IMG/VR virus record: IMGVR_UViG_3300002307_000001
Location: 1 to 64,000 of that record
Direction: 5' to 3' (one strand)
Length of the DNA: 64,000 nucleotides
Origin: a virus
The notes beneath the pieces were generated by a model. It saw nothing but the letters and a program-made list of their open reading frames with translations, was not told where the DNA came from and did no database searches. Numbering within the stretch: position 1 is the stretch's first letter; every line of letters begins with the position of its first letter. Positions 1 through 64,000 of this stretch are shown in pieces. A program made the translations under genes and the position numbers.

Positions 1-59
1 ATGGAACTGGAGATGGAAGTGGAAATGGATATGGAACTGGAGATGGGTATGGGTACTAA
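1..59 (+). CDS. 3' end of a glycine-rich (Gly-X) repeat protein, partial
   Basis: The frame from nt 3 reads GTGDGSGNGYGTGDGYGY-stop (TAA 57-59). Truncated by the window start. Confidence 0.6.
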   Translation, partial: GTGDGSGNGYGTGDGYGY

Positions 60-110
60 ACGATACTAACTATAAACTCTATCACTAATACTAAATAAAC
101 AGAAATAATT

Positions 111-311
111 ATGCAATACACAGCAGAACAAATAGAAGAGTGGAAAAAGAAAGCAGATAAATGGGATGAACTTGATGATCAAATTGCAAAATGTTATTGT
201 AATAAGGATGGAGAATATGTAGATGAAGATAGTGATGATAAAGCAGAAATAGAAGATGCCGATTTATGTACTATCGGAGAAATAGCAGCTAGTGCATTTG
301 GATGGTTATAA
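111..311 (+). CDS. hypothetical protein
   Basis: ATG ORF after an A-rich leader, in the + strand gene run. Confidence 0.7.
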   Translation: MQYTAEQIEEWKKKADKWDELDDQIAKCYCNKDGEYVDEDSDDKAEIEDADLCTIGEIAASAFGWL

Positions 312-321
312 TAAGAAAATT

Positions 322-525
322 ATGAAGAAACTAATAATAGCACTACTACTGGTATTTGGGTGTAATATAGATAGTAGAGATAGATACCGAGTATATGCAA
401 TTGATCAAAGTGATGGTAAATTAGTTACATACCATCTGGAAAACTGGAGAAATGAACATATTATAGACACATCAGGTAAGTATAAGATAGGCGATACAGT
501 GTTTATAAAAATGGTAAAGAAATGA
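322..525 (+). CDS. small putative lipoprotein
   Basis: ATG at 322 gives MKKLIIALLLVFGC: basic N-terminus, hydrophobic core and lipobox-like Cys. Confidence 0.6.
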   Translation: MKKLIIALLLVFGCNIDSRDRYRVYAIDQSDGKLVTYHLENWRNEHIIDTSGKYKIGDTVFIKMVKK

Positions 526-1049
526 AACAAAGATATACAATAACTATATTAGCTGATCCAGAAAAACTCATAGAAACTTCTATACTACATGAAGATGAAC
601 CAATAGAAGATCATATAAGATGTATCATAGAGAGGTCTATAGTTAATGACTACTTATATAAAGAAGCTGGTATAGAAATAGAAGGAGTAAAGAAGTTAAA
701 ACTCGCAAAACCTAGAAAAGAGTATACAGGTGAACCAGAAGAAAGACCAGTAAAAGTGTATTGGTGTAAATGCAAAGAATCTATAGTAGCTGTAACTGAT
801 CCTGATAATATGGACCACTCTACTAAAATAGAGTACACAAAAGCAGGTAAAGAAGGTAGAAAAGTAGAAACAATGCCATTAAGGGAATTCAAAACAAAGC
901 CATTCATGAGCTGTAAGTGCTTTGATGAGATAATAAAAAGAAAAAAAGAATCAGGGTTTAGTACTATACAAGGACATAAACAGTTTATACCCGAAGGATT
1001 CAGATCATTGGAAGCAAAAGTTAATGGTGTAAATTGGAATGAAGATTAA
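522..1049 (+). CDS. hypothetical protein
   Basis: 175 aa ORF with an ATGA overlap to the upstream gene and two CxC motifs. Confidence 0.7.
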   Translation: MKQRYTITILADPEKLIETSILHEDEPIEDHIRCIIERSIVNDYLYKEAGIEIEGVKKLKLAKPRKEYTGEPEERPVKVYWCKCKESIVAVTDPDNMDHSTKIEYTKAGKEGRKVETMPLREFKTKPFMSCKCFDEIIKRKKESGFSTIQGHKQFIPEGFRSLEAKVNGVNWNED

Positions 1050-1061
1050 TAACTAAATAAT

Positions 1062-1268
1062 ATGAACAAAGAAACAATATATGAAAAACATCTACAGATA
1101 CATAGAGAAAACAGTATAGGAGCAGCAGGTGAACATACAGATGTAACTATACAAGCAGTGATAGATGAAGTGGAAATGGTCGATAAGCTACTAAGAGAAC
1201 TAGGTGTAACACCGGTAGCAATAATAAAAATACAAGCAAGAATAAAGCAGTTAAAAGAGTTATTGTAA
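1062..1268 (+). CDS. hypothetical protein
   Basis: 68 aa ORF tightly packed in the operon. Confidence 0.65.
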   Translation: MNKETIYEKHLQIHRENSIGAAGEHTDVTIQAVIDEVEMVDKLLRELGVTPVAIIKIQARIKQLKELL

Positions 1269-1274
1269 GAGATT

Positions 1275-2613
1275 ATGGTATATATTATAGGATTTGAAGA
1301 TCAAGAATTTGAGCAGTGCACAGTAAAAGATGCTCTGAAAGATCTTACGACATGTAAAGAAATTCAATGTGACTCCGAAACTACAGGGCTATTCTTTCAA
1401 CAACACAAATTAAAGTCATTACAACTAGGTACTGGAGAAAATGAATATGTAATACATCCGGATTATGTATATGAGTTCAAAAATCTGCTAGAAACTAAAA
1501 CTCTAATACTGCATAATGCTAAATTCGATCTAAAATTCCTGTATAATGTTGGGATATTCCCTAATAAAGTATTCGATACCTATGTAGCTGAGTGTGTGCT
1601 CTATTGTGGAGATACATTCCATAGAAAAGCCCTCAATGTAGTAGTAAAAACTCGATTAGGCATTGATCTGGATAAGTCAGTTAGAAAAGGTATTGCAGAT
1701 AAGGAGATGAGAGGTGAAGTAATACAGTATGCAGCTGATGATGTAAAGCATCTCCATAACCTAAAAGAACACCAGTTAAAAGAAGCCAAAAAGAAAGATC
1801 TAATAAAGTGCATTAATCTGGAAAACGACTATGTAATAGCATTAGCTTACCTGGAATTTTGTGGTATAAAATTAGATAAAGATAAATGGAGAGCAAAGAT
1901 GAAAGATGATGAAAATCAACTCAACGAAGCTCGAAAGTTGTTAGATAAACTAATATTTACCAAAGATCTTAAAAAGTATATAAACTATCAGTTGGACCTA
2001 TTTAGTGAAGGTATTGGTACTAGCATTAACTGGGATTCTCCTAAGCAGGTTATAGAATTATTCACAGGGTTAGGTATAGACTGTTGGGAAACAGTAAAAG
2101 GAGAAAAGAAACAATCAGCTAGTGCTAAGAGTATAGAGAAATATCAAGATGAATATCCATTTATTGCTGACTACCTGCATTATAAAGAGTTACAAAAAGT
2201 TGTAGGAACATACGGAGAAGGGTTTATAAAGCAGATAGACCCTGTTACCGGTAGAATATATACGCAGTTCAGTCAGATAATGGATACAGGTAGAACATCA
2301 TGTGGTGGAAAGAACAAAGATACTGGTGAAAGTTTCATAAATCTACAAAATCTACCAAATAATAAGAATACTCGTACTTGTTTTGTAGCTGATACTGGTA
2401 ATGTAATAGTAGATGCAGATTATTCATCAATGGAAGTCGTGGTGCTCACCAATAAATCAATGGAATCTGGGTTATTGGAGTTCTTTGATAATGGATTCAC
2501 TGACTTCCACAGCTATAATGCTAAAAAGATATATCCGGAACTAGCTGATAAGACATTCGATGAAGTTAAGAAAGACTATAACAATCTAAGACAGAATGCT
2601 AAAGTGGGTGGAT
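1275..2613 (+). CDS. polA: family A DNA polymerase, exon 1 (3'-5' exonuclease domain plus polymerase motif A and start of motif B)
   Basis: Exo motifs DSETTG, HNAKFD, YAADD; TGRTS and NLQNLP; motif A DYSSMEV. Motif B (RQNAKVGG) is interrupted at U2613. Confidence 0.93.
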
Positions 2614-2658
2614 TGAAAACATTTTCACACTAACTTCCTATCTTAGGAAATTGTTTGT

Positions 2659-2666
2659 TACCTTTG
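2659..2666 (+). promoter_or_regulatory. Bacteroidota sigma-A -7 element (TACCTTTG) inside the intron
   Basis: Exact TAnnTTTG match 4 nt upstream of the endonuclease ATG. Confidence 0.6.
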
Positions 2667-2670
2667 AGAA

Positions 2671-3447
2671 ATGAAACTTAAAGTAAATAACATTGACGAT
2701 TTAAAAAAATGGGGAGTTTATAAAATAAGAAATACAGAAAATAATAAAGTCTATGTAGGAAGTACGAAATCTTTTAAAAAACGATTTTCTCAACACAAAG
2801 ATGAACTTAAAAGAAAAAAACATGGAAATCCAAAATTGCAACATGCCTGGGATTTTTATGGAGAAGATTGTTTTGAATTTTCTATTCTTGAGGTTTGTTT
2901 AGAGAATAGAGTAGAAAGAGAAAAGTATTACATAGACATTCTACAAGCAGCAAATAGAGAAAATGGTTATAATATAAATGCTAACCCCGATAAACCGTGT
3001 TCTTTTAATGTAGAGGTTAGAAATAAAATCTCACAAACATTAAAAGAAAAGTATAAAGAGGGAATATTAAAACCAACAAGCACATGTTTTAAAAAAGAAA
3101 GAGTAAGTCATATGAAAGGTAAAAAATTTGAAGATACTTCAAACTTTCATACTCCTAAAACAATAACAGAAGCTTTAAAAGCTGCATGGGAAAAATCAAA
3201 AATAACAAGTCAAAAGAAAGCTAGAGCTGTTGAGGTTTTTAATAAAAATTATGAACTTCTTCATAAAGCAGACTCAGTCTTAAAATTACACAATTGGTCA
3301 CTTACAGAAGGTAATAATCTTCCTATAGTATGTGACTTACGAGTAAAAACAAAGACACTTGATATATCCAAAGTGTGTAATGCCTGCAAATCAGGAAAAA
3401 CATATAAAGGACTGTATTTTAAAGCAGTGAAAGTAAGTCCACATTAA
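2671..3447 (+). CDS. intron-encoded GIY-YIG homing endonuclease
   Basis: GVYKI...VYVGS, R..QH, H.N..LQ.AW..YG, REKYYI, GYNI, and a C-terminal NUMOD1-like HTH. Confidence 0.92.
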   Translation: MKLKVNNIDDLKKWGVYKIRNTENNKVYVGSTKSFKKRFSQHKDELKRKKHGNPKLQHAWDFYGEDCFEFSILEVCLENRVEREKYYIDILQAANRENGYNINANPDKPCSFNVEVRNKISQTLKEKYKEGILKPTSTCFKKERVSHMKGKKFEDTSNFHTPKTITEALKAAWEKSKITSQKKARAVEVFNKNYELLHKADSVLKLHNWSLTEGNNLPIVCDLRVKTKTLDISKVCNACKSGKTYKGLYFKAVKVSPH

Positions 3448-3678
3448 ACTGGATGAATTGCTGGAAACCCTACTCTTGCTAAGAGGGCAATCAGCAGCCA
3501 AGCATAGAATACATTCTATGAAGGTTCAACGACTACCTGAGAGATAAAGCTCTCTTAATAACAGGAAGTAGATGTGCGATAATACATAAAACACATTGAA
3601 AAAGCGTCCAGCCTCTTACTACACGGTCAGTAAGAGTGATGATATAGTCTGTGCTCATAGTAATATGAGAGTAACACG

Positions 3679-4304
3679 TCACAGTAGCATTCGGGGGTGT
3701 AGGTAAAACAGTTGCAGATAATCTCAAGATATCTCAAGAAGATGGTGACAGGTTCTATGAATTGTATTTTCAAGCATTCCCAAGTCTAAAAGCTCATTAC
3801 AAGAAATGTGAAGATCAGGCATATAGGGATGGATACATACTGATAGATGATAGAAATAAACGCAAGTGCTTTATATATAATCATGACAGGTATAAAGCAT
3901 TAAAAGAAGAAATTGATCAGCAATTCTGGGAAAGGTACAGGGTATTAAAAGAAAATCCGGAAGACAGTAGATTCCTAGCAATGAAAAGTAAAGTGAAAGA
4001 GTTCTTCAGTATCAAAGGTGATATAAGTAGGAAAGCATACAACTTCCCCATACAGGGCACTGCCGCCTCTATAGCTAAGATAGCAGGTATCAAGTTCTTC
4101 AAGTGGATAAAAGACCAGAAACTAGTCAATGTAGTTAAAATGGTGTCATTTATCCATGATCAGATATTAGTAGAATGCCCGGAAAATATGAAAGATAAAG
4201 TAGCAACTGAATTAGTAAAAGCTATGGAAGAAGCTGGTGCACTATACTTTACCAGAGTACCGCTAAAAGCAAGCTGTGAGATTGATTTTTGTTGGTCCCA
4301 CTAG
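3679..4304 (+). CDS. polA: family A DNA polymerase, exon 2
   Basis: TVAFGG, YFQAFP, AYNFPIQGTAA and motif C FIHDQILVE. Confidence 0.92.
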
Positions 4305-4330
4305 TATAAACAAAACAAAAACAACTAACT

Positions 4331-4471
4331 ATGCAACAAATAAAATGGGAATACACAACATGTAGTAGCATGGAAACAGCTAATACATTAGGTCAACAAG
4401 GTTGGGAAGCTGTAGGGTTCTACTATTACGGCAGCTACACAATAATGATGAAACGACAAATACTGGAATAA
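4331..4471 (+). CDS. small DUF4177-like protein (46 aa, not in ORF track)
   Basis: MQQIKWEY...ANTLGQQGWEAVG...MKR pattern. Confidence 0.55.
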   Translation: MQQIKWEYTTCSSMETANTLGQQGWEAVGFYYYGSYTIMMKRQILE

Positions 4472-4473
4472 CT

Positions 4474-4656
4474 ATGCAATGGGAATATGAAGTGGATGAA
4501 AATCCAGATATAAGCGGATGGTCAGGTGAAAAAGTAAATAAAAAAGAACTAAACTATCTAAACTATAGAGGTGCAAATGAGTGGCAGCTGTGTACTATAT
4601 ACAGTTATGGTAGTGATGTGTGGTATTATTGGAAGAAACCTAAAACAAAAGAATAA
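4474..4656 (+). CDS. small DUF4177-like protein
   Basis: MQWEY...LNYRGANEWQL...YYWKKP; ATG at 4474. Confidence 0.55.
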   Translation: MQWEYEVDENPDISGWSGEKVNKKELNYLNYRGANEWQLCTIYSYGSDVWYYWKKPKTKE

Positions 4657-4889
4657 TGAAGACAATATGGGCACTGTTCTCAATAGACAATGAGTATGAT
4701 CAACCTAGTAATAACTTGGTAGCATGGTGGGCTAATAAACCTTCATGTGCAGAGATAAAAGATGTATTACCATATGTAAGTGATGTAGTAGCCGGTAAGT
4801 TATACAGAGGATTAATAATTAAAGAAGCTCCGGACTATACAGAATATAGAATAGAACAAGTTAATGAAGGAAAAATAGACCAACAATGA
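4656..4889 (+). CDS. hypothetical protein
   Basis: TAATG-coupled ORF. Confidence 0.65.
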   Translation: MKTIWALFSIDNEYDQPSNNLVAWWANKPSCAEIKDVLPYVSDVVAGKLYRGLIIKEAPDYTEYRIEQVNEGKIDQQ

Positions 4890-5071
4890 TACGAGAAGAA
4901 GAAAAATACTGGAAAATTAGAGTAAATGGATCAGGTACAAAAGAAGAGATATTAAGTTCACTAAAAGAGCTAATTAAAGCACTAAGAGAAGAATCATTAG
5001 ATGGATGGGAGAACTACCCGGATATCTATGAAGATCCTATATTAGTGTGTGAAGTAGATTCAATAAATTAA
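4886..5071 (+). CDS. hypothetical protein
   Basis: ATGA-coupled ORF. Confidence 0.6.
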   Translation: MIREEEKYWKIRVNGSGTKEEILSSLKELIKALREESLDGWENYPDIYEDPILVCEVDSIN

Positions 5072-5076
5072 ATCAG

Positions 5077-5547
5077 ATGGCACTACCAACACTTGCACAG
5101 TTTAATAGTATAAAAGAATACATAAATAGTACTGGAGAAACAGCAAATTACGAAAATTGGGTATCTCAATATAAGCCTGAACGAAAAAAGAAGTATGTAT
5201 CTGATGACCCTAATTGGAAAATTATGTGGGCTATCTGGCCTACTACAGATGGGTTTACTTATAATGGTAAGAAGTTTGAACAGACCAGGAGCATGAAATC
5301 TAAAGAAGAAGTATGTCAACAACTATACCAGGCAGCTATAGTAAAAGGATATACTCATGAACAAATGGTACATGCAGCTAAAGTAGTACTACTTACTAAG
5401 CGAATAGAGAGCTATAGAAGAAGTCAGAATCAACTTACCTACCTATCTGGCCTAGAGCCTTGGTTAAGGTCAGGAGCATATGTAGCATGGCTCAATTCAG
5501 ATATGCCAGTAGAAGTTAACAATTCAGAAATAGATGATTATATATGA
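5077..5547 (+). CDS. hypothetical replication-associated protein (possible helicase loader)
   Basis: 156 aa, translationally coupled to the helicase gene. Function inferred from position only. Confidence 0.55.
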   Translation: MALPTLAQFNSIKEYINSTGETANYENWVSQYKPERKKKYVSDDPNWKIMWAIWPTTDGFTYNGKKFEQTRSMKSKEEVCQQLYQAAIVKGYTHEQMVHAAKVVLLTKRIESYRRSQNQLTYLSGLEPWLRSGAYVAWLNSDMPVEVNNSEIDDYI

Positions 5548-6686
5548 GTTTATCAAGTGATTTACTACGAGAAATTGAGAACGGCAAACAAGGTAGAAAT
5601 GGTACAATTCCTTTTCCATATAAAAGGTTAGCTGATTATATAGATATAGCTAAGAATACCATGTATACAATAGGTGGTGAGACCTCAGCTGGGAAAAGTA
5701 CATTAGCCCAAGATGCTTTTATTATTCATCCTATGCAATGGTATCTGGCTAACAAACATAAGCATAATATCAAACTTAGTATCATCTATTTTGGTATGGA
5801 GCGCAAGATGTTTTTATATGCTTGCAGGTGGTTAAGTAGAGTAATATTTCAAGAACAAGGTATTTATATAAGCACTAAAAAGATACTGGGTAAATGGAAG
5901 AAAGATGGTGAAATAGAATTAATGACAGATCAAGAAGAAAAAATGGTATTAGATTATCTGCCAAGATTAGATGAATGGGAAGCAGATGATTTATTTCTAG
6001 CTCATGAAGGTAGTAAAAATGCCAGTGGTATGTCAAAATATATTGAAATGTTTGCTAAAAAACATGGTAAGATTATTGAAAAAGAAATCAAACCAAAAGA
6101 AGAGCAAACTCTTGATGATGTACTGGAAAGTAAAAAATATATACCCAATCATCCTAATCATATAGTTTTAATTATAACGGACCATATTTCGATTTTGTCT
6201 CCGGAAAGAGAAGCAGGTGTAGGTCCTAGAAAGGTAAATATTGATAAATTTAGCTCTGCTATGAGAGAAGCCCGTGATTTATATGGATTTTCACCTGTTA
6301 TTATACAACAGTTAAATAGAAATCTATCAGATGTATCAAGAGCTAAATTGGGGGATCTTAAACCAAAGCTAAGTGATTTTGCTGACTCTTCAGCTACATC
6401 TCATGATAGTGATGTTATTATGGCTTTATTTGACCCTTATAGACATATGGTAGATAAAGGGACATTAGATAATGGATGGCTCTTAGAACGCTTTAAAAAT
6501 GAAAGAAAAGACACATTCTATAGAAGTATTCATATACTAAAGAATTCTTTTGATAGTTCTAATTTCCCAGTGTCAATGGCTTTGCATCCATATACAGGTA
6601 TATTAAAAACTCTTCCTAAGAAATCAGACATGTCAGAAGATATATATGATCAAGTTTTATGTGGTTCTTATTTTCTGGAAGATTAA
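5544..6686 (+). CDS. dnaB: DnaB-like replicative helicase
   Basis: Walker A GETSAGKST, YFGME, IITDH, QQLNR, PKLSDFADS..DSD. Confidence 0.9.
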   Translation: MSLSSDLLREIENGKQGRNGTIPFPYKRLADYIDIAKNTMYTIGGETSAGKSTLAQDAFIIHPMQWYLANKHKHNIKLSIIYFGMERKMFLYACRWLSRVIFQEQGIYISTKKILGKWKKDGEIELMTDQEEKMVLDYLPRLDEWEADDLFLAHEGSKNASGMSKYIEMFAKKHGKIIEKEIKPKEEQTLDDVLESKKYIPNHPNHIVLIITDHISILSPEREAGVGPRKVNIDKFSSAMREARDLYGFSPVIIQQLNRNLSDVSRAKLGDLKPKLSDFADSSATSHDSDVIMALFDPYRHMVDKGTLDNGWLLERFKNERKDTFYRSIHILKNSFDSSNFPVSMALHPYTGILKTLPKKSDMSEDIYDQVLCGSYFLED

Positions 6687-6698
6687 AAACAATAAAAT

Positions 6699-6980
6699 AT
6701 GAATACGAATACAATAACACAACTAGCAGAAGAATACTCAAAAGATGTAGAAGACCTAGGAGATGGTGATGGAGTACATTCAATAACACAGGTACAAGAT
6801 GCATATATAGCTGGGTACCTGGTAGGTATAGAGAAATGGAATAACCTAATAGAGAGGTTAAAAGCTATGTTAAGTAACTATAATCCTGATGAGTTAAATG
6901 AACAACCTACAAAGACAGATATAGCTGCAGAAACTCAATGGATAGTAGAAATGTTAACTAAATACGAAATAAACTGGTAA
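6699..6980 (+). CDS. hypothetical protein
   Basis: 93 aa ORF in the operon. Confidence 0.65.
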   Translation: MNTNTITQLAEEYSKDVEDLGDGDGVHSITQVQDAYIAGYLVGIEKWNNLIERLKAMLSNYNPDELNEQPTKTDIAAETQWIVEMLTKYEINW

Positions 6981-6983
6981 AAT

Positions 6984-7193
6984 ATGCAAATAGATGAAAT
7001 AAACAAGCTATCAGATGAGTTCATAACTAGTAGGGAAAATGCACAAGAGCCATACACATCATGGGAGAAAGGACTAATATACATGGGTTATAGAGCAGGA
7101 GTATTAACAGCATCTGATAAATACAAGGAAAGTGCGGATAACTGGTTAGCAATTAGACACAAGGTAGATGAACTGATAAATAAATCAAAATAA
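6984..7193 (+). CDS. hypothetical protein
   Basis: 69 aa ORF in the operon. Confidence 0.65.
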   Translation: MQIDEINKLSDEFITSRENAQEPYTSWEKGLIYMGYRAGVLTASDKYKESADNWLAIRHKVDELINKSK

Positions 7194-7194
7194 C

Positions 7195-7428
7195 ATGAAT
7201 TCGAGAGAAGATAATAGAGTAACAGAAGCAATAGATACTATAGAGTGGCTCAAGGACAAAATATCAGACCATGAAGCAGATTCAGATACAAAGTACAACC
7301 AGATACAGCAATTAGAAGATGATGTGCGGGGGCTAAATGATATTATAACCGAAAGAGATGAGACTATAGAGAACTTGTACCTGGAAATAAGTGCATTACA
7401 AAAAGAATTAGAAGAGCTAAAAAATTAG
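7195..7428 (+). CDS. small coiled-coil protein
   Basis: Heptad-rich 77 aa ORF. Confidence 0.65.
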   Translation: MNSREDNRVTEAIDTIEWLKDKISDHEADSDTKYNQIQQLEDDVRGLNDIITERDETIENLYLEISALQKELEELKN

Positions 7429-7471
7429 TAACATTGCAAGCCAAAAAGTAAAACAAATAAAACACAATACA

Positions 7472-8269
7472 ATGGAAGAAGAAGTTAAAAAGCCTGGAAT
7501 AGTACTACCTACACAGATAAGGAAAGCTACTGCAGTTAATCCAGAAAGCCTATGCATATACGGAAAGCCTAAGGTCGGTAAGACAACTGCTCTATCCACA
7601 TTAAATAACATACTAATCGTGGATGTAGAGAAAGGATCAGCATTCGTAGATGGTATGATAATGGCACCACCTGAAGGACTAGGACCAGTAGGTATTCGTA
7701 CATGGTTAAAAGAACTTGCAAAGACTATTAAGGATGCAGGTAAGCCATATGACTATGTAGCTATAGATACACTATCTCAACTAGATGTGTTGTCAGAATG
7801 GTGGGGTACTTTCGACTATATGAATAGTATATCAGGTAAGAAGTTTAACAGAGATGCTAATGGAGCAATGCTAAAACCTAGTCACCCAGAATATGAAAGT
7901 GTATTAACTCTAGGTAATGGGTATGGGTACCGGTATACCAGAGATGCATTCATGGGGGTATTTGATGAATTAAAGGGGCTGGGGAAGATCTGTACTATAT
8001 TCGTATGCCATGTAGCCGATAAGATGATAGCCAATAAAGCAGGTGAAGAAGTAATGGTAAAGGATATAGCATTGACCGGCAAATTGCGGGATATGCTACC
8101 TAGAATAGTAGATGCAACTGCTAATGTGTGGAATGAAGATGGTAAGATGATGATATCATTCGTAGGAGATAGTGAAAGGATAGGTGGGGTAAGAGGTAAA
8201 CATCTGCCGGGATATTCAGGTGAGTTAGATTGGAACAGAATATTCATTAAGACAGAAGAAACTAAGTAG
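7472..8269 (+). CDS. AAA_24/Sak4-like P-loop ATPase (phage recombination protein)
   Basis: IYGKPKVGKTT, DVEKGS, VAIDTL, GYGY, FVCH. Confidence 0.82.
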   Translation: MEEEVKKPGIVLPTQIRKATAVNPESLCIYGKPKVGKTTALSTLNNILIVDVEKGSAFVDGMIMAPPEGLGPVGIRTWLKELAKTIKDAGKPYDYVAIDTLSQLDVLSEWWGTFDYMNSISGKKFNRDANGAMLKPSHPEYESVLTLGNGYGYRYTRDAFMGVFDELKGLGKICTIFVCHVADKMIANKAGEEVMVKDIALTGKLRDMLPRIVDATANVWNEDGKMMISFVGDSERIGGVRGKHLPGYSGELDWNRIFIKTEETK

Positions 8270-8315
8270 ACAACAGATAAACAATAAACAACAACTAAAA
8301 ATTAAACAAAAGAAA

Positions 8316-9200
8316 ATGAAACTAACAAAAAGTGATCGTCAAGAAGGTGCATTCAATTTATCAGTAGGATTATTCGAAGCCTCAGTGGACCTATTAAACC
8401 CTACAAAAGCTGAATTAGCTAAGTATCTTGGTAGTGAAGAAAATGCAGATACGAAAGAATATGAATATGTTGGAGAAGATAAGGATAGTAATACTCGTGT
8501 AACTCTCTCATTCTGGGTAACAGATGTAGTAACCGGTAAGCACTTTAACTACAGGTTGATGATAACAGATAAGCCAATGGTAAGTGAGAAGTCAGGTAAA
8601 AAGCAGTATGTATCAGCATTAGGTATGAGTACTTGGGTAGATGATGAAAAAAATCTTCCTGAGTGGTTTGTAAGTCTAAAAAACAAGGATAAAGAAAAGA
8701 TCGCAGATGTAGAGTATAGAGCAGCCAAAGCTGGTGAGGCAGATGTATATGAGTTCCTACGTAATTTACTAAGTAAAGTAAACTGGTATGGAGTTGATAC
8801 TAATATCCTGTTGGATACTAAGAAGCTATTCCGGGGTAATGTAAATGAGTTAAAAGACCTACTCAATGCTCCTGAAGAGGAAAATCTCACAGGTACAGTA
8901 ATATTCCCGGCAACTGTGTATATCACAGAAAAGGACGGTGAGAAGAAGATGTATCAGAACCTTGCTAAATACTATCTACCTGGATACCAGATGAAGAAAG
9001 TGCGCCTAAGTTGTGCTCAAAATAGCTGGGATGCAGATAAAGTAACTAAGAGGTTCAAGGATAATATCATGGGAGAGTACGGCATTAAAGATGCGTTCAC
9101 CATGAATCTGTTAGAAGATTTTGACGAAAATAAGCACCTGAACGCAACTGATAATGTACTATCAGTTAGTACAGATGAGGTATCTGATACGGATTATTGA
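8316..9200 (+). CDS. putative single-stranded DNA-binding protein
   Basis: Follows the Sak4-like ATPase and ends in an acidic tail (DEVSDTDY). Confidence 0.55.
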   Translation: MKLTKSDRQEGAFNLSVGLFEASVDLLNPTKAELAKYLGSEENADTKEYEYVGEDKDSNTRVTLSFWVTDVVTGKHFNYRLMITDKPMVSEKSGKKQYVSALGMSTWVDDEKNLPEWFVSLKNKDKEKIADVEYRAAKAGEADVYEFLRNLLSKVNWYGVDTNILLDTKKLFRGNVNELKDLLNAPEEENLTGTVIFPATVYITEKDGEKKMYQNLAKYYLPGYQMKKVRLSCAQNSWDADKVTKRFKDNIMGEYGIKDAFTMNLLEDFDENKHLNATDNVLSVSTDEVSDTDY

Positions 9201-9252
9201 ATAATAAAATAATATATATGAATATTAGATGAAATTACTTGAAATAATGTTG

Positions 9253-9372
9253 TAAATTAGCACTGCTGATTATCTACTAATGTTCCAAAGAAATTTCATA
9301 CAAAATAATAGCCCTTTATACAGGAATTTACCCTCTCAATTGGTAGATATCAGCACCTGTATAAGGGGCTAT
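9253..9372 (+). promoter_or_regulatory. structured 5' leader (putative RNA switch) of the LAGLIDADG gene
   Basis: TAAATTAG promoter-like element; 17 bp stem 9308-9324/9356-9372; 9264-9281 is complementary to loop segment 9339-9355. Confidence 0.65.
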
Positions 9373-9380
9373 CATATATC

Positions 9381-10244
9381 ATGAAAAATACACAGGAAAA
9401 GCTACTATTGGGCAATAAAGAGTTTATAGTAAACAGATATCTCGTAGATAGGAAATCCCCCATAAGTATAGGAAGAGAAATTGGTGTTTCTGAAGGACCG
9501 ATAAGAAACAAACTTATAGAGTGGAATATACCTATAAGAACTAATGGAGAATCTCACAGAAAATACAAAGTAAATGAAGAATATTTTAATAAAGTTGATA
9601 CAGAAGAAAAAGCCTACTTCCTAGGGTTGTTATATGCTGATGGAACTATGAATAAAGTTAGACCAACTGTATCTATCAGTTTACAAGAACAAGACAAAGA
9701 ACTATTAGATAAATTACAAATAGCTCTTAACAATGAAAGACCTATGACCTATATTCCACCAGATAAAAGGTTTTCTGGTTGTAGTGCTGCTAATAGGATT
9801 TATATAGATAGTCATAAAATGTGTAAACAATTACATATTCTCGGTATGTACCATAATAAAAGTAAGACAATATCATTTCCAACAGAAGCTCAGGTACCTA
9901 AAGAGCTACATAGGCATTTTATACGTGGGTACTTTGATGGCAATGGTTGTATATATACATATAGTGGTAAAAATTTACTAAGAACTACTCTTATATTGGT
10001 ATCTAACAAGTTCTTAAATACAAAAGTCAAGGAAATAGTACTAAATAATACTGATACAGATGCCTTTGTAGTAATTAAAGCTAATGATATAACAGAACTA
10101 AGATATTGCGGATTAAAAAAATCTATAAGTATTTTAAATTATATATACAAAGATGCAAAAATCTATATGGAAAGAAAGTATAAAAGTTATTTAGAGGTAT
10201 TAGAATTTTATAATAACAGAGAGGCTCTTACAAAAGCTAACTAA
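9381..10244 (+). CDS. free-standing double-motif LAGLIDADG homing endonuclease with N-terminal HTH
   Basis: AYFLGLLYADG and HFIRGYFDGNG motifs; C-terminal YMERK. Confidence 0.88.
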   Translation: MKNTQEKLLLGNKEFIVNRYLVDRKSPISIGREIGVSEGPIRNKLIEWNIPIRTNGESHRKYKVNEEYFNKVDTEEKAYFLGLLYADGTMNKVRPTVSISLQEQDKELLDKLQIALNNERPMTYIPPDKRFSGCSAANRIYIDSHKMCKQLHILGMYHNKSKTISFPTEAQVPKELHRHFIRGYFDGNGCIYTYSGKNLLRTTLILVSNKFLNTKVKEIVLNNTDTDAFVVIKANDITELRYCGLKKSISILNYIYKDAKIYMERKYKSYLEVLEFYNNREALTKAN

Positions 10245-10277
10245 GTAAATTCACAAACTAAATGGAAATAACAATAG

Positions 10278-10315
10278 GGAGGGTATATAATAGTGTATAC
10301 TCTCCTTTGTTGTTT
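10278..10315 (+). terminator. putative intrinsic terminator
   Basis: GGAGGGTATAT/GTATACTCTCC stem followed by TTTGTTGTTT. Confidence 0.6.
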
Positions 10316-10332
10316 CTATTAAATAACCGAAT

Positions 10333-10647
10333 ATGAAAATACTAATAGAAGTAGAAATACCTAATAGAGAGTACCCGCAGTTAGTTTGGGGCATATGGGA
10401 TCTTATAGAATTGTTTTATCCTGACTATTATCATTCAGAAACTATAGCAGTTGAAGGTGATTTAATAAAGTTGATAAAAAAGCTATACGAAAATGGAGAT
10501 CGTGCAGATGACCTATTACAAGCTGTATACAATGGTGATATTAATAATCCACAAATACTAATAGACTCTAACCGGTTACAGAAAGAAATCTATGAAGACA
10601 CTATAAACGCATTCATCAGTAATATAGAGTCAATAAAGCAGATATGA
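10333..10647 (+). CDS. hypothetical protein
   Basis: 104 aa ORF. Confidence 0.65.
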   Translation: MKILIEVEIPNREYPQLVWGIWDLIELFYPDYYHSETIAVEGDLIKLIKKLYENGDRADDLLQAVYNGDINNPQILIDSNRLQKEIYEDTINAFISNIESIKQI

Positions 10648-10809
10648 ACAAGCCAAAGATAGGAGATCTCCGGATAGCAGTATGTGAAGAAACACAGCTG
10701 GAAGTAGTACAGCAATATGTAGGAGCACCAGATGAATGGTTGTGTATTCACAATGATACAGATGAAGAAGATGCAGAAGAAGTAAAGAAATTAAGACAAA
10801 AAGAACAAG

Positions 10810-11016
10810 ATGGAGAATAGAATAATAACAGTAACCGGGTGCCATAACTGCATATTCAAAGATGAAGAATATGAACAGCAGGTGTGTAATGAAATAGCCA
10901 GGACGGGAGCAAAATGGGTAGATAGCAGAGGTTTTCATGAGTTGTATGAAGAAAATCTCTTACCTCTCAGTTGCCCTTTAAGAAGAGAGGAAATAACAAT
11001 AGTACTCAAACGATAA
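10810..11016 (+). CDS. small Cys-containing hypothetical protein
   Basis: CxxC...C...CPL pattern. Confidence 0.6.
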   Translation: MENRIITVTGCHNCIFKDEEYEQQVCNEIARTGAKWVDSRGFHELYEENLLPLSCPLRREEITIVLKR

Positions 11017-11021
11017 AATAA

Positions 11022-11207
11022 ATGCTGAGTAAAACATATTGGAGAAATAAAGTACTCCAAAAAGCAATAAAGAGACATAAGGTACGAATCTATACTCTGG
11101 ATATATCCTGTACTGGTGAATATGGTAATAGGGGTAGAGAGATAGTACAGCCAGAGATAGATGCTGAATTAAGATGCATAAGAAGAATTAAAAAACTGAT
11201 AAAATGA
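11022..11207 (+). CDS. small basic hypothetical protein
   Basis: 61 aa ORF in the operon. Confidence 0.55.
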   Translation: MLSKTYWRNKVLQKAIKRHKVRIYTLDISCTGEYGNRGREIVQPEIDAELRCIRRIKKLIK

Positions 11208-11357
11208 TCCAGATAGATATATTAGAAGAAACCAACTCATTAGAAGAAATGGCAGAAGTATTAGAAGTAATAGCTAGTATGATAAAAGCAGGGTTCACAA
11301 AAGGTTATGATCCTAACTGGGATATAAATGGTTATGAAGAAAAAATAGATATATAAT

Positions 11358-12173
11358 ATGGAAATAAAATACCTAATAGACGGAAGACAAGTAGAAGTAA
11401 TAGAAAAAGTAAGTAAGGGGTATCTGGTATCAGATGTGTATGAATATTATAGTGATGGTGAAGATCCTCAGGAATATACAAATGAATATCCATATATAGC
11501 TAAAGAAGTATTCGATAAAGCTCCTACTAAAAAGTTCGATGAAACTATAATTAAATTACAGGAAGATATAGATAAGCTGCACGATAAGAAAAGAGAACTA
11601 ATAACCTATATAGACACAAGTCAACACGAGCAAGCTGAAAATATTAAAAAATATCAAAAATATAGTCAGTTAAAGTTACTTAATGACTTTATAGATAACA
11701 AGATAACTCACTATGTGTTATTAGATAGTCGTGACTATGATATAGTAGAGTGGAGTACTACAGAAAGTGAATATGCATGTAGCGAAAGAGGTATAGGTAA
11801 AATGAAGCTGTTATCTTTATTTGGAAAAGCAGATGGTAACTTGGAATGGGGATTAAATCAATACAGTGATGGTAGTGGTGGGTCGGGTACATTAGTATAT
11901 CCGGCTATATCCTATGAAAATGCACTAGAATTACTAACAGAACATCTGAATACAGTAATACAGCAGTATTATGATAATCCTGCTACCCTATACTATGCGG
12001 ATAAAGTTGTTAGGTCAGCTAAGAAATATAATATACAGCTGTCAGAAAAGTTCATAGAAGTGTATAAAGAAGCTAAAGCGGTAGAAATAACAAAACAAGT
12101 AGAACAAGTTAAAAAAGAAATACAACAAGCGGAAAACCGGTTAAAGGGACTGGAAGAACAGCTAAACAACTAA
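11358..12173 (+). CDS. hypothetical protein with coiled coils
   Basis: 271 aa; LSLFG...W..N.Y.DGSG segment. Confidence 0.75.
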   Translation: MEIKYLIDGRQVEVIEKVSKGYLVSDVYEYYSDGEDPQEYTNEYPYIAKEVFDKAPTKKFDETIIKLQEDIDKLHDKKRELITYIDTSQHEQAENIKKYQKYSQLKLLNDFIDNKITHYVLLDSRDYDIVEWSTTESEYACSERGIGKMKLLSLFGKADGNLEWGLNQYSDGSGGSGTLVYPAISYENALELLTEHLNTVIQQYYDNPATLYYADKVVRSAKKYNIQLSEKFIEVYKEAKAVEITKQVEQVKKEIQQAENRLKGLEEQLNN

Positions 12174-12174
12174 T

Positions 12175-12405
12175 ATGGGAGAAGAAGAAATCGTGGAAGT
12201 TAGGAAATTAGCTGAATACCTCGCTATCAATGACTGGAAAAGTAGAATGACCAATATACCAGATAAAGATATACAGGTAGCTGAATTAGTAAATACAGAA
12301 GAAGGAATGAAAGTAATATACGATATACACCCTCAATGGGCTAATGATCTGTTCAACCTGCAAACAGCCTATGAGGAAATTATAATGCAATTCGTTAAGA
12401 AATAA
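12175..12405 (+). CDS. hypothetical protein
   Basis: 76 aa ORF. Confidence 0.65.
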   Translation: MGEEEIVEVRKLAEYLAINDWKSRMTNIPDKDIQVAELVNTEEGMKVIYDIHPQWANDLFNLQTAYEEIIMQFVKK

Positions 12406-12406
12406 G

Positions 12407-12414
12407 TACATTCG
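12407..12414 (+). promoter_or_regulatory. putative -7 promoter element (TACATTCG) upstream of primase
   Basis: Variant of TAnnTTTG. AGTACATTCG recurs identically at 23637-23646. Confidence 0.5.
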
Positions 12415-12434
12415 GAACTCTAAAATAATAGCAA

Positions 12435-13427
12435 ATGTTCCTGGAAAAGAAAGTAGAGCCACTAAATATCAATAAGGAACTAATATTCTCTAAAATTTCA
12501 GACTATGACGTGTATAAAATGTATGTGTCTAATTTCAAGTTAGGTGAAAGTATATGCAGCCCATTAAGACAGGATAGGCACCCATCATGGAGTGTATTTC
12601 AGGTAGAAGGCAGGTTAGTATATAAAGACATGTCAACTGGTGAGTCTGGTAACTGTATAACACTGGTAGAAAGGATGTTCTCACTAAATTTCGATAAAGC
12701 TCTTAGAAAGATAGCAAATGACTTTGGAATAGTAAGTGATACTCAAGACTATAAAAAGATAACAGCAGCCTATAACAAGCCTCTAATGCAAGAGAAAATA
12801 CATGCATTTATACAATGTACCTGCAAAAAGTACACCAACAGAGAACTAAAACATTACTGGGGAAGATATGTAGTCATAGGACTGGAGAAACTGCGTAAAC
12901 ACGAGGTATATTCGTTGAAAGATGTGTTCCTGAACAGAAAGAAGATACCAATAGGAAAAGATGAGATGGTATTTGGTTATTACTATAATGGTAGCTGGAA
13001 AATTATGTTCCCGGAAAGAGAGAAAAATAGAAAATGGATCAGCAATATACCACTAGATACACCAGTAGGGCTAAGTAATCTAAATAAAGATCATAATAGT
13101 CTTATTATTAAAAGCAAAAAATGTTATATGGTTATGGAAGAAGTATATCCCTATCTTGCGTACATGCAAAATGAGGGATTAGGTTCTGTAACTCCAAAAA
13201 CAGCAAAGTATATAGATGAAAATAGTAAAACAGTATTCTATGGCGGGGATAGTGATGCACCTGGTAAAAAAGCAAGTTACCTTATTACGAATGCCTATAA
13301 ATGGAATCACGTCAATACTCCAGATATACTACTACCTAATACAAAAGATTGGAGTGACTGGGCATTAGAAGCTCAAAGTATAAAACCAATACAAAATCAT
13401 CTAATAAAAAAAGGCGTAATAACATGA
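12435..13427 (+). CDS. DNA primase (DnaG-like Zn-binding-like and TOPRIM domains)
   Basis: CSPLRQDRHPS, KD..TGE.GN, F..AL..I, TOPRIM DSDAPG and KDWSD. Confidence 0.85.
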   Translation: MFLEKKVEPLNINKELIFSKISDYDVYKMYVSNFKLGESICSPLRQDRHPSWSVFQVEGRLVYKDMSTGESGNCITLVERMFSLNFDKALRKIANDFGIVSDTQDYKKITAAYNKPLMQEKIHAFIQCTCKKYTNRELKHYWGRYVVIGLEKLRKHEVYSLKDVFLNRKKIPIGKDEMVFGYYYNGSWKIMFPEREKNRKWISNIPLDTPVGLSNLNKDHNSLIIKSKKCYMVMEEVYPYLAYMQNEGLGSVTPKTAKYIDENSKTVFYGGDSDAPGKKASYLITNAYKWNHVNTPDILLPNTKDWSDWALEAQSIKPIQNHLIKKGVIT

Positions 13428-13909
13428 CAGATACAAACAATACAGAACTATATGGTCAGGAACTAAAGTTCAAAGTAACAGATAAAGGCACCGGGTACCT
13501 GCTAGTGAGAGCATATACTCAAAGTGAGTGGTATAGCTGTAACTGTGCTTATATGAGTATAGATGAAGAAACTATAGCCAGATATCAGAAGTGTGATCAG
13601 ATAGCCAAGGAACTAAAAGAACTAGACTCCTCATTCGGATATGTAAGTTACTATGAAGGAATAGAGTATCTGAGTACATACGAAGATATAGTAGATGAGA
13701 ATAAGTCATTTAGCTGGATAGAGTTTGAAGAAGGAGGAATAGAGCAGTTAGATGAATTACATACAGAACAGCAGGTAGATACACAAATGATAAGGTTTTA
13801 TGGTGATGGTAATATTAGATTCGTGGGATACGGAAAACACACTAGCAAAGAATTCTGGACAGATGCAATCCACATAAACCTATTAGAAGAACAGATACAA
13901 AACAAGTAA
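13424..13909 (+). CDS. hypothetical protein
   Basis: 161 aa ORF, ATGA-coupled. Confidence 0.7.
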   Translation: MTDTNNTELYGQELKFKVTDKGTGYLLVRAYTQSEWYSCNCAYMSIDEETIARYQKCDQIAKELKELDSSFGYVSYYEGIEYLSTYEDIVDENKSFSWIEFEEGGIEQLDELHTEQQVDTQMIRFYGDGNIRFVGYGKHTSKEFWTDAIHINLLEEQIQNK

Positions 13910-13945
13910 ACAACAATAACTAACTAATATAAAAAAAACAATAAA

Positions 13946-15061
13946 ATGACAGATACACTAGTATATAAAGCAGTAAGTCCATTAGAGGCAATAGTAAATA
14001 AGTTAGAAGATCAGAAGAAAGCACAGTATGATATGGTACTACCAGGTGGTCATGTGCGGTATAATGCAGGTACAGGGTTATTAGAGGTGATGAAAGCCGA
14101 GATAGAAGAATATGCAATAACTGATCTATGTCACCTGCAGATAGGAGATAAACTGGAGATACCTCGATCCTACTATAAGAAGATGCTATCATCTGCACCT
14201 GAGCTACTAGGGCAGAATATTAATGGGTGGTTAAGTAGGAAAGAAAAAACAAAGTTCCTGCTCAGGTCATTCAAATATCCAGATACCAACAACTTATGTA
14301 GAGCCATGCTATCTGACCGGTACTGTATCATGGATAACTATGATGTTCTATTAGCAGCATTAGAGGCAATTAAACAAACAGGTATAGCAGTAGAAATAGT
14401 AAAAGCAGAAATAACAGATAGTCGTATGTACCTACATGTAGTGGCACCTGAGATCCATGTACAGGCTACTGAACTGTTAGATGGGTATCTGGCTAATACA
14501 GAAGCCGCAATCCTCAACAAGGGCATTATAAGTGGTATGGTGATTACTAATAGTGAAGTAGGTATGGGAACATTCGAGGTAAGTGCAAGAGCGCAGATAC
14601 TCAGGTGTAAAAATGGTATGCACGATAGATCAGCTAAGTTCAGAAAAGTGCATCTGGGTGGTAGGTTAGAAGAAGGTACAGTAACATGGAGTCAAAATAC
14701 CAAGAATAAGAACTTCGATCTGATAATAGCACAAACCAAGGATGCTGTAAAGACCTACCTGAGTGAAGACTATCTAGGGCAGTTAACAACTAAGTTAACA
14801 AAATCTAAGGAAGTGCAGATAGAAAATCCAATACAGGTGATCGAAAATGTATCACTATCAGTAGGTATGGGAGAAGAACATAAAAACAGTATCCTCAGAT
14901 ACTTCCTGGGTGATGGAGATAACAGTGCATTTGGAGTACTCAATGCATTCACAAGAGAATCACAGAAGTTAGATGCAGATAATCAGTACCGGGTAGAATC
15001 AGAGGTATTCGAGCTATTACCTGATATACACAAGTTCGATAAACCAAATTCAAAAAACTAA
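13946..15061 (+). CDS. DUF932-like phage/plasmid protein
   Basis: RAMLSDRY..MDN, ITNSEVG.G, RCKNGM, H.G, NAFT motifs. Confidence 0.75.
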   Translation: MTDTLVYKAVSPLEAIVNKLEDQKKAQYDMVLPGGHVRYNAGTGLLEVMKAEIEEYAITDLCHLQIGDKLEIPRSYYKKMLSSAPELLGQNINGWLSRKEKTKFLLRSFKYPDTNNLCRAMLSDRYCIMDNYDVLLAALEAIKQTGIAVEIVKAEITDSRMYLHVVAPEIHVQATELLDGYLANTEAAILNKGIISGMVITNSEVGMGTFEVSARAQILRCKNGMHDRSAKFRKVHLGGRLEEGTVTWSQNTKNKNFDLIIAQTKDAVKTYLSEDYLGQLTTKLTKSKEVQIENPIQVIENVSLSVGMGEEHKNSILRYFLGDGDNSAFGVLNAFTRESQKLDADNQYRVESEVFELLPDIHKFDKPNSKN

Positions 15062-15086
15062 TTAACAACCTAAACAAAAAAGAAAA

Positions 15087-15659
15087 ATGAGCACACGTAT
15101 AACAAAAGCAATTGCAGAAAGTACAGCAAGTAAAGTAGTAGCACCTATAGATGTTAAAATGAAAGAGATAGAATCTCAGATAGAAGAAATAGTAACAGAG
15201 ATCTATATAAAGCAGATACCAAAAGAAGTAATGATCTTGTGGGCTAAGTTCCCTAATTATTGTAAGCGTACAACTATTTTATATCTGAATAGCAATGGTT
15301 TTTCCAAGAGAGCTGTACGTATTAAAGATAATAAAGAGCTTCCCAGAGAAGGTAATGGTAGTTGGGGAACTCCAGAAGTCACTATAACCAAAGAACAAGC
15401 AGTTAAACTAAATAAGCTGGAGGTACAGAAGGAAAAGCTAAAAGAGAAGGAGGAAACTACCTACAAAGAGGTAGAAAGTACACTTCTTGCCCTTGGCACT
15501 TACAAAAGAGTCCAAGAGAATATGGCAAAACTTTATAACCTTCTACCTACAGCAACTAATAACAACATGCAACTGATGATAAACTTAGCTCCTTTAAATG
15601 AAAAGATAGATTGTTTGCTATCTGAAGATACTGAAAAGAAATGCATTTCAAAACTATAA
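15087..15659 (+). CDS. hypothetical protein, possibly Nmad5-like
   Basis: N-terminal RITKAIAE and C-terminal L..L.T.KR pattern resemble Nmad5. Not verified. Confidence 0.45.
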   Translation: MSTRITKAIAESTASKVVAPIDVKMKEIESQIEEIVTEIYIKQIPKEVMILWAKFPNYCKRTTILYLNSNGFSKRAVRIKDNKELPREGNGSWGTPEVTITKEQAVKLNKLEVQKEKLKEKEETTYKEVESTLLALGTYKRVQENMAKLYNLLPTATNNNMQLMINLAPLNEKIDCLLSEDTEKKCISKL

Positions 15660-15669
15660 AATAACTATA

Positions 15670-16041
15670 ATGAGTGTACAAGTAAACCAATATGTAATGC
15701 TGGCAGTTAAACTTCCAGGTACATGGATAGATGAATGGGAAAAGAATAATAAAGATAAGTACTTCTATAGCACATTTGAAGGGTACATGGGTGATAGTGC
15801 CTACAGTACCAAAATAGGTGGTAAGGACGGTATATTCATGCTCTATGATGGTATGTCAGGTAAGTACCTATATGTAGGCAAGGTGATAGCTAAAACTGCC
15901 GAAGATGATGAAGGAATAACAATGGAGATACCCCTGATAGATATTAGAGAAGCTCATGAACTGGAACAGCAGATAAAAGCACTAATAGGACCAGTAGATG
16001 ACCCCTTTCCTAAATACCACATCATAACCCATTACCGGTAA
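15670..16041 (+). CDS. hypothetical protein
   Basis: 123 aa; DGMSGKYLYVGKVI segment. Confidence 0.7.
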   Translation: MSVQVNQYVMLAVKLPGTWIDEWEKNNKDKYFYSTFEGYMGDSAYSTKIGGKDGIFMLYDGMSGKYLYVGKVIAKTAEDDEGITMEIPLIDIREAHELEQQIKALIGPVDDPFPKYHIITHYR

Positions 16042-16081
16042 TATACAGCACACCTGCTATAGACAGTGTAGCTGGTGTATA

Positions 16082-16225
16082 ATCAGGTAGTAGGATAGAA
16101 AAAGTGATCAGAATCTGACAGCAATAAATGCCCTATCCGGAGACCTCAAACCCTCTGTGGTAGGGCATTACAGCTGTTAATGGGCATCTGACACTTTATC
16201 TGCAGTATAGAATCAGATACCTGGT
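16082..16225 (+). ncRNA. long nested rod-like stem-loop (putative structured RNA or origin element)
   Basis: Five nested helices: 16082-89/16218-25, 16101-06/16192-97, 16108-12/16187-91, 16116-22/16173-79, 16127-35/16161-69. Confidence 0.55.
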
Positions 16226-16366
16226 GAGGTGAGTATAAAAGGGGAAAAAGTAAATAGAGTAAAATCCTCGGAAAGTCAATACAGTAAAGGAATACAGAAG
16301 AATCGCAAACTGTCAGTAAAAGTACAATAGTAAAATAACAAATATACATACAAAAATGTACGAAAT

Positions 16367-16957
16367 ATGGAAAGTAATAGTACCTTCGTAGTAAATGATA
16401 CAAAAATGAGCAAGAAGGTTCCACCATTAGACGAAAATAAGTTAAGGAGCAATCCATTCACTGAGACACTAGTAATACCTATAAATGAGCGAATAGATCC
16501 TATCATAAAAGTGAAGGATGAAAACGGTAAAGAGGTAGCTATGGTGAATCCTATGGAATGGACAAAATCCACTAAGGTATATCACAACAAGGGTGCTGGA
16601 GATATGGCACTAGCACTATCAGCAGGGGGATTAAGAATGTATGTATACATAATACACAAAATAGAGTCAGCTCAAGACTGGATAAGGATAATGCCAGAGA
16701 ACTACGCCACCAAGTCAGATAGAGGATCTATAAACACCTATAAACGGGCTATAAACGAACTAATAGAAGCTAAGTACATCTGCCTATCACCGTGTAAGTA
16801 CACATACTACATAAACCCTGCTCGAATATTCTGTGGTAGTAGAATGCAGAAATACCCAGATAACCTAGAACTACGTGATAGATTCACCGGTAAAGATCCG
16901 AAAGCACCACCAAAGAAAGGTAGTAAACAGTGGATGGATGAAAATGAACCAAAATAA
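16367..16957 (+). CDS. RepL-like winged-helix DNA-binding/replication protein
   Basis: LS..GLRMYVYI, T.KRAINEL...Y, YYINP..IF.G.R. Confidence 0.7.
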   Translation: MESNSTFVVNDTKMSKKVPPLDENKLRSNPFTETLVIPINERIDPIIKVKDENGKEVAMVNPMEWTKSTKVYHNKGAGDMALALSAGGLRMYVYIIHKIESAQDWIRIMPENYATKSDRGSINTYKRAINELIEAKYICLSPCKYTYYINPARIFCGSRMQKYPDNLELRDRFTGKDPKAPPKKGSKQWMDENEPK

Positions 16958-16969
16958 ATAAGCAATAAC

Positions 16970-17218
16970 ATGAACCTACAAGATAAGAAAGAAGGAACAC
17001 TACTAGCACAACTACGTAATAAGCTAGGTCCAATAGTCAACTACTTCCAGTTACTGAGTGAGATAGATAAGTACCGGTCAAAAACTGATAATCTATCAAA
17101 GTATCGTGAAGACATCATAGCACAGGCTATTGAGAGTGAGAAAAAGACAAGTATGCAAATGCTACTACAGATAGTAGAGATAATAGAGGAAATGGAAAAA
17201 CAAGAAAACAACCAATAA
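16970..17218 (+). CDS. hypothetical protein
   Basis: 82 aa ORF. Confidence 0.65.
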   Translation: MNLQDKKEGTLLAQLRNKLGPIVNYFQLLSEIDKYRSKTDNLSKYREDIIAQAIESEKKTSMQMLLQIVEIIEEMEKQENNQ

Positions 17219-17287
17219 CATGCCAATAATAAGAGTACTAAAACATGATACAGTAAAAGCAGTTAAAGAGTATAAAGATAGTTAGAT

Positions 17288-18097
17288 ATGATATATGAAA
17301 ATACGGCAGGAAAATTCGGGAAATGGTGTTACTGGTTCAAAGAATACATTGAAAGTGAGGATATGAATCAGTTATTTGCACATATTAAAAGTAGATCGAC
17401 ATCAGGTGCAAAAATATTACCGGCATCTAGTGAACTGTTTAGGTGTTTCAAAGATACAGATCCAGATAATCTAAAGTGCATTATAGTAAATCATTCACCA
17501 TATTGTAATACATATGGTAAAGAAGGCGATAAGAAGGTAGTTGCAGATGGCCTAGCCCTAAGTTGCTCAAATACATGGAAAGATAAAGGACTAGAACCAG
17601 CACTAGCAGCCATCTATCTGGATATGGAGGAGAAATTCGATCCAGAGATGAATATGACAGGTGATCTAAGCTATCTGGCTGAACAAGGTGTGTTGCTATA
17701 TAATGTAGCATTGACGGTGGAAGCAGATAAAAGTATGTCGATGAATGATGCATGGAGTAGTTTCAATAAGTTCTTCTTCGAGAAAGTAGTGAATGTGTTC
17801 TTCCGTGGATTACCTATCATATTCCTAGGCAATGTAGCTGCAAAGAGTGCAAATTACCTCACTCCAATGCTTCACTATCCATTCTTATTACCACATCCGG
17901 ATAGTGCCAGTAATAAGGGTAAATGGAGCAGCAATGGAGTGTGGCAATCAGTTAATAAAATACTAGCACAGAATAACGGTAATCAGCATATCAACTGGTA
18001 CCTGAAAATAGGAGATAAGAAAGTAGATAGAACAAGTAGTTACAAACCAGAGAATAAAATAGATCCAAGTAAAGTATCGGATCTTCCCTTTGATTAA
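17288..18097 (+). CDS. uracil-DNA glycosylase family 1-like protein, degenerate active site
   Basis: ILP...LFR.F, ADGLALS, LSYLAEQGVLLYN.ALTV, IFLG, PHP. The GQDPY motif is replaced by NHSPY. Confidence 0.82.
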   Translation: MIYENTAGKFGKWCYWFKEYIESEDMNQLFAHIKSRSTSGAKILPASSELFRCFKDTDPDNLKCIIVNHSPYCNTYGKEGDKKVVADGLALSCSNTWKDKGLEPALAAIYLDMEEKFDPEMNMTGDLSYLAEQGVLLYNVALTVEADKSMSMNDAWSSFNKFFFEKVVNVFFRGLPIIFLGNVAAKSANYLTPMLHYPFLLPHPDSASNKGKWSSNGVWQSVNKILAQNNGNQHINWYLKIGDKKVDRTSSYKPENKIDPSKVSDLPFD

Positions 18098-18111
18098 TAA
18101 AACAAGATAAT

Positions 18112-18435
18112 ATGAAAGCAATAAAGGGATATACAGTTATTACTGAGTGTATAGGATATGATGAACTCTCTTGGTCAACCGATGAAGGAGGGGTATTACT
18201 ACCTGACATCTACGAAACTCAGTTAGAAGCTGAAAAAGAAATAATCAGATATCAGATAGATAGGTTACAAAGTGTAGAAAGTTGTCTAGAAAAAGGAGAT
18301 TACAATGATATAGACTGGACACCTGATGTATATGTAGCACAGATACTAATAGATGAGAAAGAGAACCTATTGGTATGGGAAGGAGATAGATCACTAATAG
18401 CAACAACATTGCAAAATTGGCGTAATAACAAATAA
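18112..18435 (+). CDS. hypothetical protein
   Basis: 107 aa ORF. Confidence 0.65.
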   Translation: MKAIKGYTVITECIGYDELSWSTDEGGVLLPDIYETQLEAEKEIIRYQIDRLQSVESCLEKGDYNDIDWTPDVYVAQILIDEKENLLVWEGDRSLIATTLQNWRNNK

Positions 18436-18441
18436 ATTTAG

Positions 18442-18534
18442 TACCTTTGTGTAGATAAATGCACTCGTACTGCATTAAAGAAATTGGCCTGTTCATGGTG
18501 TAGGAGTACGAGACCTATACTAATGTTCAGGCCA
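18442..18534 (+). promoter_or_regulatory. promoter plus kissing-loop leader of the HNH gene
   Basis: TACCTTTG at 18442-49; hairpin AATGCA-CTCGTAC-TGCATT; a second hairpin (18485-18534) with loop AGTACGAGA complementary to the first loop. Confidence 0.68.
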
Positions 18535-18549
18535 TAATTATTTATACAA

Positions 18550-19257
18550 ATGAAGTTAATTCAACTTGGAAAAGGAAATTACTCAGTAAAAGTAGATGAT
18601 GAAGATTATGATAAATTAAGTAAATATAATTGGCAATTGTCAAATAAAAGAGCTGCTAATAAATATGCTGTTAGAGATATATACCCAAATAGTAAAAGAA
18701 CAACTGTTAGAATGCATAGAATTATAATGAATCTAACTGATTTGAAATTAGTAGTAGACCACATAGATGGAGACGGACTAAACAATCAAAAAAGTAATCT
18801 AAGAATAGCTACACCTGGTCAAAATTGTGCAAATCGACAACCTTCTATAAATAGAAATTATCTAGGAGTATCTCCTCCAACTACTAATTGTAAACTATGG
18901 AGAGCAAGATGTAAACAGCAAGTTATACAAGCAAGAACAGAAGTTGAAGCCGCATTATTATATAATGAAATGGCTATAAAAACTCATGGGGAATTTGCTA
19001 GATTAAATGTAGTAACAGAAAAAGATAAAAAGAAAAGTGATGAATATATAAATGCATTACCTATAATAATACCAGATACAGAAACTCATAAAACTTGTAA
19101 AAAATGCAATGAACATAAAGAAAGAAAAATGTATAATAATCAAAAAAACTCTAAAGATGGGAAGCAACCCATATGTAAACAATGTTGCAATAAATATCAA
19201 AAATATAAAAGAGAAAAAATTGGAGAAAAAATCTATAGAATATGCAAGTTAACCTAA
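18550..19257 (+). CDS. HNH (HNH_3) homing endonuclease with AP2-like domain and C-terminal Zn finger
   Basis: VDDED, MHR.I, VDHIDGDGLNNQKSNLR, EAA..YN..A...HGEFA.LN, CKKC..CKQC. Confidence 0.88.
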   Translation: MKLIQLGKGNYSVKVDDEDYDKLSKYNWQLSNKRAANKYAVRDIYPNSKRTTVRMHRIIMNLTDLKLVVDHIDGDGLNNQKSNLRIATPGQNCANRQPSINRNYLGVSPPTTNCKLWRARCKQQVIQARTEVEAALLYNEMAIKTHGEFARLNVVTEKDKKKSDEYINALPIIIPDTETHKTCKKCNEHKERKMYNNQKNSKDGKQPICKQCCNKYQKYKREKIGEKIYRICKLT

Positions 19258-19430
19258 CAGATAGAGAAATAGAAGCAATAGGTAATGTAGTAGATCATTA
19301 TCTACTAAAAGAAGAAGCTGATTATAATACATGGTTAGATACTACTAGTGAAGATGAAGTACAATTATTTAATCATATTTATACAGATCTAGAGATATTG
19401 AATAAACTATACATAAAATTGAAGAAATGA
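19242..19430 (+). CDS. hypothetical protein
   Basis: 62 aa ORF. Confidence 0.6.
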   Translation: MQVNLTDREIEAIGNVVDHYLLKEEADYNTWLDTTSEDEVQLFNHIYTDLEILNKLYIKLKK

Positions 19431-19666
19431 CAGATAGGTATATAAATAAGTTGGTTCATAAACTAATTAATAAAAAATGTAAGGAATTAATAGATGATAG
19501 TAAGGTAAAAGTACAGAACTGGCAAGAAATGTTAAGTAAAATAGATAATATACCACTAGTAAATGTTCAAGATGACGATACTTGGTGGGTACAAGATGGT
19601 TACTTACACGGTACTGGTAAATATATACCAATTATAGAAAAACTAATAAAAGAACAAGAACAATAA
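19427..19666 (+). CDS. hypothetical protein
   Basis: 79 aa ORF, ATGA-coupled. Confidence 0.6.
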   Translation: MTDRYINKLVHKLINKKCKELIDDSKVKVQNWQEMLSKIDNIPLVNVQDDDTWWVQDGYLHGTGKYIPIIEKLIKEQEQ

Positions 19667-19674
19667 CTGATAAT

Positions 19675-19869
19675 ATGGTAACACAACTGACAATAACCAT
19701 CAATGTAAGTACTGAAGTAGCCGGAGATGCATATGACCATATCAAAAAGGCCATGGAAGAAATATTGAATAGCATAGATGATCAAAATGAAGAAAACTAT
19801 GAATCATCAGGAACTATAGAAGAAGATGGATGGGAAAAACAATGGGAATATAAAATGATACAAATATGA
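19675..19869 (+). CDS. hypothetical protein
   Basis: 64 aa acidic ORF. Confidence 0.6.
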   Translation: MVTQLTITINVSTEVAGDAYDHIKKAMEEILNSIDDQNEENYESSGTIEEDGWEKQWEYKMIQI

Positions 19870-20075
19870 AACTATACCAGATACTAGGAGAAGAAGATGA
19901 CGAAATAGGACTAATATACACAGACACATCTGCAGATGTAGTAAAAGCAATGTGGAGTAAGATATACAGTGAAGATGAGCCGGAAGATGGCAGCTACATG
20001 GAAGTGTTAGAAGAAAAACTATCAGAGAAATACCAGACACAGATAATATACATAGAAAGTTATATAAAACCATAA
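19866..20075 (+). CDS. hypothetical protein
   Basis: 69 aa acidic ORF. Confidence 0.6.
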   Translation: MKLYQILGEEDDEIGLIYTDTSADVVKAMWSKIYSEDEPEDGSYMEVLEEKLSEKYQTQIIYIESYIKP

Positions 20076-20300
20076 AACGACAAACAATGAAGAAGGAACT
20101 ACAAAAGAAAATTACTTACTGGGAAGGGCAATTAAAGAAATTTACAAAGACATATATAGCAGACATGAAACGTACTTCAAGAGATCTGGTTATGATGGCT
20201 CAAACTCGTATTCAGGTATATGAAGAACTAATGCAGACGATAAAAGACTAAATGAAAAAGTGGATAGTAAAACATCATGAAGGAAAAGAATATGGAATAT

Positions 20301-20331
20301 ATAACCAGGATACAATATCCTGGTTATTTTT
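20301..20331 (+). terminator. terminator-like hairpin
   Basis: Perfect 12 bp inverted repeat ATAACCAGGATA/TATCCTGGTTAT followed by a T run. Lies inside a possible 49 aa ORF (20252-20401). Confidence 0.55.
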
Positions 20332-20385
20332 CTCTTTCTCAGTAGTGAAATTAAGAAAATGTGTTAATCTATTAAAAAGACAAAA

Positions 20386-21096
20386 ATGGAACAAGAAATA
20401 GAATATAGAGGATATAAAATACAAATACATTACGATCAGAGTGCAGAAAATCCTAGAACATTGTATGATAACTACGGGGTTATGTGCTGTTGGCATAGTA
20501 GATACAATCTAGGAGATAGTGAAAGCTGGAAAGATAGTAGTGGAAAAAGGAAAAGCAAACAGTTGAGTGATAACTACCAGGAACCAATAGATCTACTATA
20601 TGAACTAGCAGGTATAGATAGAAATGAATACCAAGAGCAGGAATATGAAAAAATCGGTAAGTGGGACGATATGTCATATGAAGATCTGTACACTAAGATA
20701 GAAGAAAAAGGTACTATTATATCACCACTTTACCTATATGATCATTCAGGTATTACGATATCTATGGGGTCATTTGGATGTAGATTTGATAGTGGGCAAG
20801 TGGGCTACATATACATGACTAAAGAAACTATAGAGAAAGAGGAATGGACACCTGAACAAGCTATGAAATATATGGAAGGTGGGGTAGAAGTATATGACAA
20901 TTACCTAACCGGTGAAGTGTATGGGTGGGTAGTAGAAGACGCAGATGAAGATGAAATAGATAGATGTAGTGGATATTATGGAGATGAGGGTGTAAAAGAT
21001 GCCATTGCAGAGGCCAAGTCAACTATTGACAAGTTAGTTGAAAATAAACACAAGAAAGATTTATTATTAGGTATTCAAATAGAATTAGCAATATGA
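20386..21096 (+). CDS. conserved phage hypothetical protein
   Basis: PLYLYDHSGITIS...DSGQVG and YL.GEVYG..C.GYYG motifs typical of a phage/MGE family. Confidence 0.7.
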   Translation: MEQEIEYRGYKIQIHYDQSAENPRTLYDNYGVMCCWHSRYNLGDSESWKDSSGKRKSKQLSDNYQEPIDLLYELAGIDRNEYQEQEYEKIGKWDDMSYEDLYTKIEEKGTIISPLYLYDHSGITISMGSFGCRFDSGQVGYIYMTKETIEKEEWTPEQAMKYMEGGVEVYDNYLTGEVYGWVVEDADEDEIDRCSGYYGDEGVKDAIAEAKSTIDKLVENKHKKDLLLGIQIELAI

Positions 21097-21361
21097 GCAC
21101 AAAAACAAAAACTAAGAGAGTAAAGCAGGTATTTGGTAACATGTCTGAGATTGCACACATCTTTGCTAATGAACCAGGTAGAGATTGTAGGTTTGGTAGT
21201 GGAGATGTGGGGCAGAAGATGTACCTGTATACGATGTTAATGATGATGAAAGTAGAGCAGAGTTCTGGAGAGAATATACAGGGTTAGTAGGTAAAGGGAA
21301 TACACCTAACGATGCCCTGATTAATCTAAATGAAGAAATAAATAAAAGATATGGAAAATAA
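21093..21361 (+). pseudogene. chimeric or frameshifted remnant
   Basis: ORF 21093-21287 overlaps a start-less protein-like frame 21200-21361 (..GKGNTPNDALINL..). Confidence 0.45.
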
Positions 21362-21803
21362 GAAAGTTATCCTCGCCATAGATCAGGCAAGCCATTGTGG
21401 TTGGGCACTAAGCAAAGACCTATATGGTGTGTGGGACCTGACAACCAAGAAAGACGAGGACATGGGTATGAAGCTCATTAGGTTCCGTAACAAGCTAAAA
21501 GAGGTATGTGCATCTGAAGGAGTGAATATGATAGTATATGAACGTGTAGCAGGTATGCATACAGCCTCTATAATACATGCAGCTAAGATGGTAGCAATAA
21601 TAGAAACATTCTGTGCAGAAAATGGGATAAACTATACAGCATTCTCAGCTCAGGAAGTTAAGAAATTTGCTACCGGTAAAGGAAATGCCAATAAAGAAGC
21701 AATGGTGAAAGCAGCCCAGGAACAATATGGGTATCCAGGTACAGATGATAATATAGCTGATGCCCTACATATCTGGCATCTGGCTGTTAAAAATTTTCAA
21801 TAA
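21351..21803 (+). CDS. RuvC-like Holliday junction resolvase
   Basis: ILAIDQA...G, IVYE, VKKFATGKGNANK, DDNIADA. Confidence 0.88.
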   Translation: MENKKVILAIDQASHCGWALSKDLYGVWDLTTKKDEDMGMKLIRFRNKLKEVCASEGVNMIVYERVAGMHTASIIHAAKMVAIIETFCAENGINYTAFSAQEVKKFATGKGNANKEAMVKAAQEQYGYPGTDDNIADALHIWHLAVKNFQ

Positions 21804-21821
21804 TAAACAATAAATAAACAA

Positions 21822-22931
21822 ATGAATCTCGAAAAACGCACAATAATAACAGAAGTAAGTGAAAGAGAGTATAGGAAATTGACTCAGCGTATAAGTTCAA
21901 GTGATATACGTACATTCCTACAATCACGTAAGAAGTTCTACAAGACAGTAATATTACAGGAAAGGGCACCTAATGATGATACAGTATCAACTATATTAGG
22001 TTCTATAGCTGACTGTATACTCACCTGTCCAGATATGATGGATGATAAATTCCAAATTAGCACAAGCGGTATCCCAGCTGGTCAAATGGGAGAATTATGT
22101 GAAACACTGTTCAAAAGAGCAATGAAGAGTATAGATGCAGATGGGGTACAGAAGGATCAGTTCGAAACTATATTCACAGATGCAGTCAACTCTGTAAAAT
22201 ATGACGGAAATTTAGTTGAAGTAAAATTCAAAGGTAAAAGTCTGGAAAAGATATTACAGATGTTCACAGAGCCGGATAAAGACGGAGTGATACCTGAGCT
22301 ATATTATAAAGAGAAACTGGCTAGTATAGGTAAAACAGTAGTATCAGTAAATATGATGCAAAGTGGTGAAAAACATGCCAATGATCTCAAAGAAAGCAGG
22401 TATACAGCTGATATAATCAATGTACAAACATCTGGTAATGTAGAAGTGTTCTATCAGTTAGTAGTACTATTCACGTATAAGGATGTACAGATGAGAGGAA
22501 TGCTCGACAAAACCATCGTGGACCATGATAAAAAGACAATTCAGCCAATTGACATAAAGACGACCTACGATAATGAGGGGTTCGATAGAAGCTATCTGAA
22601 GGGATTATACATCCAAGCAGCTGTGTACGATGCAGCCCTAAACAAGTGGGCCAAAGAGCATGATCTGATGGGGTATGAGATATTGCCAATTAAGTACCCG
22701 GTAGCCGACACTGCTAATGAGAATATGCCATTAACGTACCAACTGACTACAGAAGATATTAAGAAAGCATATACAGGATTCAAACTAAAAGGCAGCAATA
22801 GGTTCTATAAAGGATTAGATCAGTGTATTGAGGAAATTAAGTGGCACAGTGAAACTGGAGAATGGCGCATAAGTAGAGAAGCATATAAGAATGATGGTAA
22901 ATTATTTATGGAATTTGAGTACCAAAACTAA
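21822..22931 (+). CDS. PD-(D/E)XK exonuclease (RecB/ExoVIII-like)
   Basis: ISSS.I, LGS..D, RGMLD, IDIKTT, Y.QAA.Y. Confidence 0.8.
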   Translation: MNLEKRTIITEVSEREYRKLTQRISSSDIRTFLQSRKKFYKTVILQERAPNDDTVSTILGSIADCILTCPDMMDDKFQISTSGIPAGQMGELCETLFKRAMKSIDADGVQKDQFETIFTDAVNSVKYDGNLVEVKFKGKSLEKILQMFTEPDKDGVIPELYYKEKLASIGKTVVSVNMMQSGEKHANDLKESRYTADIINVQTSGNVEVFYQLVVLFTYKDVQMRGMLDKTIVDHDKKTIQPIDIKTTYDNEGFDRSYLKGLYIQAAVYDAALNKWAKEHDLMGYEILPIKYPVADTANENMPLTYQLTTEDIKKAYTGFKLKGSNRFYKGLDQCIEEIKWHSETGEWRISREAYKNDGKLFMEFEYQN

Positions 22932-22941
22932 AACTATAACA

Positions 22942-23016
22942 ATGATAAATAAGAAAATGATCACACAGCTGGAACAGATAACACCGGCAATAGCATCAGA
23001 GATATTAGCTAACTAA
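22942..23016 (+). pseudogene. 24 aa gene remnant upstream of an HNH gene
   Basis: MINKKMITQLEQITPAIASEILAN-stop. Confidence 0.35.
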
Positions 23017-23029
23017 ATAAAACAACAAT

Positions 23030-23518
23030 ATGAAAAAGGGTTATAACAAACAAAATCCAGGAGCCTGTATAACATACCATAATAAAAGTAAAGTACCAGA
23101 ACACGGTATATGGAGGGGAATGCAACAAAGATGTTATAACCCTAAAAGAGTTAAGTATGCCATATATGGGGCAAAAGGTATAAAGATGTGTGATAGGTGG
23201 TTAGAAAAAGAAGGAAAAGGTTTTATGAACTTTCTAAGTGATATGGGTAGTAGACCAAGTAAAGATCATAGTGTAGAAAGAAAAGATAATGATGGTGACT
23301 ATACTCCGGATAACTGTAAGTGGGCTACTAGAAAAGAACAATGTAGAAATAGAACTACTACTAGATATGTGGAATATAAAGGAGAAAGAAAAAGTCTAGC
23401 AGAATGGGCAGAAGAAGTAGGAATAAAATATGCAACATTAATGGCAAGATTAAAAACTGGATGGGGTATTGATAGGATGATGACGCAAAAAAGTAGAATA
23501 TTTAAAAAAAGAAGTTAG
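23030..23518 (+). CDS. HNH-type homing endonuclease
   Basis: W..M.QRC.NP...Y..YG.KGI..C.RW, DMG.RP, SVERKDNDGDY.P.NC.WAT...Q..N, and a C-terminal HTH. Confidence 0.85.
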   Translation: MKKGYNKQNPGACITYHNKSKVPEHGIWRGMQQRCYNPKRVKYAIYGAKGIKMCDRWLEKEGKGFMNFLSDMGSRPSKDHSVERKDNDGDYTPDNCKWATRKEQCRNRTTTRYVEYKGERKSLAEWAEEVGIKYATLMARLKTGWGIDRMMTQKSRIFKKRS

Positions 23519-23638
23519 AAAGTCCAAAGAATAAAGAGCTGGTATTATCTAGTACCTATGCTCTTGTTATTGTTATAATCAGTAAATTGTAAAACAAAAA
23601 TAATCAGATGGCAGCTAGGTAATATCAGCTAATTGTAG

Positions 23639-23769
23639 TACATTCGTGTTGCTTATCAGTTATTATCATTCAATGTATTATTACAACCATTTAAAATATA
23701 AGATCCTAGTGCACAGATGCAGTTCCCTTCTTTATGAAGTAACTGATAAGCCTTCTGTGCACTAGGGTT
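23639..23769 (+). promoter_or_regulatory. promoter plus structured RNA-switch leader of the NUMOD4/DUF559 nuclease gene
   Basis: TACATTCG at 23639-46; 16 bp stem 23702-17/23754-69; 23651-69 is complementary to loop segment 23734-51. Confidence 0.68.
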
Positions 23770-23779
23770 ATTTCATTTT

Positions 23780-25084
23780 ATGGAAAATCAAGAAGAAATA
23801 TGGAAAGATATACCAGGGTATGAAAATTTATACCAAGCTAGTAATACAGGTAAAATTAAAAGATTACCCAGAATAGATATAAGTAGTACTGGGAGAAAAA
23901 CATCTGTTGAAGAAAAATTATTAATTTTTTCTCCTTCATGTAAGGATAAAGATTATAATGCAAGATTATATAGAAGTCCTACAGATGCAAAATATTTTAA
24001 AGTATCACGATTAATGTTATTAACATTTAAACCAACTCAAGGAAGTCATAATTATATTGCAAAAAGATATAATAAAGATAAATTAGACAATCATATAGAA
24101 AATCTATATTGGCACATAGTACCGGATACAGATACAAGGTTTTCAGTAGCTGAAATATATACTCAGAAAGAAATTTCCTATATAAGAGAAAATATGGATG
24201 AATTAAGTATTAAAGAAATTGCTATAAATCTAAATAGATCTCCTCATGGAATAAGAGAAAAGTTAAAAAGAGAAGGATTTTCTAAAAAAATATGTCATAC
24301 AGATGGTTGGAAAAAGAAAGATATAGAAATACTAAAAGAATATGCAGGAAAAATATCACACGAAGATATAGGAAAACTACTGAATAAAACACAAGGAGCT
24401 GTATCAGCAAAAGCTCATAAGTTAAAAATAAATAGTAGTGCAAGAAAAGGAACAAGAGAGGATAACTGGACTGCAAATGAATTAAAAATTTTAAAAAATT
24501 ATTACCCTGTAGAAGGTCCTTCTAAATTATCAAGATTATTACCAGGAAGAACTAAGCAAGGAATTACATTGAAAGCTCGTAGTATAGGGGTAGTAACAGA
24601 AAAAATGTGGACTAATGATGAATTAGAATTTCTTAAAAATAATTATCCAAAACTTACTTGTTATCAAATAGGAAAAATATTAAAAAGAAGTACTGTAGGT
24701 ATAAATAAAAAAAGATTAAAGTTAAAATTAAATGTAAAAAAGAAAAACAAAATCACTTTGCCAGAAAGTGTAATAATGGAATTTCTAAAAGAATCTAAAA
24801 TATTATATGATTTTCAATATAAAGTAGGTAGGTATATAACTGATTTTCGTATTAAAAACACTAATATTATAATAGAAGTTCAAGGAGATTATTGGCATGG
24901 TAACACTAATGTATATAAAAAATTAAGATCGTTTCAAGTTACAAAAATAGAAAAAGATAAGTTGAGAAAAGAGTTTATACAAAGTCAAGGTTATCAAGTA
25001 ATAGAAATATGGGAACAAGAAATTATTAAAGAATTGGATATTGTAAAAAATAAAATAAAAACTATAATAAATGGCAAAGGCTAA
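23780..25084 (+). CDS. NUMOD4 + degenerate HNH + tandem Trp-led helical repeats + DUF559/Vsr-like endonuclease
   Basis: EIWKDIPGYENLYQASNTG; repeated WT..E...LK..Y units; DF..EVQGDYWHG..D..R..GY.V.EIWE. Confidence 0.82.
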   Translation: MENQEEIWKDIPGYENLYQASNTGKIKRLPRIDISSTGRKTSVEEKLLIFSPSCKDKDYNARLYRSPTDAKYFKVSRLMLLTFKPTQGSHNYIAKRYNKDKLDNHIENLYWHIVPDTDTRFSVAEIYTQKEISYIRENMDELSIKEIAINLNRSPHGIREKLKREGFSKKICHTDGWKKKDIEILKEYAGKISHEDIGKLLNKTQGAVSAKAHKLKINSSARKGTREDNWTANELKILKNYYPVEGPSKLSRLLPGRTKQGITLKARSIGVVTEKMWTNDELEFLKNNYPKLTCYQIGKILKRSTVGINKKRLKLKLNVKKKNKITLPESVIMEFLKESKILYDFQYKVGRYITDFRIKNTNIIIEVQGDYWHGNTNVYKKLRSFQVTKIEKDKLRKEFIQSQGYQVIEIWEQEIIKELDIVKNKIKTIINGKG

Positions 25085-26108
25085 AAATCAAGAAGAGTCA
25101 ACAGATAAATTAGTGAATTTAGAACTAAAGTACGGGCGAGGAAGTATTATAAAAGCTAATACAATAGAGCATGTAAAAGAATACATACCAACTGGTTCAT
25201 TGACCTTAGACCTAGCTATAGGTGAGGGTAAAGGAATACCAAAAGAAGGTAAAATAACACATATAGTAGGGCAACCAAGTGCTAGTAAGACAACTTTATC
25301 TCTACATATTATAGCAGAAGAGCAGAAGAAAGATAAAGACCTGTTAGCCGCTTTCCTAGATATTGAGGGCACATTAATGTTAGATTATGCAGAATCAATA
25401 GGTTGTGACCTGTCACGACTATGGATAGTTGATGTAAAAGTGCTAATGAAGAAGAAAAAAGCAGAAGATATACAAGGGGTATCGGGGGAAGAATGGCTAG
25501 ATATCCTATGTGATATGATAAGTACTGATAAATTCGGAGTAATCGTATTAGACAGTATAGCGGAATTATGTCCTATGATGGAACTTAGTGCAGGGCAAAC
25601 TCAAGGTAGTATAGCAGGTATAGGAAGAATGATGAGTAAGTCATTGAGGAGTATTACAGCTAGGTTATTACCTACTAATACAGGGTTAGTAATGCTAAAT
25701 CAATACCGTATGTCACCAGGTAAATATGGTAATCCATATATAGAAGCTGCCGGTGAAGCAATGAGATACTATACCGCATTGAAGATAGAACTATCAGCTA
25801 CACCTGTAAAGGATGATGGAGAGATAATGGGTATTGATGTAAAAGCAAAGATAACAAAGTCGAAAATTGGAAATCCTTTTGGTGAAGGTAGCTATTATGT
25901 CCTATTTGGAAAAGGTATTCAGCGTATAAATGAAATACTCACACTAGCTGAAGAGCTGAAGATATTCACAAAGACAGGTAGCTGGTATGTATATGGTGAA
26001 GAAAAGATGAGCAATGGGTTCGACAATATGCTCCAGTTTATGAAGGATAATAGTGAGTTCAGTCTAGAGATAGAGAATAAAGTACTAGAAGCACTTAAAG
26101 TAAATTAG
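25071..26108 (+). CDS. recA: RecA recombinase
   Basis: IPTGSL.LDLAIG, GQPSASKTT, DIEG, VLDSI, R.MS..LR, NQ.R, GSWY.YG. Confidence 0.93.
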   Translation: MAKAKNQEESTDKLVNLELKYGRGSIIKANTIEHVKEYIPTGSLTLDLAIGEGKGIPKEGKITHIVGQPSASKTTLSLHIIAEEQKKDKDLLAAFLDIEGTLMLDYAESIGCDLSRLWIVDVKVLMKKKKAEDIQGVSGEEWLDILCDMISTDKFGVIVLDSIAELCPMMELSAGQTQGSIAGIGRMMSKSLRSITARLLPTNTGLVMLNQYRMSPGKYGNPYIEAAGEAMRYYTALKIELSATPVKDDGEIMGIDVKAKITKSKIGNPFGEGSYYVLFGKGIQRINEILTLAEELKIFTKTGSWYVYGEEKMSNGFDNMLQFMKDNSEFSLEIENKVLEALKVN

Positions 26109-26112
26109 AGAT

Positions 26113-26520
26113 ATGAAACAATACGTAAATCGTAACCAAGCAGAGAAATTAAAAGCACTGGGATATCATGAACCATGTAACTGGTATTATGTAATAGAAA
26201 GTAAAGAAGGAGAAGATATACCAGATGGTAAGTTAAAGTCACCGGTAATGGAGTTTGACTATAATAAGAATCGTAGAACAGTATCATGTCCAGATGTAGA
26301 TGATGTATGTAACTGGTTCCGGGTAGTTCATAAGGTGTATATAGCAATAGATCCTCAGGATAATTTCAGTGCATGGGATCTAATTATTCGAAAGTATGAT
26401 GAGGACTATGATGAAAATTATGATACTGCGTACTACTATATAGGAAAGTTCCTAACCTACGATATAGCTATGAATACAGGTATAGACAATATAGTGAACG
26501 GGCTAACTGAAAATAAATAA
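26113..26520 (+). CDS. hypothetical protein
   Basis: YV...QA..LK.LG, P....V..WFR..H pattern common in Bacteroidota phages. Confidence 0.7.
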   Translation: MKQYVNRNQAEKLKALGYHEPCNWYYVIESKEGEDIPDGKLKSPVMEFDYNKNRRTVSCPDVDDVCNWFRVVHKVYIAIDPQDNFSAWDLIIRKYDEDYDENYDTAYYYIGKFLTYDIAMNTGIDNIVNGLTENK

Positions 26521-26526
26521 CCAGAT

Positions 26527-26733
26527 ATGACAATAGAAGCAATAAAAGAAGCAGAAATGTTAGCTGCTGCATCAGGTATGAAAGTATCCACAACTGTAGG
26601 TGACCGGATGATAGTAGCACTACTAGAAACCTGTAAAGAACAACAGGAACTAATCCTACAGCTGCAAAGAGACAATATAGAGAACCTGAGTAGGATAAAA
26701 AAACTAGAACAAGGTAATTGGACAAATGGATAA
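26527..26733 (+). CDS. hypothetical protein
   Basis: 68 aa coiled-coil ORF. Confidence 0.6.
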   Translation: MTIEAIKEAEMLAAASGMKVSTTVGDRMIVALLETCKEQQELILQLQRDNIENLSRIKKLEQGNWTNG

Positions 26734-26881
26734 GGTATGGAAAAGACAGTAACAGATAGGTTAATAGAAGTAGTAGATAGTCTAAATACGTCAGTTGGGG
26801 AGTTAAGTGAGATAGTACATAATCAACGAAAAGATATAGATAAACTGCAACTGCAGGTAGAGCAATTAAAGAACGTATACT

Positions 26882-27070
26882 ATGGAGATAAATAATGATC
26901 CAGATACGGTAATAGGGATATTCCAAGGACTAAGTATAGGTAAGTGCGTCAGGGTCAGCTGTTGGTACTTGTGGTGGCCTAGAATCGCTATTGTATACCA
27001 TAACATGTTGGAGAGAGGTATATTGCCGATAGATGCATATAAGAAGTTGAGACAAAAACAAAACAAATAG
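26882..27070 (+). CDS. hypothetical protein
   Basis: 62 aa ORF. Confidence 0.55.
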   Translation: MEINNDPDTVIGIFQGLSIGKCVRVSCWYLWWPRIAIVYHNMLERGILPIDAYKKLRQKQNK

Positions 27071-27074
27071 AGAT

Positions 27075-27515
27075 ATGACAGAAGCAGATGAAAGAGACTT
27101 GATAAAGTTCTACCAGAAAGAGTTCAAGTTAAAAACCAATAAAACTCTAGTATGTATAGTAAAGAATCCTGAAGCAACAAAGAAGAAAGATACCGCAGAG
27201 TATAAGCATCTGTACATAAACAATGTTATAGAGTTTGCATCTGAGTACTTTGATGTACCTGTACATGAAATAAAAGCCCAAAGTAGAAAGAGAGAAGTAA
27301 TAAGATGGAGACAAATGATAGCTAAGGAGTTTAGAGAAAAGGGGTGCAGCTACAACAACATAGCAACCAGGTTAGGAGGATTTCATCATGCAACTATTAT
27401 AAACTCAATGACACAGTTTAAAATGGCAATGAAGACAGATGAAAATTATAAAGACACCTACCTGAAATTTAAAAGCTATTGTGAAAATAAAATGAAAGAA
27501 ATACAAAACAAATAA
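27075..27515 (+). CDS. stand-alone DnaA C-terminal (domain IV) HTH protein
   Basis: I...SRKRE.I..RQM, S...IA..LGG..HATII.S. Confidence 0.78.
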   Translation: MTEADERDLIKFYQKEFKLKTNKTLVCIVKNPEATKKKDTAEYKHLYINNVIEFASEYFDVPVHEIKAQSRKREVIRWRQMIAKEFREKGCSYNNIATRLGGFHHATIINSMTQFKMAMKTDENYKDTYLKFKSYCENKMKEIQNK

Positions 27516-27517
27516 AT

Positions 27518-27973
27518 ATGCAAAAACAGATAGAACAAATCAAGGAGTTCCAGAAAACATTCGGTTGTGGGGTATTAGACAAACCAACTGTACCAGATGC
27601 GGATATGATAATACTTCGCAATAACCTGATAAAAGAGGAAGTAAAAGAACTGTATGAAGCATCTATAGCCGGAGATATAGTAGAGTGTGCAGATGCAATA
27701 ACTGATATACTCTATGTGTTACTGGGAACTGCATGTGAATATGGGCTAGTGGATAAGGTGGAAGAACTGTTCAATCAGGTGCACCTGAATAACATGGGCA
27801 AGGTACATCCAGATGGTACAGTAAAACGTAGAGAAGATGGAAAAATACTCAAGCCAGAGGGATTCCAGAAAGTAGAACTAGATCACATAGTGTTCAGTGA
27901 AGATAAAGCACTAATAAGGAATCTGCAGGTAGAAAGAGAGATATTAGAATCTGCACCTGGAAATAACAAATAA
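27518..27973 (+). CDS. MazG-like NTP pyrophosphohydrolase (all-alpha, dUTPase-like)
   Basis: EEVKEL, ECADAITDILYV, VH..NM.K, REDGKILKP. Confidence 0.85.
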   Translation: MQKQIEQIKEFQKTFGCGVLDKPTVPDADMIILRNNLIKEEVKELYEASIAGDIVECADAITDILYVLLGTACEYGLVDKVEELFNQVHLNNMGKVHPDGTVKRREDGKILKPEGFQKVELDHIVFSEDKALIRNLQVEREILESAPGNNK

Positions 27974-28020
27974 ATTATTTCATCCTTCACCTGTAGGGAA
28001 ATATAAGACACATAAAGAGC

Positions 28021-28056
28021 ACCAGATAGACTAACAACTTATCTGGTATTTTCTTT
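28021..28056 (+). terminator. putative intrinsic terminator
   Basis: ACCAGATA/TATCTGGT stem followed by ATTTTCTTT. Confidence 0.5.
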
Positions 28057-28130
28057 GCATCTGGGGTGATAAATCAACTAATAGAAATAGAGTAGTAATG
28101 ATAGATAGAAGAGTGAAAATGGCTAAGTAG

Positions 28131-28279
28131 CTGATAATCAGTAAGTTAGATACAAAAGAGGTGTAGGTAAATGTACATAGTGGTGTATAAATACCTACAC
28201 CTTCCTGTATATATAGATACAAGTCACAAAATAAAGTTACTAAAAAGTTAGATAAAATGAATAAAGTCACGTAACTTTG
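28131..28279 (+). promoter_or_regulatory. palindromes, AAAGTYAC repeats and TAACTTTG promoter upstream of the second RepL-like gene
   Basis: CTGATAATCAG; inverted repeat GGTGTAGGTA/TACCTACACC; -7 element at 28272-79. Confidence 0.55.
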
Positions 28280-28284
28280 TTACC

Positions 28285-28752
28285 ATGAATCTACAGAAAC
28301 ATAAACACAGCCACCTAAGAACTAGTCACACTCATACAGAAAGAGATGTAGACACTGCAACTGGTGAAGTAATAACAGAAGAGATCCAGAATATAAAGTA
28401 TCTGGCAAATACCCATGAAGAGTTCTTTATAATCTATACAAGCCTCATAGGTATCATAGAGAATGGTATGACACAAGCAGAGAGTAGCCTATATGCCCAT
28501 CTACTACAGCATCATAATGTAGGAGCAGATATAGGAGTAAGTAAACAGATACGTATCAATATGGGTAAGAAGCTCAATCTCAATGAGAGAACAGTACTCA
28601 ATACCCTAGGAATGTTAGTGGAAAAGAATCTGATATATACAACTGCAAAAGGGATATACAAGATCAATCCTAGATACGCATATAAAGGATCAACCCATAA
28701 TAGAAACAGGGATCTGAAAATAGTACTCGAAGTAGAATGTCCACATTGTTAA
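28285..28752 (+). CDS. RepL-like winged-helix protein
   Basis: VD..TGE, L...TV.N.L..L..K.LI, GIYKINPRYAYKG. Confidence 0.78.
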   Translation: MNLQKHKHSHLRTSHTHTERDVDTATGEVITEEIQNIKYLANTHEEFFIIYTSLIGIIENGMTQAESSLYAHLLQHHNVGADIGVSKQIRINMGKKLNLNERTVLNTLGMLVEKNLIYTTAKGIYKINPRYAYKGSTHNRNRDLKIVLEVECPHC

Positions 28753-28764
28753 ATATAAAATAAA

Positions 28765-29115
28765 ATGACAGAAATAGAAACAGAACAAAAAGTAGAAAAA
28801 CTATCAACTGACCTATACTATGACCTATTAGAGAAATATGTGTGCCTGAAAGCTAACTGGGAAGAGACAAAGATAGTGAACAAGACATTAAAAGTAAGGT
28901 TAGCAGAGTTCATGGAACAAGATAAAGAAAAATACCCAGGTGCAAGAACAGCAGTAGATAGAACAATAGGTATAGCAATAGGAATAGTAATAAAGTATGG
29001 TAAAGACTACCCGATGAGTGTTAATAAACTAAAACAGATACAAGAAGTAACGGTAGAAGATCTGATAAAATGTGACTATATTAATAAAGATAAGCAAGAT
29101 GGAAGAGATATGTAA
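28765..29115 (+). CDS. hypothetical protein
   Basis: 116 aa ORF. Confidence 0.65.
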   Translation: MTEIETEQKVEKLSTDLYYDLLEKYVCLKANWEETKIVNKTLKVRLAEFMEQDKEKYPGARTAVDRTIGIAIGIVIKYGKDYPMSVNKLKQIQEVTVEDLIKCDYINKDKQDGRDM

Positions 29116-29392
29116 GAATTTAGACGAAAAGTTTATGGCATTCCATAGTACTATACATAACACTAAATCATGGGTAATACATGACTGGAGCTATTATGGG
29201 GCAAGTTATGGAATGGTATTAACATGTAGACAAGGAAAAACAGCTAAAGATGTGTGGAAAATAGATCAGATGTTAGAATCAGGGTATATGGGAGGTAAAA
29301 CACTACTAGAAACTACAGAGTACTATGACATATTTCCTTGGACAGAAGTACTAGCACCTACTAATCCTTACTATAAAACAGATAGAAAGTGA
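29099..29392 (+). CDS. hypothetical protein
   Basis: Probable ATG start at 29099. Confidence 0.6.
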   Translation: MEEICKNLDEKFMAFHSTIHNTKSWVIHDWSYYGASYGMVLTCRQGKTAKDVWKIDQMLESGYMGGKTLLETTEYYDIFPWTEVLAPTNPYYKTDRK

Positions 29393-29739
29393 ATATAAAT
29401 AAAATACTAGAGAATGAGATAACAGATATAATCAACCTAATGCCAGCATGGGAAAAGTACGGTAATGTAACCCCAACTGAACAGATAATAGAAAGAACTA
29501 GAGAGTTATGCAAGTTACTGATAATACCACACCCTGATGAAATAGAAATTTATCAAATGGAACATGGTACTATATCAATAGAGATAAGTAGAAGTACCTG
29601 GAGTATGAAAGCAGAAATAGGACAAATAACAGCTAACTATTATACAATAGATGCAGGGGATCGGTTACATGCATATGAACAGAAAGCAGATACAGGTATG
29701 AAAGAAATGGCAGAAGATATGAACAAAAACATGCGGTAA
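29389..29739 (+). CDS. hypothetical protein
   Basis: 116 aa ORF, GTGA-coupled. Confidence 0.6.
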   Translation: MNINKILENEITDIINLMPAWEKYGNVTPTEQIIERTRELCKLLIIPHPDEIEIYQMEHGTISIEISRSTWSMKAEIGQITANYYTIDAGDRLHAYEQKADTGMKEMAEDMNKNMR

Positions 29740-29847
29740 TGGATAAACCTGCAACTGGGGTATTACATAAAGACAAGAAACTAAGAATGGTAGTATCTGT
29801 GCCGGTAGTAAAGAAAATAAAGAAAGTAACTAAGAAAAAACAAAACA

Positions 29848-30177
29848 ATGGATAATCAGAAATCTATAGAGGAGATATGGGAATATAAAAAAGCCAAACA
29901 AAAAGAATATGGTAAGAAATGGAGAGAGAAAAATAAAGAAAAAGAAAAACAAAGAGCAAAAGGTTATTACAGTGAGAAGAAAGAAACAATACTCAATAGA
30001 CAGAATATTCGGAGATCAGAACTGTTAGACAGTGAAGGAGAATTAAAAGCTATAGTGAAGTGGCTAGATAAAATAAATGCCCCAAAAGAAAGTGATAAAG
30101 GTGTTTACACTACTATAGGAAGAATACAAAAACTATTAGAAATACATCAAAACAATAATCATCATGGACAACAATGA
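29848..30177 (+). CDS. basic hypothetical protein
   Basis: Lys/Glu-rich helical repeats. Confidence 0.6.
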   Translation: MDNQKSIEEIWEYKKAKQKEYGKKWREKNKEKEKQRAKGYYSEKKETILNRQNIRRSELLDSEGELKAIVKWLDKINAPKESDKGVYTTIGRIQKLLEIHQNNNHHGQQ

Positions 30178-30490
30178 ATTCAACGAGATAATCAACAACC
30201 GTATAAAGACTATAAAAGATCTCCTAATAAGCAAAGGAGAAGAGTATGCAGGTGAACAGGTAGATAGACTACATAACTTCAATAGAGGGGCTAAAATAGC
30301 CCAGAAATCAGCAGTAGAGGTATTACAGGGATTCATGCTCAAGCATTATATCTCTTACCAGGATATAATAGAAGATATAGCATTAGGTAAAGAAGTAAGC
30401 AGAGTTAAAGTACAGGAAAAATTAAGTGATATGTTAGTTTACTTATTGCTTCAGGAATGTGTAATGGAAGAAACAGGATTACTAAAATAG
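30164..30490 (+). CDS. small helical nucleotide-modification-associated/MazG-like protein
   Basis: KG.EYA..DRLHNF, M.KH, EK..D..VYL motifs. Confidence 0.6.
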   Translation: MDNNEFNEIINNRIKTIKDLLISKGEEYAGEQVDRLHNFNRGAKIAQKSAVEVLQGFMLKHYISYQDIIEDIALGKEVSRVKVQEKLSDMLVYLLLQECVMEETGLLK

Positions 30491-30496
30491 AAGAAT

Positions 30497-30961
30497 ATGG
30501 AAAATAACGAAATAACACCACAAGATGCTGCATGGAATGATATAAAACTAGCTAATGAACAAGCTAAGGAAGAAAAGCAGCTAACTGAAAAGTGGAAGAC
30601 AGTGGAAGCAGCAGCAATGGAGATGGGTAAAAAGTTAGCAAGAGATGCAGAAAACCTAATGTGGGGTACTAACCTAACAGAAGAACAACAACATAAAGTA
30701 GATAACTGGAGTAAGAATGGTAGTTACATATTCACACCAATAAAATCAGAAGCACCTGATACAAGAAATGTGGTGAAAAATATTCCAGAAAAGATAAATC
30801 AGGTACCTTTGACAATAGATCAAAGTTATTATAGTCAGCAATACAACTCTCTTGAAGAAATACTAGAAGATATGAAGAACCAGAAGAGACATCTGACTAT
30901 AATGGAGAAGTTACATAATAGTATTGCAGCTGGAAAATACATACAACATGGCACTGAGTAG
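30497..30961 (+). CDS. hypothetical protein
   Basis: 154 aa ORF. Confidence 0.65.
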   Translation: MENNEITPQDAAWNDIKLANEQAKEEKQLTEKWKTVEAAAMEMGKKLARDAENLMWGTNLTEEQQHKVDNWSKNGSYIFTPIKSEAPDTRNVVKNIPEKINQVPLTIDQSYYSQQYNSLEEILEDMKNQKRHLTIMEKLHNSIAAGKYIQHGTE

Positions 30962-31358
30962 GAAAACACCCTTGAAATGTGGTAACAGTCAACTATCAAA
31001 AGGTAAACCACTATCATCAAATAGTAGTTTAAAAAGAGGTGGTAGTATAAAGAGTAAACCAAAAAGTCCTGAGAAAATACAAGCTGATAAAGAAAGACGT
31101 GATAAAGATCTGGAGTTCTATAATAAGATATGGCAAAGCAGACCACATAGATGTGTGGTTTGTAATGCCGGTCTTGGTAGTGAGATGAGTACGGCTTACA
31201 TGGATCATTTAATTGAAAAATCTAAACATCCTGAGTTTAGATATGAGCCGGATAACATTTCATTAGTTTGTATGAACTGTCATAGTTGTAAGACTAATGG
31301 TTTTCCTAAACCAAAGCATCAAGAACTAATAGAAATAGCACAAAAAAGGTTTTTATAA
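30948..31358 (+). CDS. small HNH endonuclease
   Basis: CVVC...DHLIEKS..PE.RY..DNI..VC.NCH..K; ATG at 30948. Confidence 0.8.
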   Translation: MALSRKTPLKCGNSQLSKGKPLSSNSSLKRGGSIKSKPKSPEKIQADKERRDKDLEFYNKIWQSRPHRCVVCNAGLGSEMSTAYMDHLIEKSKHPEFRYEPDNISLVCMNCHSCKTNGFPKPKHQELIEIAQKRFL

Positions 31359-31392
31359 CATAAGAGCTAAAGAGTGCATGTATTCAAAGAAG

Positions 31393-31421
31393 ACAGCTAC
31401 ACATATAAAGTGTAGCTGTTT
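31393..31421 (+). terminator. hairpin at the end of the + strand region, followed by a TAACTTTG promoter element (31421-28)
   Basis: 10 bp stem ACAGCTACAC/GTGTAGCTGT. Confidence 0.55.
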
Positions 31422-31448
31422 AACTTTGAGTATACTATTGTACTATAT

Positions 31449-31712
31449 ATGTTATACTCATGCCCATGTGATCAACGAGTTATTGATATACCATACAAGT
31501 TATATTTTATATTACCTGATACAGAAATTGAAAGATTATGTACAGAGGGTAATGGTTGTCAAATATCAAATGTATGGTATGCTTCTTTTGCAGAAACAAA
31601 TGGTGTTATCTTAACTCCTGAAGAAGCAGAAGTAGAAGAAGAAAAAGAGTACGAAGATGATGAAGAGGTTATTGAGCCTGATCTAAATCTTGACGAAGAT
31701 CATTGGGAATAA
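31449..31712 (+). CDS. hypothetical protein with acidic tail
   Basis: 87 aa ORF downstream of a TAnnTTTG element. Confidence 0.55.
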   Translation: MLYSCPCDQRVIDIPYKLYFILPDTEIERLCTEGNGCQISNVWYASFAETNGVILTPEEAEVEEEKEYEDDEEVIEPDLNLDEDHWE

Positions 31713-31992
31713 TTGATTCCAACGACTTGTAATCTAATTGATCTGTTTTCTGAGCTATTGTCATTACTTCTTGCAATAACATACTTGATGCTATAACCAT
31801 TTGCTCCCAACCTGTAAGGTCAGTTTGCTCACCTTTTCTTGCTTCTAATTTTTTAAGATCTTCTTCATGGTCTTTTAATAGGAATATATATCCTTCTTGA
31901 AATCTACTTATCCAACCAGTACCAAGTTCTAATGTGATTATTGCACCTGGTTTAAGATGCGGTATCTGCATTTCTTCTTTTTTATCCGACAT
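31669..31992 (-). CDS. hypothetical protein
   Basis: 107 aa protein-like ORF; tail-to-tail overlap with 31449-31712. Confidence 0.65.
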   Translation of the reverse strand: MSDKKEEMQIPHLKPGAIITLELGTGWISRFQEGYIFLLKDHEEDLKKLEARKGEQTDLTGWEQMVIASSMLLQEVMTIAQKTDQLDYKSLESIIPNDLRQDLDQAQ

Positions 31993-32028
31993 ATTTTGTA
32001 TTTTTGTAAAGGTAATAAAAGAACATTA

Positions 32029-32664
32029 ATGCAGGAAATTATAAAGAAGATAAATACTAAATTAGAAGATAGTGGTTGGTACGATGAACTAAGAATATTT
32101 TTAGAGTCATCTGATTTCTCTGATATTATTGTTGAACTTAAAAGAAAAGTAGAAGTAGATAAACAAAGATTCTGTCCTGGTTTAAGTTCTGCTTTTAAAT
32201 TTATGGAGCTACTACCGGTAAGTAAAATAAAAGCTGTTATATTAATTGACCATATCTCAAATAGATTGGATGTTGCAAACGGTATACCATTATCTAATCC
32301 TCATGCAGATGATTCTACACTAATTTACTTCTTAAGATCTATTGACACTAAACTACATGATTCTAAAAAATGGTTAGAACAAGGTGTTTTATTATTACCA
32401 TTATCTCTTACCTGTAGGATTGATGGAAAGGCACATAAAAAGTTATGGATTCCTTTTGTTATGAGAATGATAGAGACCATAAACAAAAAGCATCCAAATA
32501 TTCCTTGGATGCTAATTGGTAATGATACATGGAAATATGAAGAAGATATAGTATCAGATCATATTCGTAAAATGGAACTCAAAATACCAATGGATGATAA
32601 AGTTTGGAGTACCTGGACAAACGATATACTATCTAACCAAAAAAAGACTCCTATTTTATGGTAA
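32029..32664 (+). CDS. second, highly degenerate uracil-DNA glycosylase-like protein
   Basis: W...L, P....F, KIKAVIL, ANGI, W.EQGVLLL..SLT, H..LW.PF. ATG at 32029 follows TATTTTTG (31999-32006). Confidence 0.72.
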   Translation: MQEIIKKINTKLEDSGWYDELRIFLESSDFSDIIVELKRKVEVDKQRFCPGLSSAFKFMELLPVSKIKAVILIDHISNRLDVANGIPLSNPHADDSTLIYFLRSIDTKLHDSKKWLEQGVLLLPLSLTCRIDGKAHKKLWIPFVMRMIETINKKHPNIPWMLIGNDTWKYEEDIVSDHIRKMELKIPMDDKVWSTWTNDILSNQKKTPILW

Positions 32665-32959
32665 TAGGTGTTGAGTCAAAAGAAGGTTTATCAGTAAATG
32701 CTCTTTGTGTAAGCCAGCCTACTAAGAACTTTTTGTTAGCAGGTCGTTTCTGACAAATCTTTACGTAAAATTTAGCTGAATTGATCTGCATCCTGCTCAT
32801 GTACAGTTGATGCATTGTGGTGTCTAGTTTACGCTTATAGTAAGCACAACTGTCAACTGGTGCCTTTGCCTGTACAGGTGTTGTACAGTACCAGCACATT
32901 AATATGGTAATTATAATCTTAGCAATTACTAAACCGGTGATTTTTAACTTCTCTTTCAT
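32651..32959 (-). CDS. membrane-anchored protein next to the endolysin (possible spanin or lysis accessory)
   Basis: N-terminal hydrophobic helix; TAATG-coupled to the endolysin gene. Confidence 0.5.
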   Translation of the reverse strand: MKEKLKITGLVIAKIIITILMCWYCTTPVQAKAPVDSCAYYKRKLDTTMHQLYMSRMQINSAKFYVKICQKRPANKKFLVGWLTQRAFTDKPSFDSTPITIK

Positions 32960-33378
32960 TAAGCAAATGAATTATTTACGTTAAGAATATTTAATGTTGT
33001 TTTACCCATCTTACCATCTTCTTGTATACCTAAAGATCTTTGGCAAAGAACTACTGCTTGATGTACACCCATGTTTACAGCTTTATCAAATAGATCATTG
33101 GCTACTTCTTGATTAATGATCTCATCACCAAGTATAGGTTGCCAATACTTTTTGTCGTAAACATCATGCCTCATATGCAATAACTGGGCATTTTCTTTGA
33201 GACACTTGGGAAAGTCATTATGATTTCTTAAGGAGTCAACTATTGCCCAACCGGGCCAAGTTTTATCCATGTTCCTAGCTAGTCCAAAAAGAGTTTCACC
33301 GCCAACATCGTCAGGATCGTTATTGTAGAAGCCCTCTTTTTCAAGGGTAAGCTTTAATGCTATGTCCAGATCTGCCAT
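32959..33378 (-). CDS. glycoside hydrolase family 108 lysozyme (endolysin)
   Basis: EGFYNNDPDDVGGET.FG, Y...YW, FD.AVNMG, Q..LG..EDG.MG..T. Confidence 0.88.
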   Translation of the reverse strand: MADLDIALKLTLEKEGFYNNDPDDVGGETLFGLARNMDKTWPGWAIVDSLRNHNDFPKCLKENAQLLHMRHDVYDKKYWQPILGDEIINQEVANDLFDKAVNMGVHQAVVLCQRSLGIQEDGKMGKTTLNILNVNNSFA

Positions 33379-33397
33379 AATTAAGAAGGTTTATATA

Positions 33398-33727
33398 TTA
33401 AGTTGCAGGAGAAAAAACTTTAAATTCAATATAGTTACAAGATCTACCGGCTTGACCACCAGGTACACCATTTACAGCTATCATAGAGTTTGGTAGGATA
33501 TTTCCCTGCCTGTTGATCTGATACCAGTAACGAAATGGTCCCATGCACTGAACTTGTCCCGGACCTGGTTGCATTACTGTACCTGTTACTCTTGCTTCAG
33601 CACACTTATACCCCTGATCTATCGTGTTGTTGTTTGGTTTACCATACATTGTACCTGGTATAGGATTTTGATTAGCATCCAAGTGTACAAAATAATAAAC
33701 ACAAGTTTTACTAGTTGTAGTATTCAT
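33398..33727 (-). CDS. hypothetical protein with an internal duplication
   Basis: YYFVHLDANQNPIPGTM and RYWYQINRQGNILPNSM repeats. Confidence 0.65.
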   Translation of the reverse strand: MNTTTSKTCVYYFVHLDANQNPIPGTMYGKPNNNTIDQGYKCAEARVTGTVMQPGPGQVQCMGPFRYWYQINRQGNILPNSMIAVNGVPGGQAGRSCNYIEFKVFSPAT

Positions 33728-33847
33728 AAGAAAAACATTTTATCTCACTATTAATATACAAAAATATGACGTAACCGCAAAAAATATTTATCAAAAGAGT
33801 TGCACATAAAATGTTTATTGTGTAACTTTACAATCCAAAATTAGAAT

Positions 33848-34249
33848 ATGGATAAAAAAGAAGCAGTAATTTCTACACTATGTAATCCTGTAATTACAGC
33901 TACAAAACATAGTGCCCTGAATGTTACAGATGACATCACATTGTTGTTTAGTGTTAATGTGAAACAGCTTGAAGAAACAGTAATAGGTGATAAAATCAAA
34001 AAAACTTGGAGACATGGTGTTATATCTGGTGATATTGAACCAATGTTTGCAATGGAATTTTATGACGGTATGCTACTTCCAGGTAAAGTAAAGGTTATTG
34101 AAAGCTTTTTACCAATTGTTGAAGATGATCCTGAACAATATATAAAAAGAAATAGAGGTGGTTCTATTTGTAGAATAAACGGAAAGGTTATTTACAGAAC
34201 AGAAGCATATACCTCTAACCACACGGAAGAAGATACCATTATCAGCTAA
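33848..34249 (+). CDS. hypothetical protein (+ strand gene embedded in the late region)
   Basis: 133 aa ORF divergent from the gene starting at 33727. Confidence 0.7.
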   Translation: MDKKEAVISTLCNPVITATKHSALNVTDDITLLFSVNVKQLEETVIGDKIKKTWRHGVISGDIEPMFAMEFYDGMLLPGKVKVIESFLPIVEDDPEQYIKRNRGGSICRINGKVIYRTEAYTSNHTEEDTIIS

Positions 34250-34269
34250 TAACTTAAAGAAAGCAGTAA

Positions 34270-37200
34270 CTACTTTACATAGAAAGTAGTTACTGTATTC
34301 AAGTTGGTTATTCTATTAATCTCTCTTAAAATAGGTAATACATCTTTTGTTTGTTTGTATACCTTAAGTTGTCCTTTAAAATTACCTCTTTGATAATAAC
34401 GATGTTCATCATCTAGAAATGGATATTCAATTGAGGAATTTAAAAGTTGTGCAAATTTTGCAAGAGCATTAGTTGTAGCAAATGGATTCTGAACAAGTTG
34501 ATAAGATTCTATTGCTCCTAAACCAGGTATAAAAATTGAAACTTCCTGCATACCTCTTGATGATTGGTATCTTAACCAGTTAGCCATTTTCTTTAAAACA
34601 GGATCATCATCTGGTATACCGGCAGCAAGACTTTTTACAATATGTGCAAGTGCAAAGAATGCTAAAAAGTATGACATATCTACTATGTCTTTTTTAATAT
34701 TATTTTTTTGGTGCGCACTTAGTTCATTCCATCTTTTTGTAGCTTCACCTAATTTTGCAATATCTTTAAAGAGATTGTATAAAGTGACATATCTTCCTTC
34801 TACATCCATGCCTCCTCCAAGATTTTCATCAAATTTACCTTTTTGAAATCTTGCTTTGAAGTTAGGCCAAACCCATTTATGAAACTGAATTGCAAGTTTA
34901 CCAACAATAGTACTCTCAACCATTGTTTTATTTGCGGAGTCATAATTACCATGTATTCTATCATTTGTTTCATGAATACGGTTAATAACCATGTGTCTTG
35001 CCCTATCTTGATCTTTTGCAACATTACCTTCTTTATCAAGAAATTTATAACCGTCTATAAGAGTTGCTTCACCTGTATTAGGATCAAATGTATAAGCATC
35101 AATAATAGAGCAATCTTGTAATTTAGAATCTGTACCGGTATATTTCATCTGTATAGAATCAAGAATAGCATTTCCTACTAAAGATTGTACCTCCCACTCA
35201 CCTGCCTCATAACCTTTATACCCCCATGACAACATATTTACTTTACTTTGATCAGCATGTGCATGTCTAACTATATCATAATTATCGGTTAACCATTCAT
35301 ATAAACTACCTGCTTTTTTATCTCCGTATTCTTTACCATCTTTTGTTTTACCAATAGTTGCAATATAGCCCGGTATATGTTCAGTATTATACAATTTTAT
35401 AGCCCTGTTATAAGCCCTATGTGTAAAAAAGTCTCCACCTACTGCATCAATTCTATTATTTATTCTAGCTACTATTTTGTTATTAATAGTACCAAAAATG
35501 TTAAAAGGTATTGACATTGCAGATGTAGCTTTCTGTAATTTTTGTATAACAACTTCTGCCACACTCTTTGTAAAAGTTGGATCATTGTAAAAACACATGT
35601 CCAAAAACTTTTCAAATCTTTTTGTTGCATTTGCTTTATCTGCTTCTATTTCTTTACCATTAGCAGTAACAAACTTCATAGTCTGTAAGTGGTCTCTTAC
35701 AGCAAGTAATGTATCTTCTACACCACTCATAATGTGAAAGTTTTCTGCCATTTGTACAAATGCCTCAAGACCTAATACAAGATCCGGATGTATTTGTTCA
35801 GCAGTCATTTTATGCAATTCCTTCTTACGGAGATTAAGAAAAATATCATTTTTATCATGCCACTTTTTAGGATCCATTCCTTCTTTTTTTGTGGCCCATT
35901 TTTCAAGTTCACTTTCTATCTCTGCCAATCTTTTTTGTGATTGAAGAGATGCCATGAACATAATTGGAATAGATTGATTTGCACTACCGGTCTTTGCAAT
36001 ATCTGATTGATCACTCATTGCTGTAGTGTCAAAAAATGTTCTCATTTGTTTGGTAACAATACTTCCAAAATTTGCACCTTTTTGAGAGAGCTCATCTACA
36101 AAGTTTCCTTGCAATGTTGGTATATAACCTTTTTCAAACCAGTACATTGCAGATGGTGGTAATTTTGCTATCTGTTCTTTTAATAAATCAAGATAACCTT
36201 TATAGAACTCACTTTGAGCAGTTTCAAGTGCAGTTTTTGGCTGCATCATTTTTCTATACATTGGGTCCCAAAGATCAGTACCATCTTCTGCATACTCTCT
36301 TGATACAGTATTTTTCTTTTTTGGAAACCACTTATTTGCATTTGATACTGTACCGGTTGGTGTAACTTCTCCAGTATTTTCATCTCTTATTGTATCTGCT
36401 TTAAGATATGTACTCCAATCAAAATTTGCATCTCTCCAAGCAACATATTCAGGATCAGTTTCCCCTTTCTTTGGTTTCCAATTACCAAAGTCATCTTCCT
36501 CCATGTATTTCTCACGTTCTTCAAGAAATTCATCTGTGTATTTATGATATTTACCTTCAGTTACTGTAGTACTAGGTTGCTTCCTTGCATTGCCATATTG
36601 GTCAGTATAATGAACCCATTCAACATTAACATGTTCAGCTTCCATAAAATCACGGTAAGCAGCTTTAAGGTAATAAAGATCTTTATTCCATTGTATCTGT
36701 TCAGGAGTAGTTGCTTTTCTTATAAATTCTTTTCTTGTACCATCAAGATTGTAAAGGGGGATGTTTACTTTCTCATAAAGAGAGTTATATACAGTTCCTC
36801 TTTGAGAAATTATTCTACCATTTCTTTTACCATCTGGTCCTAGTTGATATATAAACGTAAATAATTTAGCAGGATCTTTTGTACCACTTGCTTCAATAAG
36901 ATTGTTACCAAGGGTATGAATAGTTGCTCTTTGTTCCTTTACATTTTCTCTAACGGTCTGACGTGCAGATGCAAGCATTTTAGCTGCATTTTCAAGGATT
37001 ACTACACCACTGTTACCCAATGTATCTAACCATGTATTAGCACCGGATATATCTTTATCTATTTCAAGAATTTCATCTAGTATTTCTTTATCAAGATATG
37101 CTTTATTTGTACTCCATCCTTCTACTAATTCTTTTACTGTATTTTTAATAGCACTGATAATTGCAACATCTGCTGTTCTTACTGTACTATCTATTTTGTT

Positions 37201-40167
37201 AAAAAGAGCAGAAGAGTTAGTTGCTGTAGCAAAAGAAGAAATAAGAAATGGCCTAAATGTGTCTATATACTTTTTAGACATGTACACTGTTCTAATGTAT
37301 CCCGGTTTTGTTATGTTATTAGGATCATTAATAACCTTTAGTACACTAGTAATGTGACTATTAAATACTGCTAAAAATTTTGGGTAGATCTGTTCTTTTT
37401 TACCTTGTGCAAACAATGTTTGCATTTCTGTAATAAGGTGATCTATTTTTCTAATAGTATTATCACCTACTTCAAAAATTGATTGGTGTTTTAAATCTTC
37501 TAAATACTTTTGCCATCCTTCTGCTGCAGTAAAGAGTCTTAAAATAGCGTCTTCCATTGTTGCATCAGTAGCAAGTCTTTCTGCTTTTTCCTCTTTAGTT
37601 TCACCGAAGCTACTTCTGTGAGTAGGGTTACCTGTTTGATACTTTTCATTTAACTCATCAAGCCGGTTTTTACCTTGATATTGTTGTGGTACTATCTTAT
37701 CAACAAATGCTTCATTCTCACTCATTACTCTGTTTACAGGTCCTTCATAAGTAAAACCAGTTACTTTATCATCTTTTGTTTTAAGAAGAATGTGTTCTGT
37801 TCTTACACCACGTACAGGATAGCCCATAAGGTTCAATAACTTTACGTAAGTCATTACCTGTATAGAATGTTCTTGACTCTTGGAAAGTTCCATACCAAGA
37901 AGTAATGAACCTTCTCCTACCTTATAAGAAGTTCCTACATAACTCTTTTCAAAAATACTCTTCCAAGATGTTTTTAAATCTATTACTGTCATTTCTCCAT
38001 CAGGGTGCACAAGTAACAAGTCAATAGAACCTGCTATTGGTAATGCACCTGGAATACCCTCATTCTTGTTAACAACAATAACCTGAGGAAGAGCTATTGT
38101 ACCATCTGCTGTCCATGCTGAAATAAGTCCTTTTAAAAAGTTATATGCATCACTTTTAACAGTACTTATTCTATCAGATGTTTCTATTTCTTCAATATTC
38201 TTTCCAAGAATAACTCCTTCTAATAAACCATCAAAATCATTACCCCACTCACGATTATCATCATAACCTACTATATTCTTTTTACCACTTTTTGCAGTTG
38301 TTGCAGATGTGTAAATAGTTGGGTCAATAACCTTTAAATCTCTGTATTCATGCTTTTGTTTACCGGTAGTAGGATCTATGCTTTTATCAAGTATTATCCT
38401 ATCATGAACATCAATATATACCTCTTTAATAACTTCTTTTTGAACAGCATTTGCTTTTTTCATTTGCTGTTCTGCAATCTTTTTTTCAGTTTCATCTAAC
38501 TGAAAATAGTATTCACCTTTTTCAGATGCTGCTTTTACTGCAGCCATATCAAGACTAGAAGTATCTCCGGCAAGTATTTCAGTAGCAACTTGTTCATAAG
38601 GTGTTTTATCTTCTGTAATATTTTTAAGTTCAGTACCTGCAAATGTTTTTCTGATCCAATCAATAAGTCTTTGGAACCATGACTGAGCTTTAATATCTTT
38701 AGAGTACTTTCCTACTATAACACCGGCAATTACTTTACCAATAGCTTCTTGTGCTATTTTTTCTTCATCAACAGTACCATCTTCTTTTTGATAAAAAGGA
38801 TTACTGGAATACTCATCCATTACTTCTTTATACTCTCTTCTGTTTTTGATGTCCTTCATCATATCTCGAAGAAGTAAAGAATTTTGAGGAAGCCATTGTA
38901 CATAGATATGTGCTGCTTCTTCAGGTAATGTATCTGCAGATGCTTTTCCATTTGCCACCTGTATAGTACGGGTAATAACATTAGCTACTGCATTACCTGA
39001 TACAACTCTACCATTTACAATAAGCTGATCAACATTTCTTACCTTACCACCAAGTGCTTTAACAAAAGCAGTTACTTTCTTGTCTACTGCTTTTATAGGT
39101 GCTTGTTTGCTTGCTGAACTTAATTGATACCATCCACCATTAGGATTTCTTGCAGACATTATTCTAACTAGTTTAGGCTCTGTAGTATCATCTATTCTTA
39201 CAGATGCATAATCTGGATTAGCTGCTATACGTTCCCTCATTCTTTTAACTAGAGTAGCTTTACCCATTGTAACAGGTTTACTGCCTATATATTCTCCATC
39301 TATAAACACTGGCTCCATGAACTTACCAAAGTAGTCATTAATCTGTTTAGCTGCTATTTCAAACGCTAATGGCTCATTAAATAACTTAGGTTGTACACCA
39401 GATTTATTTACTGACTGTTGAAAAAACACACCAGATGTTTCTTTATCTCCATTATTAGTAAATACTTGAGGTTGCTGCAACATAATACGTTCTGTAGTAT
39501 GTATTGCTCTTGGTAATGGTGATACAATAACTTTACTTATTTGAGTATTTTTAAGCTGGTTACCTACCTTATCAGCTTGTTTAATACCTTTATCAGTCAA
39601 CATTGTTTCAGGAGTTCTCATTTTTCCATCTTCATTGTCTTCTGTTTCACCATGACGTATAAAGTAAACATCACCGTTAGCACCTCCCATCTTCTCCACC
39701 TCTCCTGTACTGGTGTTTTCTTTTAAGTACTTATCTGCTGTTATACCAGATAAGTCTTCAGGACGGCCCATTTTATTCCAAAGAAGCAGGAATTTAAGTA
39801 TTGTGGAGTGTGTTACTACTGCAGTATTATTAGAGGCTGTTTCTAGTATCTTTTTGGCTTCTGTTATTGATCTATCTCTTACTTGATTAAAAGACTCACC
39901 ACCACCTATCTTAGCATTAGGATCAGATACAATAAGTTTTTCCATTTGTGGTTCAAATGTCTTTTGATCCTTTCCGGATAAAGTACCTGTATCCCACGCA
40001 GCAAGTGCATCTGATATTTCTACTTTACCTGGATACAATAGTTTAATTGCCTCTACAGGTGTAGGGTTTGTTTCACCTGCAGCTAACCATGCAATTCTTG
40101 CACCATCTTCACCAAACAATTCTTCAAGTTTCTTGTACTCAGGTAATGATTTATTAGGACAACCCAT
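34270..40167 (-). CDS. large virion cargo protein with permuted histidine phosphatase, zincin-like and PD-(D/E)XK domains
   Basis: 1965 aa, directly after the RNAP gene. RHGET, SPLPRA, GGES, VVTH; EEAAH; IAGSIDLL..IDLKTS. Confidence 0.8.
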   Translation of the reverse strand: MGCPNKSLPEYKKLEELFGEDGARIAWLAAGETNPTPVEAIKLLYPGKVEISDALAAWDTGTLSGKDQKTFEPQMEKLIVSDPNAKIGGGESFNQVRDRSITEAKKILETASNNTAVVTHSTILKFLLLWNKMGRPEDLSGITADKYLKENTSTGEVEKMGGANGDVYFIRHGETEDNEDGKMRTPETMLTDKGIKQADKVGNQLKNTQISKVIVSPLPRAIHTTERIMLQQPQVFTNNGDKETSGVFFQQSVNKSGVQPKLFNEPLAFEIAAKQINDYFGKFMEPVFIDGEYIGSKPVTMGKATLVKRMRERIAANPDYASVRIDDTTEPKLVRIMSARNPNGGWYQLSSASKQAPIKAVDKKVTAFVKALGGKVRNVDQLIVNGRVVSGNAVANVITRTIQVANGKASADTLPEEAAHIYVQWLPQNSLLLRDMMKDIKNRREYKEVMDEYSSNPFYQKEDGTVDEEKIAQEAIGKVIAGVIVGKYSKDIKAQSWFQRLIDWIRKTFAGTELKNITEDKTPYEQVATEILAGDTSSLDMAAVKAASEKGEYYFQLDETEKKIAEQQMKKANAVQKEVIKEVYIDVHDRIILDKSIDPTTGKQKHEYRDLKVIDPTIYTSATTAKSGKKNIVGYDDNREWGNDFDGLLEGVILGKNIEEIETSDRISTVKSDAYNFLKGLISAWTADGTIALPQVIVVNKNEGIPGALPIAGSIDLLLVHPDGEMTVIDLKTSWKSIFEKSYVGTSYKVGEGSLLLGMELSKSQEHSIQVMTYVKLLNLMGYPVRGVRTEHILLKTKDDKVTGFTYEGPVNRVMSENEAFVDKIVPQQYQGKNRLDELNEKYQTGNPTHRSSFGETKEEKAERLATDATMEDAILRLFTAAEGWQKYLEDLKHQSIFEVGDNTIRKIDHLITEMQTLFAQGKKEQIYPKFLAVFNSHITSVLKVINDPNNITKPGYIRTVYMSKKYIDTFRPFLISSFATATNSSALFNKIDSTVRTADVAIISAIKNTVKELVEGWSTNKAYLDKEILDEILEIDKDISGANTWLDTLGNSGVVILENAAKMLASARQTVRENVKEQRATIHTLGNNLIEASGTKDPAKLFTFIYQLGPDGKRNGRIISQRGTVYNSLYEKVNIPLYNLDGTRKEFIRKATTPEQIQWNKDLYYLKAAYRDFMEAEHVNVEWVHYTDQYGNARKQPSTTVTEGKYHKYTDEFLEEREKYMEEDDFGNWKPKKGETDPEYVAWRDANFDWSTYLKADTIRDENTGEVTPTGTVSNANKWFPKKKNTVSREYAEDGTDLWDPMYRKMMQPKTALETAQSEFYKGYLDLLKEQIAKLPPSAMYWFEKGYIPTLQGNFVDELSQKGANFGSIVTKQMRTFFDTTAMSDQSDIAKTGSANQSIPIMFMASLQSQKRLAEIESELEKWATKKEGMDPKKWHDKNDIFLNLRKKELHKMTAEQIHPDLVLGLEAFVQMAENFHIMSGVEDTLLAVRDHLQTMKFVTANGKEIEADKANATKRFEKFLDMCFYNDPTFTKSVAEVVIQKLQKATSAMSIPFNIFGTINNKIVARINNRIDAVGGDFFTHRAYNRAIKLYNTEHIPGYIATIGKTKDGKEYGDKKAGSLYEWLTDNYDIVRHAHADQSKVNMLSWGYKGYEAGEWEVQSLVGNAILDSIQMKYTGTDSKLQDCSIIDAYTFDPNTGEATLIDGYKFLDKEGNVAKDQDRARHMVINRIHETNDRIHGNYDSANKTMVESTIVGKLAIQFHKWVWPNFKARFQKGKFDENLGGGMDVEGRYVTLYNLFKDIAKLGEATKRWNELSAHQKNNIKKDIVDMSYFLAFFALAHIVKSLAAGIPDDDPVLKKMANWLRYQSSRGMQEVSIFIPGLGAIESYQLVQNPFATTNALAKFAQLLNSSIEYPFLDDEHRYYQRGNFKGQLKVYKQTKDVLPILREINRITNLNTVTTFYVK

Positions 40168-40169
40168 TA

Positions 40170-43100
40170 TTAACAGTTTTTAATATTATCTAATATTGTT
40201 TCAGGAGATAATTTTGCAGTAATTCCTCTTGTATACACATTTCTTGCTTTTTCTACCCATCCTTCAGATTTACCTTCAGATAGTTTATCTATCTCACTTT
40301 TCCAATCTATAGGCTGTAAAGATACAGCTTGTTTTGTTTCTTCAGTTTGTACTCTAGCTATAATCTTTGCCGGAGTATTTTCATCTGCATTTAAAAGATA
40401 CTGCTTATTACCTTTTACTGCAACAAAACCTTTGCTAGTTGCAATTCTTACAATACCAAACTCAGCCAATCTCTCTTCAGGAGTTTTTGTACTTTGTTTT
40501 GCAGTTTGTTCTGCTTCTATTTGAGCAAGATATTCATCAGTTACTTCCCCTTCTTCTTCAATAACAGTTTTTGTCTTTTTACCTACTTGTATTTTTGAGT
40601 TAGGTAATGGACCATCTATTGCCGATGCTTTAAAGGTAGATGGTGCACCTTTCCACTCTGTTTTACGATACTGTGCACTTGTACCAGTAGCAACTGAAAC
40701 ATCTCTTGTAATAACCTTTGTAGGAGCATTTTCCATACTTTCTCCAAGAGCAAACAGTTCATAGAGTTGCCCATTTATACTAATAGAATATGGAAACTCT
40801 ATTACATCATGTTCTTTACCTTCTTTACCCTTTATCTCTTTTCTTACAATTTTGAAACCAGTTGACTTAACATAATTCTTGTTTTTAGTAAGAAGTGCAT
40901 TTTCAAAATCAGTAAACTTTTTACCATATTTTCTATTTACATAAGTCCCTTCCATATCAGGTACTACAGTATCTCTGATACCCCTAAACATATCAATGTA
41001 AATAAGAGGTTGTTCATTAGGATTAATATCTACCGGTTTAGTGTATTGTTTAGTTAATATATGTTCAAGTACTTTTTTTCTTTCATCATCAGTAAGTTCA
41101 GTTAAATCTATGTCATCCATAGTAGCAACATTCTTTTTATCAATAATATTTTTGATATAGAATTTGTTACCAATATGGGTAGCATATGATCTCATAAACT
41201 CATCCATAATATTTGAAGAAGGTACTCCAAAAATTGACATTGCTTTTTCTTCATCCCATTTATCGGCAGCAAGAAAATCATTTACTTCAGTAGTTCTACC
41301 CATTATGTCTTCAAACATAAACGTAGGGATAAATCTAATAAATGACCCGGTTTTAAATTGTGCACCATCTTTTACCAATAGGTAGTTAAACATTGCGACA
41401 GCATCATCATGAGTGTTTATTTCATTGCCGGATTCATCTTCATATGCATTTACATAAAGAGAAATAAAAGAACTAACTAAACGATCTTGTTGAGCATCAG
41501 ATAACCTAGCCCATGTATTAGCTTCTGCAGTATTGATACCTTCTTTGCTATTTTCTGCAGACACCAACATGAGAAATCTTGATACAAGATAATTTTCATT
41601 TTTTCCTTTTAACTTATCTCTCAAAGATTGCATGGTATCAATTATATCCTTAAAGTCTACAGGTTTTTGACTCTTTAGCTCAGGATAGATCATTGCATTA
41701 GTTAGAGATGATAGTGTACCAGGGTAATCGTTTTTCTGCAACCAGTGTCTATAAGCTTTAATGCTTAAAAATGATATGATATCATGTTTTAAAGTTTTAC
41801 CAAATTCTGAATTTTCTATGTTGGACATTTTTTTCATGTTACCAAATACAACCTCAGACAAACGTGCAAACAATGGTGTTTTTTCAATAAACACCTTTTT
41901 AGAAAGATACTGTACCTGTGCAAGTACTTTTAAGTTAGTTGCTATTATTTTTTGTTGATTAAGTAAAATATCTTTTACATCTACAGCAATCTCAACTTTG
42001 TTTTCTTTTTTATACTCTTCAAGTTCTTTAGCTGTCATCTCAACATAACGGTCTCCATCAAGTTTTATGCCCAAGTTATTAAGTGCAGTATTCATTGCAT
42101 CAATATCTTCCCATGTACTAGGTAGACCTTGAGAAAGTTTCTGTATTTTTGAAATACTAGCAAGTGTATCACTCTGTGTTTCTACCAGTTTTATAGTTTT
42201 TAACACATATGCATCTGTAACTTTATTGCCTCCTTGAGCAATATTATCAATCAGATCTTGAGTTGTTACAAAATTATCCGGACCAACATTCACATCATCT
42301 TTTGGATCTAGTGTACTTATTTTTTCAGCTAGTATTTTTCTTTTACTTGAAGTTGCTTCTTCTTTAGTTTTAAGAGATCCTTCAAGTTTTTGTATATCAG
42401 CAAAATATCTTCTTGCTGCTGGTTGTAATACTAATAGTACTGCAGTTTCAAGAGGTACACCTGTACTAACCATGTTAGAAACATAACCAAGTGCAGTAAT
42501 ATTTAACCCTAACCTTGCAGCAAGACGTTCTTTAGCATTATCTGTCATTGCATTAAGTAATGTACCAAGGTTAGCTGCAATACGTGTACCTGTATATGCA
42601 CCTTTTGGTATATTATTTTCATCAAAGTCTTTCTTACTATACTCTTTTCCGGCAATGATGTAACCCTTGATCTCTCCTTTCTTTTTACCACTTTTATAAA
42701 GAACTGGTTCTGCCTCATGTGCTTCCCATTCTTTATTATGAGAAAAAGAACCAAATGTATTACCATCTATTGTAATCCTATATTTTGGCTCAATATCTAC
42801 TTTAAATTGATTGTTTAAAGAGTATACCTGTATAGCATTTGCAGTTGCACCAATGTTACGGGAACCTTGTTTGTTATTATCGAATGCAATAGCTTTACCA
42901 AGAATAGAACTTACATCAGTAGGTGCCTCTTTAAGTACATTTAATATAGCAACAATACCTTTCTTTTTATCATAAGCTACATTCTCATCTTCAGATATAG
43001 CAGTAAACATTTTTATTAACTTCTCTGTTAAATTAAGAAGCGGTGTAGTAGATGTTGATGTACTATTAAATTTAGTAATCTCCTCATTTGATTGCATTGC

Positions 43101-46100
43101 AATTTTTGCAGCAAGGGATCTGTTATTAAGTACACCATTGTTTAATTCTTCCCCACCTTCAGCAATAAATTCTTTTGTTGTTGTAGGCATTCCCAACTTT
43201 TTAAATGCAACAATAATTATACTTTTATCTGCATCTAAAATATCTGATATTACACCCTCTGTTGTTAACTTATATTCTTTTATTGCATTTTTTACAGCTT
43301 TATTATTTTCAGATTGCCAGGTTATATACTCGTCAAACTTCTCATCATCTGTTTTTGCTGTACCATAGGCAACTCTTCCATATATAGGGTTACCGTTTTT
43401 ACTGTCTATTTGTTTTAAATATGTATCTGCAATACACAAATACATCTTATCAATATCAAAGTCAGCACCAGATATCTCAACAAGCTCATGTGGGAATATA
43501 CCAACTGAACCATATTGCACCGGTAATGTATCTACTTTTCTTAAAGAGATATAAGAGTGCTTATCATCTGATGGAATACGAATACCAAATGCATCTCTCA
43601 TAGATTTTTGTACACTGTTCATTTCTTCTTTGTAATGAGCAGGTGCCATATACTCAGAAAACCTTCCTACAATCTTACCATCTTTATCATAAATAGGTAC
43701 ATTATGTCTTAAGGAGTCAAGATAGATATCACCTTCCTTAAGCCCAACAAATGCTCTTGCTGTAATATCATCCCATCTTTTAGCATCTTTATATCTGCGG
43801 AAATTTTTCAAGTATTCTGATCTAGGAATAACTTCCCACTCTTTTGGTTGTCCATTCTCATCAAGACTAATTACTTTTTTGATACAGTCGCCCATACCAA
43901 GTGAACCAGATACAAGTGCAAGAGTATGTCCTGGTACTTTTTCTGCAACACTACCTTTAGAGAAATAGTTTAAGAAGATGCTGGTAAACTTTTCAAGAGT
44001 TGATGGAAAGTTAAGGTTGTATACAGGTTTACCATCTTTTGTTTCAAGAAAGTTAAGTGTTTGCTGATCAGCACCCGTAGCCCTAAGTGTTTCTTTCATA
44101 GTATCAAAGAAAGCACCCATTTTTGCTGTAAACTCTTTTCCTTTAATGCTTTCATCTAATTCAATTAAAGCATCCTTAAGAGTAAATATTGTGTTTGCAG
44201 TAGCTTTATAATTATTCTTTACACGTTGTGCATTATCGGTCATATAAGCAGCTCTCACCTTACCTATAGTAGTCTCTACTCCCATAAAAGTAACAGCAGT
44301 ACTAGGATCTTGCTCAGACATGATCTGTTGCTTTGCTTGAGAAGGATCTGTTATTGTAAGCTTGTTAGAAGGATTCTCAAGCTGTTGTCTCATAAACCTA
44401 CTTTCCAGTGGGTTAAAATGACTGTCATCTATATCTGAAATACTATTAGCAATATTTTGCTTTAAGCCTTTTGAAACAGACTCTGGGTGAGCAAATACTA
44501 CTGTACTATTTTTATCTTCATAATCCTCCATTTTGTTTAAAAGAGCATGTGCTGCTTCTTTACCTACTTGAGGTTGCCATTCATTACCATCCCATACAGA
44601 AACAGCTTCTCTAAAAAGAGGGATCATTGAACATTTTAGATATGTTGAACCATTATAGTATACAAGCTTTAATGAGTTAAACGCACCTTTATCTTTAAGT
44701 CCACCTGCTCCAAAAAACTCTTCTTCAGTAACAGGTACTCCTTCTTGTAATTTGGTAATAATATCAGCTTGTATTTTAGTTAATTTACCAAAACCAAATA
44801 ATGCATATCTTAAACCCTTTGCTGTACCATACATCTGACCATCATCCCCTTGTATCTCATTACCAGATACAGAAGATCTTACAACACCTTCGTTATCTGA
44901 ATATGTTATATGGTGTATAGTTTTTAAATCATGTTCAATCCCCAATTCCTTAGACACAAATGATGTTGACATAGATGGACCTTGTGCATTTGCACCGGCC
45001 ATTCTTTTAACCTGGTCAATAGGATCTTTAAATGACTTTGCCTCATTGCCTAATATCAACTGATTAATAGCTACTGTATTAATATAATCATTGACAAGTA
45101 TTTGAGTTAAATTAAACATTGGATCATTGTTTTCAATGTTCATTTTATCATTCAGCTCTTGTTTACCATACCCTTCAAAGATAAAATTAGGAGCAAGAAT
45201 ATTACTTATTTTTACAATTTTACCAGCTTCTTTTTTAAGATTGATTAAACCTTCCAATGCCATTTGACTGGCAAGAACATCTGCTTGAGACAACCAATAG
45301 TCATTTAACTGTTTCTTTATTTTGACTTCATCAAGTTCTGCATCAATGTTATTTTCAATCTCTTCTGCAAGTGATCCTAATGAAACTCTTGCATTAAAAA
45401 ATTTAAGACCTCTTGGTGCAATTTTCCAGGTACCATCTTCATTCTTTTTACCGGTATGATAACCTTTTATAGTTTTACCTGTATACGTACCATTATCAAT
45501 TTCTTCAATTTCTTTTTTAGCTTGTTTAATGTTATTAAACTCATTTTCTATAAAACTATATAATTTATCTAATGCTTCTGTACTTAAAGAAACAGCACCT
45601 TTTGTTTTTGTAACAGATGGTATTACAGCCATTCTTATAGAATGTGCACTATTTTTAGCTTCAATCGTTCTTGTCATTACCGGTACAACATACCATGATT
45701 GTGTATTGTTGTCATTACGAACAAGAGCATCTGGTTGCAATCTTACATCATAGAGCCCAAGAAGAGTTGCCAAGAACTCTCGTTTATTAAAGTCACCATA
45801 AGTTATACCTGGTTGCCTATTAACCTCAAGACCTTTGCTTACAAATGACTCTCCTGTTTCATCATTAGTACTTTCAAATACTTTACGAAGGCCATCTATT
45901 TGCTCTACAGAAATTTTATTCCTATTTGCTACAGTTACAAACCTTGGATCAGATAAAAGGAAATTTGCAAACTCAGGATTTTCCATAAGAGTTTGTCTTA
46001 CATTTTTATCATTAAGTTCTCTTACTTTAACAAAATCAAAGTTTGGTAACTGGTGAGCATATACTGTTTCATTGTTAGCATTGGTAAATGATATAGTATT

Positions 46101-49100
46101 AATACTTTCATCAAACAAAGCATTTGAAGCAGCTATCTTCATTAGGAATTGATGTGGCTTACTTGTATTAACCTTTTCACCTTCTTCAGTATCAGCATCT
46201 TTTGCAAAAATGTCAATATTACCAAGTGGTGTTTCAAGATTTGCAACCAGTGCAGATGTAGCAATTGGTTCTACGTTACTGTAAAGGTCATAGAATTTTT
46301 GTTGTTCTACTGTTCTTGCTTCTTCTTTCTTAGATGCAATAATAGAAAACTTAATAAACATCTGATGCAGTGCAATACCGGTTTCTTTTTCAAGAGATAT
46401 TGACATTGATTCAGAAAAATCATCAAGATCAGAATCTGATATCTTGCTTTCATTGTTAGCCATTTTATTAACTAACCTTGTTACTCCAAACTTTTTTACA
46501 TTCTTTAAAGAATCATATTGAGCCTTCCAATTAGAAAACTGAACTCTTGCTACATCTTTTGTGTTTGCATAAGATGTCTGAAACTGGTGGTTTTGATTTA
46601 TTTGTGTAAACAGATACTGTGTACTATACTGGTTAAAACCTTTAAGTACTTGCTGTAACAACAGAGTATTTTTTGTAGCAGTTTTGGTATCCTTGTCAAA
46701 ACCTGTATCTTCAAACAAACGGTTAATAAACTTTACAGTTTCAGGATTACCTTTATGCTTTGTATACTCTATTAGTTTGTCAATTAATTTATCCTCATCT
46801 GCAACATTAGACAGAATAGCCAATAAACCATTATACACCTTATTAGCACTTACTGTATTGTATAAAGGTGTACCATCTATTAAAGATACATTACCAAACT
46901 CATCTTTATCAAGTTGGTAAGTAGTAGAACCTATATACTCTCTAAGATACTTTGATAGAGAACCATAATCAGATAAAGGAGACTTTGATTTTTTATGAGC
47001 ATCTTCTGTATTTCTTGGGCCTACCTCATCTTCAAGAGATGCAACTACTTCATCTTCAAGATTTTGTTTATACCCCATTATTTGAAGGTGTAGATCAACT
47101 GCATCCATCAAACTTTTTCTTGAGCTATCTTCAGTAAACACTGTTTCAAGATCAATTAGTTTACGCATCCACTCTGCTCTTTTTAAAACATCTGTAATTG
47201 CATTAGCTCTACTTTTATAAATAGGCCTGGTTGTATCATAGGTATCCTTGTATATATTAAGAACCTTTTCCAGCAATTCCTTTTTGTTATGTACAGGTTC
47301 AAGCATTGCCATTTTATGATATAATGCAGCAATGTTTGTAGATAATTGATCTCCTGTAGTTTGATCAAGATATCTGTTTACTTCACGAATACCATTTTCT
47401 GTTTCAATTTCAAATCCTTCTTCTAATAATATAAGCTTTAGAGCAGGGTCAGAAACACCTTCCTGTATCTGGTCAGTAAATGAATTTACCTGTAATCCAG
47501 CTTTTTTATATTTACCTCTTTCCAGTTCATAGAACATTGCTTGCAGTTTATTGCCTGTTATTTTTGCAAATAACTCTTTAATAAAATCTGCTAGTTTTTG
47601 GAAAAAAGATTTGATACTACCTTTAGCAGGAGTACTTCTATTCATTTTCCATGCATCAAATTTATCAGCAAGGTACTCTTCATAAAACCTTTCTTCAAGT
47701 TCCTTTTCAGATAAGTTTTTATAAATAGGATCTGAGTTCCTAAGTTCTCTAAGCTTTTTATCAGTTGCTATATTTTCTTTTTTAGCTTGTGCAAGAAGGT
47801 CATTTATCTTATCCTGAGGTAACAATAAACGAAACACACCATGAAAAGCTTCATGATACTTAAATGGAGAACCATCTCTAACTTGTATAGAACCTTTAAT
47901 GTTTTTTAGTTCATCAAGGAAACCAATAAATTGACCGGCAGTTACGTAGTTATTGTTTAAAGCATCTTCAAGTCGTGATAATTCATCTACTGAAAATATT
48001 CCTTCTGGTAGATTTTTCTTTACCCATGCTACAAACTTTTGTATAGATTCTACAGATTTCTCATCAAAGATCTCTCCTTTAGGTACAACTTTTTTACTTT
48101 TTGTACCTTTTTTACGAGAAGCTTTCATTGCTTCAAAATCAGAATTTTCTGCAGCTTTTACATCATTTTCTTTTTTGGCTTTTTTTGTTTTAGCTACCGG
48201 TATAATTTCTTCTACAGGTGTGGCTACAACATTCTCTGCTATACCTGGTGCACTTTCTTGTGGTAATGTACTTGCAGATACTTCTTTAGGTAAACCATAT
48301 CGTAGAGATATTCTTTTTGCAACATTAGGGTATACAGAAGCTGTCATACCAAGAATAGCTTTTCTTTTCTCTTCAATTGATGTAGAGAAAGGAACCTGAT
48401 GCCTAAAGTTTTCTTTTGTTACCGTAATACCGGGAAACAAAACATCTTTTGCATTCTTTTTTTTCTTGGAAATTTCTTTTTGTATAGTTGCAGCTAATTC
48501 TTCAGGACTATTAAATTTTGCAGTATTTAATGAAAGCTGAGGAGATCCTTTTTTATTAGTAGATAAAAATATTGTATTTTCTTTTGGGTTATAGTTTAAT
48601 CTAAGATCCCATTTTTGAAGTTCATTTTTTCCAATTTTACTACCTTCTGTCCATACATGTACAGGAAGAGCAATAAAGATTCCTTTCAGTAATGTTGATA
48701 TTTCTTGGTTGTCTTCTTCTGTTCTTTTTTTATCCTCTTTACTTGATAACTCTTTAATTCTATCAAGAGTTTCTTGCATTTGACTTTCATTGTATACAGT
48801 AGGGGTAACCTGTATCCATTTTATTTGACCAGCAACCTCAATAGCAACTGAATACATGCCATTATTATCCTTTAATGGTATATCACCTGCACTTTTTATA
48901 ATAGTAGTATCTAGGTCACTCATTTCACCTAATACCATTGGTGCATACTCAGATGAACTTACTGTAGTAAACTCACCTGTTGCTTTTAATTGATCTGTAA
49001 TTTCTTTGTACCTGGCATTGTTTACAACAATCATTCTCTTCTCACCTGACTCACTTACCGGTATGTTAGTGTTAGCTTCAATGTCTTCAAGAAGAGGAGC

Positions 49101-52100
49101 TGCCCTAGGATCTTCTGCATTTACAAAATCAAGTGTAATAACAGGACGTATAGATACTAACTCCTGAAGTTCTGTTCCTGAGAAAGTATTTTTACCTTCA
49201 GCAAGTTGTTTTTCAATAGCAAGTTGAATAGTTGTTGCTGTTTTAAAATCTTCTTGAAACTCTGTAAAAGCTTGTAAAAGTAATTTACCTTCAGGAATTT
49301 TTATCAACTTTTCAAACTGATCAATAGATAAATCAAGTGGTGACAATTCTTCACCATCTATTTTAAATACATAATAATCAGCATTGGTTAGGTAACCTAT
49401 AGGTTCATCATTGTAACGAAGTTGTATTGAATAAGTTTGGGGTTTTGTAAATACAACAAGATTACCTGCTATAGGTTGCTTTAACTCACCTTTAGGGCGT
49501 GTAGTAACAACCATTGATAACCCTTCATCTAAATCACTTTGAGATAACGGTGCCAATGTATTAGCAAGTCTCTTCTCTGCTTGTTCTTTAGTGTCAACGT
49601 AACCACCTTTAATGTTCTCCAACCTATGAGCACCAATACTAATCTGAGAGTCAAGGATCTCCATTTTAGGAAGATTCTCAAGAGATGTTTTAGTAACAAC
49701 TACTTCAGGTTTTTCTTCTGTAGTACCTGTTTCTCCTTTACCTATTGTAGTATTATAAGCATCTAACAGCTCACGGATATATCCTTCTTCTACTGGTTCA
49801 TCGAACTTATCATCCAGATACCATTTACCACCTTTCTTTGTTGCACCTATTGCTTTTTCTTCTTCAGGTGTAAGCACAAGTTCACTAATAGTTGTACTAC
49901 CAGTAGGTTTAACATCAAGATCAGAAATTAGTTTTGTATACTTTGCATTAATTTCTTTTTCATTCTTTTCCCTGAGAGCAAGGTCTGCATCAGACAAAGG
50001 TTTTTGGGGAGTATGTGGATACTTCTTTCTGTTTTCATCAAGTTGTTTAGCCCACTCAGCCTGTAACTTTTTCTTTTCAGCAGTTTTTGCAATAGCTTTT
50101 TCTTTCTCAAGCCTTTTAGCTTTGTCTTCTTCACTTTCTGGTTTTTCTGCAGCAAAGGGTTCTTTTATAATTGCAATTACTTCCGGTTCAGCTATCTTTC
50201 CTTTTTTACTATTGTCATAAACTATTTCTAGTTTATTCATCAACTCATCATTTTGGTCAAACCATTCTTTTGTTTCTGCCGATAATACTCTTTTAGGGTT
50301 AGGACCATAACTACCAGGAGCAACTGCAATGTATGCAGGTTCACCATAATAGGTAATAATCTCTTCTTTTATTTTAGCCGGCAATACAGACTCAGGTATT
50401 CTATCATCTGTTTTAGTTTCTTCCGGTTCTTCTATATCCATATCTTCTACAGATATATCAGTAACAGCAGATACTCTTTCTTTAACTTCATTGAAATGGT
50501 CAAGATGAATTGTTGCTTTTGCTTTCCTCATGGCCTCTTTTATTCTATTATACAAAAGATTAAAACCTCTTGGATCAGAAAGTACATTTAATGCAGAAAC
50601 ATATTCACCATGATCTCTATTAAGTTTAATATAATCCATAAGAAGATTAAATGATTTTGTCATTTCTCTTCTATCTGGAACATTTGTCACTTTTTCAAAT
50701 TCATTATTTACAGCAGTTAAATAGCCTGTATGAGCATTGATCATGTTTTGCATAACAGTATGCATACCAGGATTGCTAAGAGGTAACTGTTGTTTATTTT
50801 CAGGTTTATTGTTTTCACTTTTATAGTGTTCTAACCTTTCATAGTTATTAATCCAATCAACAACATGTTTTAATTGTTCTTTTGTATTTACTATTTTTTT
50901 GTCAATATCTTTATCACCTGCAAGACCTTTATAGGTTTCTAATTGTTCTATTAATCTACCTTTTTCATTATGTGCATTTGCTATATTACCGAGTACCTCA
51001 AAAGCTTTATTTGCAGATGATCCTATAGATGGTAAAGAAGATGCTTCAGATCTAATTTCGGTAGCTCTTTTTATTGTGTTTGTAGCATGATAAGAAGTAG
51101 TAGCAAGAAGTTCTATTGCATCATCTAATGACTTTTTAGCCATTTTTGTTTTGGCATATTCTTCGGGACTATGGGCATAAAGTTCTGGTTGAACCAAATG
51201 CCCAAATTCATCCATTAAACTTTGGTGATTATCATAGTAGTTTTCTATTTCACTTACAATCTTTTGTGTATATCCTTTTGCAGATGTTTTGTTTTCAGTG
51301 CTACTTTTTAAACCAAATGCTTCTTCAAATTGATCATCTGTAAGACGATCCCCAAATTCAGTTATACTTTCTATAAAAGATTTATAGTTACCGGTTTTAA
51401 TAGCAACTGCTACTGCTTTAGTAAATGCATCATCTTTTGCATTATTGAACTCATACTTGTCACCATCTACTAAAGATGACATCATATTCTGATCTGCTTT
51501 ACCTTGTACTTTTATACCGGCAATATGTTCAGAAAGTGCTTTTTTAGGATCATTGTACCAAGTATTAAGAGTTTGTTTAGCGTCATTTAACATTGCCTTA
51601 TGTGCATCAACTTCTCCTTTGTATCTTTCGTTAATACCGGCATTTGCTTTCTTAAAACCCCCCATTATACCTGATTGCATAGGACTAATCAGTAGACCGG
51701 TTGCTGCACCCATAAGAAATGTTTGCCAACCTTCCATACTCCATTGCCCCTGTAAACTTTTCCAACCATTTTCACCTATAGCAGAAAAGAAATTACTACC
51801 ATTTATATCTTTATTACCATGATAAAGATTTTTGTAGTAATCGGTAAAAGTATTATCAGATGCATTTTGCAATATTTCTTGTATACCCTCACTTATTTCT
51901 ATCTTGCCCGATCTTTTACCTACTTGCCATAGTGCGGTACCTAATCCAAAATCTTTTCTTATAGTATTAAAATTAGAAATTGCACCAAACATTCCTTTTG
52001 TGTAAGCTTGTGTAGCTTTTTGTCCTTCTTTAAGAGCACCATCTGTAATTTCTCTCCTTAGTTTACCGGTAATAGAAAACAATTCACCTTCACCTGTTTC

Positions 52101-53381
52101 AAGAGCTTCTCTCATAAGGCGAGAAGATGAACCAAATTTACTCATGATGTTACCAAATTCTAATTGGTTCATGGTCATCAACAATGCAGTATTGGCACCA
52201 AAGTTATCAGTAGATGCAGCATATGATAACTTTTGTATTCTTCTAAGATCTTTACCTACAGGCATTTCACCATTATGCTTTTCTTGCCACTCATTAATGA
52301 GATCTCCATACATCTGACCATAAGTATTCGCAGCCTCAAAACGAGCTTCAGTAGCAGCAGAATTTAAAGCTGCTGCCATTCTTGTTACACCGCCCACACC
52401 CAATGCTGTTAATTGATAAGTAGATGCACCTGCTTCATATGCATTTGTCATCTTCTTTATACCGGTAACATCTTTAAATTGATTTGTACTCCATTCTGCA
52501 GCTTGTTTACTATAATCCCATAAATTTTTAGAAAAACTTTTCATTGCAGTAGGATCTCCTGCTTTTCTTCCTGCATTAATAATTTCACTAGTTGATGCAA
52601 CTTGTTTAGCTCTTTCTCCTTGTGATATAGTATTTTTTATATCCTCTGCTCCTGCAATACCTTTAGCTAACCATCCTGAACTTTTTGCAACAGCTCCCAA
52701 TCCTTCTCCTACTCCCCATGTAAGAAGCATCTCAGAAAGAAATTGTGCACCTGCACCTATAGAAAATCCGGATTGTTGTACCATATCTCCTAAAAACTCC
52801 CGGTTAAAAACACCAAAGTTTGTATCATGGATAGGACTTTTAAAGATTGCATATTTATTAAAAATAGCTTTCTGCTCTTCATCTTTTTGCATCAATTCTT
52901 CAGGTGAACCCTCAAGTCTTTGCATAAAGGTTTGATCACTTCCCCAATTAAATAGTGCACTGCCCATATTACCCCAACCTTTCCAACCTTCTACAAAGGT
53001 ATTTTTAGCCAGCCCCCATGCACCACCTACAGCATTGCTCATTACATCTCCCCAAGTTTGCATACCTGCATACTTAAGTTCATTGGCATCATATGTTTTA
53101 CCACCAATAACTTCAGGAGTTGCATAAGGATTAAATCCCTCTGTACCAAAATGACTACTTTGTGTAAATCTATCTGCTTGTGTTTTATCCCAGTCAAATG
53201 TAGAAGGTGTCATCTTTGTTTCCAAAGAAGGTGCTTGAAGATAATCACTAAAATTACTACTTGTTACATCTTCGCTGTTTTGGGTACTTACAACAGGCTC
53301 AAATGTATTTGGTGTACTAGGAATATTATTTACACTTGACTCATTAGAAGACAAAGGAAGAAAATCTGAAATGCTTGACAT
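40170..53381 (-). CDS. giant crAss-like virion RNA polymerase with zincin-like protease domain
   Basis: 4403 aa. GIRIP..KHS followed by GADFDIDK (DFDID at 43449-43463); KRMAG; DGQ; HEAFH at 47841-47855. Confidence 0.9.
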   Translation of the reverse strand: MSSISDFLPLSSNESSVNNIPSTPNTFEPVVSTQNSEDVTSSNFSDYLQAPSLETKMTPSTFDWDKTQADRFTQSSHFGTEGFNPYATPEVIGGKTYDANELKYAGMQTWGDVMSNAVGGAWGLAKNTFVEGWKGWGNMGSALFNWGSDQTFMQRLEGSPEELMQKDEEQKAIFNKYAIFKSPIHDTNFGVFNREFLGDMVQQSGFSIGAGAQFLSEMLLTWGVGEGLGAVAKSSGWLAKGIAGAEDIKNTISQGERAKQVASTSEIINAGRKAGDPTAMKSFSKNLWDYSKQAAEWSTNQFKDVTGIKKMTNAYEAGASTYQLTALGVGGVTRMAAALNSAATEARFEAANTYGQMYGDLINEWQEKHNGEMPVGKDLRRIQKLSYAASTDNFGANTALLMTMNQLEFGNIMSKFGSSSRLMREALETGEGELFSITGKLRREITDGALKEGQKATQAYTKGMFGAISNFNTIRKDFGLGTALWQVGKRSGKIEISEGIQEILQNASDNTFTDYYKNLYHGNKDINGSNFFSAIGENGWKSLQGQWSMEGWQTFLMGAATGLLISPMQSGIMGGFKKANAGINERYKGEVDAHKAMLNDAKQTLNTWYNDPKKALSEHIAGIKVQGKADQNMMSSLVDGDKYEFNNAKDDAFTKAVAVAIKTGNYKSFIESITEFGDRLTDDQFEEAFGLKSSTENKTSAKGYTQKIVSEIENYYDNHQSLMDEFGHLVQPELYAHSPEEYAKTKMAKKSLDDAIELLATTSYHATNTIKRATEIRSEASSLPSIGSSANKAFEVLGNIANAHNEKGRLIEQLETYKGLAGDKDIDKKIVNTKEQLKHVVDWINNYERLEHYKSENNKPENKQQLPLSNPGMHTVMQNMINAHTGYLTAVNNEFEKVTNVPDRREMTKSFNLLMDYIKLNRDHGEYVSALNVLSDPRGFNLLYNRIKEAMRKAKATIHLDHFNEVKERVSAVTDISVEDMDIEEPEETKTDDRIPESVLPAKIKEEIITYYGEPAYIAVAPGSYGPNPKRVLSAETKEWFDQNDELMNKLEIVYDNSKKGKIAEPEVIAIIKEPFAAEKPESEEDKAKRLEKEKAIAKTAEKKKLQAEWAKQLDENRKKYPHTPQKPLSDADLALREKNEKEINAKYTKLISDLDVKPTGSTTISELVLTPEEEKAIGATKKGGKWYLDDKFDEPVEEGYIRELLDAYNTTIGKGETGTTEEKPEVVVTKTSLENLPKMEILDSQISIGAHRLENIKGGYVDTKEQAEKRLANTLAPLSQSDLDEGLSMVVTTRPKGELKQPIAGNLVVFTKPQTYSIQLRYNDEPIGYLTNADYYVFKIDGEELSPLDLSIDQFEKLIKIPEGKLLLQAFTEFQEDFKTATTIQLAIEKQLAEGKNTFSGTELQELVSIRPVITLDFVNAEDPRAAPLLEDIEANTNIPVSESGEKRMIVVNNARYKEITDQLKATGEFTTVSSSEYAPMVLGEMSDLDTTIIKSAGDIPLKDNNGMYSVAIEVAGQIKWIQVTPTVYNESQMQETLDRIKELSSKEDKKRTEEDNQEISTLLKGIFIALPVHVWTEGSKIGKNELQKWDLRLNYNPKENTIFLSTNKKGSPQLSLNTAKFNSPEELAATIQKEISKKKKNAKDVLFPGITVTKENFRHQVPFSTSIEEKRKAILGMTASVYPNVAKRISLRYGLPKEVSASTLPQESAPGIAENVVATPVEEIIPVAKTKKAKKENDVKAAENSDFEAMKASRKKGTKSKKVVPKGEIFDEKSVESIQKFVAWVKKNLPEGIFSVDELSRLEDALNNNYVTAGQFIGFLDELKNIKGSIQVRDGSPFKYHEAFHGVFRLLLPQDKINDLLAQAKKENIATDKKLRELRNSDPIYKNLSEKELEERFYEEYLADKFDAWKMNRSTPAKGSIKSFFQKLADFIKELFAKITGNKLQAMFYELERGKYKKAGLQVNSFTDQIQEGVSDPALKLILLEEGFEIETENGIREVNRYLDQTTGDQLSTNIAALYHKMAMLEPVHNKKELLEKVLNIYKDTYDTTRPIYKSRANAITDVLKRAEWMRKLIDLETVFTEDSSRKSLMDAVDLHLQIMGYKQNLEDEVVASLEDEVGPRNTEDAHKKSKSPLSDYGSLSKYLREYIGSTTYQLDKDEFGNVSLIDGTPLYNTVSANKVYNGLLAILSNVADEDKLIDKLIEYTKHKGNPETVKFINRLFEDTGFDKDTKTATKNTLLLQQVLKGFNQYSTQYLFTQINQNHQFQTSYANTKDVARVQFSNWKAQYDSLKNVKKFGVTRLVNKMANNESKISDSDLDDFSESMSISLEKETGIALHQMFIKFSIIASKKEEARTVEQQKFYDLYSNVEPIATSALVANLETPLGNIDIFAKDADTEEGEKVNTSKPHQFLMKIAASNALFDESINTISFTNANNETVYAHQLPNFDFVKVRELNDKNVRQTLMENPEFANFLLSDPRFVTVANRNKISVEQIDGLRKVFESTNDETGESFVSKGLEVNRQPGITYGDFNKREFLATLLGLYDVRLQPDALVRNDNNTQSWYVVPVMTRTIEAKNSAHSIRMAVIPSVTKTKGAVSLSTEALDKLYSFIENEFNNIKQAKKEIEEIDNGTYTGKTIKGYHTGKKNEDGTWKIAPRGLKFFNARVSLGSLAEEIENNIDAELDEVKIKKQLNDYWLSQADVLASQMALEGLINLKKEAGKIVKISNILAPNFIFEGYGKQELNDKMNIENNDPMFNLTQILVNDYINTVAINQLILGNEAKSFKDPIDQVKRMAGANAQGPSMSTSFVSKELGIEHDLKTIHHITYSDNEGVVRSSVSGNEIQGDDGQMYGTAKGLRYALFGFGKLTKIQADIITKLQEGVPVTEEEFFGAGGLKDKGAFNSLKLVYYNGSTYLKCSMIPLFREAVSVWDGNEWQPQVGKEAAHALLNKMEDYEDKNSTVVFAHPESVSKGLKQNIANSISDIDDSHFNPLESRFMRQQLENPSNKLTITDPSQAKQQIMSEQDPSTAVTFMGVETTIGKVRAAYMTDNAQRVKNNYKATANTIFTLKDALIELDESIKGKEFTAKMGAFFDTMKETLRATGADQQTLNFLETKDGKPVYNLNFPSTLEKFTSIFLNYFSKGSVAEKVPGHTLALVSGSLGMGDCIKKVISLDENGQPKEWEVIPRSEYLKNFRRYKDAKRWDDITARAFVGLKEGDIYLDSLRHNVPIYDKDGKIVGRFSEYMAPAHYKEEMNSVQKSMRDAFGIRIPSDDKHSYISLRKVDTLPVQYGSVGIFPHELVEISGADFDIDKMYLCIADTYLKQIDSKNGNPIYGRVAYGTAKTDDEKFDEYITWQSENNKAVKNAIKEYKLTTEGVISDILDADKSIIIVAFKKLGMPTTTKEFIAEGGEELNNGVLNNRSLAAKIAMQSNEEITKFNSTSTSTTPLLNLTEKLIKMFTAISEDENVAYDKKKGIVAILNVLKEAPTDVSSILGKAIAFDNNKQGSRNIGATANAIQVYSLNNQFKVDIEPKYRITIDGNTFGSFSHNKEWEAHEAEPVLYKSGKKKGEIKGYIIAGKEYSKKDFDENNIPKGAYTGTRIAANLGTLLNAMTDNAKERLAARLGLNITALGYVSNMVSTGVPLETAVLLVLQPAARRYFADIQKLEGSLKTKEEATSSKRKILAEKISTLDPKDDVNVGPDNFVTTQDLIDNIAQGGNKVTDAYVLKTIKLVETQSDTLASISKIQKLSQGLPSTWEDIDAMNTALNNLGIKLDGDRYVEMTAKELEEYKKENKVEIAVDVKDILLNQQKIIATNLKVLAQVQYLSKKVFIEKTPLFARLSEVVFGNMKKMSNIENSEFGKTLKHDIISFLSIKAYRHWLQKNDYPGTLSSLTNAMIYPELKSQKPVDFKDIIDTMQSLRDKLKGKNENYLVSRFLMLVSAENSKEGINTAEANTWARLSDAQQDRLVSSFISLYVNAYEDESGNEINTHDDAVAMFNYLLVKDGAQFKTGSFIRFIPTFMFEDIMGRTTEVNDFLAADKWDEEKAMSIFGVPSSNIMDEFMRSYATHIGNKFYIKNIIDKKNVATMDDIDLTELTDDERKKVLEHILTKQYTKPVDINPNEQPLIYIDMFRGIRDTVVPDMEGTYVNRKYGKKFTDFENALLTKNKNYVKSTGFKIVRKEIKGKEGKEHDVIEFPYSISINGQLYELFALGESMENAPTKVITRDVSVATGTSAQYRKTEWKGAPSTFKASAIDGPLPNSKIQVGKKTKTVIEEEGEVTDEYLAQIEAEQTAKQSTKTPEERLAEFGIVRIATSKGFVAVKGNKQYLLNADENTPAKIIARVQTEETKQAVSLQPIDWKSEIDKLSEGKSEGWVEKARNVYTRGITAKLSPETILDNIKNC

Positions 53382-53396
53382 TTAATTATGTTTATG

Positions 53397-56300
53397 TTAT
53401 TTAAAAATATCCCCAACTCTTACACCACCTTGTACAGGTGGTTTAGACTGATTACCTTGAACCAACATTCTTCTTTTTTCAAGTTCGGTCATAATCCATC
53501 TATTTTTTGATTGAATTATTTCATCTGGACTAAGTGCCCTATCCCCTACAAGTAAATTAAGTGGTGTCCTATCTTCATCTGTCCATTCAGGAACACCATT
53601 TTTCATTTTAACGCTACCATCTGGATTAATTTTCCAATGTTGTGTAAAGATATAAGCTTTTGTGAATTTATTATTAGCGTCTTTGCTATTAGGATCCGGC
53701 ATTATTTTATATTTAAAACCTGCACTCTCCTCAAATTTATTGTTTTCTACAGGTGTAGGATCTGTAAGCAGTTGTCCATATGTATATGTCATTTGAGCTT
53801 TTGGTAATTGTGTAATATAAGTTCCTTTAGCATTAGGACTTACATCTATCCACATGGTCCCCAATTTTTTTATGTCTGCTACATTTTGCCCACCTATTAA
53901 ACCTTTTTCTTTATCTCCTTTATCTATACCTGAAAAATGAACCTCTACTGCAGGTTTACCATTAGGACCAAATTCATGGTAAGTAACACTTTCAGCAAGA
54001 TCTAAAACAGCTTCAGTAGCAGTGTGATCCTCTAATGCTTTCTTCATTTCTGGAGATATAAGTGCACCCATTTTTTTATCAGAACCTACTGTATACATTT
54101 TTAATTGATTGCCCGGTAATAATGCTTCTTTATAAATAGCTAAACCTGTTGCTTTTTGTGTAGGATTAACATCTTTGCCTGTACCTGACATATCATATGT
54201 AATAGCAGAGCCAGATACACCTGATGCAAACTCAGTCATTTGCCCTACTACTTTTTCACCAACTTTTGCTATTTTATTTTTATATGTACCAGGTTGACCA
54301 AATACAGAATAAAATGATTTTCCATTATTTATAGCAGGAACTAATTGATTAGGATATGGTAATTCTTTACCATCTGCAGCATGATGATAAGGAGGTTTTC
54401 CACTTAAAATAGCTTCTAAATCATGCGTAGCTTGGTAAGGAGTTCTTGTAGAAAGATTACTTATGGGAAATGTTGCAGGAGAATGTTTATAATCAAAACC
54501 ATTTATATTATTAATCTCATACTCTGTACCATTAATATTTATTGTACCTCTAGATAAACCTAATGATAAATCTTTATCATTCCATAATCTTGCAAATTGA
54601 TCCCCTGTTATAGTTTTAGTAGATTTGCTTCCTAACTCATTTACTGTAATTGTAGGTAAATGAAAAGAATTTGCTGTGTTTTCAGGTGTATAAAAATCAT
54701 TTGTTTTTTTATCTATTAGATCTTTATATATACCAGTTTTATCATTACTTATAAAATCTTTTAATTTTTCTTTATATTCAGTTTCTCTTTTGGTATAATT
54801 GGCCATTTCTTTCTCCATGTCCAAATTATTTTGAGCAAGTGTTAATATAAGATTAGCTTTTTTGGGGTCAACTGATTGAAAAATATGTTCACTATTTTCT
54901 TTAGTTACAAATGCCATTAAACCTTGTCGTAACTGATTAGGACCACTATTTAAACCACCTGTAGTGTATTGCTGAAGACCATTGTCATTAAGTATTTTGA
55001 TAAATTGACCTCTTCTTGCAATACCTTCTTTGCTCATATCATATTTACCAGTAGTGATTGCATTTTGAAGATCACCACTTAAAGATAGTATATCAGTGTT
55101 TTCCATACCACCTGGTATAATATCTTTACTTACCATTTGCAATAGTCCTTCAGAATTAAACGCTTTATAGTTTACACTATTAATAGTTTTAATTTGCTCA
55201 TCTTGATAAAGATCTATTGTTGGTATTTTAGCTATATCTGTACCGGTTACAGCTACAGTACCTGATCCTATATTTGGATTAGCTAAACCTTTAGTTCCAC
55301 TAGTTCCATTTGTTACACCATTACTATTAAAGCCTGTATTAGGATTAAAGTATCCATCTCCTCCAATATCAAAACCACCTGGAAGATATTCCTCCAGTAA
55401 TTCAGGAGTAAGCATACCTGCTTTTCTTAAACTTTCTATAGTCTTAAAGTTATTGTTTGCATCTCTTTGGTTATTTAACCCTTGTAATTGAGCTAATTTT
55501 AATTGATGTTCCCATTGTTTATCTGCTCTTTCATTAAAAGCTTTTGTTATAGGGCTATCTTTAATCTCAACTGAAGATATACTTGCAAGGCCTATTGCCC
55601 ATTTATCAGCAGCATGTGATAGATATACTTTTCCAACGTAATCTCTAGGATTATCGGTAATATCTTTTATTGCTTTTTTGTACTGATCAGATTCAAAATC
55701 AACTGCTTTTAGATAATCCTCAGAATTTGTAGAGTTTTTGATAACATCATTTCCTTTAAACCCTAAATCTTTAGAATAGTCAAGTTGTGCTTTATCACTA
55801 AGTGCTTGATATTGATCTGCTTGTTTTTTATTAAATTCAACTTGTGCAGCAACTTCAGGACTTATTTGTACATTGTTATCCTTTGGAAAACCATTAGCAT
55901 CTAATCCTCCTGGTATAAGAGCTTCATTTTTTTGTCTCCATTCAAGAGCTGTTTTATTGTATGAAGCAATTGTGCCGGCATAATACTTACTAATACCTTG
56001 CACAGATTGTTCACCATATAGTTTAGTTGCTTGTTCAGTAGATATACCGGGATTTCTTTGTTTAATATCTTTTAAATCTAACTCCATTTTAGCAGTAGAC
56101 AATACTCTATTTTGAGCAGTGTATTTATCTCTTGATGCTACAGATAGATAAAAAGATTTGAATGCATCTACTGATTTGGGACCATTAGTAGTAACATACA
56201 TTACATTACCTTGAGCATCTGTAGTTTTTATACCACCGTCTTTACCAAAGGTCTTTATAAACTCATCTCTTGCATCTGTATCAATATCATATACAGGTAT

Positions 56301-56813
56301 AGATTCTCTTTTTTCTAATTTACTATATGCATCAGCAGTCATTGGAGTATTTGCCAATTCCTCTAAACCTGTATTAAGGTAACTATCAACAAGTGGATTA
56401 TATAAACTTCTTTCATCTTTATCTTTACTATATTTCATAGAATTTTGTCTCTGAAATTGGTTTTGATAGTGAGAAGTAAGTGATATGTTTTGTAACAATT
56501 GCCCATCCTCATGAAAAGGTAGCATAATATTTTCAGCAGCCATTACATTCTTAGGATCACTAAGATCCGTAGCTGCAACAGCTTTCATCTGATCAAGAGC
56601 TTTTTTCTTATAGTCATTTTGTCGTTTAGTGGCTTCTTCACCTGTTACAGGTTTATTAAAGATAGATGCAAAAGAATCTTTGATTTCTTTAAAACCCTGC
56701 TCATATTGCTGATTAGCTTTCATTTGCATTGATTGCAAGAAAGAAAAATCTGGGGAATACGTAGGAATTGCCGTAATAGATGAAGGTACGTTTTCTAACC
56801 AATCATATGTCAT
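53397..56813 (-). CDS. large putative virion cargo protein
   Basis: 1138 aa ORF immediately upstream of the RNAP gene, as in crAss-like genomes. Confidence 0.7.
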   Translation of the reverse strand: MTYDWLENVPSSITAIPTYSPDFSFLQSMQMKANQQYEQGFKEIKDSFASIFNKPVTGEEATKRQNDYKKKALDQMKAVAATDLSDPKNVMAAENIMLPFHEDGQLLQNISLTSHYQNQFQRQNSMKYSKDKDERSLYNPLVDSYLNTGLEELANTPMTADAYSKLEKRESIPVYDIDTDARDEFIKTFGKDGGIKTTDAQGNVMYVTTNGPKSVDAFKSFYLSVASRDKYTAQNRVLSTAKMELDLKDIKQRNPGISTEQATKLYGEQSVQGISKYYAGTIASYNKTALEWRQKNEALIPGGLDANGFPKDNNVQISPEVAAQVEFNKKQADQYQALSDKAQLDYSKDLGFKGNDVIKNSTNSEDYLKAVDFESDQYKKAIKDITDNPRDYVGKVYLSHAADKWAIGLASISSVEIKDSPITKAFNERADKQWEHQLKLAQLQGLNNQRDANNNFKTIESLRKAGMLTPELLEEYLPGGFDIGGDGYFNPNTGFNSNGVTNGTSGTKGLANPNIGSGTVAVTGTDIAKIPTIDLYQDEQIKTINSVNYKAFNSEGLLQMVSKDIIPGGMENTDILSLSGDLQNAITTGKYDMSKEGIARRGQFIKILNDNGLQQYTTGGLNSGPNQLRQGLMAFVTKENSEHIFQSVDPKKANLILTLAQNNLDMEKEMANYTKRETEYKEKLKDFISNDKTGIYKDLIDKKTNDFYTPENTANSFHLPTITVNELGSKSTKTITGDQFARLWNDKDLSLGLSRGTININGTEYEINNINGFDYKHSPATFPISNLSTRTPYQATHDLEAILSGKPPYHHAADGKELPYPNQLVPAINNGKSFYSVFGQPGTYKNKIAKVGEKVVGQMTEFASGVSGSAITYDMSGTGKDVNPTQKATGLAIYKEALLPGNQLKMYTVGSDKKMGALISPEMKKALEDHTATEAVLDLAESVTYHEFGPNGKPAVEVHFSGIDKGDKEKGLIGGQNVADIKKLGTMWIDVSPNAKGTYITQLPKAQMTYTYGQLLTDPTPVENNKFEESAGFKYKIMPDPNSKDANNKFTKAYIFTQHWKINPDGSVKMKNGVPEWTDEDRTPLNLLVGDRALSPDEIIQSKNRWIMTELEKRRMLVQGNQSKPPVQGGVRVGDIFK

Positions 56814-56889
56814 CTTATAATATTTAAAGTAGTATTATTAGTTTTTAGCCCACTTCAATATAAATATACGAGATAAACAATTAAGGTGC

Positions 56890-56928
56890 AAAAAAAACAG
56901 GGAATAAACCTTTTATGTGTATTCCCTG
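56890..56928 (-). terminator. intrinsic terminator after the 952 aa gene
   Basis: 9 bp stem CAGGGAATA/TATTCCCTG followed by T8 on the - strand. Confidence 0.72.
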
Positions 56929-56959
56929 GTCTTTTCTATAAACATTTTATGTGTAATTA

Positions 56960-59818
56960 CTATTTTATAAACTTTTGGAGAGCACTCCCTCCATATTTAA
57001 ACACACCTCTTTGACGAAGAAGATTATATACGCTACCTGATTCACGTTTAATTTGTCGTTTAGCAAGTTCTGCTCTTTCGGCCATTGTAAGTTCTCCAAG
57101 AGTTTTACCTTTTATTTCTGGGTATATCTCAGCACCGTAACCTTTACCACTCCATGTCTGAAGTGCTTTGTCTACTGGTGTATCTGCTTTGTAATATTTA
57201 GAAGACATTATACCATCTGTATCACCAAACAGTTGTGTTTGATATGCTTTAAAACCTGTAGCAAGATCAGGGAAAGCAGCAAAATGACCACTACCATCTG
57301 TTTGTTTGATACCTGAGTCAACAGCTCCAAACTTTTTAGCAAATGTTGGTTTATAAATAATGTTACCTGGATTATTAGTAGCAGTAGCTATATCAACACC
57401 TTTAGCTCTTTTAATTGGAGCAATTTCATCTTGTACAGGTTGTTGATACCTTGTATTATCTTGAGAATAACTTGAGTTATTTTGAGGAAACTGCCCCATT
57501 ATACTAATATCTGGCCCAGAAGCCAATGGTATAAAATCACCACCTATTTGATAATGAGGAAGATATGCACCTCCTGTTTGATATTGTGGTGCCATTTGTG
57601 GCATTGCCATGTGACTACCACCATATCTCATTTGGTATCCACCGTATTGTGTTACAGGTCTAGTAGTAGTTGTTTTTTCAACATTTCCTGATTTACCAGT
57701 TTGGGTACGAACAGTTCCTTGGTTCCCAGTTGCAGCTTGAAACGCTTCGTCAAAACTCCAATTGTTTTCTTTCATTAATGCTTTAATCTGCTCAGGTAAA
57801 GTAGAGTTTCCACCTTTTTGAATATCTCTAAAATATTTTTCTTCCATACCCGGTTTAAACTTGGGGTAACCACCTGGTCCAATATCAAAGTATTCAGATG
57901 TTTTATTAAGCCATGCAGTTTTAACGTCATCTTCATGATGTTTCTGCATTCTGTCTGTATACTCTGCTTGTAATTTACCTTGTTCTCTTTGGTAATCTCT
58001 ATCAGCTAAGAAACCTGCTTTGTTAAGTTCAGCAAGTCTATTAGCTTGTTTAGCCATTAAATCATTGGTAATTTGAGCAGCCTGTGAATTTGCAGCATTT
58101 GCTATACCAACATTTTGAGCTTGTGTATTAGCTATTGCTTCTCTTACTGGTTTAAGTGATTCCCCTTGTCTAGCCAAAGACATTGCTCTACCGGTAGCAC
58201 CAACATCACCTTCACTTGCAGATCTTGCAGCTTCTTGTGCAGCAGCAGCTTGTGCAGTATAATCAGCAAATACTGTTTCAGGTATAACAGCTTGTACAGG
58301 AGGTTCATATGGTCTAAACTTTTTAAGGTTAGCCATCTGTAACAAGTTTTGCATGTCTCCGTAAAAGTTTGGGTCCATATGCATACCTGCTATTCCTTTT
58401 CCTACATTTTTTATTCCTTTTCCTATATTACGTAATGTATTACCTGTCCAAGTACCATTATCAGTATTATCAAAAGAAGGTGGCGTAACAGGATATGGTG
58501 TTGAACCTTGTTCATTTGGTGTAGGGAAAGGTATAAGACCTAACATAGACATTTGTTCCATTTGATCTTGTTGTCTACCTAGTTGAATAGGAGGTATGGC
58601 TCTAGTATCTCTTATTCCCCATTCAAATGGTTTTACACCAGTTCCTTTTAACTGTGTAGCATCTCCGATATACTTTTTTACCCAATTGTTCCAACCTTCA
58701 GGATTTTGCATATTTTCAGGTACACCTTTTGCTGTCATTATATCCTTTGCTAATGGAAATGATAAATAATCAGATCCATAATCTACACCTCTTTTAAGAT
58801 TTGGATTATGCATAGCTTGTGTAAGCCTGTTTTTAAACATTTGATCAAAGTCATCCTGTGTTAATTTTTTCTGATAAATAGATCCAGCATTAGTTGTAGG
58901 TCCTATTAATGGTGAACTAACTATTGGATAAGAATTATCTGTACTGTTTTGGTTAATGTTTATAGAATTAGATAATTCTGTACTCGGATACATATTGTAT
59001 ACAGGTGATACAGATTGTGCTACTTGTTGATTAGCTACAGTATTAAGATCTTCTTCTTCAGTACGTGGGCCTATACCAGCATATTGATACTTTGGTATCT
59101 CACCACCGTATTTTGCCATTACTTCAGGTTGCATCATGTTCTGACCACCTGGTCCCATGTTACCGGCTTCCTGTACTTCTGGTTCTTGTTGTTGGAATTG
59201 TTGTTGACCTTTAGGTTGATTAGGGTCATGATGATCCATGCCCATTTGCTTTTTCATACCTTCCTGTACTGCAGCAAGTTTATTGAGTTTAGCAAGATAG
59301 TTATCATTCATTAACTGTGCAGTCTTCTTAGAAAACTCATCAGCTTTTGGGTCATCCAATATTCTTTTTAGTTTATTGAGATCGTATTTCTTAGCAACCT
59401 CTGCAGGAGTATATCCACTTTTTCTAGGTTTCATATTAAACATTGCAAGAATGTTTGGATCCTTTACTTTCAATGCTTTAGTATCAGAGAATACAAAAGA
59501 GTTTGATGGTACATTAATATCTTTACCACCTTCTGTATGTGGTTTACCATTAACATTCATCAATTCTTGTTGACCATCTTGATCAAAATCACCAAGTACC
59601 ATCTCTTGCTTTTCTGCATTAATATCTCCACCATCCTTTGCTTCAGGTAATGTGTTACCTGTTTTAGCATATGGGTTAATCTTAGATGTAGAGCCTGGAT
59701 AACCGGCAGGAGATGACCAGAATTTGTCAAGCGCAAGACCACCAGATACACCTCCCTCTTGTTGTCCTCCGTATTTTGCCAGCTTACTTTTAGGTAAGGC
59801 ATTAATTCGTACTCTCAT
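56960..59818 (-). CDS. virion structural/cargo protein with C-terminal NNPGNI lysozyme-like domain
   Basis: N-terminal AEK.E / G..H..GG / VFSD domain; C-terminal TNNPGNI..FA.FP....GF.A. Confidence 0.68.
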   Translation of the reverse strand: MRVRINALPKSKLAKYGGQQEGGVSGGLALDKFWSSPAGYPGSTSKINPYAKTGNTLPEAKDGGDINAEKQEMVLGDFDQDGQQELMNVNGKPHTEGGKDINVPSNSFVFSDTKALKVKDPNILAMFNMKPRKSGYTPAEVAKKYDLNKLKRILDDPKADEFSKKTAQLMNDNYLAKLNKLAAVQEGMKKQMGMDHHDPNQPKGQQQFQQQEPEVQEAGNMGPGGQNMMQPEVMAKYGGEIPKYQYAGIGPRTEEEDLNTVANQQVAQSVSPVYNMYPSTELSNSININQNSTDNSYPIVSSPLIGPTTNAGSIYQKKLTQDDFDQMFKNRLTQAMHNPNLKRGVDYGSDYLSFPLAKDIMTAKGVPENMQNPEGWNNWVKKYIGDATQLKGTGVKPFEWGIRDTRAIPPIQLGRQQDQMEQMSMLGLIPFPTPNEQGSTPYPVTPPSFDNTDNGTWTGNTLRNIGKGIKNVGKGIAGMHMDPNFYGDMQNLLQMANLKKFRPYEPPVQAVIPETVFADYTAQAAAAQEAARSASEGDVGATGRAMSLARQGESLKPVREAIANTQAQNVGIANAANSQAAQITNDLMAKQANRLAELNKAGFLADRDYQREQGKLQAEYTDRMQKHHEDDVKTAWLNKTSEYFDIGPGGYPKFKPGMEEKYFRDIQKGGNSTLPEQIKALMKENNWSFDEAFQAATGNQGTVRTQTGKSGNVEKTTTTRPVTQYGGYQMRYGGSHMAMPQMAPQYQTGGAYLPHYQIGGDFIPLASGPDISIMGQFPQNNSSYSQDNTRYQQPVQDEIAPIKRAKGVDIATATNNPGNIIYKPTFAKKFGAVDSGIKQTDGSGHFAAFPDLATGFKAYQTQLFGDTDGIMSSKYYKADTPVDKALQTWSGKGYGAEIYPEIKGKTLGELTMAERAELAKRQIKRESGSVYNLLRQRGVFKYGGSALQKFIK

Positions 59819-60659
59819 ATTTCCAATATTTATTGGTTAATAATGTATTACTTTTTATGTGTCTCGCTACAGTAGATGATGAGCAATTAGCAAAATCTGC
59901 AGCTTCTTTTAGAGATTTAAACTTTACTTCTTCTGACCTGTCTATATTATAGCATATAACAGGTACTCTATTTATTTTATCAGATAACATTCTTGCTTCT
60001 GATACTTTCCGATTATGCTCTTCTCGTGATACTTTATCTTGAGGTAGCTTCCTGCGTTCCAAGTTCTTCTTTTCACGAAATTCAGGATGGGCAACTAACC
60101 ATCTCTGATTAGTAAGTCTTGCTCTTTCTCTTTGCTCTGCTTTAGTTTTTCTCGGCTTACCTCCTGTATTTCTACCTTCCTTGTATGCTGCCTTATTGCT
60201 TTCCGATAGTTTCCTCTTTTTCTCTTCGGAACAAGGTCTCTTACCAGCTTTGGATATCTTAGCCTTTGCTTCAGGAGTATGTTTATACCCCTTTCCTTTT
60301 TCTCCTATCAATTTCTTAGTCTGGTCACTGTGTTTGAAGCCCCTCATTCCATCGCCACCATCTGTTAAATTAAGACCTTCTGTTTGTGGATACCTGTTTC
60401 TATTTGATTTATAAAAACCAATGTAGTATTTTTCAAGAGAGTCAAGTATTTCGTATGGGTAATCCTCGTTTATTATTTCTTCAATAACTTCAAAGTTATG
60501 ATTGTCCCATCCATACTTCTGAATAGAATTATATATCAAAATCTGATTTACACATTTGGAGTTTTTATAACGATTTTTCCTTCTGGCTAAGTTAATAGTT
60601 TGACCTATATAAATTTTACCAGAAGGATTAGTAATCTTGTATATGTAACCGTATGCCAT
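59802..60659 (-). CDS. free-standing GIY-YIG endonuclease with NUMOD3 repeats and NUMOD1
   Basis: GYIYKITNPSGKIYIGQT, LEKYYI, NLTDGG, HS..TK..I repeats, F.SL.EAA. Confidence 0.9.
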   Translation of the reverse strand: MAYGYIYKITNPSGKIYIGQTINLARRKNRYKNSKCVNQILIYNSIQKYGWDNHNFEVIEEIINEDYPYEILDSLEKYYIGFYKSNRNRYPQTEGLNLTDGGDGMRGFKHSDQTKKLIGEKGKGYKHTPEAKAKISKAGKRPCSEEKKRKLSESNKAAYKEGRNTGGKPRKTKAEQRERARLTNQRWLVAHPEFREKKNLERRKLPQDKVSREEHNRKVSEARMLSDKINRVPVICYNIDRSEEVKFKSLKEAADFANCSSSTVARHIKSNTLLTNKYWKYESTN

Positions 60660-60880
60660 TATAATATAGTTATATCGTATCCCTGGTTTATTAATTCCTG
60701 TACATATTGTGGGTTTAAATCATAATGTTTTCCTGCCTCAAAGTTACTTGAATTTTTAGCATAACCACCATTAGCCATAACGGTGTTATTATTCATGTCA
60801 GGTGTACCTGTAATACGAACACGTTTTGTATTACCACTCATCTGCATTTCCGGTGTACCGGTTATTTTTATCTTAGGCAT
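60659..60880 (-). CDS. small hypothetical virion-module protein
   Basis: 73 aa; KITGTP/RITGTP repeat; C-terminus resembles that of the 606 aa ORF. Confidence 0.65.
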   Translation of the reverse strand: MPKIKITGTPEMQMSGNTKRVRITGTPDMNNNTVMANGGYAKNSSNFEAGKHYDLNPQYVQELINQGYDITIL

Positions 60881-60891
60881 CTTTAATAGTA

Positions 60892-62712
60892 TTAGAGCAT
60901 GTCAATTTTATATCCCATTCTTTTCAGGTTAGCTATTTCTGCATCTGAAAGCTCAAGTTCCTGTCCTGCATGATAACCTCCTTGTGCAAAGGTATCTCTT
61001 ATTGGCATTCCACCCATTTGCATTTTTCCACCATACATTGCTACCCCTTGACCTGGGTAATATATCCCTGCTTTAGTTGGTGTTCTTTGATCTGGTCTAA
61101 ATGTACCATTATAATCATAGTCACCATGTCCACCCGGTTGGTTTACAGCAGCAAAAGCATTTGATGAAAGCCGATCATTAAATTGTTTATTTTGAAGTTT
61201 TTTTTGTTCATTTAAAGCTGCATATGTTCCTGCTACACCAAATGCTGCCATACCAGTACCAAGAATAGCTTTACCCCAATTTGGTTTTTGAGCTTTGTTT
61301 GAATCAGGACATTTCATAGGATTACCTTGAGCATCCTTACATTTCATTTCATTATCTGCATTTTGGTTATTGTCATTACTAGGGCTATTCTGTGAATCAT
61401 CTGCAACATTTGGTGGATTGTTATCCGGGTTATTGACCGGATTGTTTGGGTCAGTACTTGGATTGTAACCATCTTGATTATCTGAGTTATCAGAACTAAA
61501 AGCACTTCTATTAGGATCACCTTGGAAACCTGCATCATTACCTGCTCCTGAAGGGGTATCAGAAGTTACATTGGGTCTACCATTTGTACCACCATCTTGA
61601 AAATTGCCACCCATTGCCATAAACCTAGCTAATGGATGATAAGGATTTACAGTACCATATTGACCACCTGGTTCATAGACTTCTCTACCAGGTGTTATCA
61701 TACCACCTGTTTCCATAGTTTGGCCTCCATACATATGAGAATGATTAAAATGTTTAGCGTTTCTGGCAAAGTTTGCCATCTGTCTTACATGTGGATCAGG
61801 TGAGTGCAATGCTTCTTCAGTTGTTTTCCCTGTACGTTGTTTGTAAGCAGTAAACATTCCTTCATGTGATTTCTTTATATGGATACCACCCTGTTTCATT
61901 CCCGGCATTGGTTGTGCACCTTGTTGCTGCATCTGTTGTTGCTGCATCATAGCTTGCTGATCCTGTGGAGACATTTGTTGCTGCTGCTGCTGTCCTTGTT
62001 GTGCTTGTTGCATAGCCATCATCTGTTGGTCTTGTGGACTCATCATCTGTTGACTAGGATCTTGTGGTCCCATCATAGCACCCTGTGGCATTCCTTGTGG
62101 CATTCCTTGCCCTTGAGGCTGTCCCTGAGCCTGTGACATGGCTTGCATCATTATCTGCAACTGTTGGGGAGTAAGATGCTTTTTCTTGTGTCCACCTTTA
62201 TGATGGTGACCACCTTTCTTCATTTCAGTAGACAAATCTTGTAACATTCCACCATCCATACCGGTTCCTGGATTCATGGCAAATGGATTAACTAGTTGAG
62301 CACCAGGTGTTATACCACCAAATGCCATTTGAGTTGGAAGATCTTGTAGATATCCTGAACCATCACCTGTACCTGGGTACATAGCAAAAGGTGTAGGGTA
62401 TTCATTATTGCTTACATTAAAAGAAGCATTGCCACCCATACCAAAAACAGGTGCACTACCACCAATAGGAAAAATGGGACCACCGTTAGCAAAATATGTA
62501 CCATTGCTATATGTTCCTGAATCACCTGCTGTAGATACCCAACTATCACCATTCCAGTAAGATCCAGCATGACCAGAAGCTGCTCCTCCATTTTTCATTG
62601 TTTGATTTCCTTTCATATGAGGGTATGCTGCAAAGAAATGTTCTTCAGAAGGATAGCGTTGATAAAATTCTTCTTGGGTTTTACAGTTAGTCATTTTCAT
62701 GAACTTATGCAT
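60892..62712 (-). CDS. low-complexity (Gln/Gly/Met-rich) putative virion protein
   Basis: Poly-Q tract, IHIK..G.F...ANFARNA domain, hydrophobic segment near the C-terminus, many xxxGG motifs. Confidence 0.7.
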   Translation of the reverse strand: MHKFMKMTNCKTQEEFYQRYPSEEHFFAAYPHMKGNQTMKNGGAASGHAGSYWNGDSWVSTAGDSGTYSNGTYFANGGPIFPIGGSAPVFGMGGNASFNVSNNEYPTPFAMYPGTGDGSGYLQDLPTQMAFGGITPGAQLVNPFAMNPGTGMDGGMLQDLSTEMKKGGHHHKGGHKKKHLTPQQLQIMMQAMSQAQGQPQGQGMPQGMPQGAMMGPQDPSQQMMSPQDQQMMAMQQAQQGQQQQQQMSPQDQQAMMQQQQMQQQGAQPMPGMKQGGIHIKKSHEGMFTAYKQRTGKTTEEALHSPDPHVRQMANFARNAKHFNHSHMYGGQTMETGGMITPGREVYEPGGQYGTVNPYHPLARFMAMGGNFQDGGTNGRPNVTSDTPSGAGNDAGFQGDPNRSAFSSDNSDNQDGYNPSTDPNNPVNNPDNNPPNVADDSQNSPSNDNNQNADNEMKCKDAQGNPMKCPDSNKAQKPNWGKAILGTGMAAFGVAGTYAALNEQKKLQNKQFNDRLSSNAFAAVNQPGGHGDYDYNGTFRPDQRTPTKAGIYYPGQGVAMYGGKMQMGGMPIRDTFAQGGYHAGQELELSDAEIANLKRMGYKIDML

Positions 62713-62764
62713 ATTGTATTAGTTTAGTGCTTATAATAAATTTACTTAATTTTTTTGACTTTTA

Positions 62765-64000
62765 CTATTTATATTTATTTAACCAACCAGTTTTACCACC
62801 GTATTTATTTTGTTGTCTTATTGTTGGTAATAATTGATCGGGTATTTGATTAGTTTTTCCTTTTTCGGCATTTATCATTCTTTGAAAAGGTGTTTTTATA
62901 CCAAAATCTGTATATTGATTAGGAAATTCATATTTTAAATGTTCAGGAGATCTATCTATACCTACATCAGTCCAAGGAGCATGTTCTCTATTTACTAAAT
63001 GTTGTGTTTCACCACTTCTTAATTTATAACCTTGTTCAAATAACTCTCCTTTACTATTGGGCCCTTTAGTAAGAAACATTCTTCCTAATGGTTCATTTCT
63101 ATTATAAGGTAAAGCTGTATATTCAGATGGTGGTACCTCTATTTGTTTATCCCAGATTCTTCTTTTTGCTGCAGTAGTTAAGGGTTCTATTTTACCAACG
63201 TTATTAGGATTTAGTCCAAAACTTTCTAATATCTGTTGCTCTTTATTTAACTCAGGTATACTTACTAATGTAGGCATTCCTGTAGGAGTTTTTGCTTTAC
63301 CTATAGAAGCTGCAGGAAAGTTACCGGATGTTCTTATTGGTTGTATTGGTTCTATAAAAGAATAAGGATAATGTGGGACTACATTACTTTCTCCATATAC
63401 AGGTTTTAAAGGGGCTTTTTTAAGTTTTGATAACCAATTATTAGCTCCCTCTATTCCTGTTTTACCTAATCCATAGGCTAACTCAGTTGCACCCATAATA
63501 GCAGTTACATCATTTATTTTTTCAGCAAGACTATTAAACTCAGGATTTCTAGCTAATACAGTAAGTGGTTTAGTATTTCCTTCACTATCTAAATTCATTT
63601 GTTCATAAGCATTTGCTTTAGCAGCTTGATATTCTCTTTCCTCTTTGGGACTTCTTTTTTTAGTTGAAGTTATTTTAGACTCACCTTTCTTTTTGTAATC
63701 TGCATAATTTTTATTTAAAGCCATTTGCTCCGGTGTAAGAGTTTTTAAATTCTCTTTTACTTGCTGCATTTGTTGGTACCCTTGTAACATAGTAGGATCC
63801 ATATCTTGATATGGGGATACCGGTGCACTTGTTTGTGCTTGTCTTAATGCTGCTGATTGAGAAGGTGTAAATCCTCCTTGTTGGTATTGTTGTAACCATC
63901 CACCTTGCATCTTTACAAACCCTCCTTCTTTCATAACAGGTACTTCAAATACTTGTTGGCCGGGAAATTGATACTCGCCACCAGGTAGCATGTACTGGTG
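62765..64000 (-). CDS. putative virion protein, probably 5'-truncated by the window end
   Basis: Frame is open to 64000; M.PG..Y.FPG..V.E.P motif; repeated GGWL..Y motif. Confidence 0.65.
   Translation of the reverse strand, partial: HQYMLPGGEYQFPGQQVFEVPVMKEGGFVKMQGGWLQQYQQGGFTPSQSAALRQAQTSAPVSPYQDMDPTMLQGYQQMQQVKENLKTLTPEQMALNKNYADYKKKGESKITSTKKRSPKEEREYQAAKANAYEQMNLDSEGNTKPLTVLARNPEFNSLAEKINDVTAIMGATELAYGLGKTGIEGANNWLSKLKKAPLKPVYGESNVVPHYPYSFIEPIQPIRTSGNFPAASIGKAKTPTGMPTLVSIPELNKEQQILESFGLNPNNVGKIEPLTTAAKRRIWDKQIEVPPSEYTALPYNRNEPLGRMFLTKGPNSKGELFEQGYKLRSGETQHLVNREHAPWTDVGIDRSPEHLKYEFPNQYTDFGIKTPFQRMINAEKGKTNQIPDQLLPTIRQQNKYGGKTGWLNKYK

Follow-up and report, generated by a model that had tools for sequence, protein, structure and literature searches.

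Interleaved, self-pairing 5' leaders before three nuclease genes of an uncultured freshwater phage point to a recurrent class of phage leader RNA

Three unrelated nuclease genes of an uncultured freshwater phage are preceded by leaders built in one common order, A, B, A', B': segment A, towards the 5' end, precedes a long hairpin (B:B'), which stops 8-16 nt short of the ATG and whose loop is complementary to the same gene's own segment A. RNA structure on the + strand is present in these leaders, well above chance expectation; moreover, judged by comparison with other phages, the three are members of a recurrent, covarying and uncatalogued class of phage leader that starts at the predicted +1 and, in the genomes examined, is mainly linked to homing-endonuclease cassettes. 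The leader structure probably limits the amount of nuclease made, and the best overall explanation, to which we assign a probability of about 0.5, is that the self-pairing 5' leader would act in cis as a throttle on translation or transcription.

Three leaders, one architecture

The features concerned lie in the window, that is, the whole stretch of 64,000 nucleotides that was analysed.

9253-9260, + strand: degenerate Bacteroidota-type -7 box of leader 1, TAAATTAG, the sole TAnnTTnG in 9201-9380
G9265, + strand: predicted transcription start of leader 1, from its spacing from the box
9264-9281, + strand: segment A of leader 1, the predicted transcript's 5' end; pairs with 9339-9355; single-copy in the genome
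9308-9372, + strand: hairpin B:B' of leader 1 (17-bp stem, 9308-9324 with 9356-9372)
9339-9355, + strand: A' of leader 1, within the 31-nt loop of B:B'
9280-9384, + strand: upstream reading frame of leader 1, 34 codons, crossing the hairpin and closing with a TGA that overlaps the ATG of the gene (as ATGA)
9381-10244, + strand: LAGLIDADG homing endonuclease gene, 287 aa (Pfam LAGLIDADG_3, E 3e-09)
10276-10307, + strand: canonical terminator-like hairpin that ends the LAGLIDADG cassette (14-bp stem, 4-nt loop, T-rich tail)
18442-18449, + strand: exact -7 box of leader 2, TACCTTTG; predicted start G18454
18459-18475, + strand: small 5' hairpin of leader 2, whose 7-nt loop CTCGTAC bears A
18486-18533, + strand: large imperfect hairpin of leader 2, whose apical loop (18505-18513) bears A' (18505-18512)
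18550-19257, + strand: HNH endonuclease gene, 235 aa (Pfam HNH_3)
23639-23646, + strand: degenerate -7 box of leader 3, TACATTCG; predicted start G23651
23651-23664, + strand: segment A of leader 3, the predicted transcript's 5' end; 14 bp with 23738-23751, one of them G-U
23702-23769, + strand: hairpin B:B' of leader 3 (16-bp stem, 23702-23717 with 23754-23769), followed by a T-rich tail
23738-23751, + strand: A' of leader 3, within the 36-nt loop of B:B'
23780-25084, + strand: NUMOD4 + DUF559 nuclease gene, 434 aa (Pfam)

An earlier, sequence-only reading of this DNA had claimed a common leader layout before three unrelated nuclease genes; all of its features were located at the positions it gave or at most 1-2 nt away, and the folds score beyond shuffled sequences. 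With A:A' and B:B' combined, leaders 1 and 3 are pseudoknotted; leader 2 forms a loop-loop kiss, in which the apical loop 18505-18513 is complementary to 18464-18471 over 8 bp. The A:A' duplex of leader 1 (7+10 bp; one pair is G-U, and there is a single bulge) is worth -19.8 kcal/mol, and an inner fold of the loop, at -4.8 kcal/mol, rivals A for A'. As for the genes themselves, the LAGLIDADG protein has 402 relatives, the nearest 43% identical; the HNH_3 match (E 3.4e-05, 23.8 bits) falls slightly below the 24.8 cut-off in hmmscan and above the cut-off in the genome search; and the end of the NUMOD4/DUF559 gene overlaps a recA-like gene at 25071-26108.

The proposal of a promoter element just 5' of each leader held up. 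The relaxed box TAnnTTnG, which occurs 168 times on the + strand of the 125,268-nt genome, is found exactly once per leader. The exact consensus TAnnTTTG is seen in leader 2 only, the boxes of leaders 1 and 3 being degenerate; that of leader 3 takes the position of the exact boxes in the homologous leaders L007 and L009. The transcription start was predicted 5 nt after the G of the box, by analogy with five leaderless-looking genes of the same genome, and since in leaders 1 and 3 segment A opens at about this position, transcripts from the genes' own promoters would retain the whole structure. The one sequencing run that contains this DNA is a run of DNA. On these predicted starts, each nuclease gene appears to have its own promoter and a structured 5' leader RNA of 95-130 nt.

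Each leader carries its own private pair of complementary segments, as the sequence-only reading had supposed: for leaders 1 and 3, whose boxes are 14-15 nt long, no second copy of A or A' is present in the 125-kb genome at one mismatch or fewer, and the boxes of leader 2 recur elsewhere in it only as 10-mers with one mismatch. The only primary sequence in common is an 11-nt word shared by leaders 1 and 2, and no conserved ligand-binding core of the riboswitch type was found across the three. Searched against Rfam 15 at the gathering threshold, the whole window gave a single match, a group I intron at 3396-3670, and with the limit relaxed to E 5, region 9000-25200 yielded three matches, all weak and all outside the leaders; together with a literature search in which this leader design was nowhere described, this agrees with the earlier remark that no described family was known to match.

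Chance, energy and strand

On the + strand the MFE z-scores of leaders 1, 2 and 3 are -4.2, -6.8 and -5.2, with none of 200 shuffles as stable. When each loop was set against its own upstream sequence, only 1, 4 and 22 dinucleotide shuffles per 1000 were equally good in leaders 1, 2 and 3, respectively; five of the six non-cognate combinations of loop and upstream region were unremarkable (63 to 715 per 1000), the one low value being that of the NUMOD loop against the HNH upstream region (12/1000). With a fixed score for interleaved helices the three nuclease genes rank 1-3 among 163 gene leaders (68, 63 and 43; the next reaches 41), the helices chosen by the detector on leader 2 being other than the kissing loops. 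Summed before any loop penalty, the energies of the pseudoknotted folds are -44.2, -32.2 and -39.7 kcal/mol for leaders 1, 2 and 3, versus -29.2, -23.2 and -33.4 kcal/mol for the nested folds.

The suggestion that + strand RNA is involved is borne out by the + strand MFE, which is the lower one in 13 of 15 leaders (Wilcoxon p 0.004), a comparison somewhat biased by the choice of the family with a detector that permits G-U on the + strand; for leader 2 the two energies are -38.2 and -23.1 kcal/mol on the + and - strands. The 5' part of leaders 1-3, counted from the predicted start, is unstructured, and the pairing probability at -18 to -1 is 0.63, 0.73 and 0.78, compared to 0.39 +/- 0.19 over 163 genes, which places the three at ranks 20, 9 and 3. 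None of them has an SD, and in leader 1 the start codon is for the most part unpaired.

It is very improbable that these features reflect chance or a DNA-level element with no role in RNA, for instance an operator bound by a protein or a mobile element that is small and palindromic. The genome is indeed AT-rich (34% G+C), short complements are common in it, and of 67 + strand hairpins 20 have a 7-nt match between loop and upstream sequence; nevertheless, this disfavoured reading is at odds with the shuffle and permutation tests, with the register relative to the predicted +1, with the G-U pairs and strand asymmetry and with the single-copy sequences, unlike those of a repeated element, and an inverted duplication would not yield the interleaved order.

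Relatives in other phages

Unrelated uncultured phages have NUMOD4 endonuclease genes whose leaders are homologous to leader 3. Across these leaders the two helices show covariation, with compensatory changes in each among leader 3, four of these relatives (L007, L009, L021 and L088) and the leader of a replication-type gene (G003). The covariation that the sequence-only reading proposed to look for is found in the lineage of leader 3 and in the class as a whole; homologous leaders were searched for with leaders 1 and 2 and none was found for either. The further claim that the module travels with endonuclease cassettes is supported by the joint recurrence, in unrelated phages, of leader 3 and the N-terminus MENQEEIW, but not as an exclusive association, given that a homologous leader also precedes a Lin1244_N replication-type gene and that three further endonuclease genes of the same genome are devoid of it.

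The layout of the class comprises a promoter box, A a few nt from +1, B, A' in the loop with 0-10 nt separating it from B', and 8-25 nt to the ATG; leaders 1 and 3 have it in full, though with degenerate boxes, and leader 2 is a variant in which a small hairpin provides A from its loop, at +11. Among the non-redundant NUMOD4 leaders, 8 of 76 exceed the 99th percentile of those shuffles that give any match, and a match of any kind is seen in 25 of 76 versus 235 of 1520 shuffles; the design is missing from most homologues elsewhere, 68 of the 76 NUMOD4 and 68 of the 70 LAGLIDADG ones lying below the high-score line. An unbiased, box-anchored test was confined to those 18 of the 76 leaders in which TAnnTTTG is exact, and paired the 20 nt immediately downstream of it with the leader that follows: the cognate weight is 20.0, as against 13.8 +/- 2.9 for non-cognate combinations, none of 10000 permutations being as high, and the cognate ranks first in 6 of the 18. 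A scan of four whole phage genomes for the exact-box design returned 8 raw matches, of which 3 precede an ORF, and all 3 ORFs are NUMOD4 endonucleases. The helices of the family vary freely by covariation, little besides the first G-C pair being constant, and A' ends 25-31 nt 5' of the ATG in the tabulated leaders.

A different possibility, to which we give a small chance, is that the fold has a positive role, shielding the 5' triphosphate against 5'-end-dependent decay and insulating the start region from its flanks, and so raises or stabilises expression. In all nine tabulated leaders the A helix starts at most 1 nt away from the predicted +1, and in five (1, 3, L009, L062 and L088) A' stands 0-3 nt from B', so that a continuous stack burying the 5' end is possible; the start region, moreover, is open in several family members, pairing in L051, L055, L062 and L077 being as low as 0.04-0.39, and occlusion is thus not family-wide. 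Nonetheless, a plain 5' hairpin would suffice for such protection, and the start regions of the three window leaders are strongly paired. All that speaks for a processing site, at which the stacked helices (25-34 bp together) would be the substrate of a double-strand-specific RNase, is this geometry, leaders 1 and 3 having helices of 17+17 and 14+16 bp, respectively, and an A'-B' gap of 0-2 nt; such a site seems quite improbable for a class with many members of short helices (7+7 to 7+9 bp) and gaps of 5-9 nt.

It is also unlikely, albeit conceivable, that the leaders couple nuclease synthesis to a leader peptide, encoded by a short frame that runs from just after A through the hairpin to or near the nuclease start; A:A' would gate initiation on this frame, whose translation would open the hairpin or block a terminator and pass ribosomes on to the nuclease gene. 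Such frames exist in the window at 9280-9384 (34 codons), 23673-23765 (30 codons) and 18459-18503 (14 codons), one of 32 codons with the same ATGA overlap is present in the leader of G003, L009 has an upstream ATG in frame with the gene, and the peptides of L007, L009 and G003 start alike (MKTLKNP, MKTFKNP and MKNFINP). However, this likeness may merely mirror the conserved RNA sequence, 10 of 19 leaders lack any such frame, and a frame that opens within the first 32 nt and reaches B' is seen in 5 of 19 versus 2.18 expected (P 0.07); for the 34-codon frame the chance in shuffles of leader 1 is 0.05, and the feature is not significant family-wide.

A T-rich tail, taken as at least 5 T in 8 nt beginning 0-2 nt past the stem, follows the hairpin in 10 of 18 leaders, the T count in the 8 nt past the stem being 3, 5 and 6 in leaders 1, 2 and 3. 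A canonical terminator combines a G+C-rich stem with a 3-8-nt loop, a form that leaders 1-3 do not show; the terminator scan, which flags 10276-10307 and 20301-20327, passes over all three leader hairpins because their loops are large (31, 9 and 36 nt).

A putative throttle and its known counterparts

In the throttle that we favour, pairing of the 5' end would lock the fold and bury that end, and the clamped hairpin would leave just 8-16 free bases 5' of the start codon. Organisms of the type concerned do not use Shine-Dalgarno pairing, and with so few free bases the loading of ribosomes on the nuclease gene would be rare. A second function, as a leaky terminator, is possible for this hairpin in those relatives that have a T-tract and perhaps in leader 3. 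We infer that toxic nucleases would in this way be kept quiet, as the sequence-only reading had put it. Evidence that weighs against the throttle comprises the degenerate boxes of leaders 1 and 3, the open start regions of some family members, the T-rich tails found in only part of the family, and the endonuclease genes, three in this genome and most homologues elsewhere, that do without such a leader.

Phage P1 C4 and P4 CI are antisense RNAs that rely on short complementary boxes in leader RNA and act in trans on repeated targets, whereas each pair described here is single-copy and in cis. The earlier idea of an antisense or trans-acting device finds no support, because the partners are about 100 nt apart at most and no other target exists in the genome. 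Closer in form is the leader of T4 gene 32, a phage mRNA whose 5'-terminal pseudoknot is separated from the start codon by a short unstructured spacer rich in A/U, an arrangement to which our leaders can be likened; the T4 operator is a compact pseudoknot bound by the gene's own SSB product, whereas the present leaders belong to nuclease genes and have long helices private to each. In T4 the gene 32 leader pseudoknot is a translational operator, according to the excerpts of PMC10690425. Endonuclease genes of phages that do use SD sequences have leaders (L114, L122 and L127) that are likewise pseudoknotted, with private covarying pairings; their loop has its partner downstream, in the Shine-Dalgarno site, whereas that of the window leaders has it upstream, in the 5' end.

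Precedents for limiting endonuclease expression in T-even phages, by RNA structure (PMC2988022) and by a 5' terminator (PMC2790892), are described in the excerpts of the two papers. Homing endonuclease genes of T-even phages (I-TevI, I-TevII, I-TevIII, segB and Aeh1 mobE) carry RBS-sequestering hairpins (PMC2988022) which, like leaders 1-3, are stable RNA structures just before the start codon and beside a promoter, and are thought to restrict synthesis. As portrayed in those excerpts, they are simple hairpins over the Shine-Dalgarno site and are bypassed by an internal late promoter, whereas our leaders have no SD and engage the transcript's own 5' end in a pseudoknot or kiss; in leaders 1 and 3, furthermore, the predicted promoter is not inside the structure and the predicted start retains all of it, only leader 2 showing a pairing specific to read-through. 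The very stable hairpin of seg43(25) in Aeromonas phage 25, of putative function, ends right before the start region and leaves it uncovered, as here, and no pairing of a 5' segment with its loop is described in the excerpts of PMC2988022.

Were the logic that of T4 I-TevI, only read-through transcripts would be blocked, and those from the gene's own promoter, lacking part of the structure, would be translated. Leader 2 fits: its box region (18446-18457) pairs over 12 bp with the 12 nt leading up to the AUG. This pairing is equalled by 15 of 500 shuffles, and most of its upstream arm is removed by the predicted start at 18454. The earlier notion that the leaders distinguish read-through from own-promoter transcripts likewise fits leader 2 alone; the other 12 of the 13 leaders tested, 1 and 3 included, show nothing of the kind (122 to 493 per 500 shuffles equally good) and their predicted start retains all of A, so we consider this logic improbable for the class.

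T4 mobE has in its 5' region a leaky intrinsic terminator with 30-50% termination, according to the excerpts of PMC2790892. A terminator at the start of this free-standing HNH endonuclease gene doses the transcript, and many relatives of leader 3 resemble it in having a G+C-rich stem and then a T-tract. The mobE terminator, as given there, combines a 4-nt loop with a 9-bp stem and is situated within the ORF of a gene without its own promoter, whereas the window hairpins have loops of 9-36 nt that pair with the 5' end, that of leader 1 having no T-tract.

One leader layout before three nuclease genes

Homing endonucleases must be expressed at a level that suffices for their spread yet does not harm the phage that carries them, and we know of worked-out controls of this expression from T4-like phages only. 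In the freshwater phage studied here, the genes for a LAGLIDADG_3, an HNH_3 and a NUMOD4 plus DUF559 protein are each preceded by a leader (leaders 1, 2 and 3) that runs from a promoter box, through a 5' segment (A) near the predicted start of transcription (+1), to a long hairpin (stem B:B') whose loop segment (A') is complementary to the A of that same gene, and then to the ATG, as an earlier sequence-only reading had described:

Leader 1, + strand: box TAAATTAG at 9253-9260; A at 9264-9281; 17-bp stem of 9308-9324 with 9356-9372; loop segment A' at 9339-9355; ATG at 9381
Leader 2, + strand: box TACCTTTG at 18442-18449; 5-bp hairpin at 18459-18475 with A in its 7-nt loop; big hairpin at 18486-18533 with complementary apical loop (8 bp); ATG at 18550
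Leader 3, + strand: box TACATTCG at 23639-23646; A at 23651-23664; 16-bp stem of 23702-23717 with 23754-23769; A' at 23738-23751; ATG at 23780

This layout is real and well beyond chance. On the + strand the three leaders fold with z-scores of -4.2, -6.8 and -5.2, none of 200 shuffles being equally stable, and the pairing of each loop with its own upstream region was matched by 1, 4 and 22 per 1000 shuffles, respectively; among the six non-cognate combinations of loop and upstream region five were ordinary, the sixth (NUMOD loop against HNH upstream region) standing at 12 per 1000. When the leaders of all 163 genes were scored for interleaved helices in the order A, B, A', B', allowing up to 10 nt between A' and B' and up to 40 nt between the end of B' and the ATG, these three genes took ranks 1 to 3 (scores 68, 63 and 43; next 41), the score of leader 2 resting on helices other than its kissing loops. 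The leaders have no sequence in common beyond one 11-nt word, in keeping with the earlier claim that they share no obvious primary sequence, and no second copy of any A or A' was found in the genome, which counts against an antisense device of the kind that had been proposed. The layout is absent from three further endonuclease genes of the genome (GIY-YIG at 2671; GIY-YIG at 59802-60659, - strand; NUMOD4-HNH at 103980).

Other pairings lie nearby and elsewhere. In the stretch 5' of leader 3 (23537-23631) a second long-range pairing joins about 23538-23552 to about 23615-23629 by 15 bp, two of them G-U, and two A-like words, TAATCAG, occur at about 23569 and 23594. Outside the window, interleaved helices scoring 54-56 occur at genome positions 109673-109742, 115946-116040 and 124452-124601 (+), with no tie to a gene start in the scan.

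Recurrence in other phages and contigs

The collections searched hold no close relatives of the phage or of its three nuclease genes: megablast of window positions 8000-26000 against phage records gave no match, no relatives of the LAGLIDADG and RecA proteins were confirmed in IMG/VR, RecA tblastn identities reached at most 35%, and the nearest relative of the NUMOD4/DUF559 protein in a set of 5.8 billion proteins is 28% identical. Unrelated IMG/VR phages nevertheless carry homologues of leader 3 (leaders L007 and L009, the latter identical to L010 and L008) in front of NUMOD4 genes that share the N-terminus MENQEEIW with the gene behind leader 3, which bears out the suggestion that the leader travels with the cassette. 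Their layout is a box, four nucleotides, A (GC start), an A-rich spacer, B, A' (GC end), B', a T-rich stretch and the ATG; between leader 3 and these homologues the sequence of both helices changes and the pairing is kept.

Among 76 non-redundant NUMOD4 leaders from IMG/VR, an interleaved pair occurs in 25, against 235 of 1520 shuffles, and eight exceed the 99th percentile of those shuffles that gave any hit. A test blind to complementarity took all those NUMOD4 leaders, 18 of the 76, in which an exact box precedes the ATG by 60-170 nt, and compared how well the 20 nt after the box pair with the downstream part of their own leader and with that of the others: the weight came to 20.0 for cognate and 13.8 +/- 2.9 for non-cognate pairing, the cognate partner ranked first in six of the 18, and the observed sum was reached in 0 of 10000 permutations. 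This permutation test is the unbiased evidence; in the nine leaders that we tabulated, in a pair table anchored on the box and fitted to the pairing, the distance of the helix start from the predicted +1 is 0 or 1 nt, and 25-31 nt separate the end of A' from the ATG. MAFFT alignments of the leaders put the covarying helices out of register. A detector that takes the strongest hairpin as B and scores its loop by duplex energy misses true members such as L007 and L009, since A:A' is often the stronger helix. A scan from exact boxes over the full length and both strands of four phage genomes (281 kb) gave eight raw hits, the three before an ORF all preceding NUMOD4 endonucleases; leaders 1-3 escaped it, two through their degenerate boxes and leader 2 through an A that lies away from +1.

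As a general trait of NUMOD4 endonuclease leaders the layout was rejected, 68 of 76 lying below the high-score line, and likewise as a general trait of LAGLIDADG homologues, with only 2 of 70 above it. Leaders taken from bacterial genome contigs numbered 70, and the line is exceeded by none of the 20 labelled Bacteroidota and by 3 of the other 50; one leader in each group has a box-anchored helix. Endonuclease genes are not the only ones with the module: a Lin1244_N gene in one compared genome (G003) is preceded by a homologous leader with a degenerate box. In two leaders from contigs labelled Clostridia and Bacilli (L201 and L246), the same order of A, B, A' and B' stands behind a TTGAAT-N17-TATAAT promoter, with a hairpin of 24-25 bp, then a T-run and GGAG; their spacers are only 3 nt and 1 nt, so the two helices are mutually exclusive. 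In G001 (L105), small genes at 1545 and 1871 that adjoin the L007 endonuclease have interleaved-helix scores of 54 and 48, and four segments at the former could pair 1:2 with 3:4, or 1:3 with 2:4, like a classical attenuator.

The leaders have no match in Rfam 15, which agrees with the earlier remark that no described family fits them, and no description of such a leader was found in the literature searched, including the available portions of PMC2988022, PMC2790892, PMC7366714 and PMC10690425; the supplementary list of the last (more than 10,000 candidate phage RNAs) may contain a matching motif. The window leaders are thus an instance of an uncatalogued, recurrent leader-RNA class. A broader reading, to which we give roughly one chance in three, is that they represent a widespread class of pseudoknot RNAs anchored at the transcription start, a portable expression-control module of homing-endonuclease cassettes found behind Bacteroidota-type promoters and also in L201 and L246, where it would act as a factor-free co-transcriptional switch between 5'-end helix and terminator. 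If true, mobile genes would have a new, general means of setting their own dose wherever they land, and a self-contained leader with a private 5'-end-to-loop pairing, free in sequence and fixed in geometry, would add a new RNA family to the catalogues. Such a class would mark cassette boundaries in phage genomes, might be a source of compact expression-control parts that do not interfere with one another for use in Bacteroidota, a group with few such tools, and would offer a concrete case in which to test how translation or termination is controlled in bacteria without Shine-Dalgarno-led initiation.

RNA strand and candidate mechanisms

Of 15 leaders, 13 fold more stably as the + strand than as the - strand (Wilcoxon p 0.004), members having been picked with G-U allowed on the + strand, and the proposal of a + strand RNA holds with that proviso; a count of G-U against A-C (14 vs 5) was set aside, 4 of 14 leaders being unscored and one helix untraceable. 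Anything other than the transcript would hardly account for the register that the helix keeps with the predicted +1.

The function that we infer and favour is a throttle in cis, whereby the clamped hairpin and the 5'-end pairing would limit ribosome loading on the nuclease gene. It is favoured because few free nucleotides precede the AUG (8, 16 and 10 after the clamped hairpin in leaders 1-3), the start region is predicted to be paired (0.63, 0.73 and 0.78 for positions -18 to -1, ranking 20th, 9th and 3rd of 163; the genome averages 0.39 +/- 0.19), the predicted summed energy of the pseudoknot, loop penalties not counted, lies below that of the best nested fold, and folding predictions show no structure in the 5' part counted from the predicted start, so that A is free to pair. 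The same hairpin may double as a leaky terminator where a T-tract follows, as it does in 10 of 18 family members (leader 3 but not leader 1); a terminator scan flagged none of the leader hairpins, and the canonical terminators of the phage look different. Ten of 18 leaders have an inner loop fold competing for A' and eight lack it, so it is not a defining trait.

A short upstream reading frame is kept as a rival to the cis throttle. One is present in all three window leaders, and that of leader 1 spans the whole hairpin, its TGA overlapping the ATG, likewise in the G003 leader; family-wide, however, such frames number 5 of 19 against 2.18 expected (P 0.07, not significant).

In T-even phages, homing endonucleases are restricted by RBS-covering hairpins that late promoters bypass, the hairpin of seg43(25) lying just upstream of the RBS (available text of PMC2988022), and the T4 gene mobE carries a leaky terminator in its 5' region (available text of PMC2790892). 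Like these controls, as far as those texts describe them, the window leaders sit at the same place before the same kind of gene; unlike them, they have another topology, use the transcript's own 5' end and do without a Shine-Dalgarno (SD) site. A T4-like logic, by which only read-through transcripts would be blocked, fits leader 2 only, whose pairing was matched by just 15 of 500 shuffles, whereas 0 of 12 other leaders tested fit (not significant); the earlier idea of a switch that tells read-through from own-promoter transcripts fits leader 2 and is not supported for those twelve. Another homologous leader, seen before LAGLIDADG homologues in IMG/VR (L114, L122 and L127), has an inner hairpin loop complementary to the SD site, loops CTCCTAA, CTCCGAA and CCTCTAA covarying with SD sequences TTAGGAG, TTCGGAG and TTAGAGG.

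Genome setting and promoter boxes

The virus record is 125,268 bp long (34% G+C) with direct terminal repeats at its ends, the window being its first 64 kb; no RNA run is listed as holding the window DNA, the sole listed run being a freshwater metagenome DNA run, which may be its source. A family-A DNA polymerase, a primase-like zinc ribbon protein and RecA are encoded among the genes from 1 to about 34,250, all of which lie on the + strand. Exact TAnnTTTG boxes, the Bacteroidota-type -7 consensus according to the introduction of PMC7366714, occupy 24 non-coding sites on both strands of the genome and suggest a Bacteroidota host. In five of the 24, the last G lies 5-6 nt 5' of an ATG:

2659 and 28272, window: genes with close box
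109164, genome, + strand: gene with close box
111758 and 107398, genome, - strand: genes with close box

This spacing, from which transcription starts were predicted, suggests that the five genes, including the intron-borne GIY-YIG gene, may have leaderless mRNAs. The family-A DNA polymerase gene is split into 1275-2633 (exonuclease and N-terminal polymerase part) and 3762-4304 (C-terminal part without a proper start), and the insert within it (gene at 1275-4304) carries a group I intron core (RF00028, 84 bits) at 3396-3670 as well as the GIY-YIG endonuclease gene at 2671-3447. A 340-nt intergenic gap at 16035-16375 folds at -82.5 kcal/mol, with a long hairpin at about 16127-16169, no Rfam match and a minus-strand TATATTTG at 16346. 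The 232-nt gap 5' of the second GIY-YIG gene (60660-60891, - strand) looks coding-like and has no called ORF.
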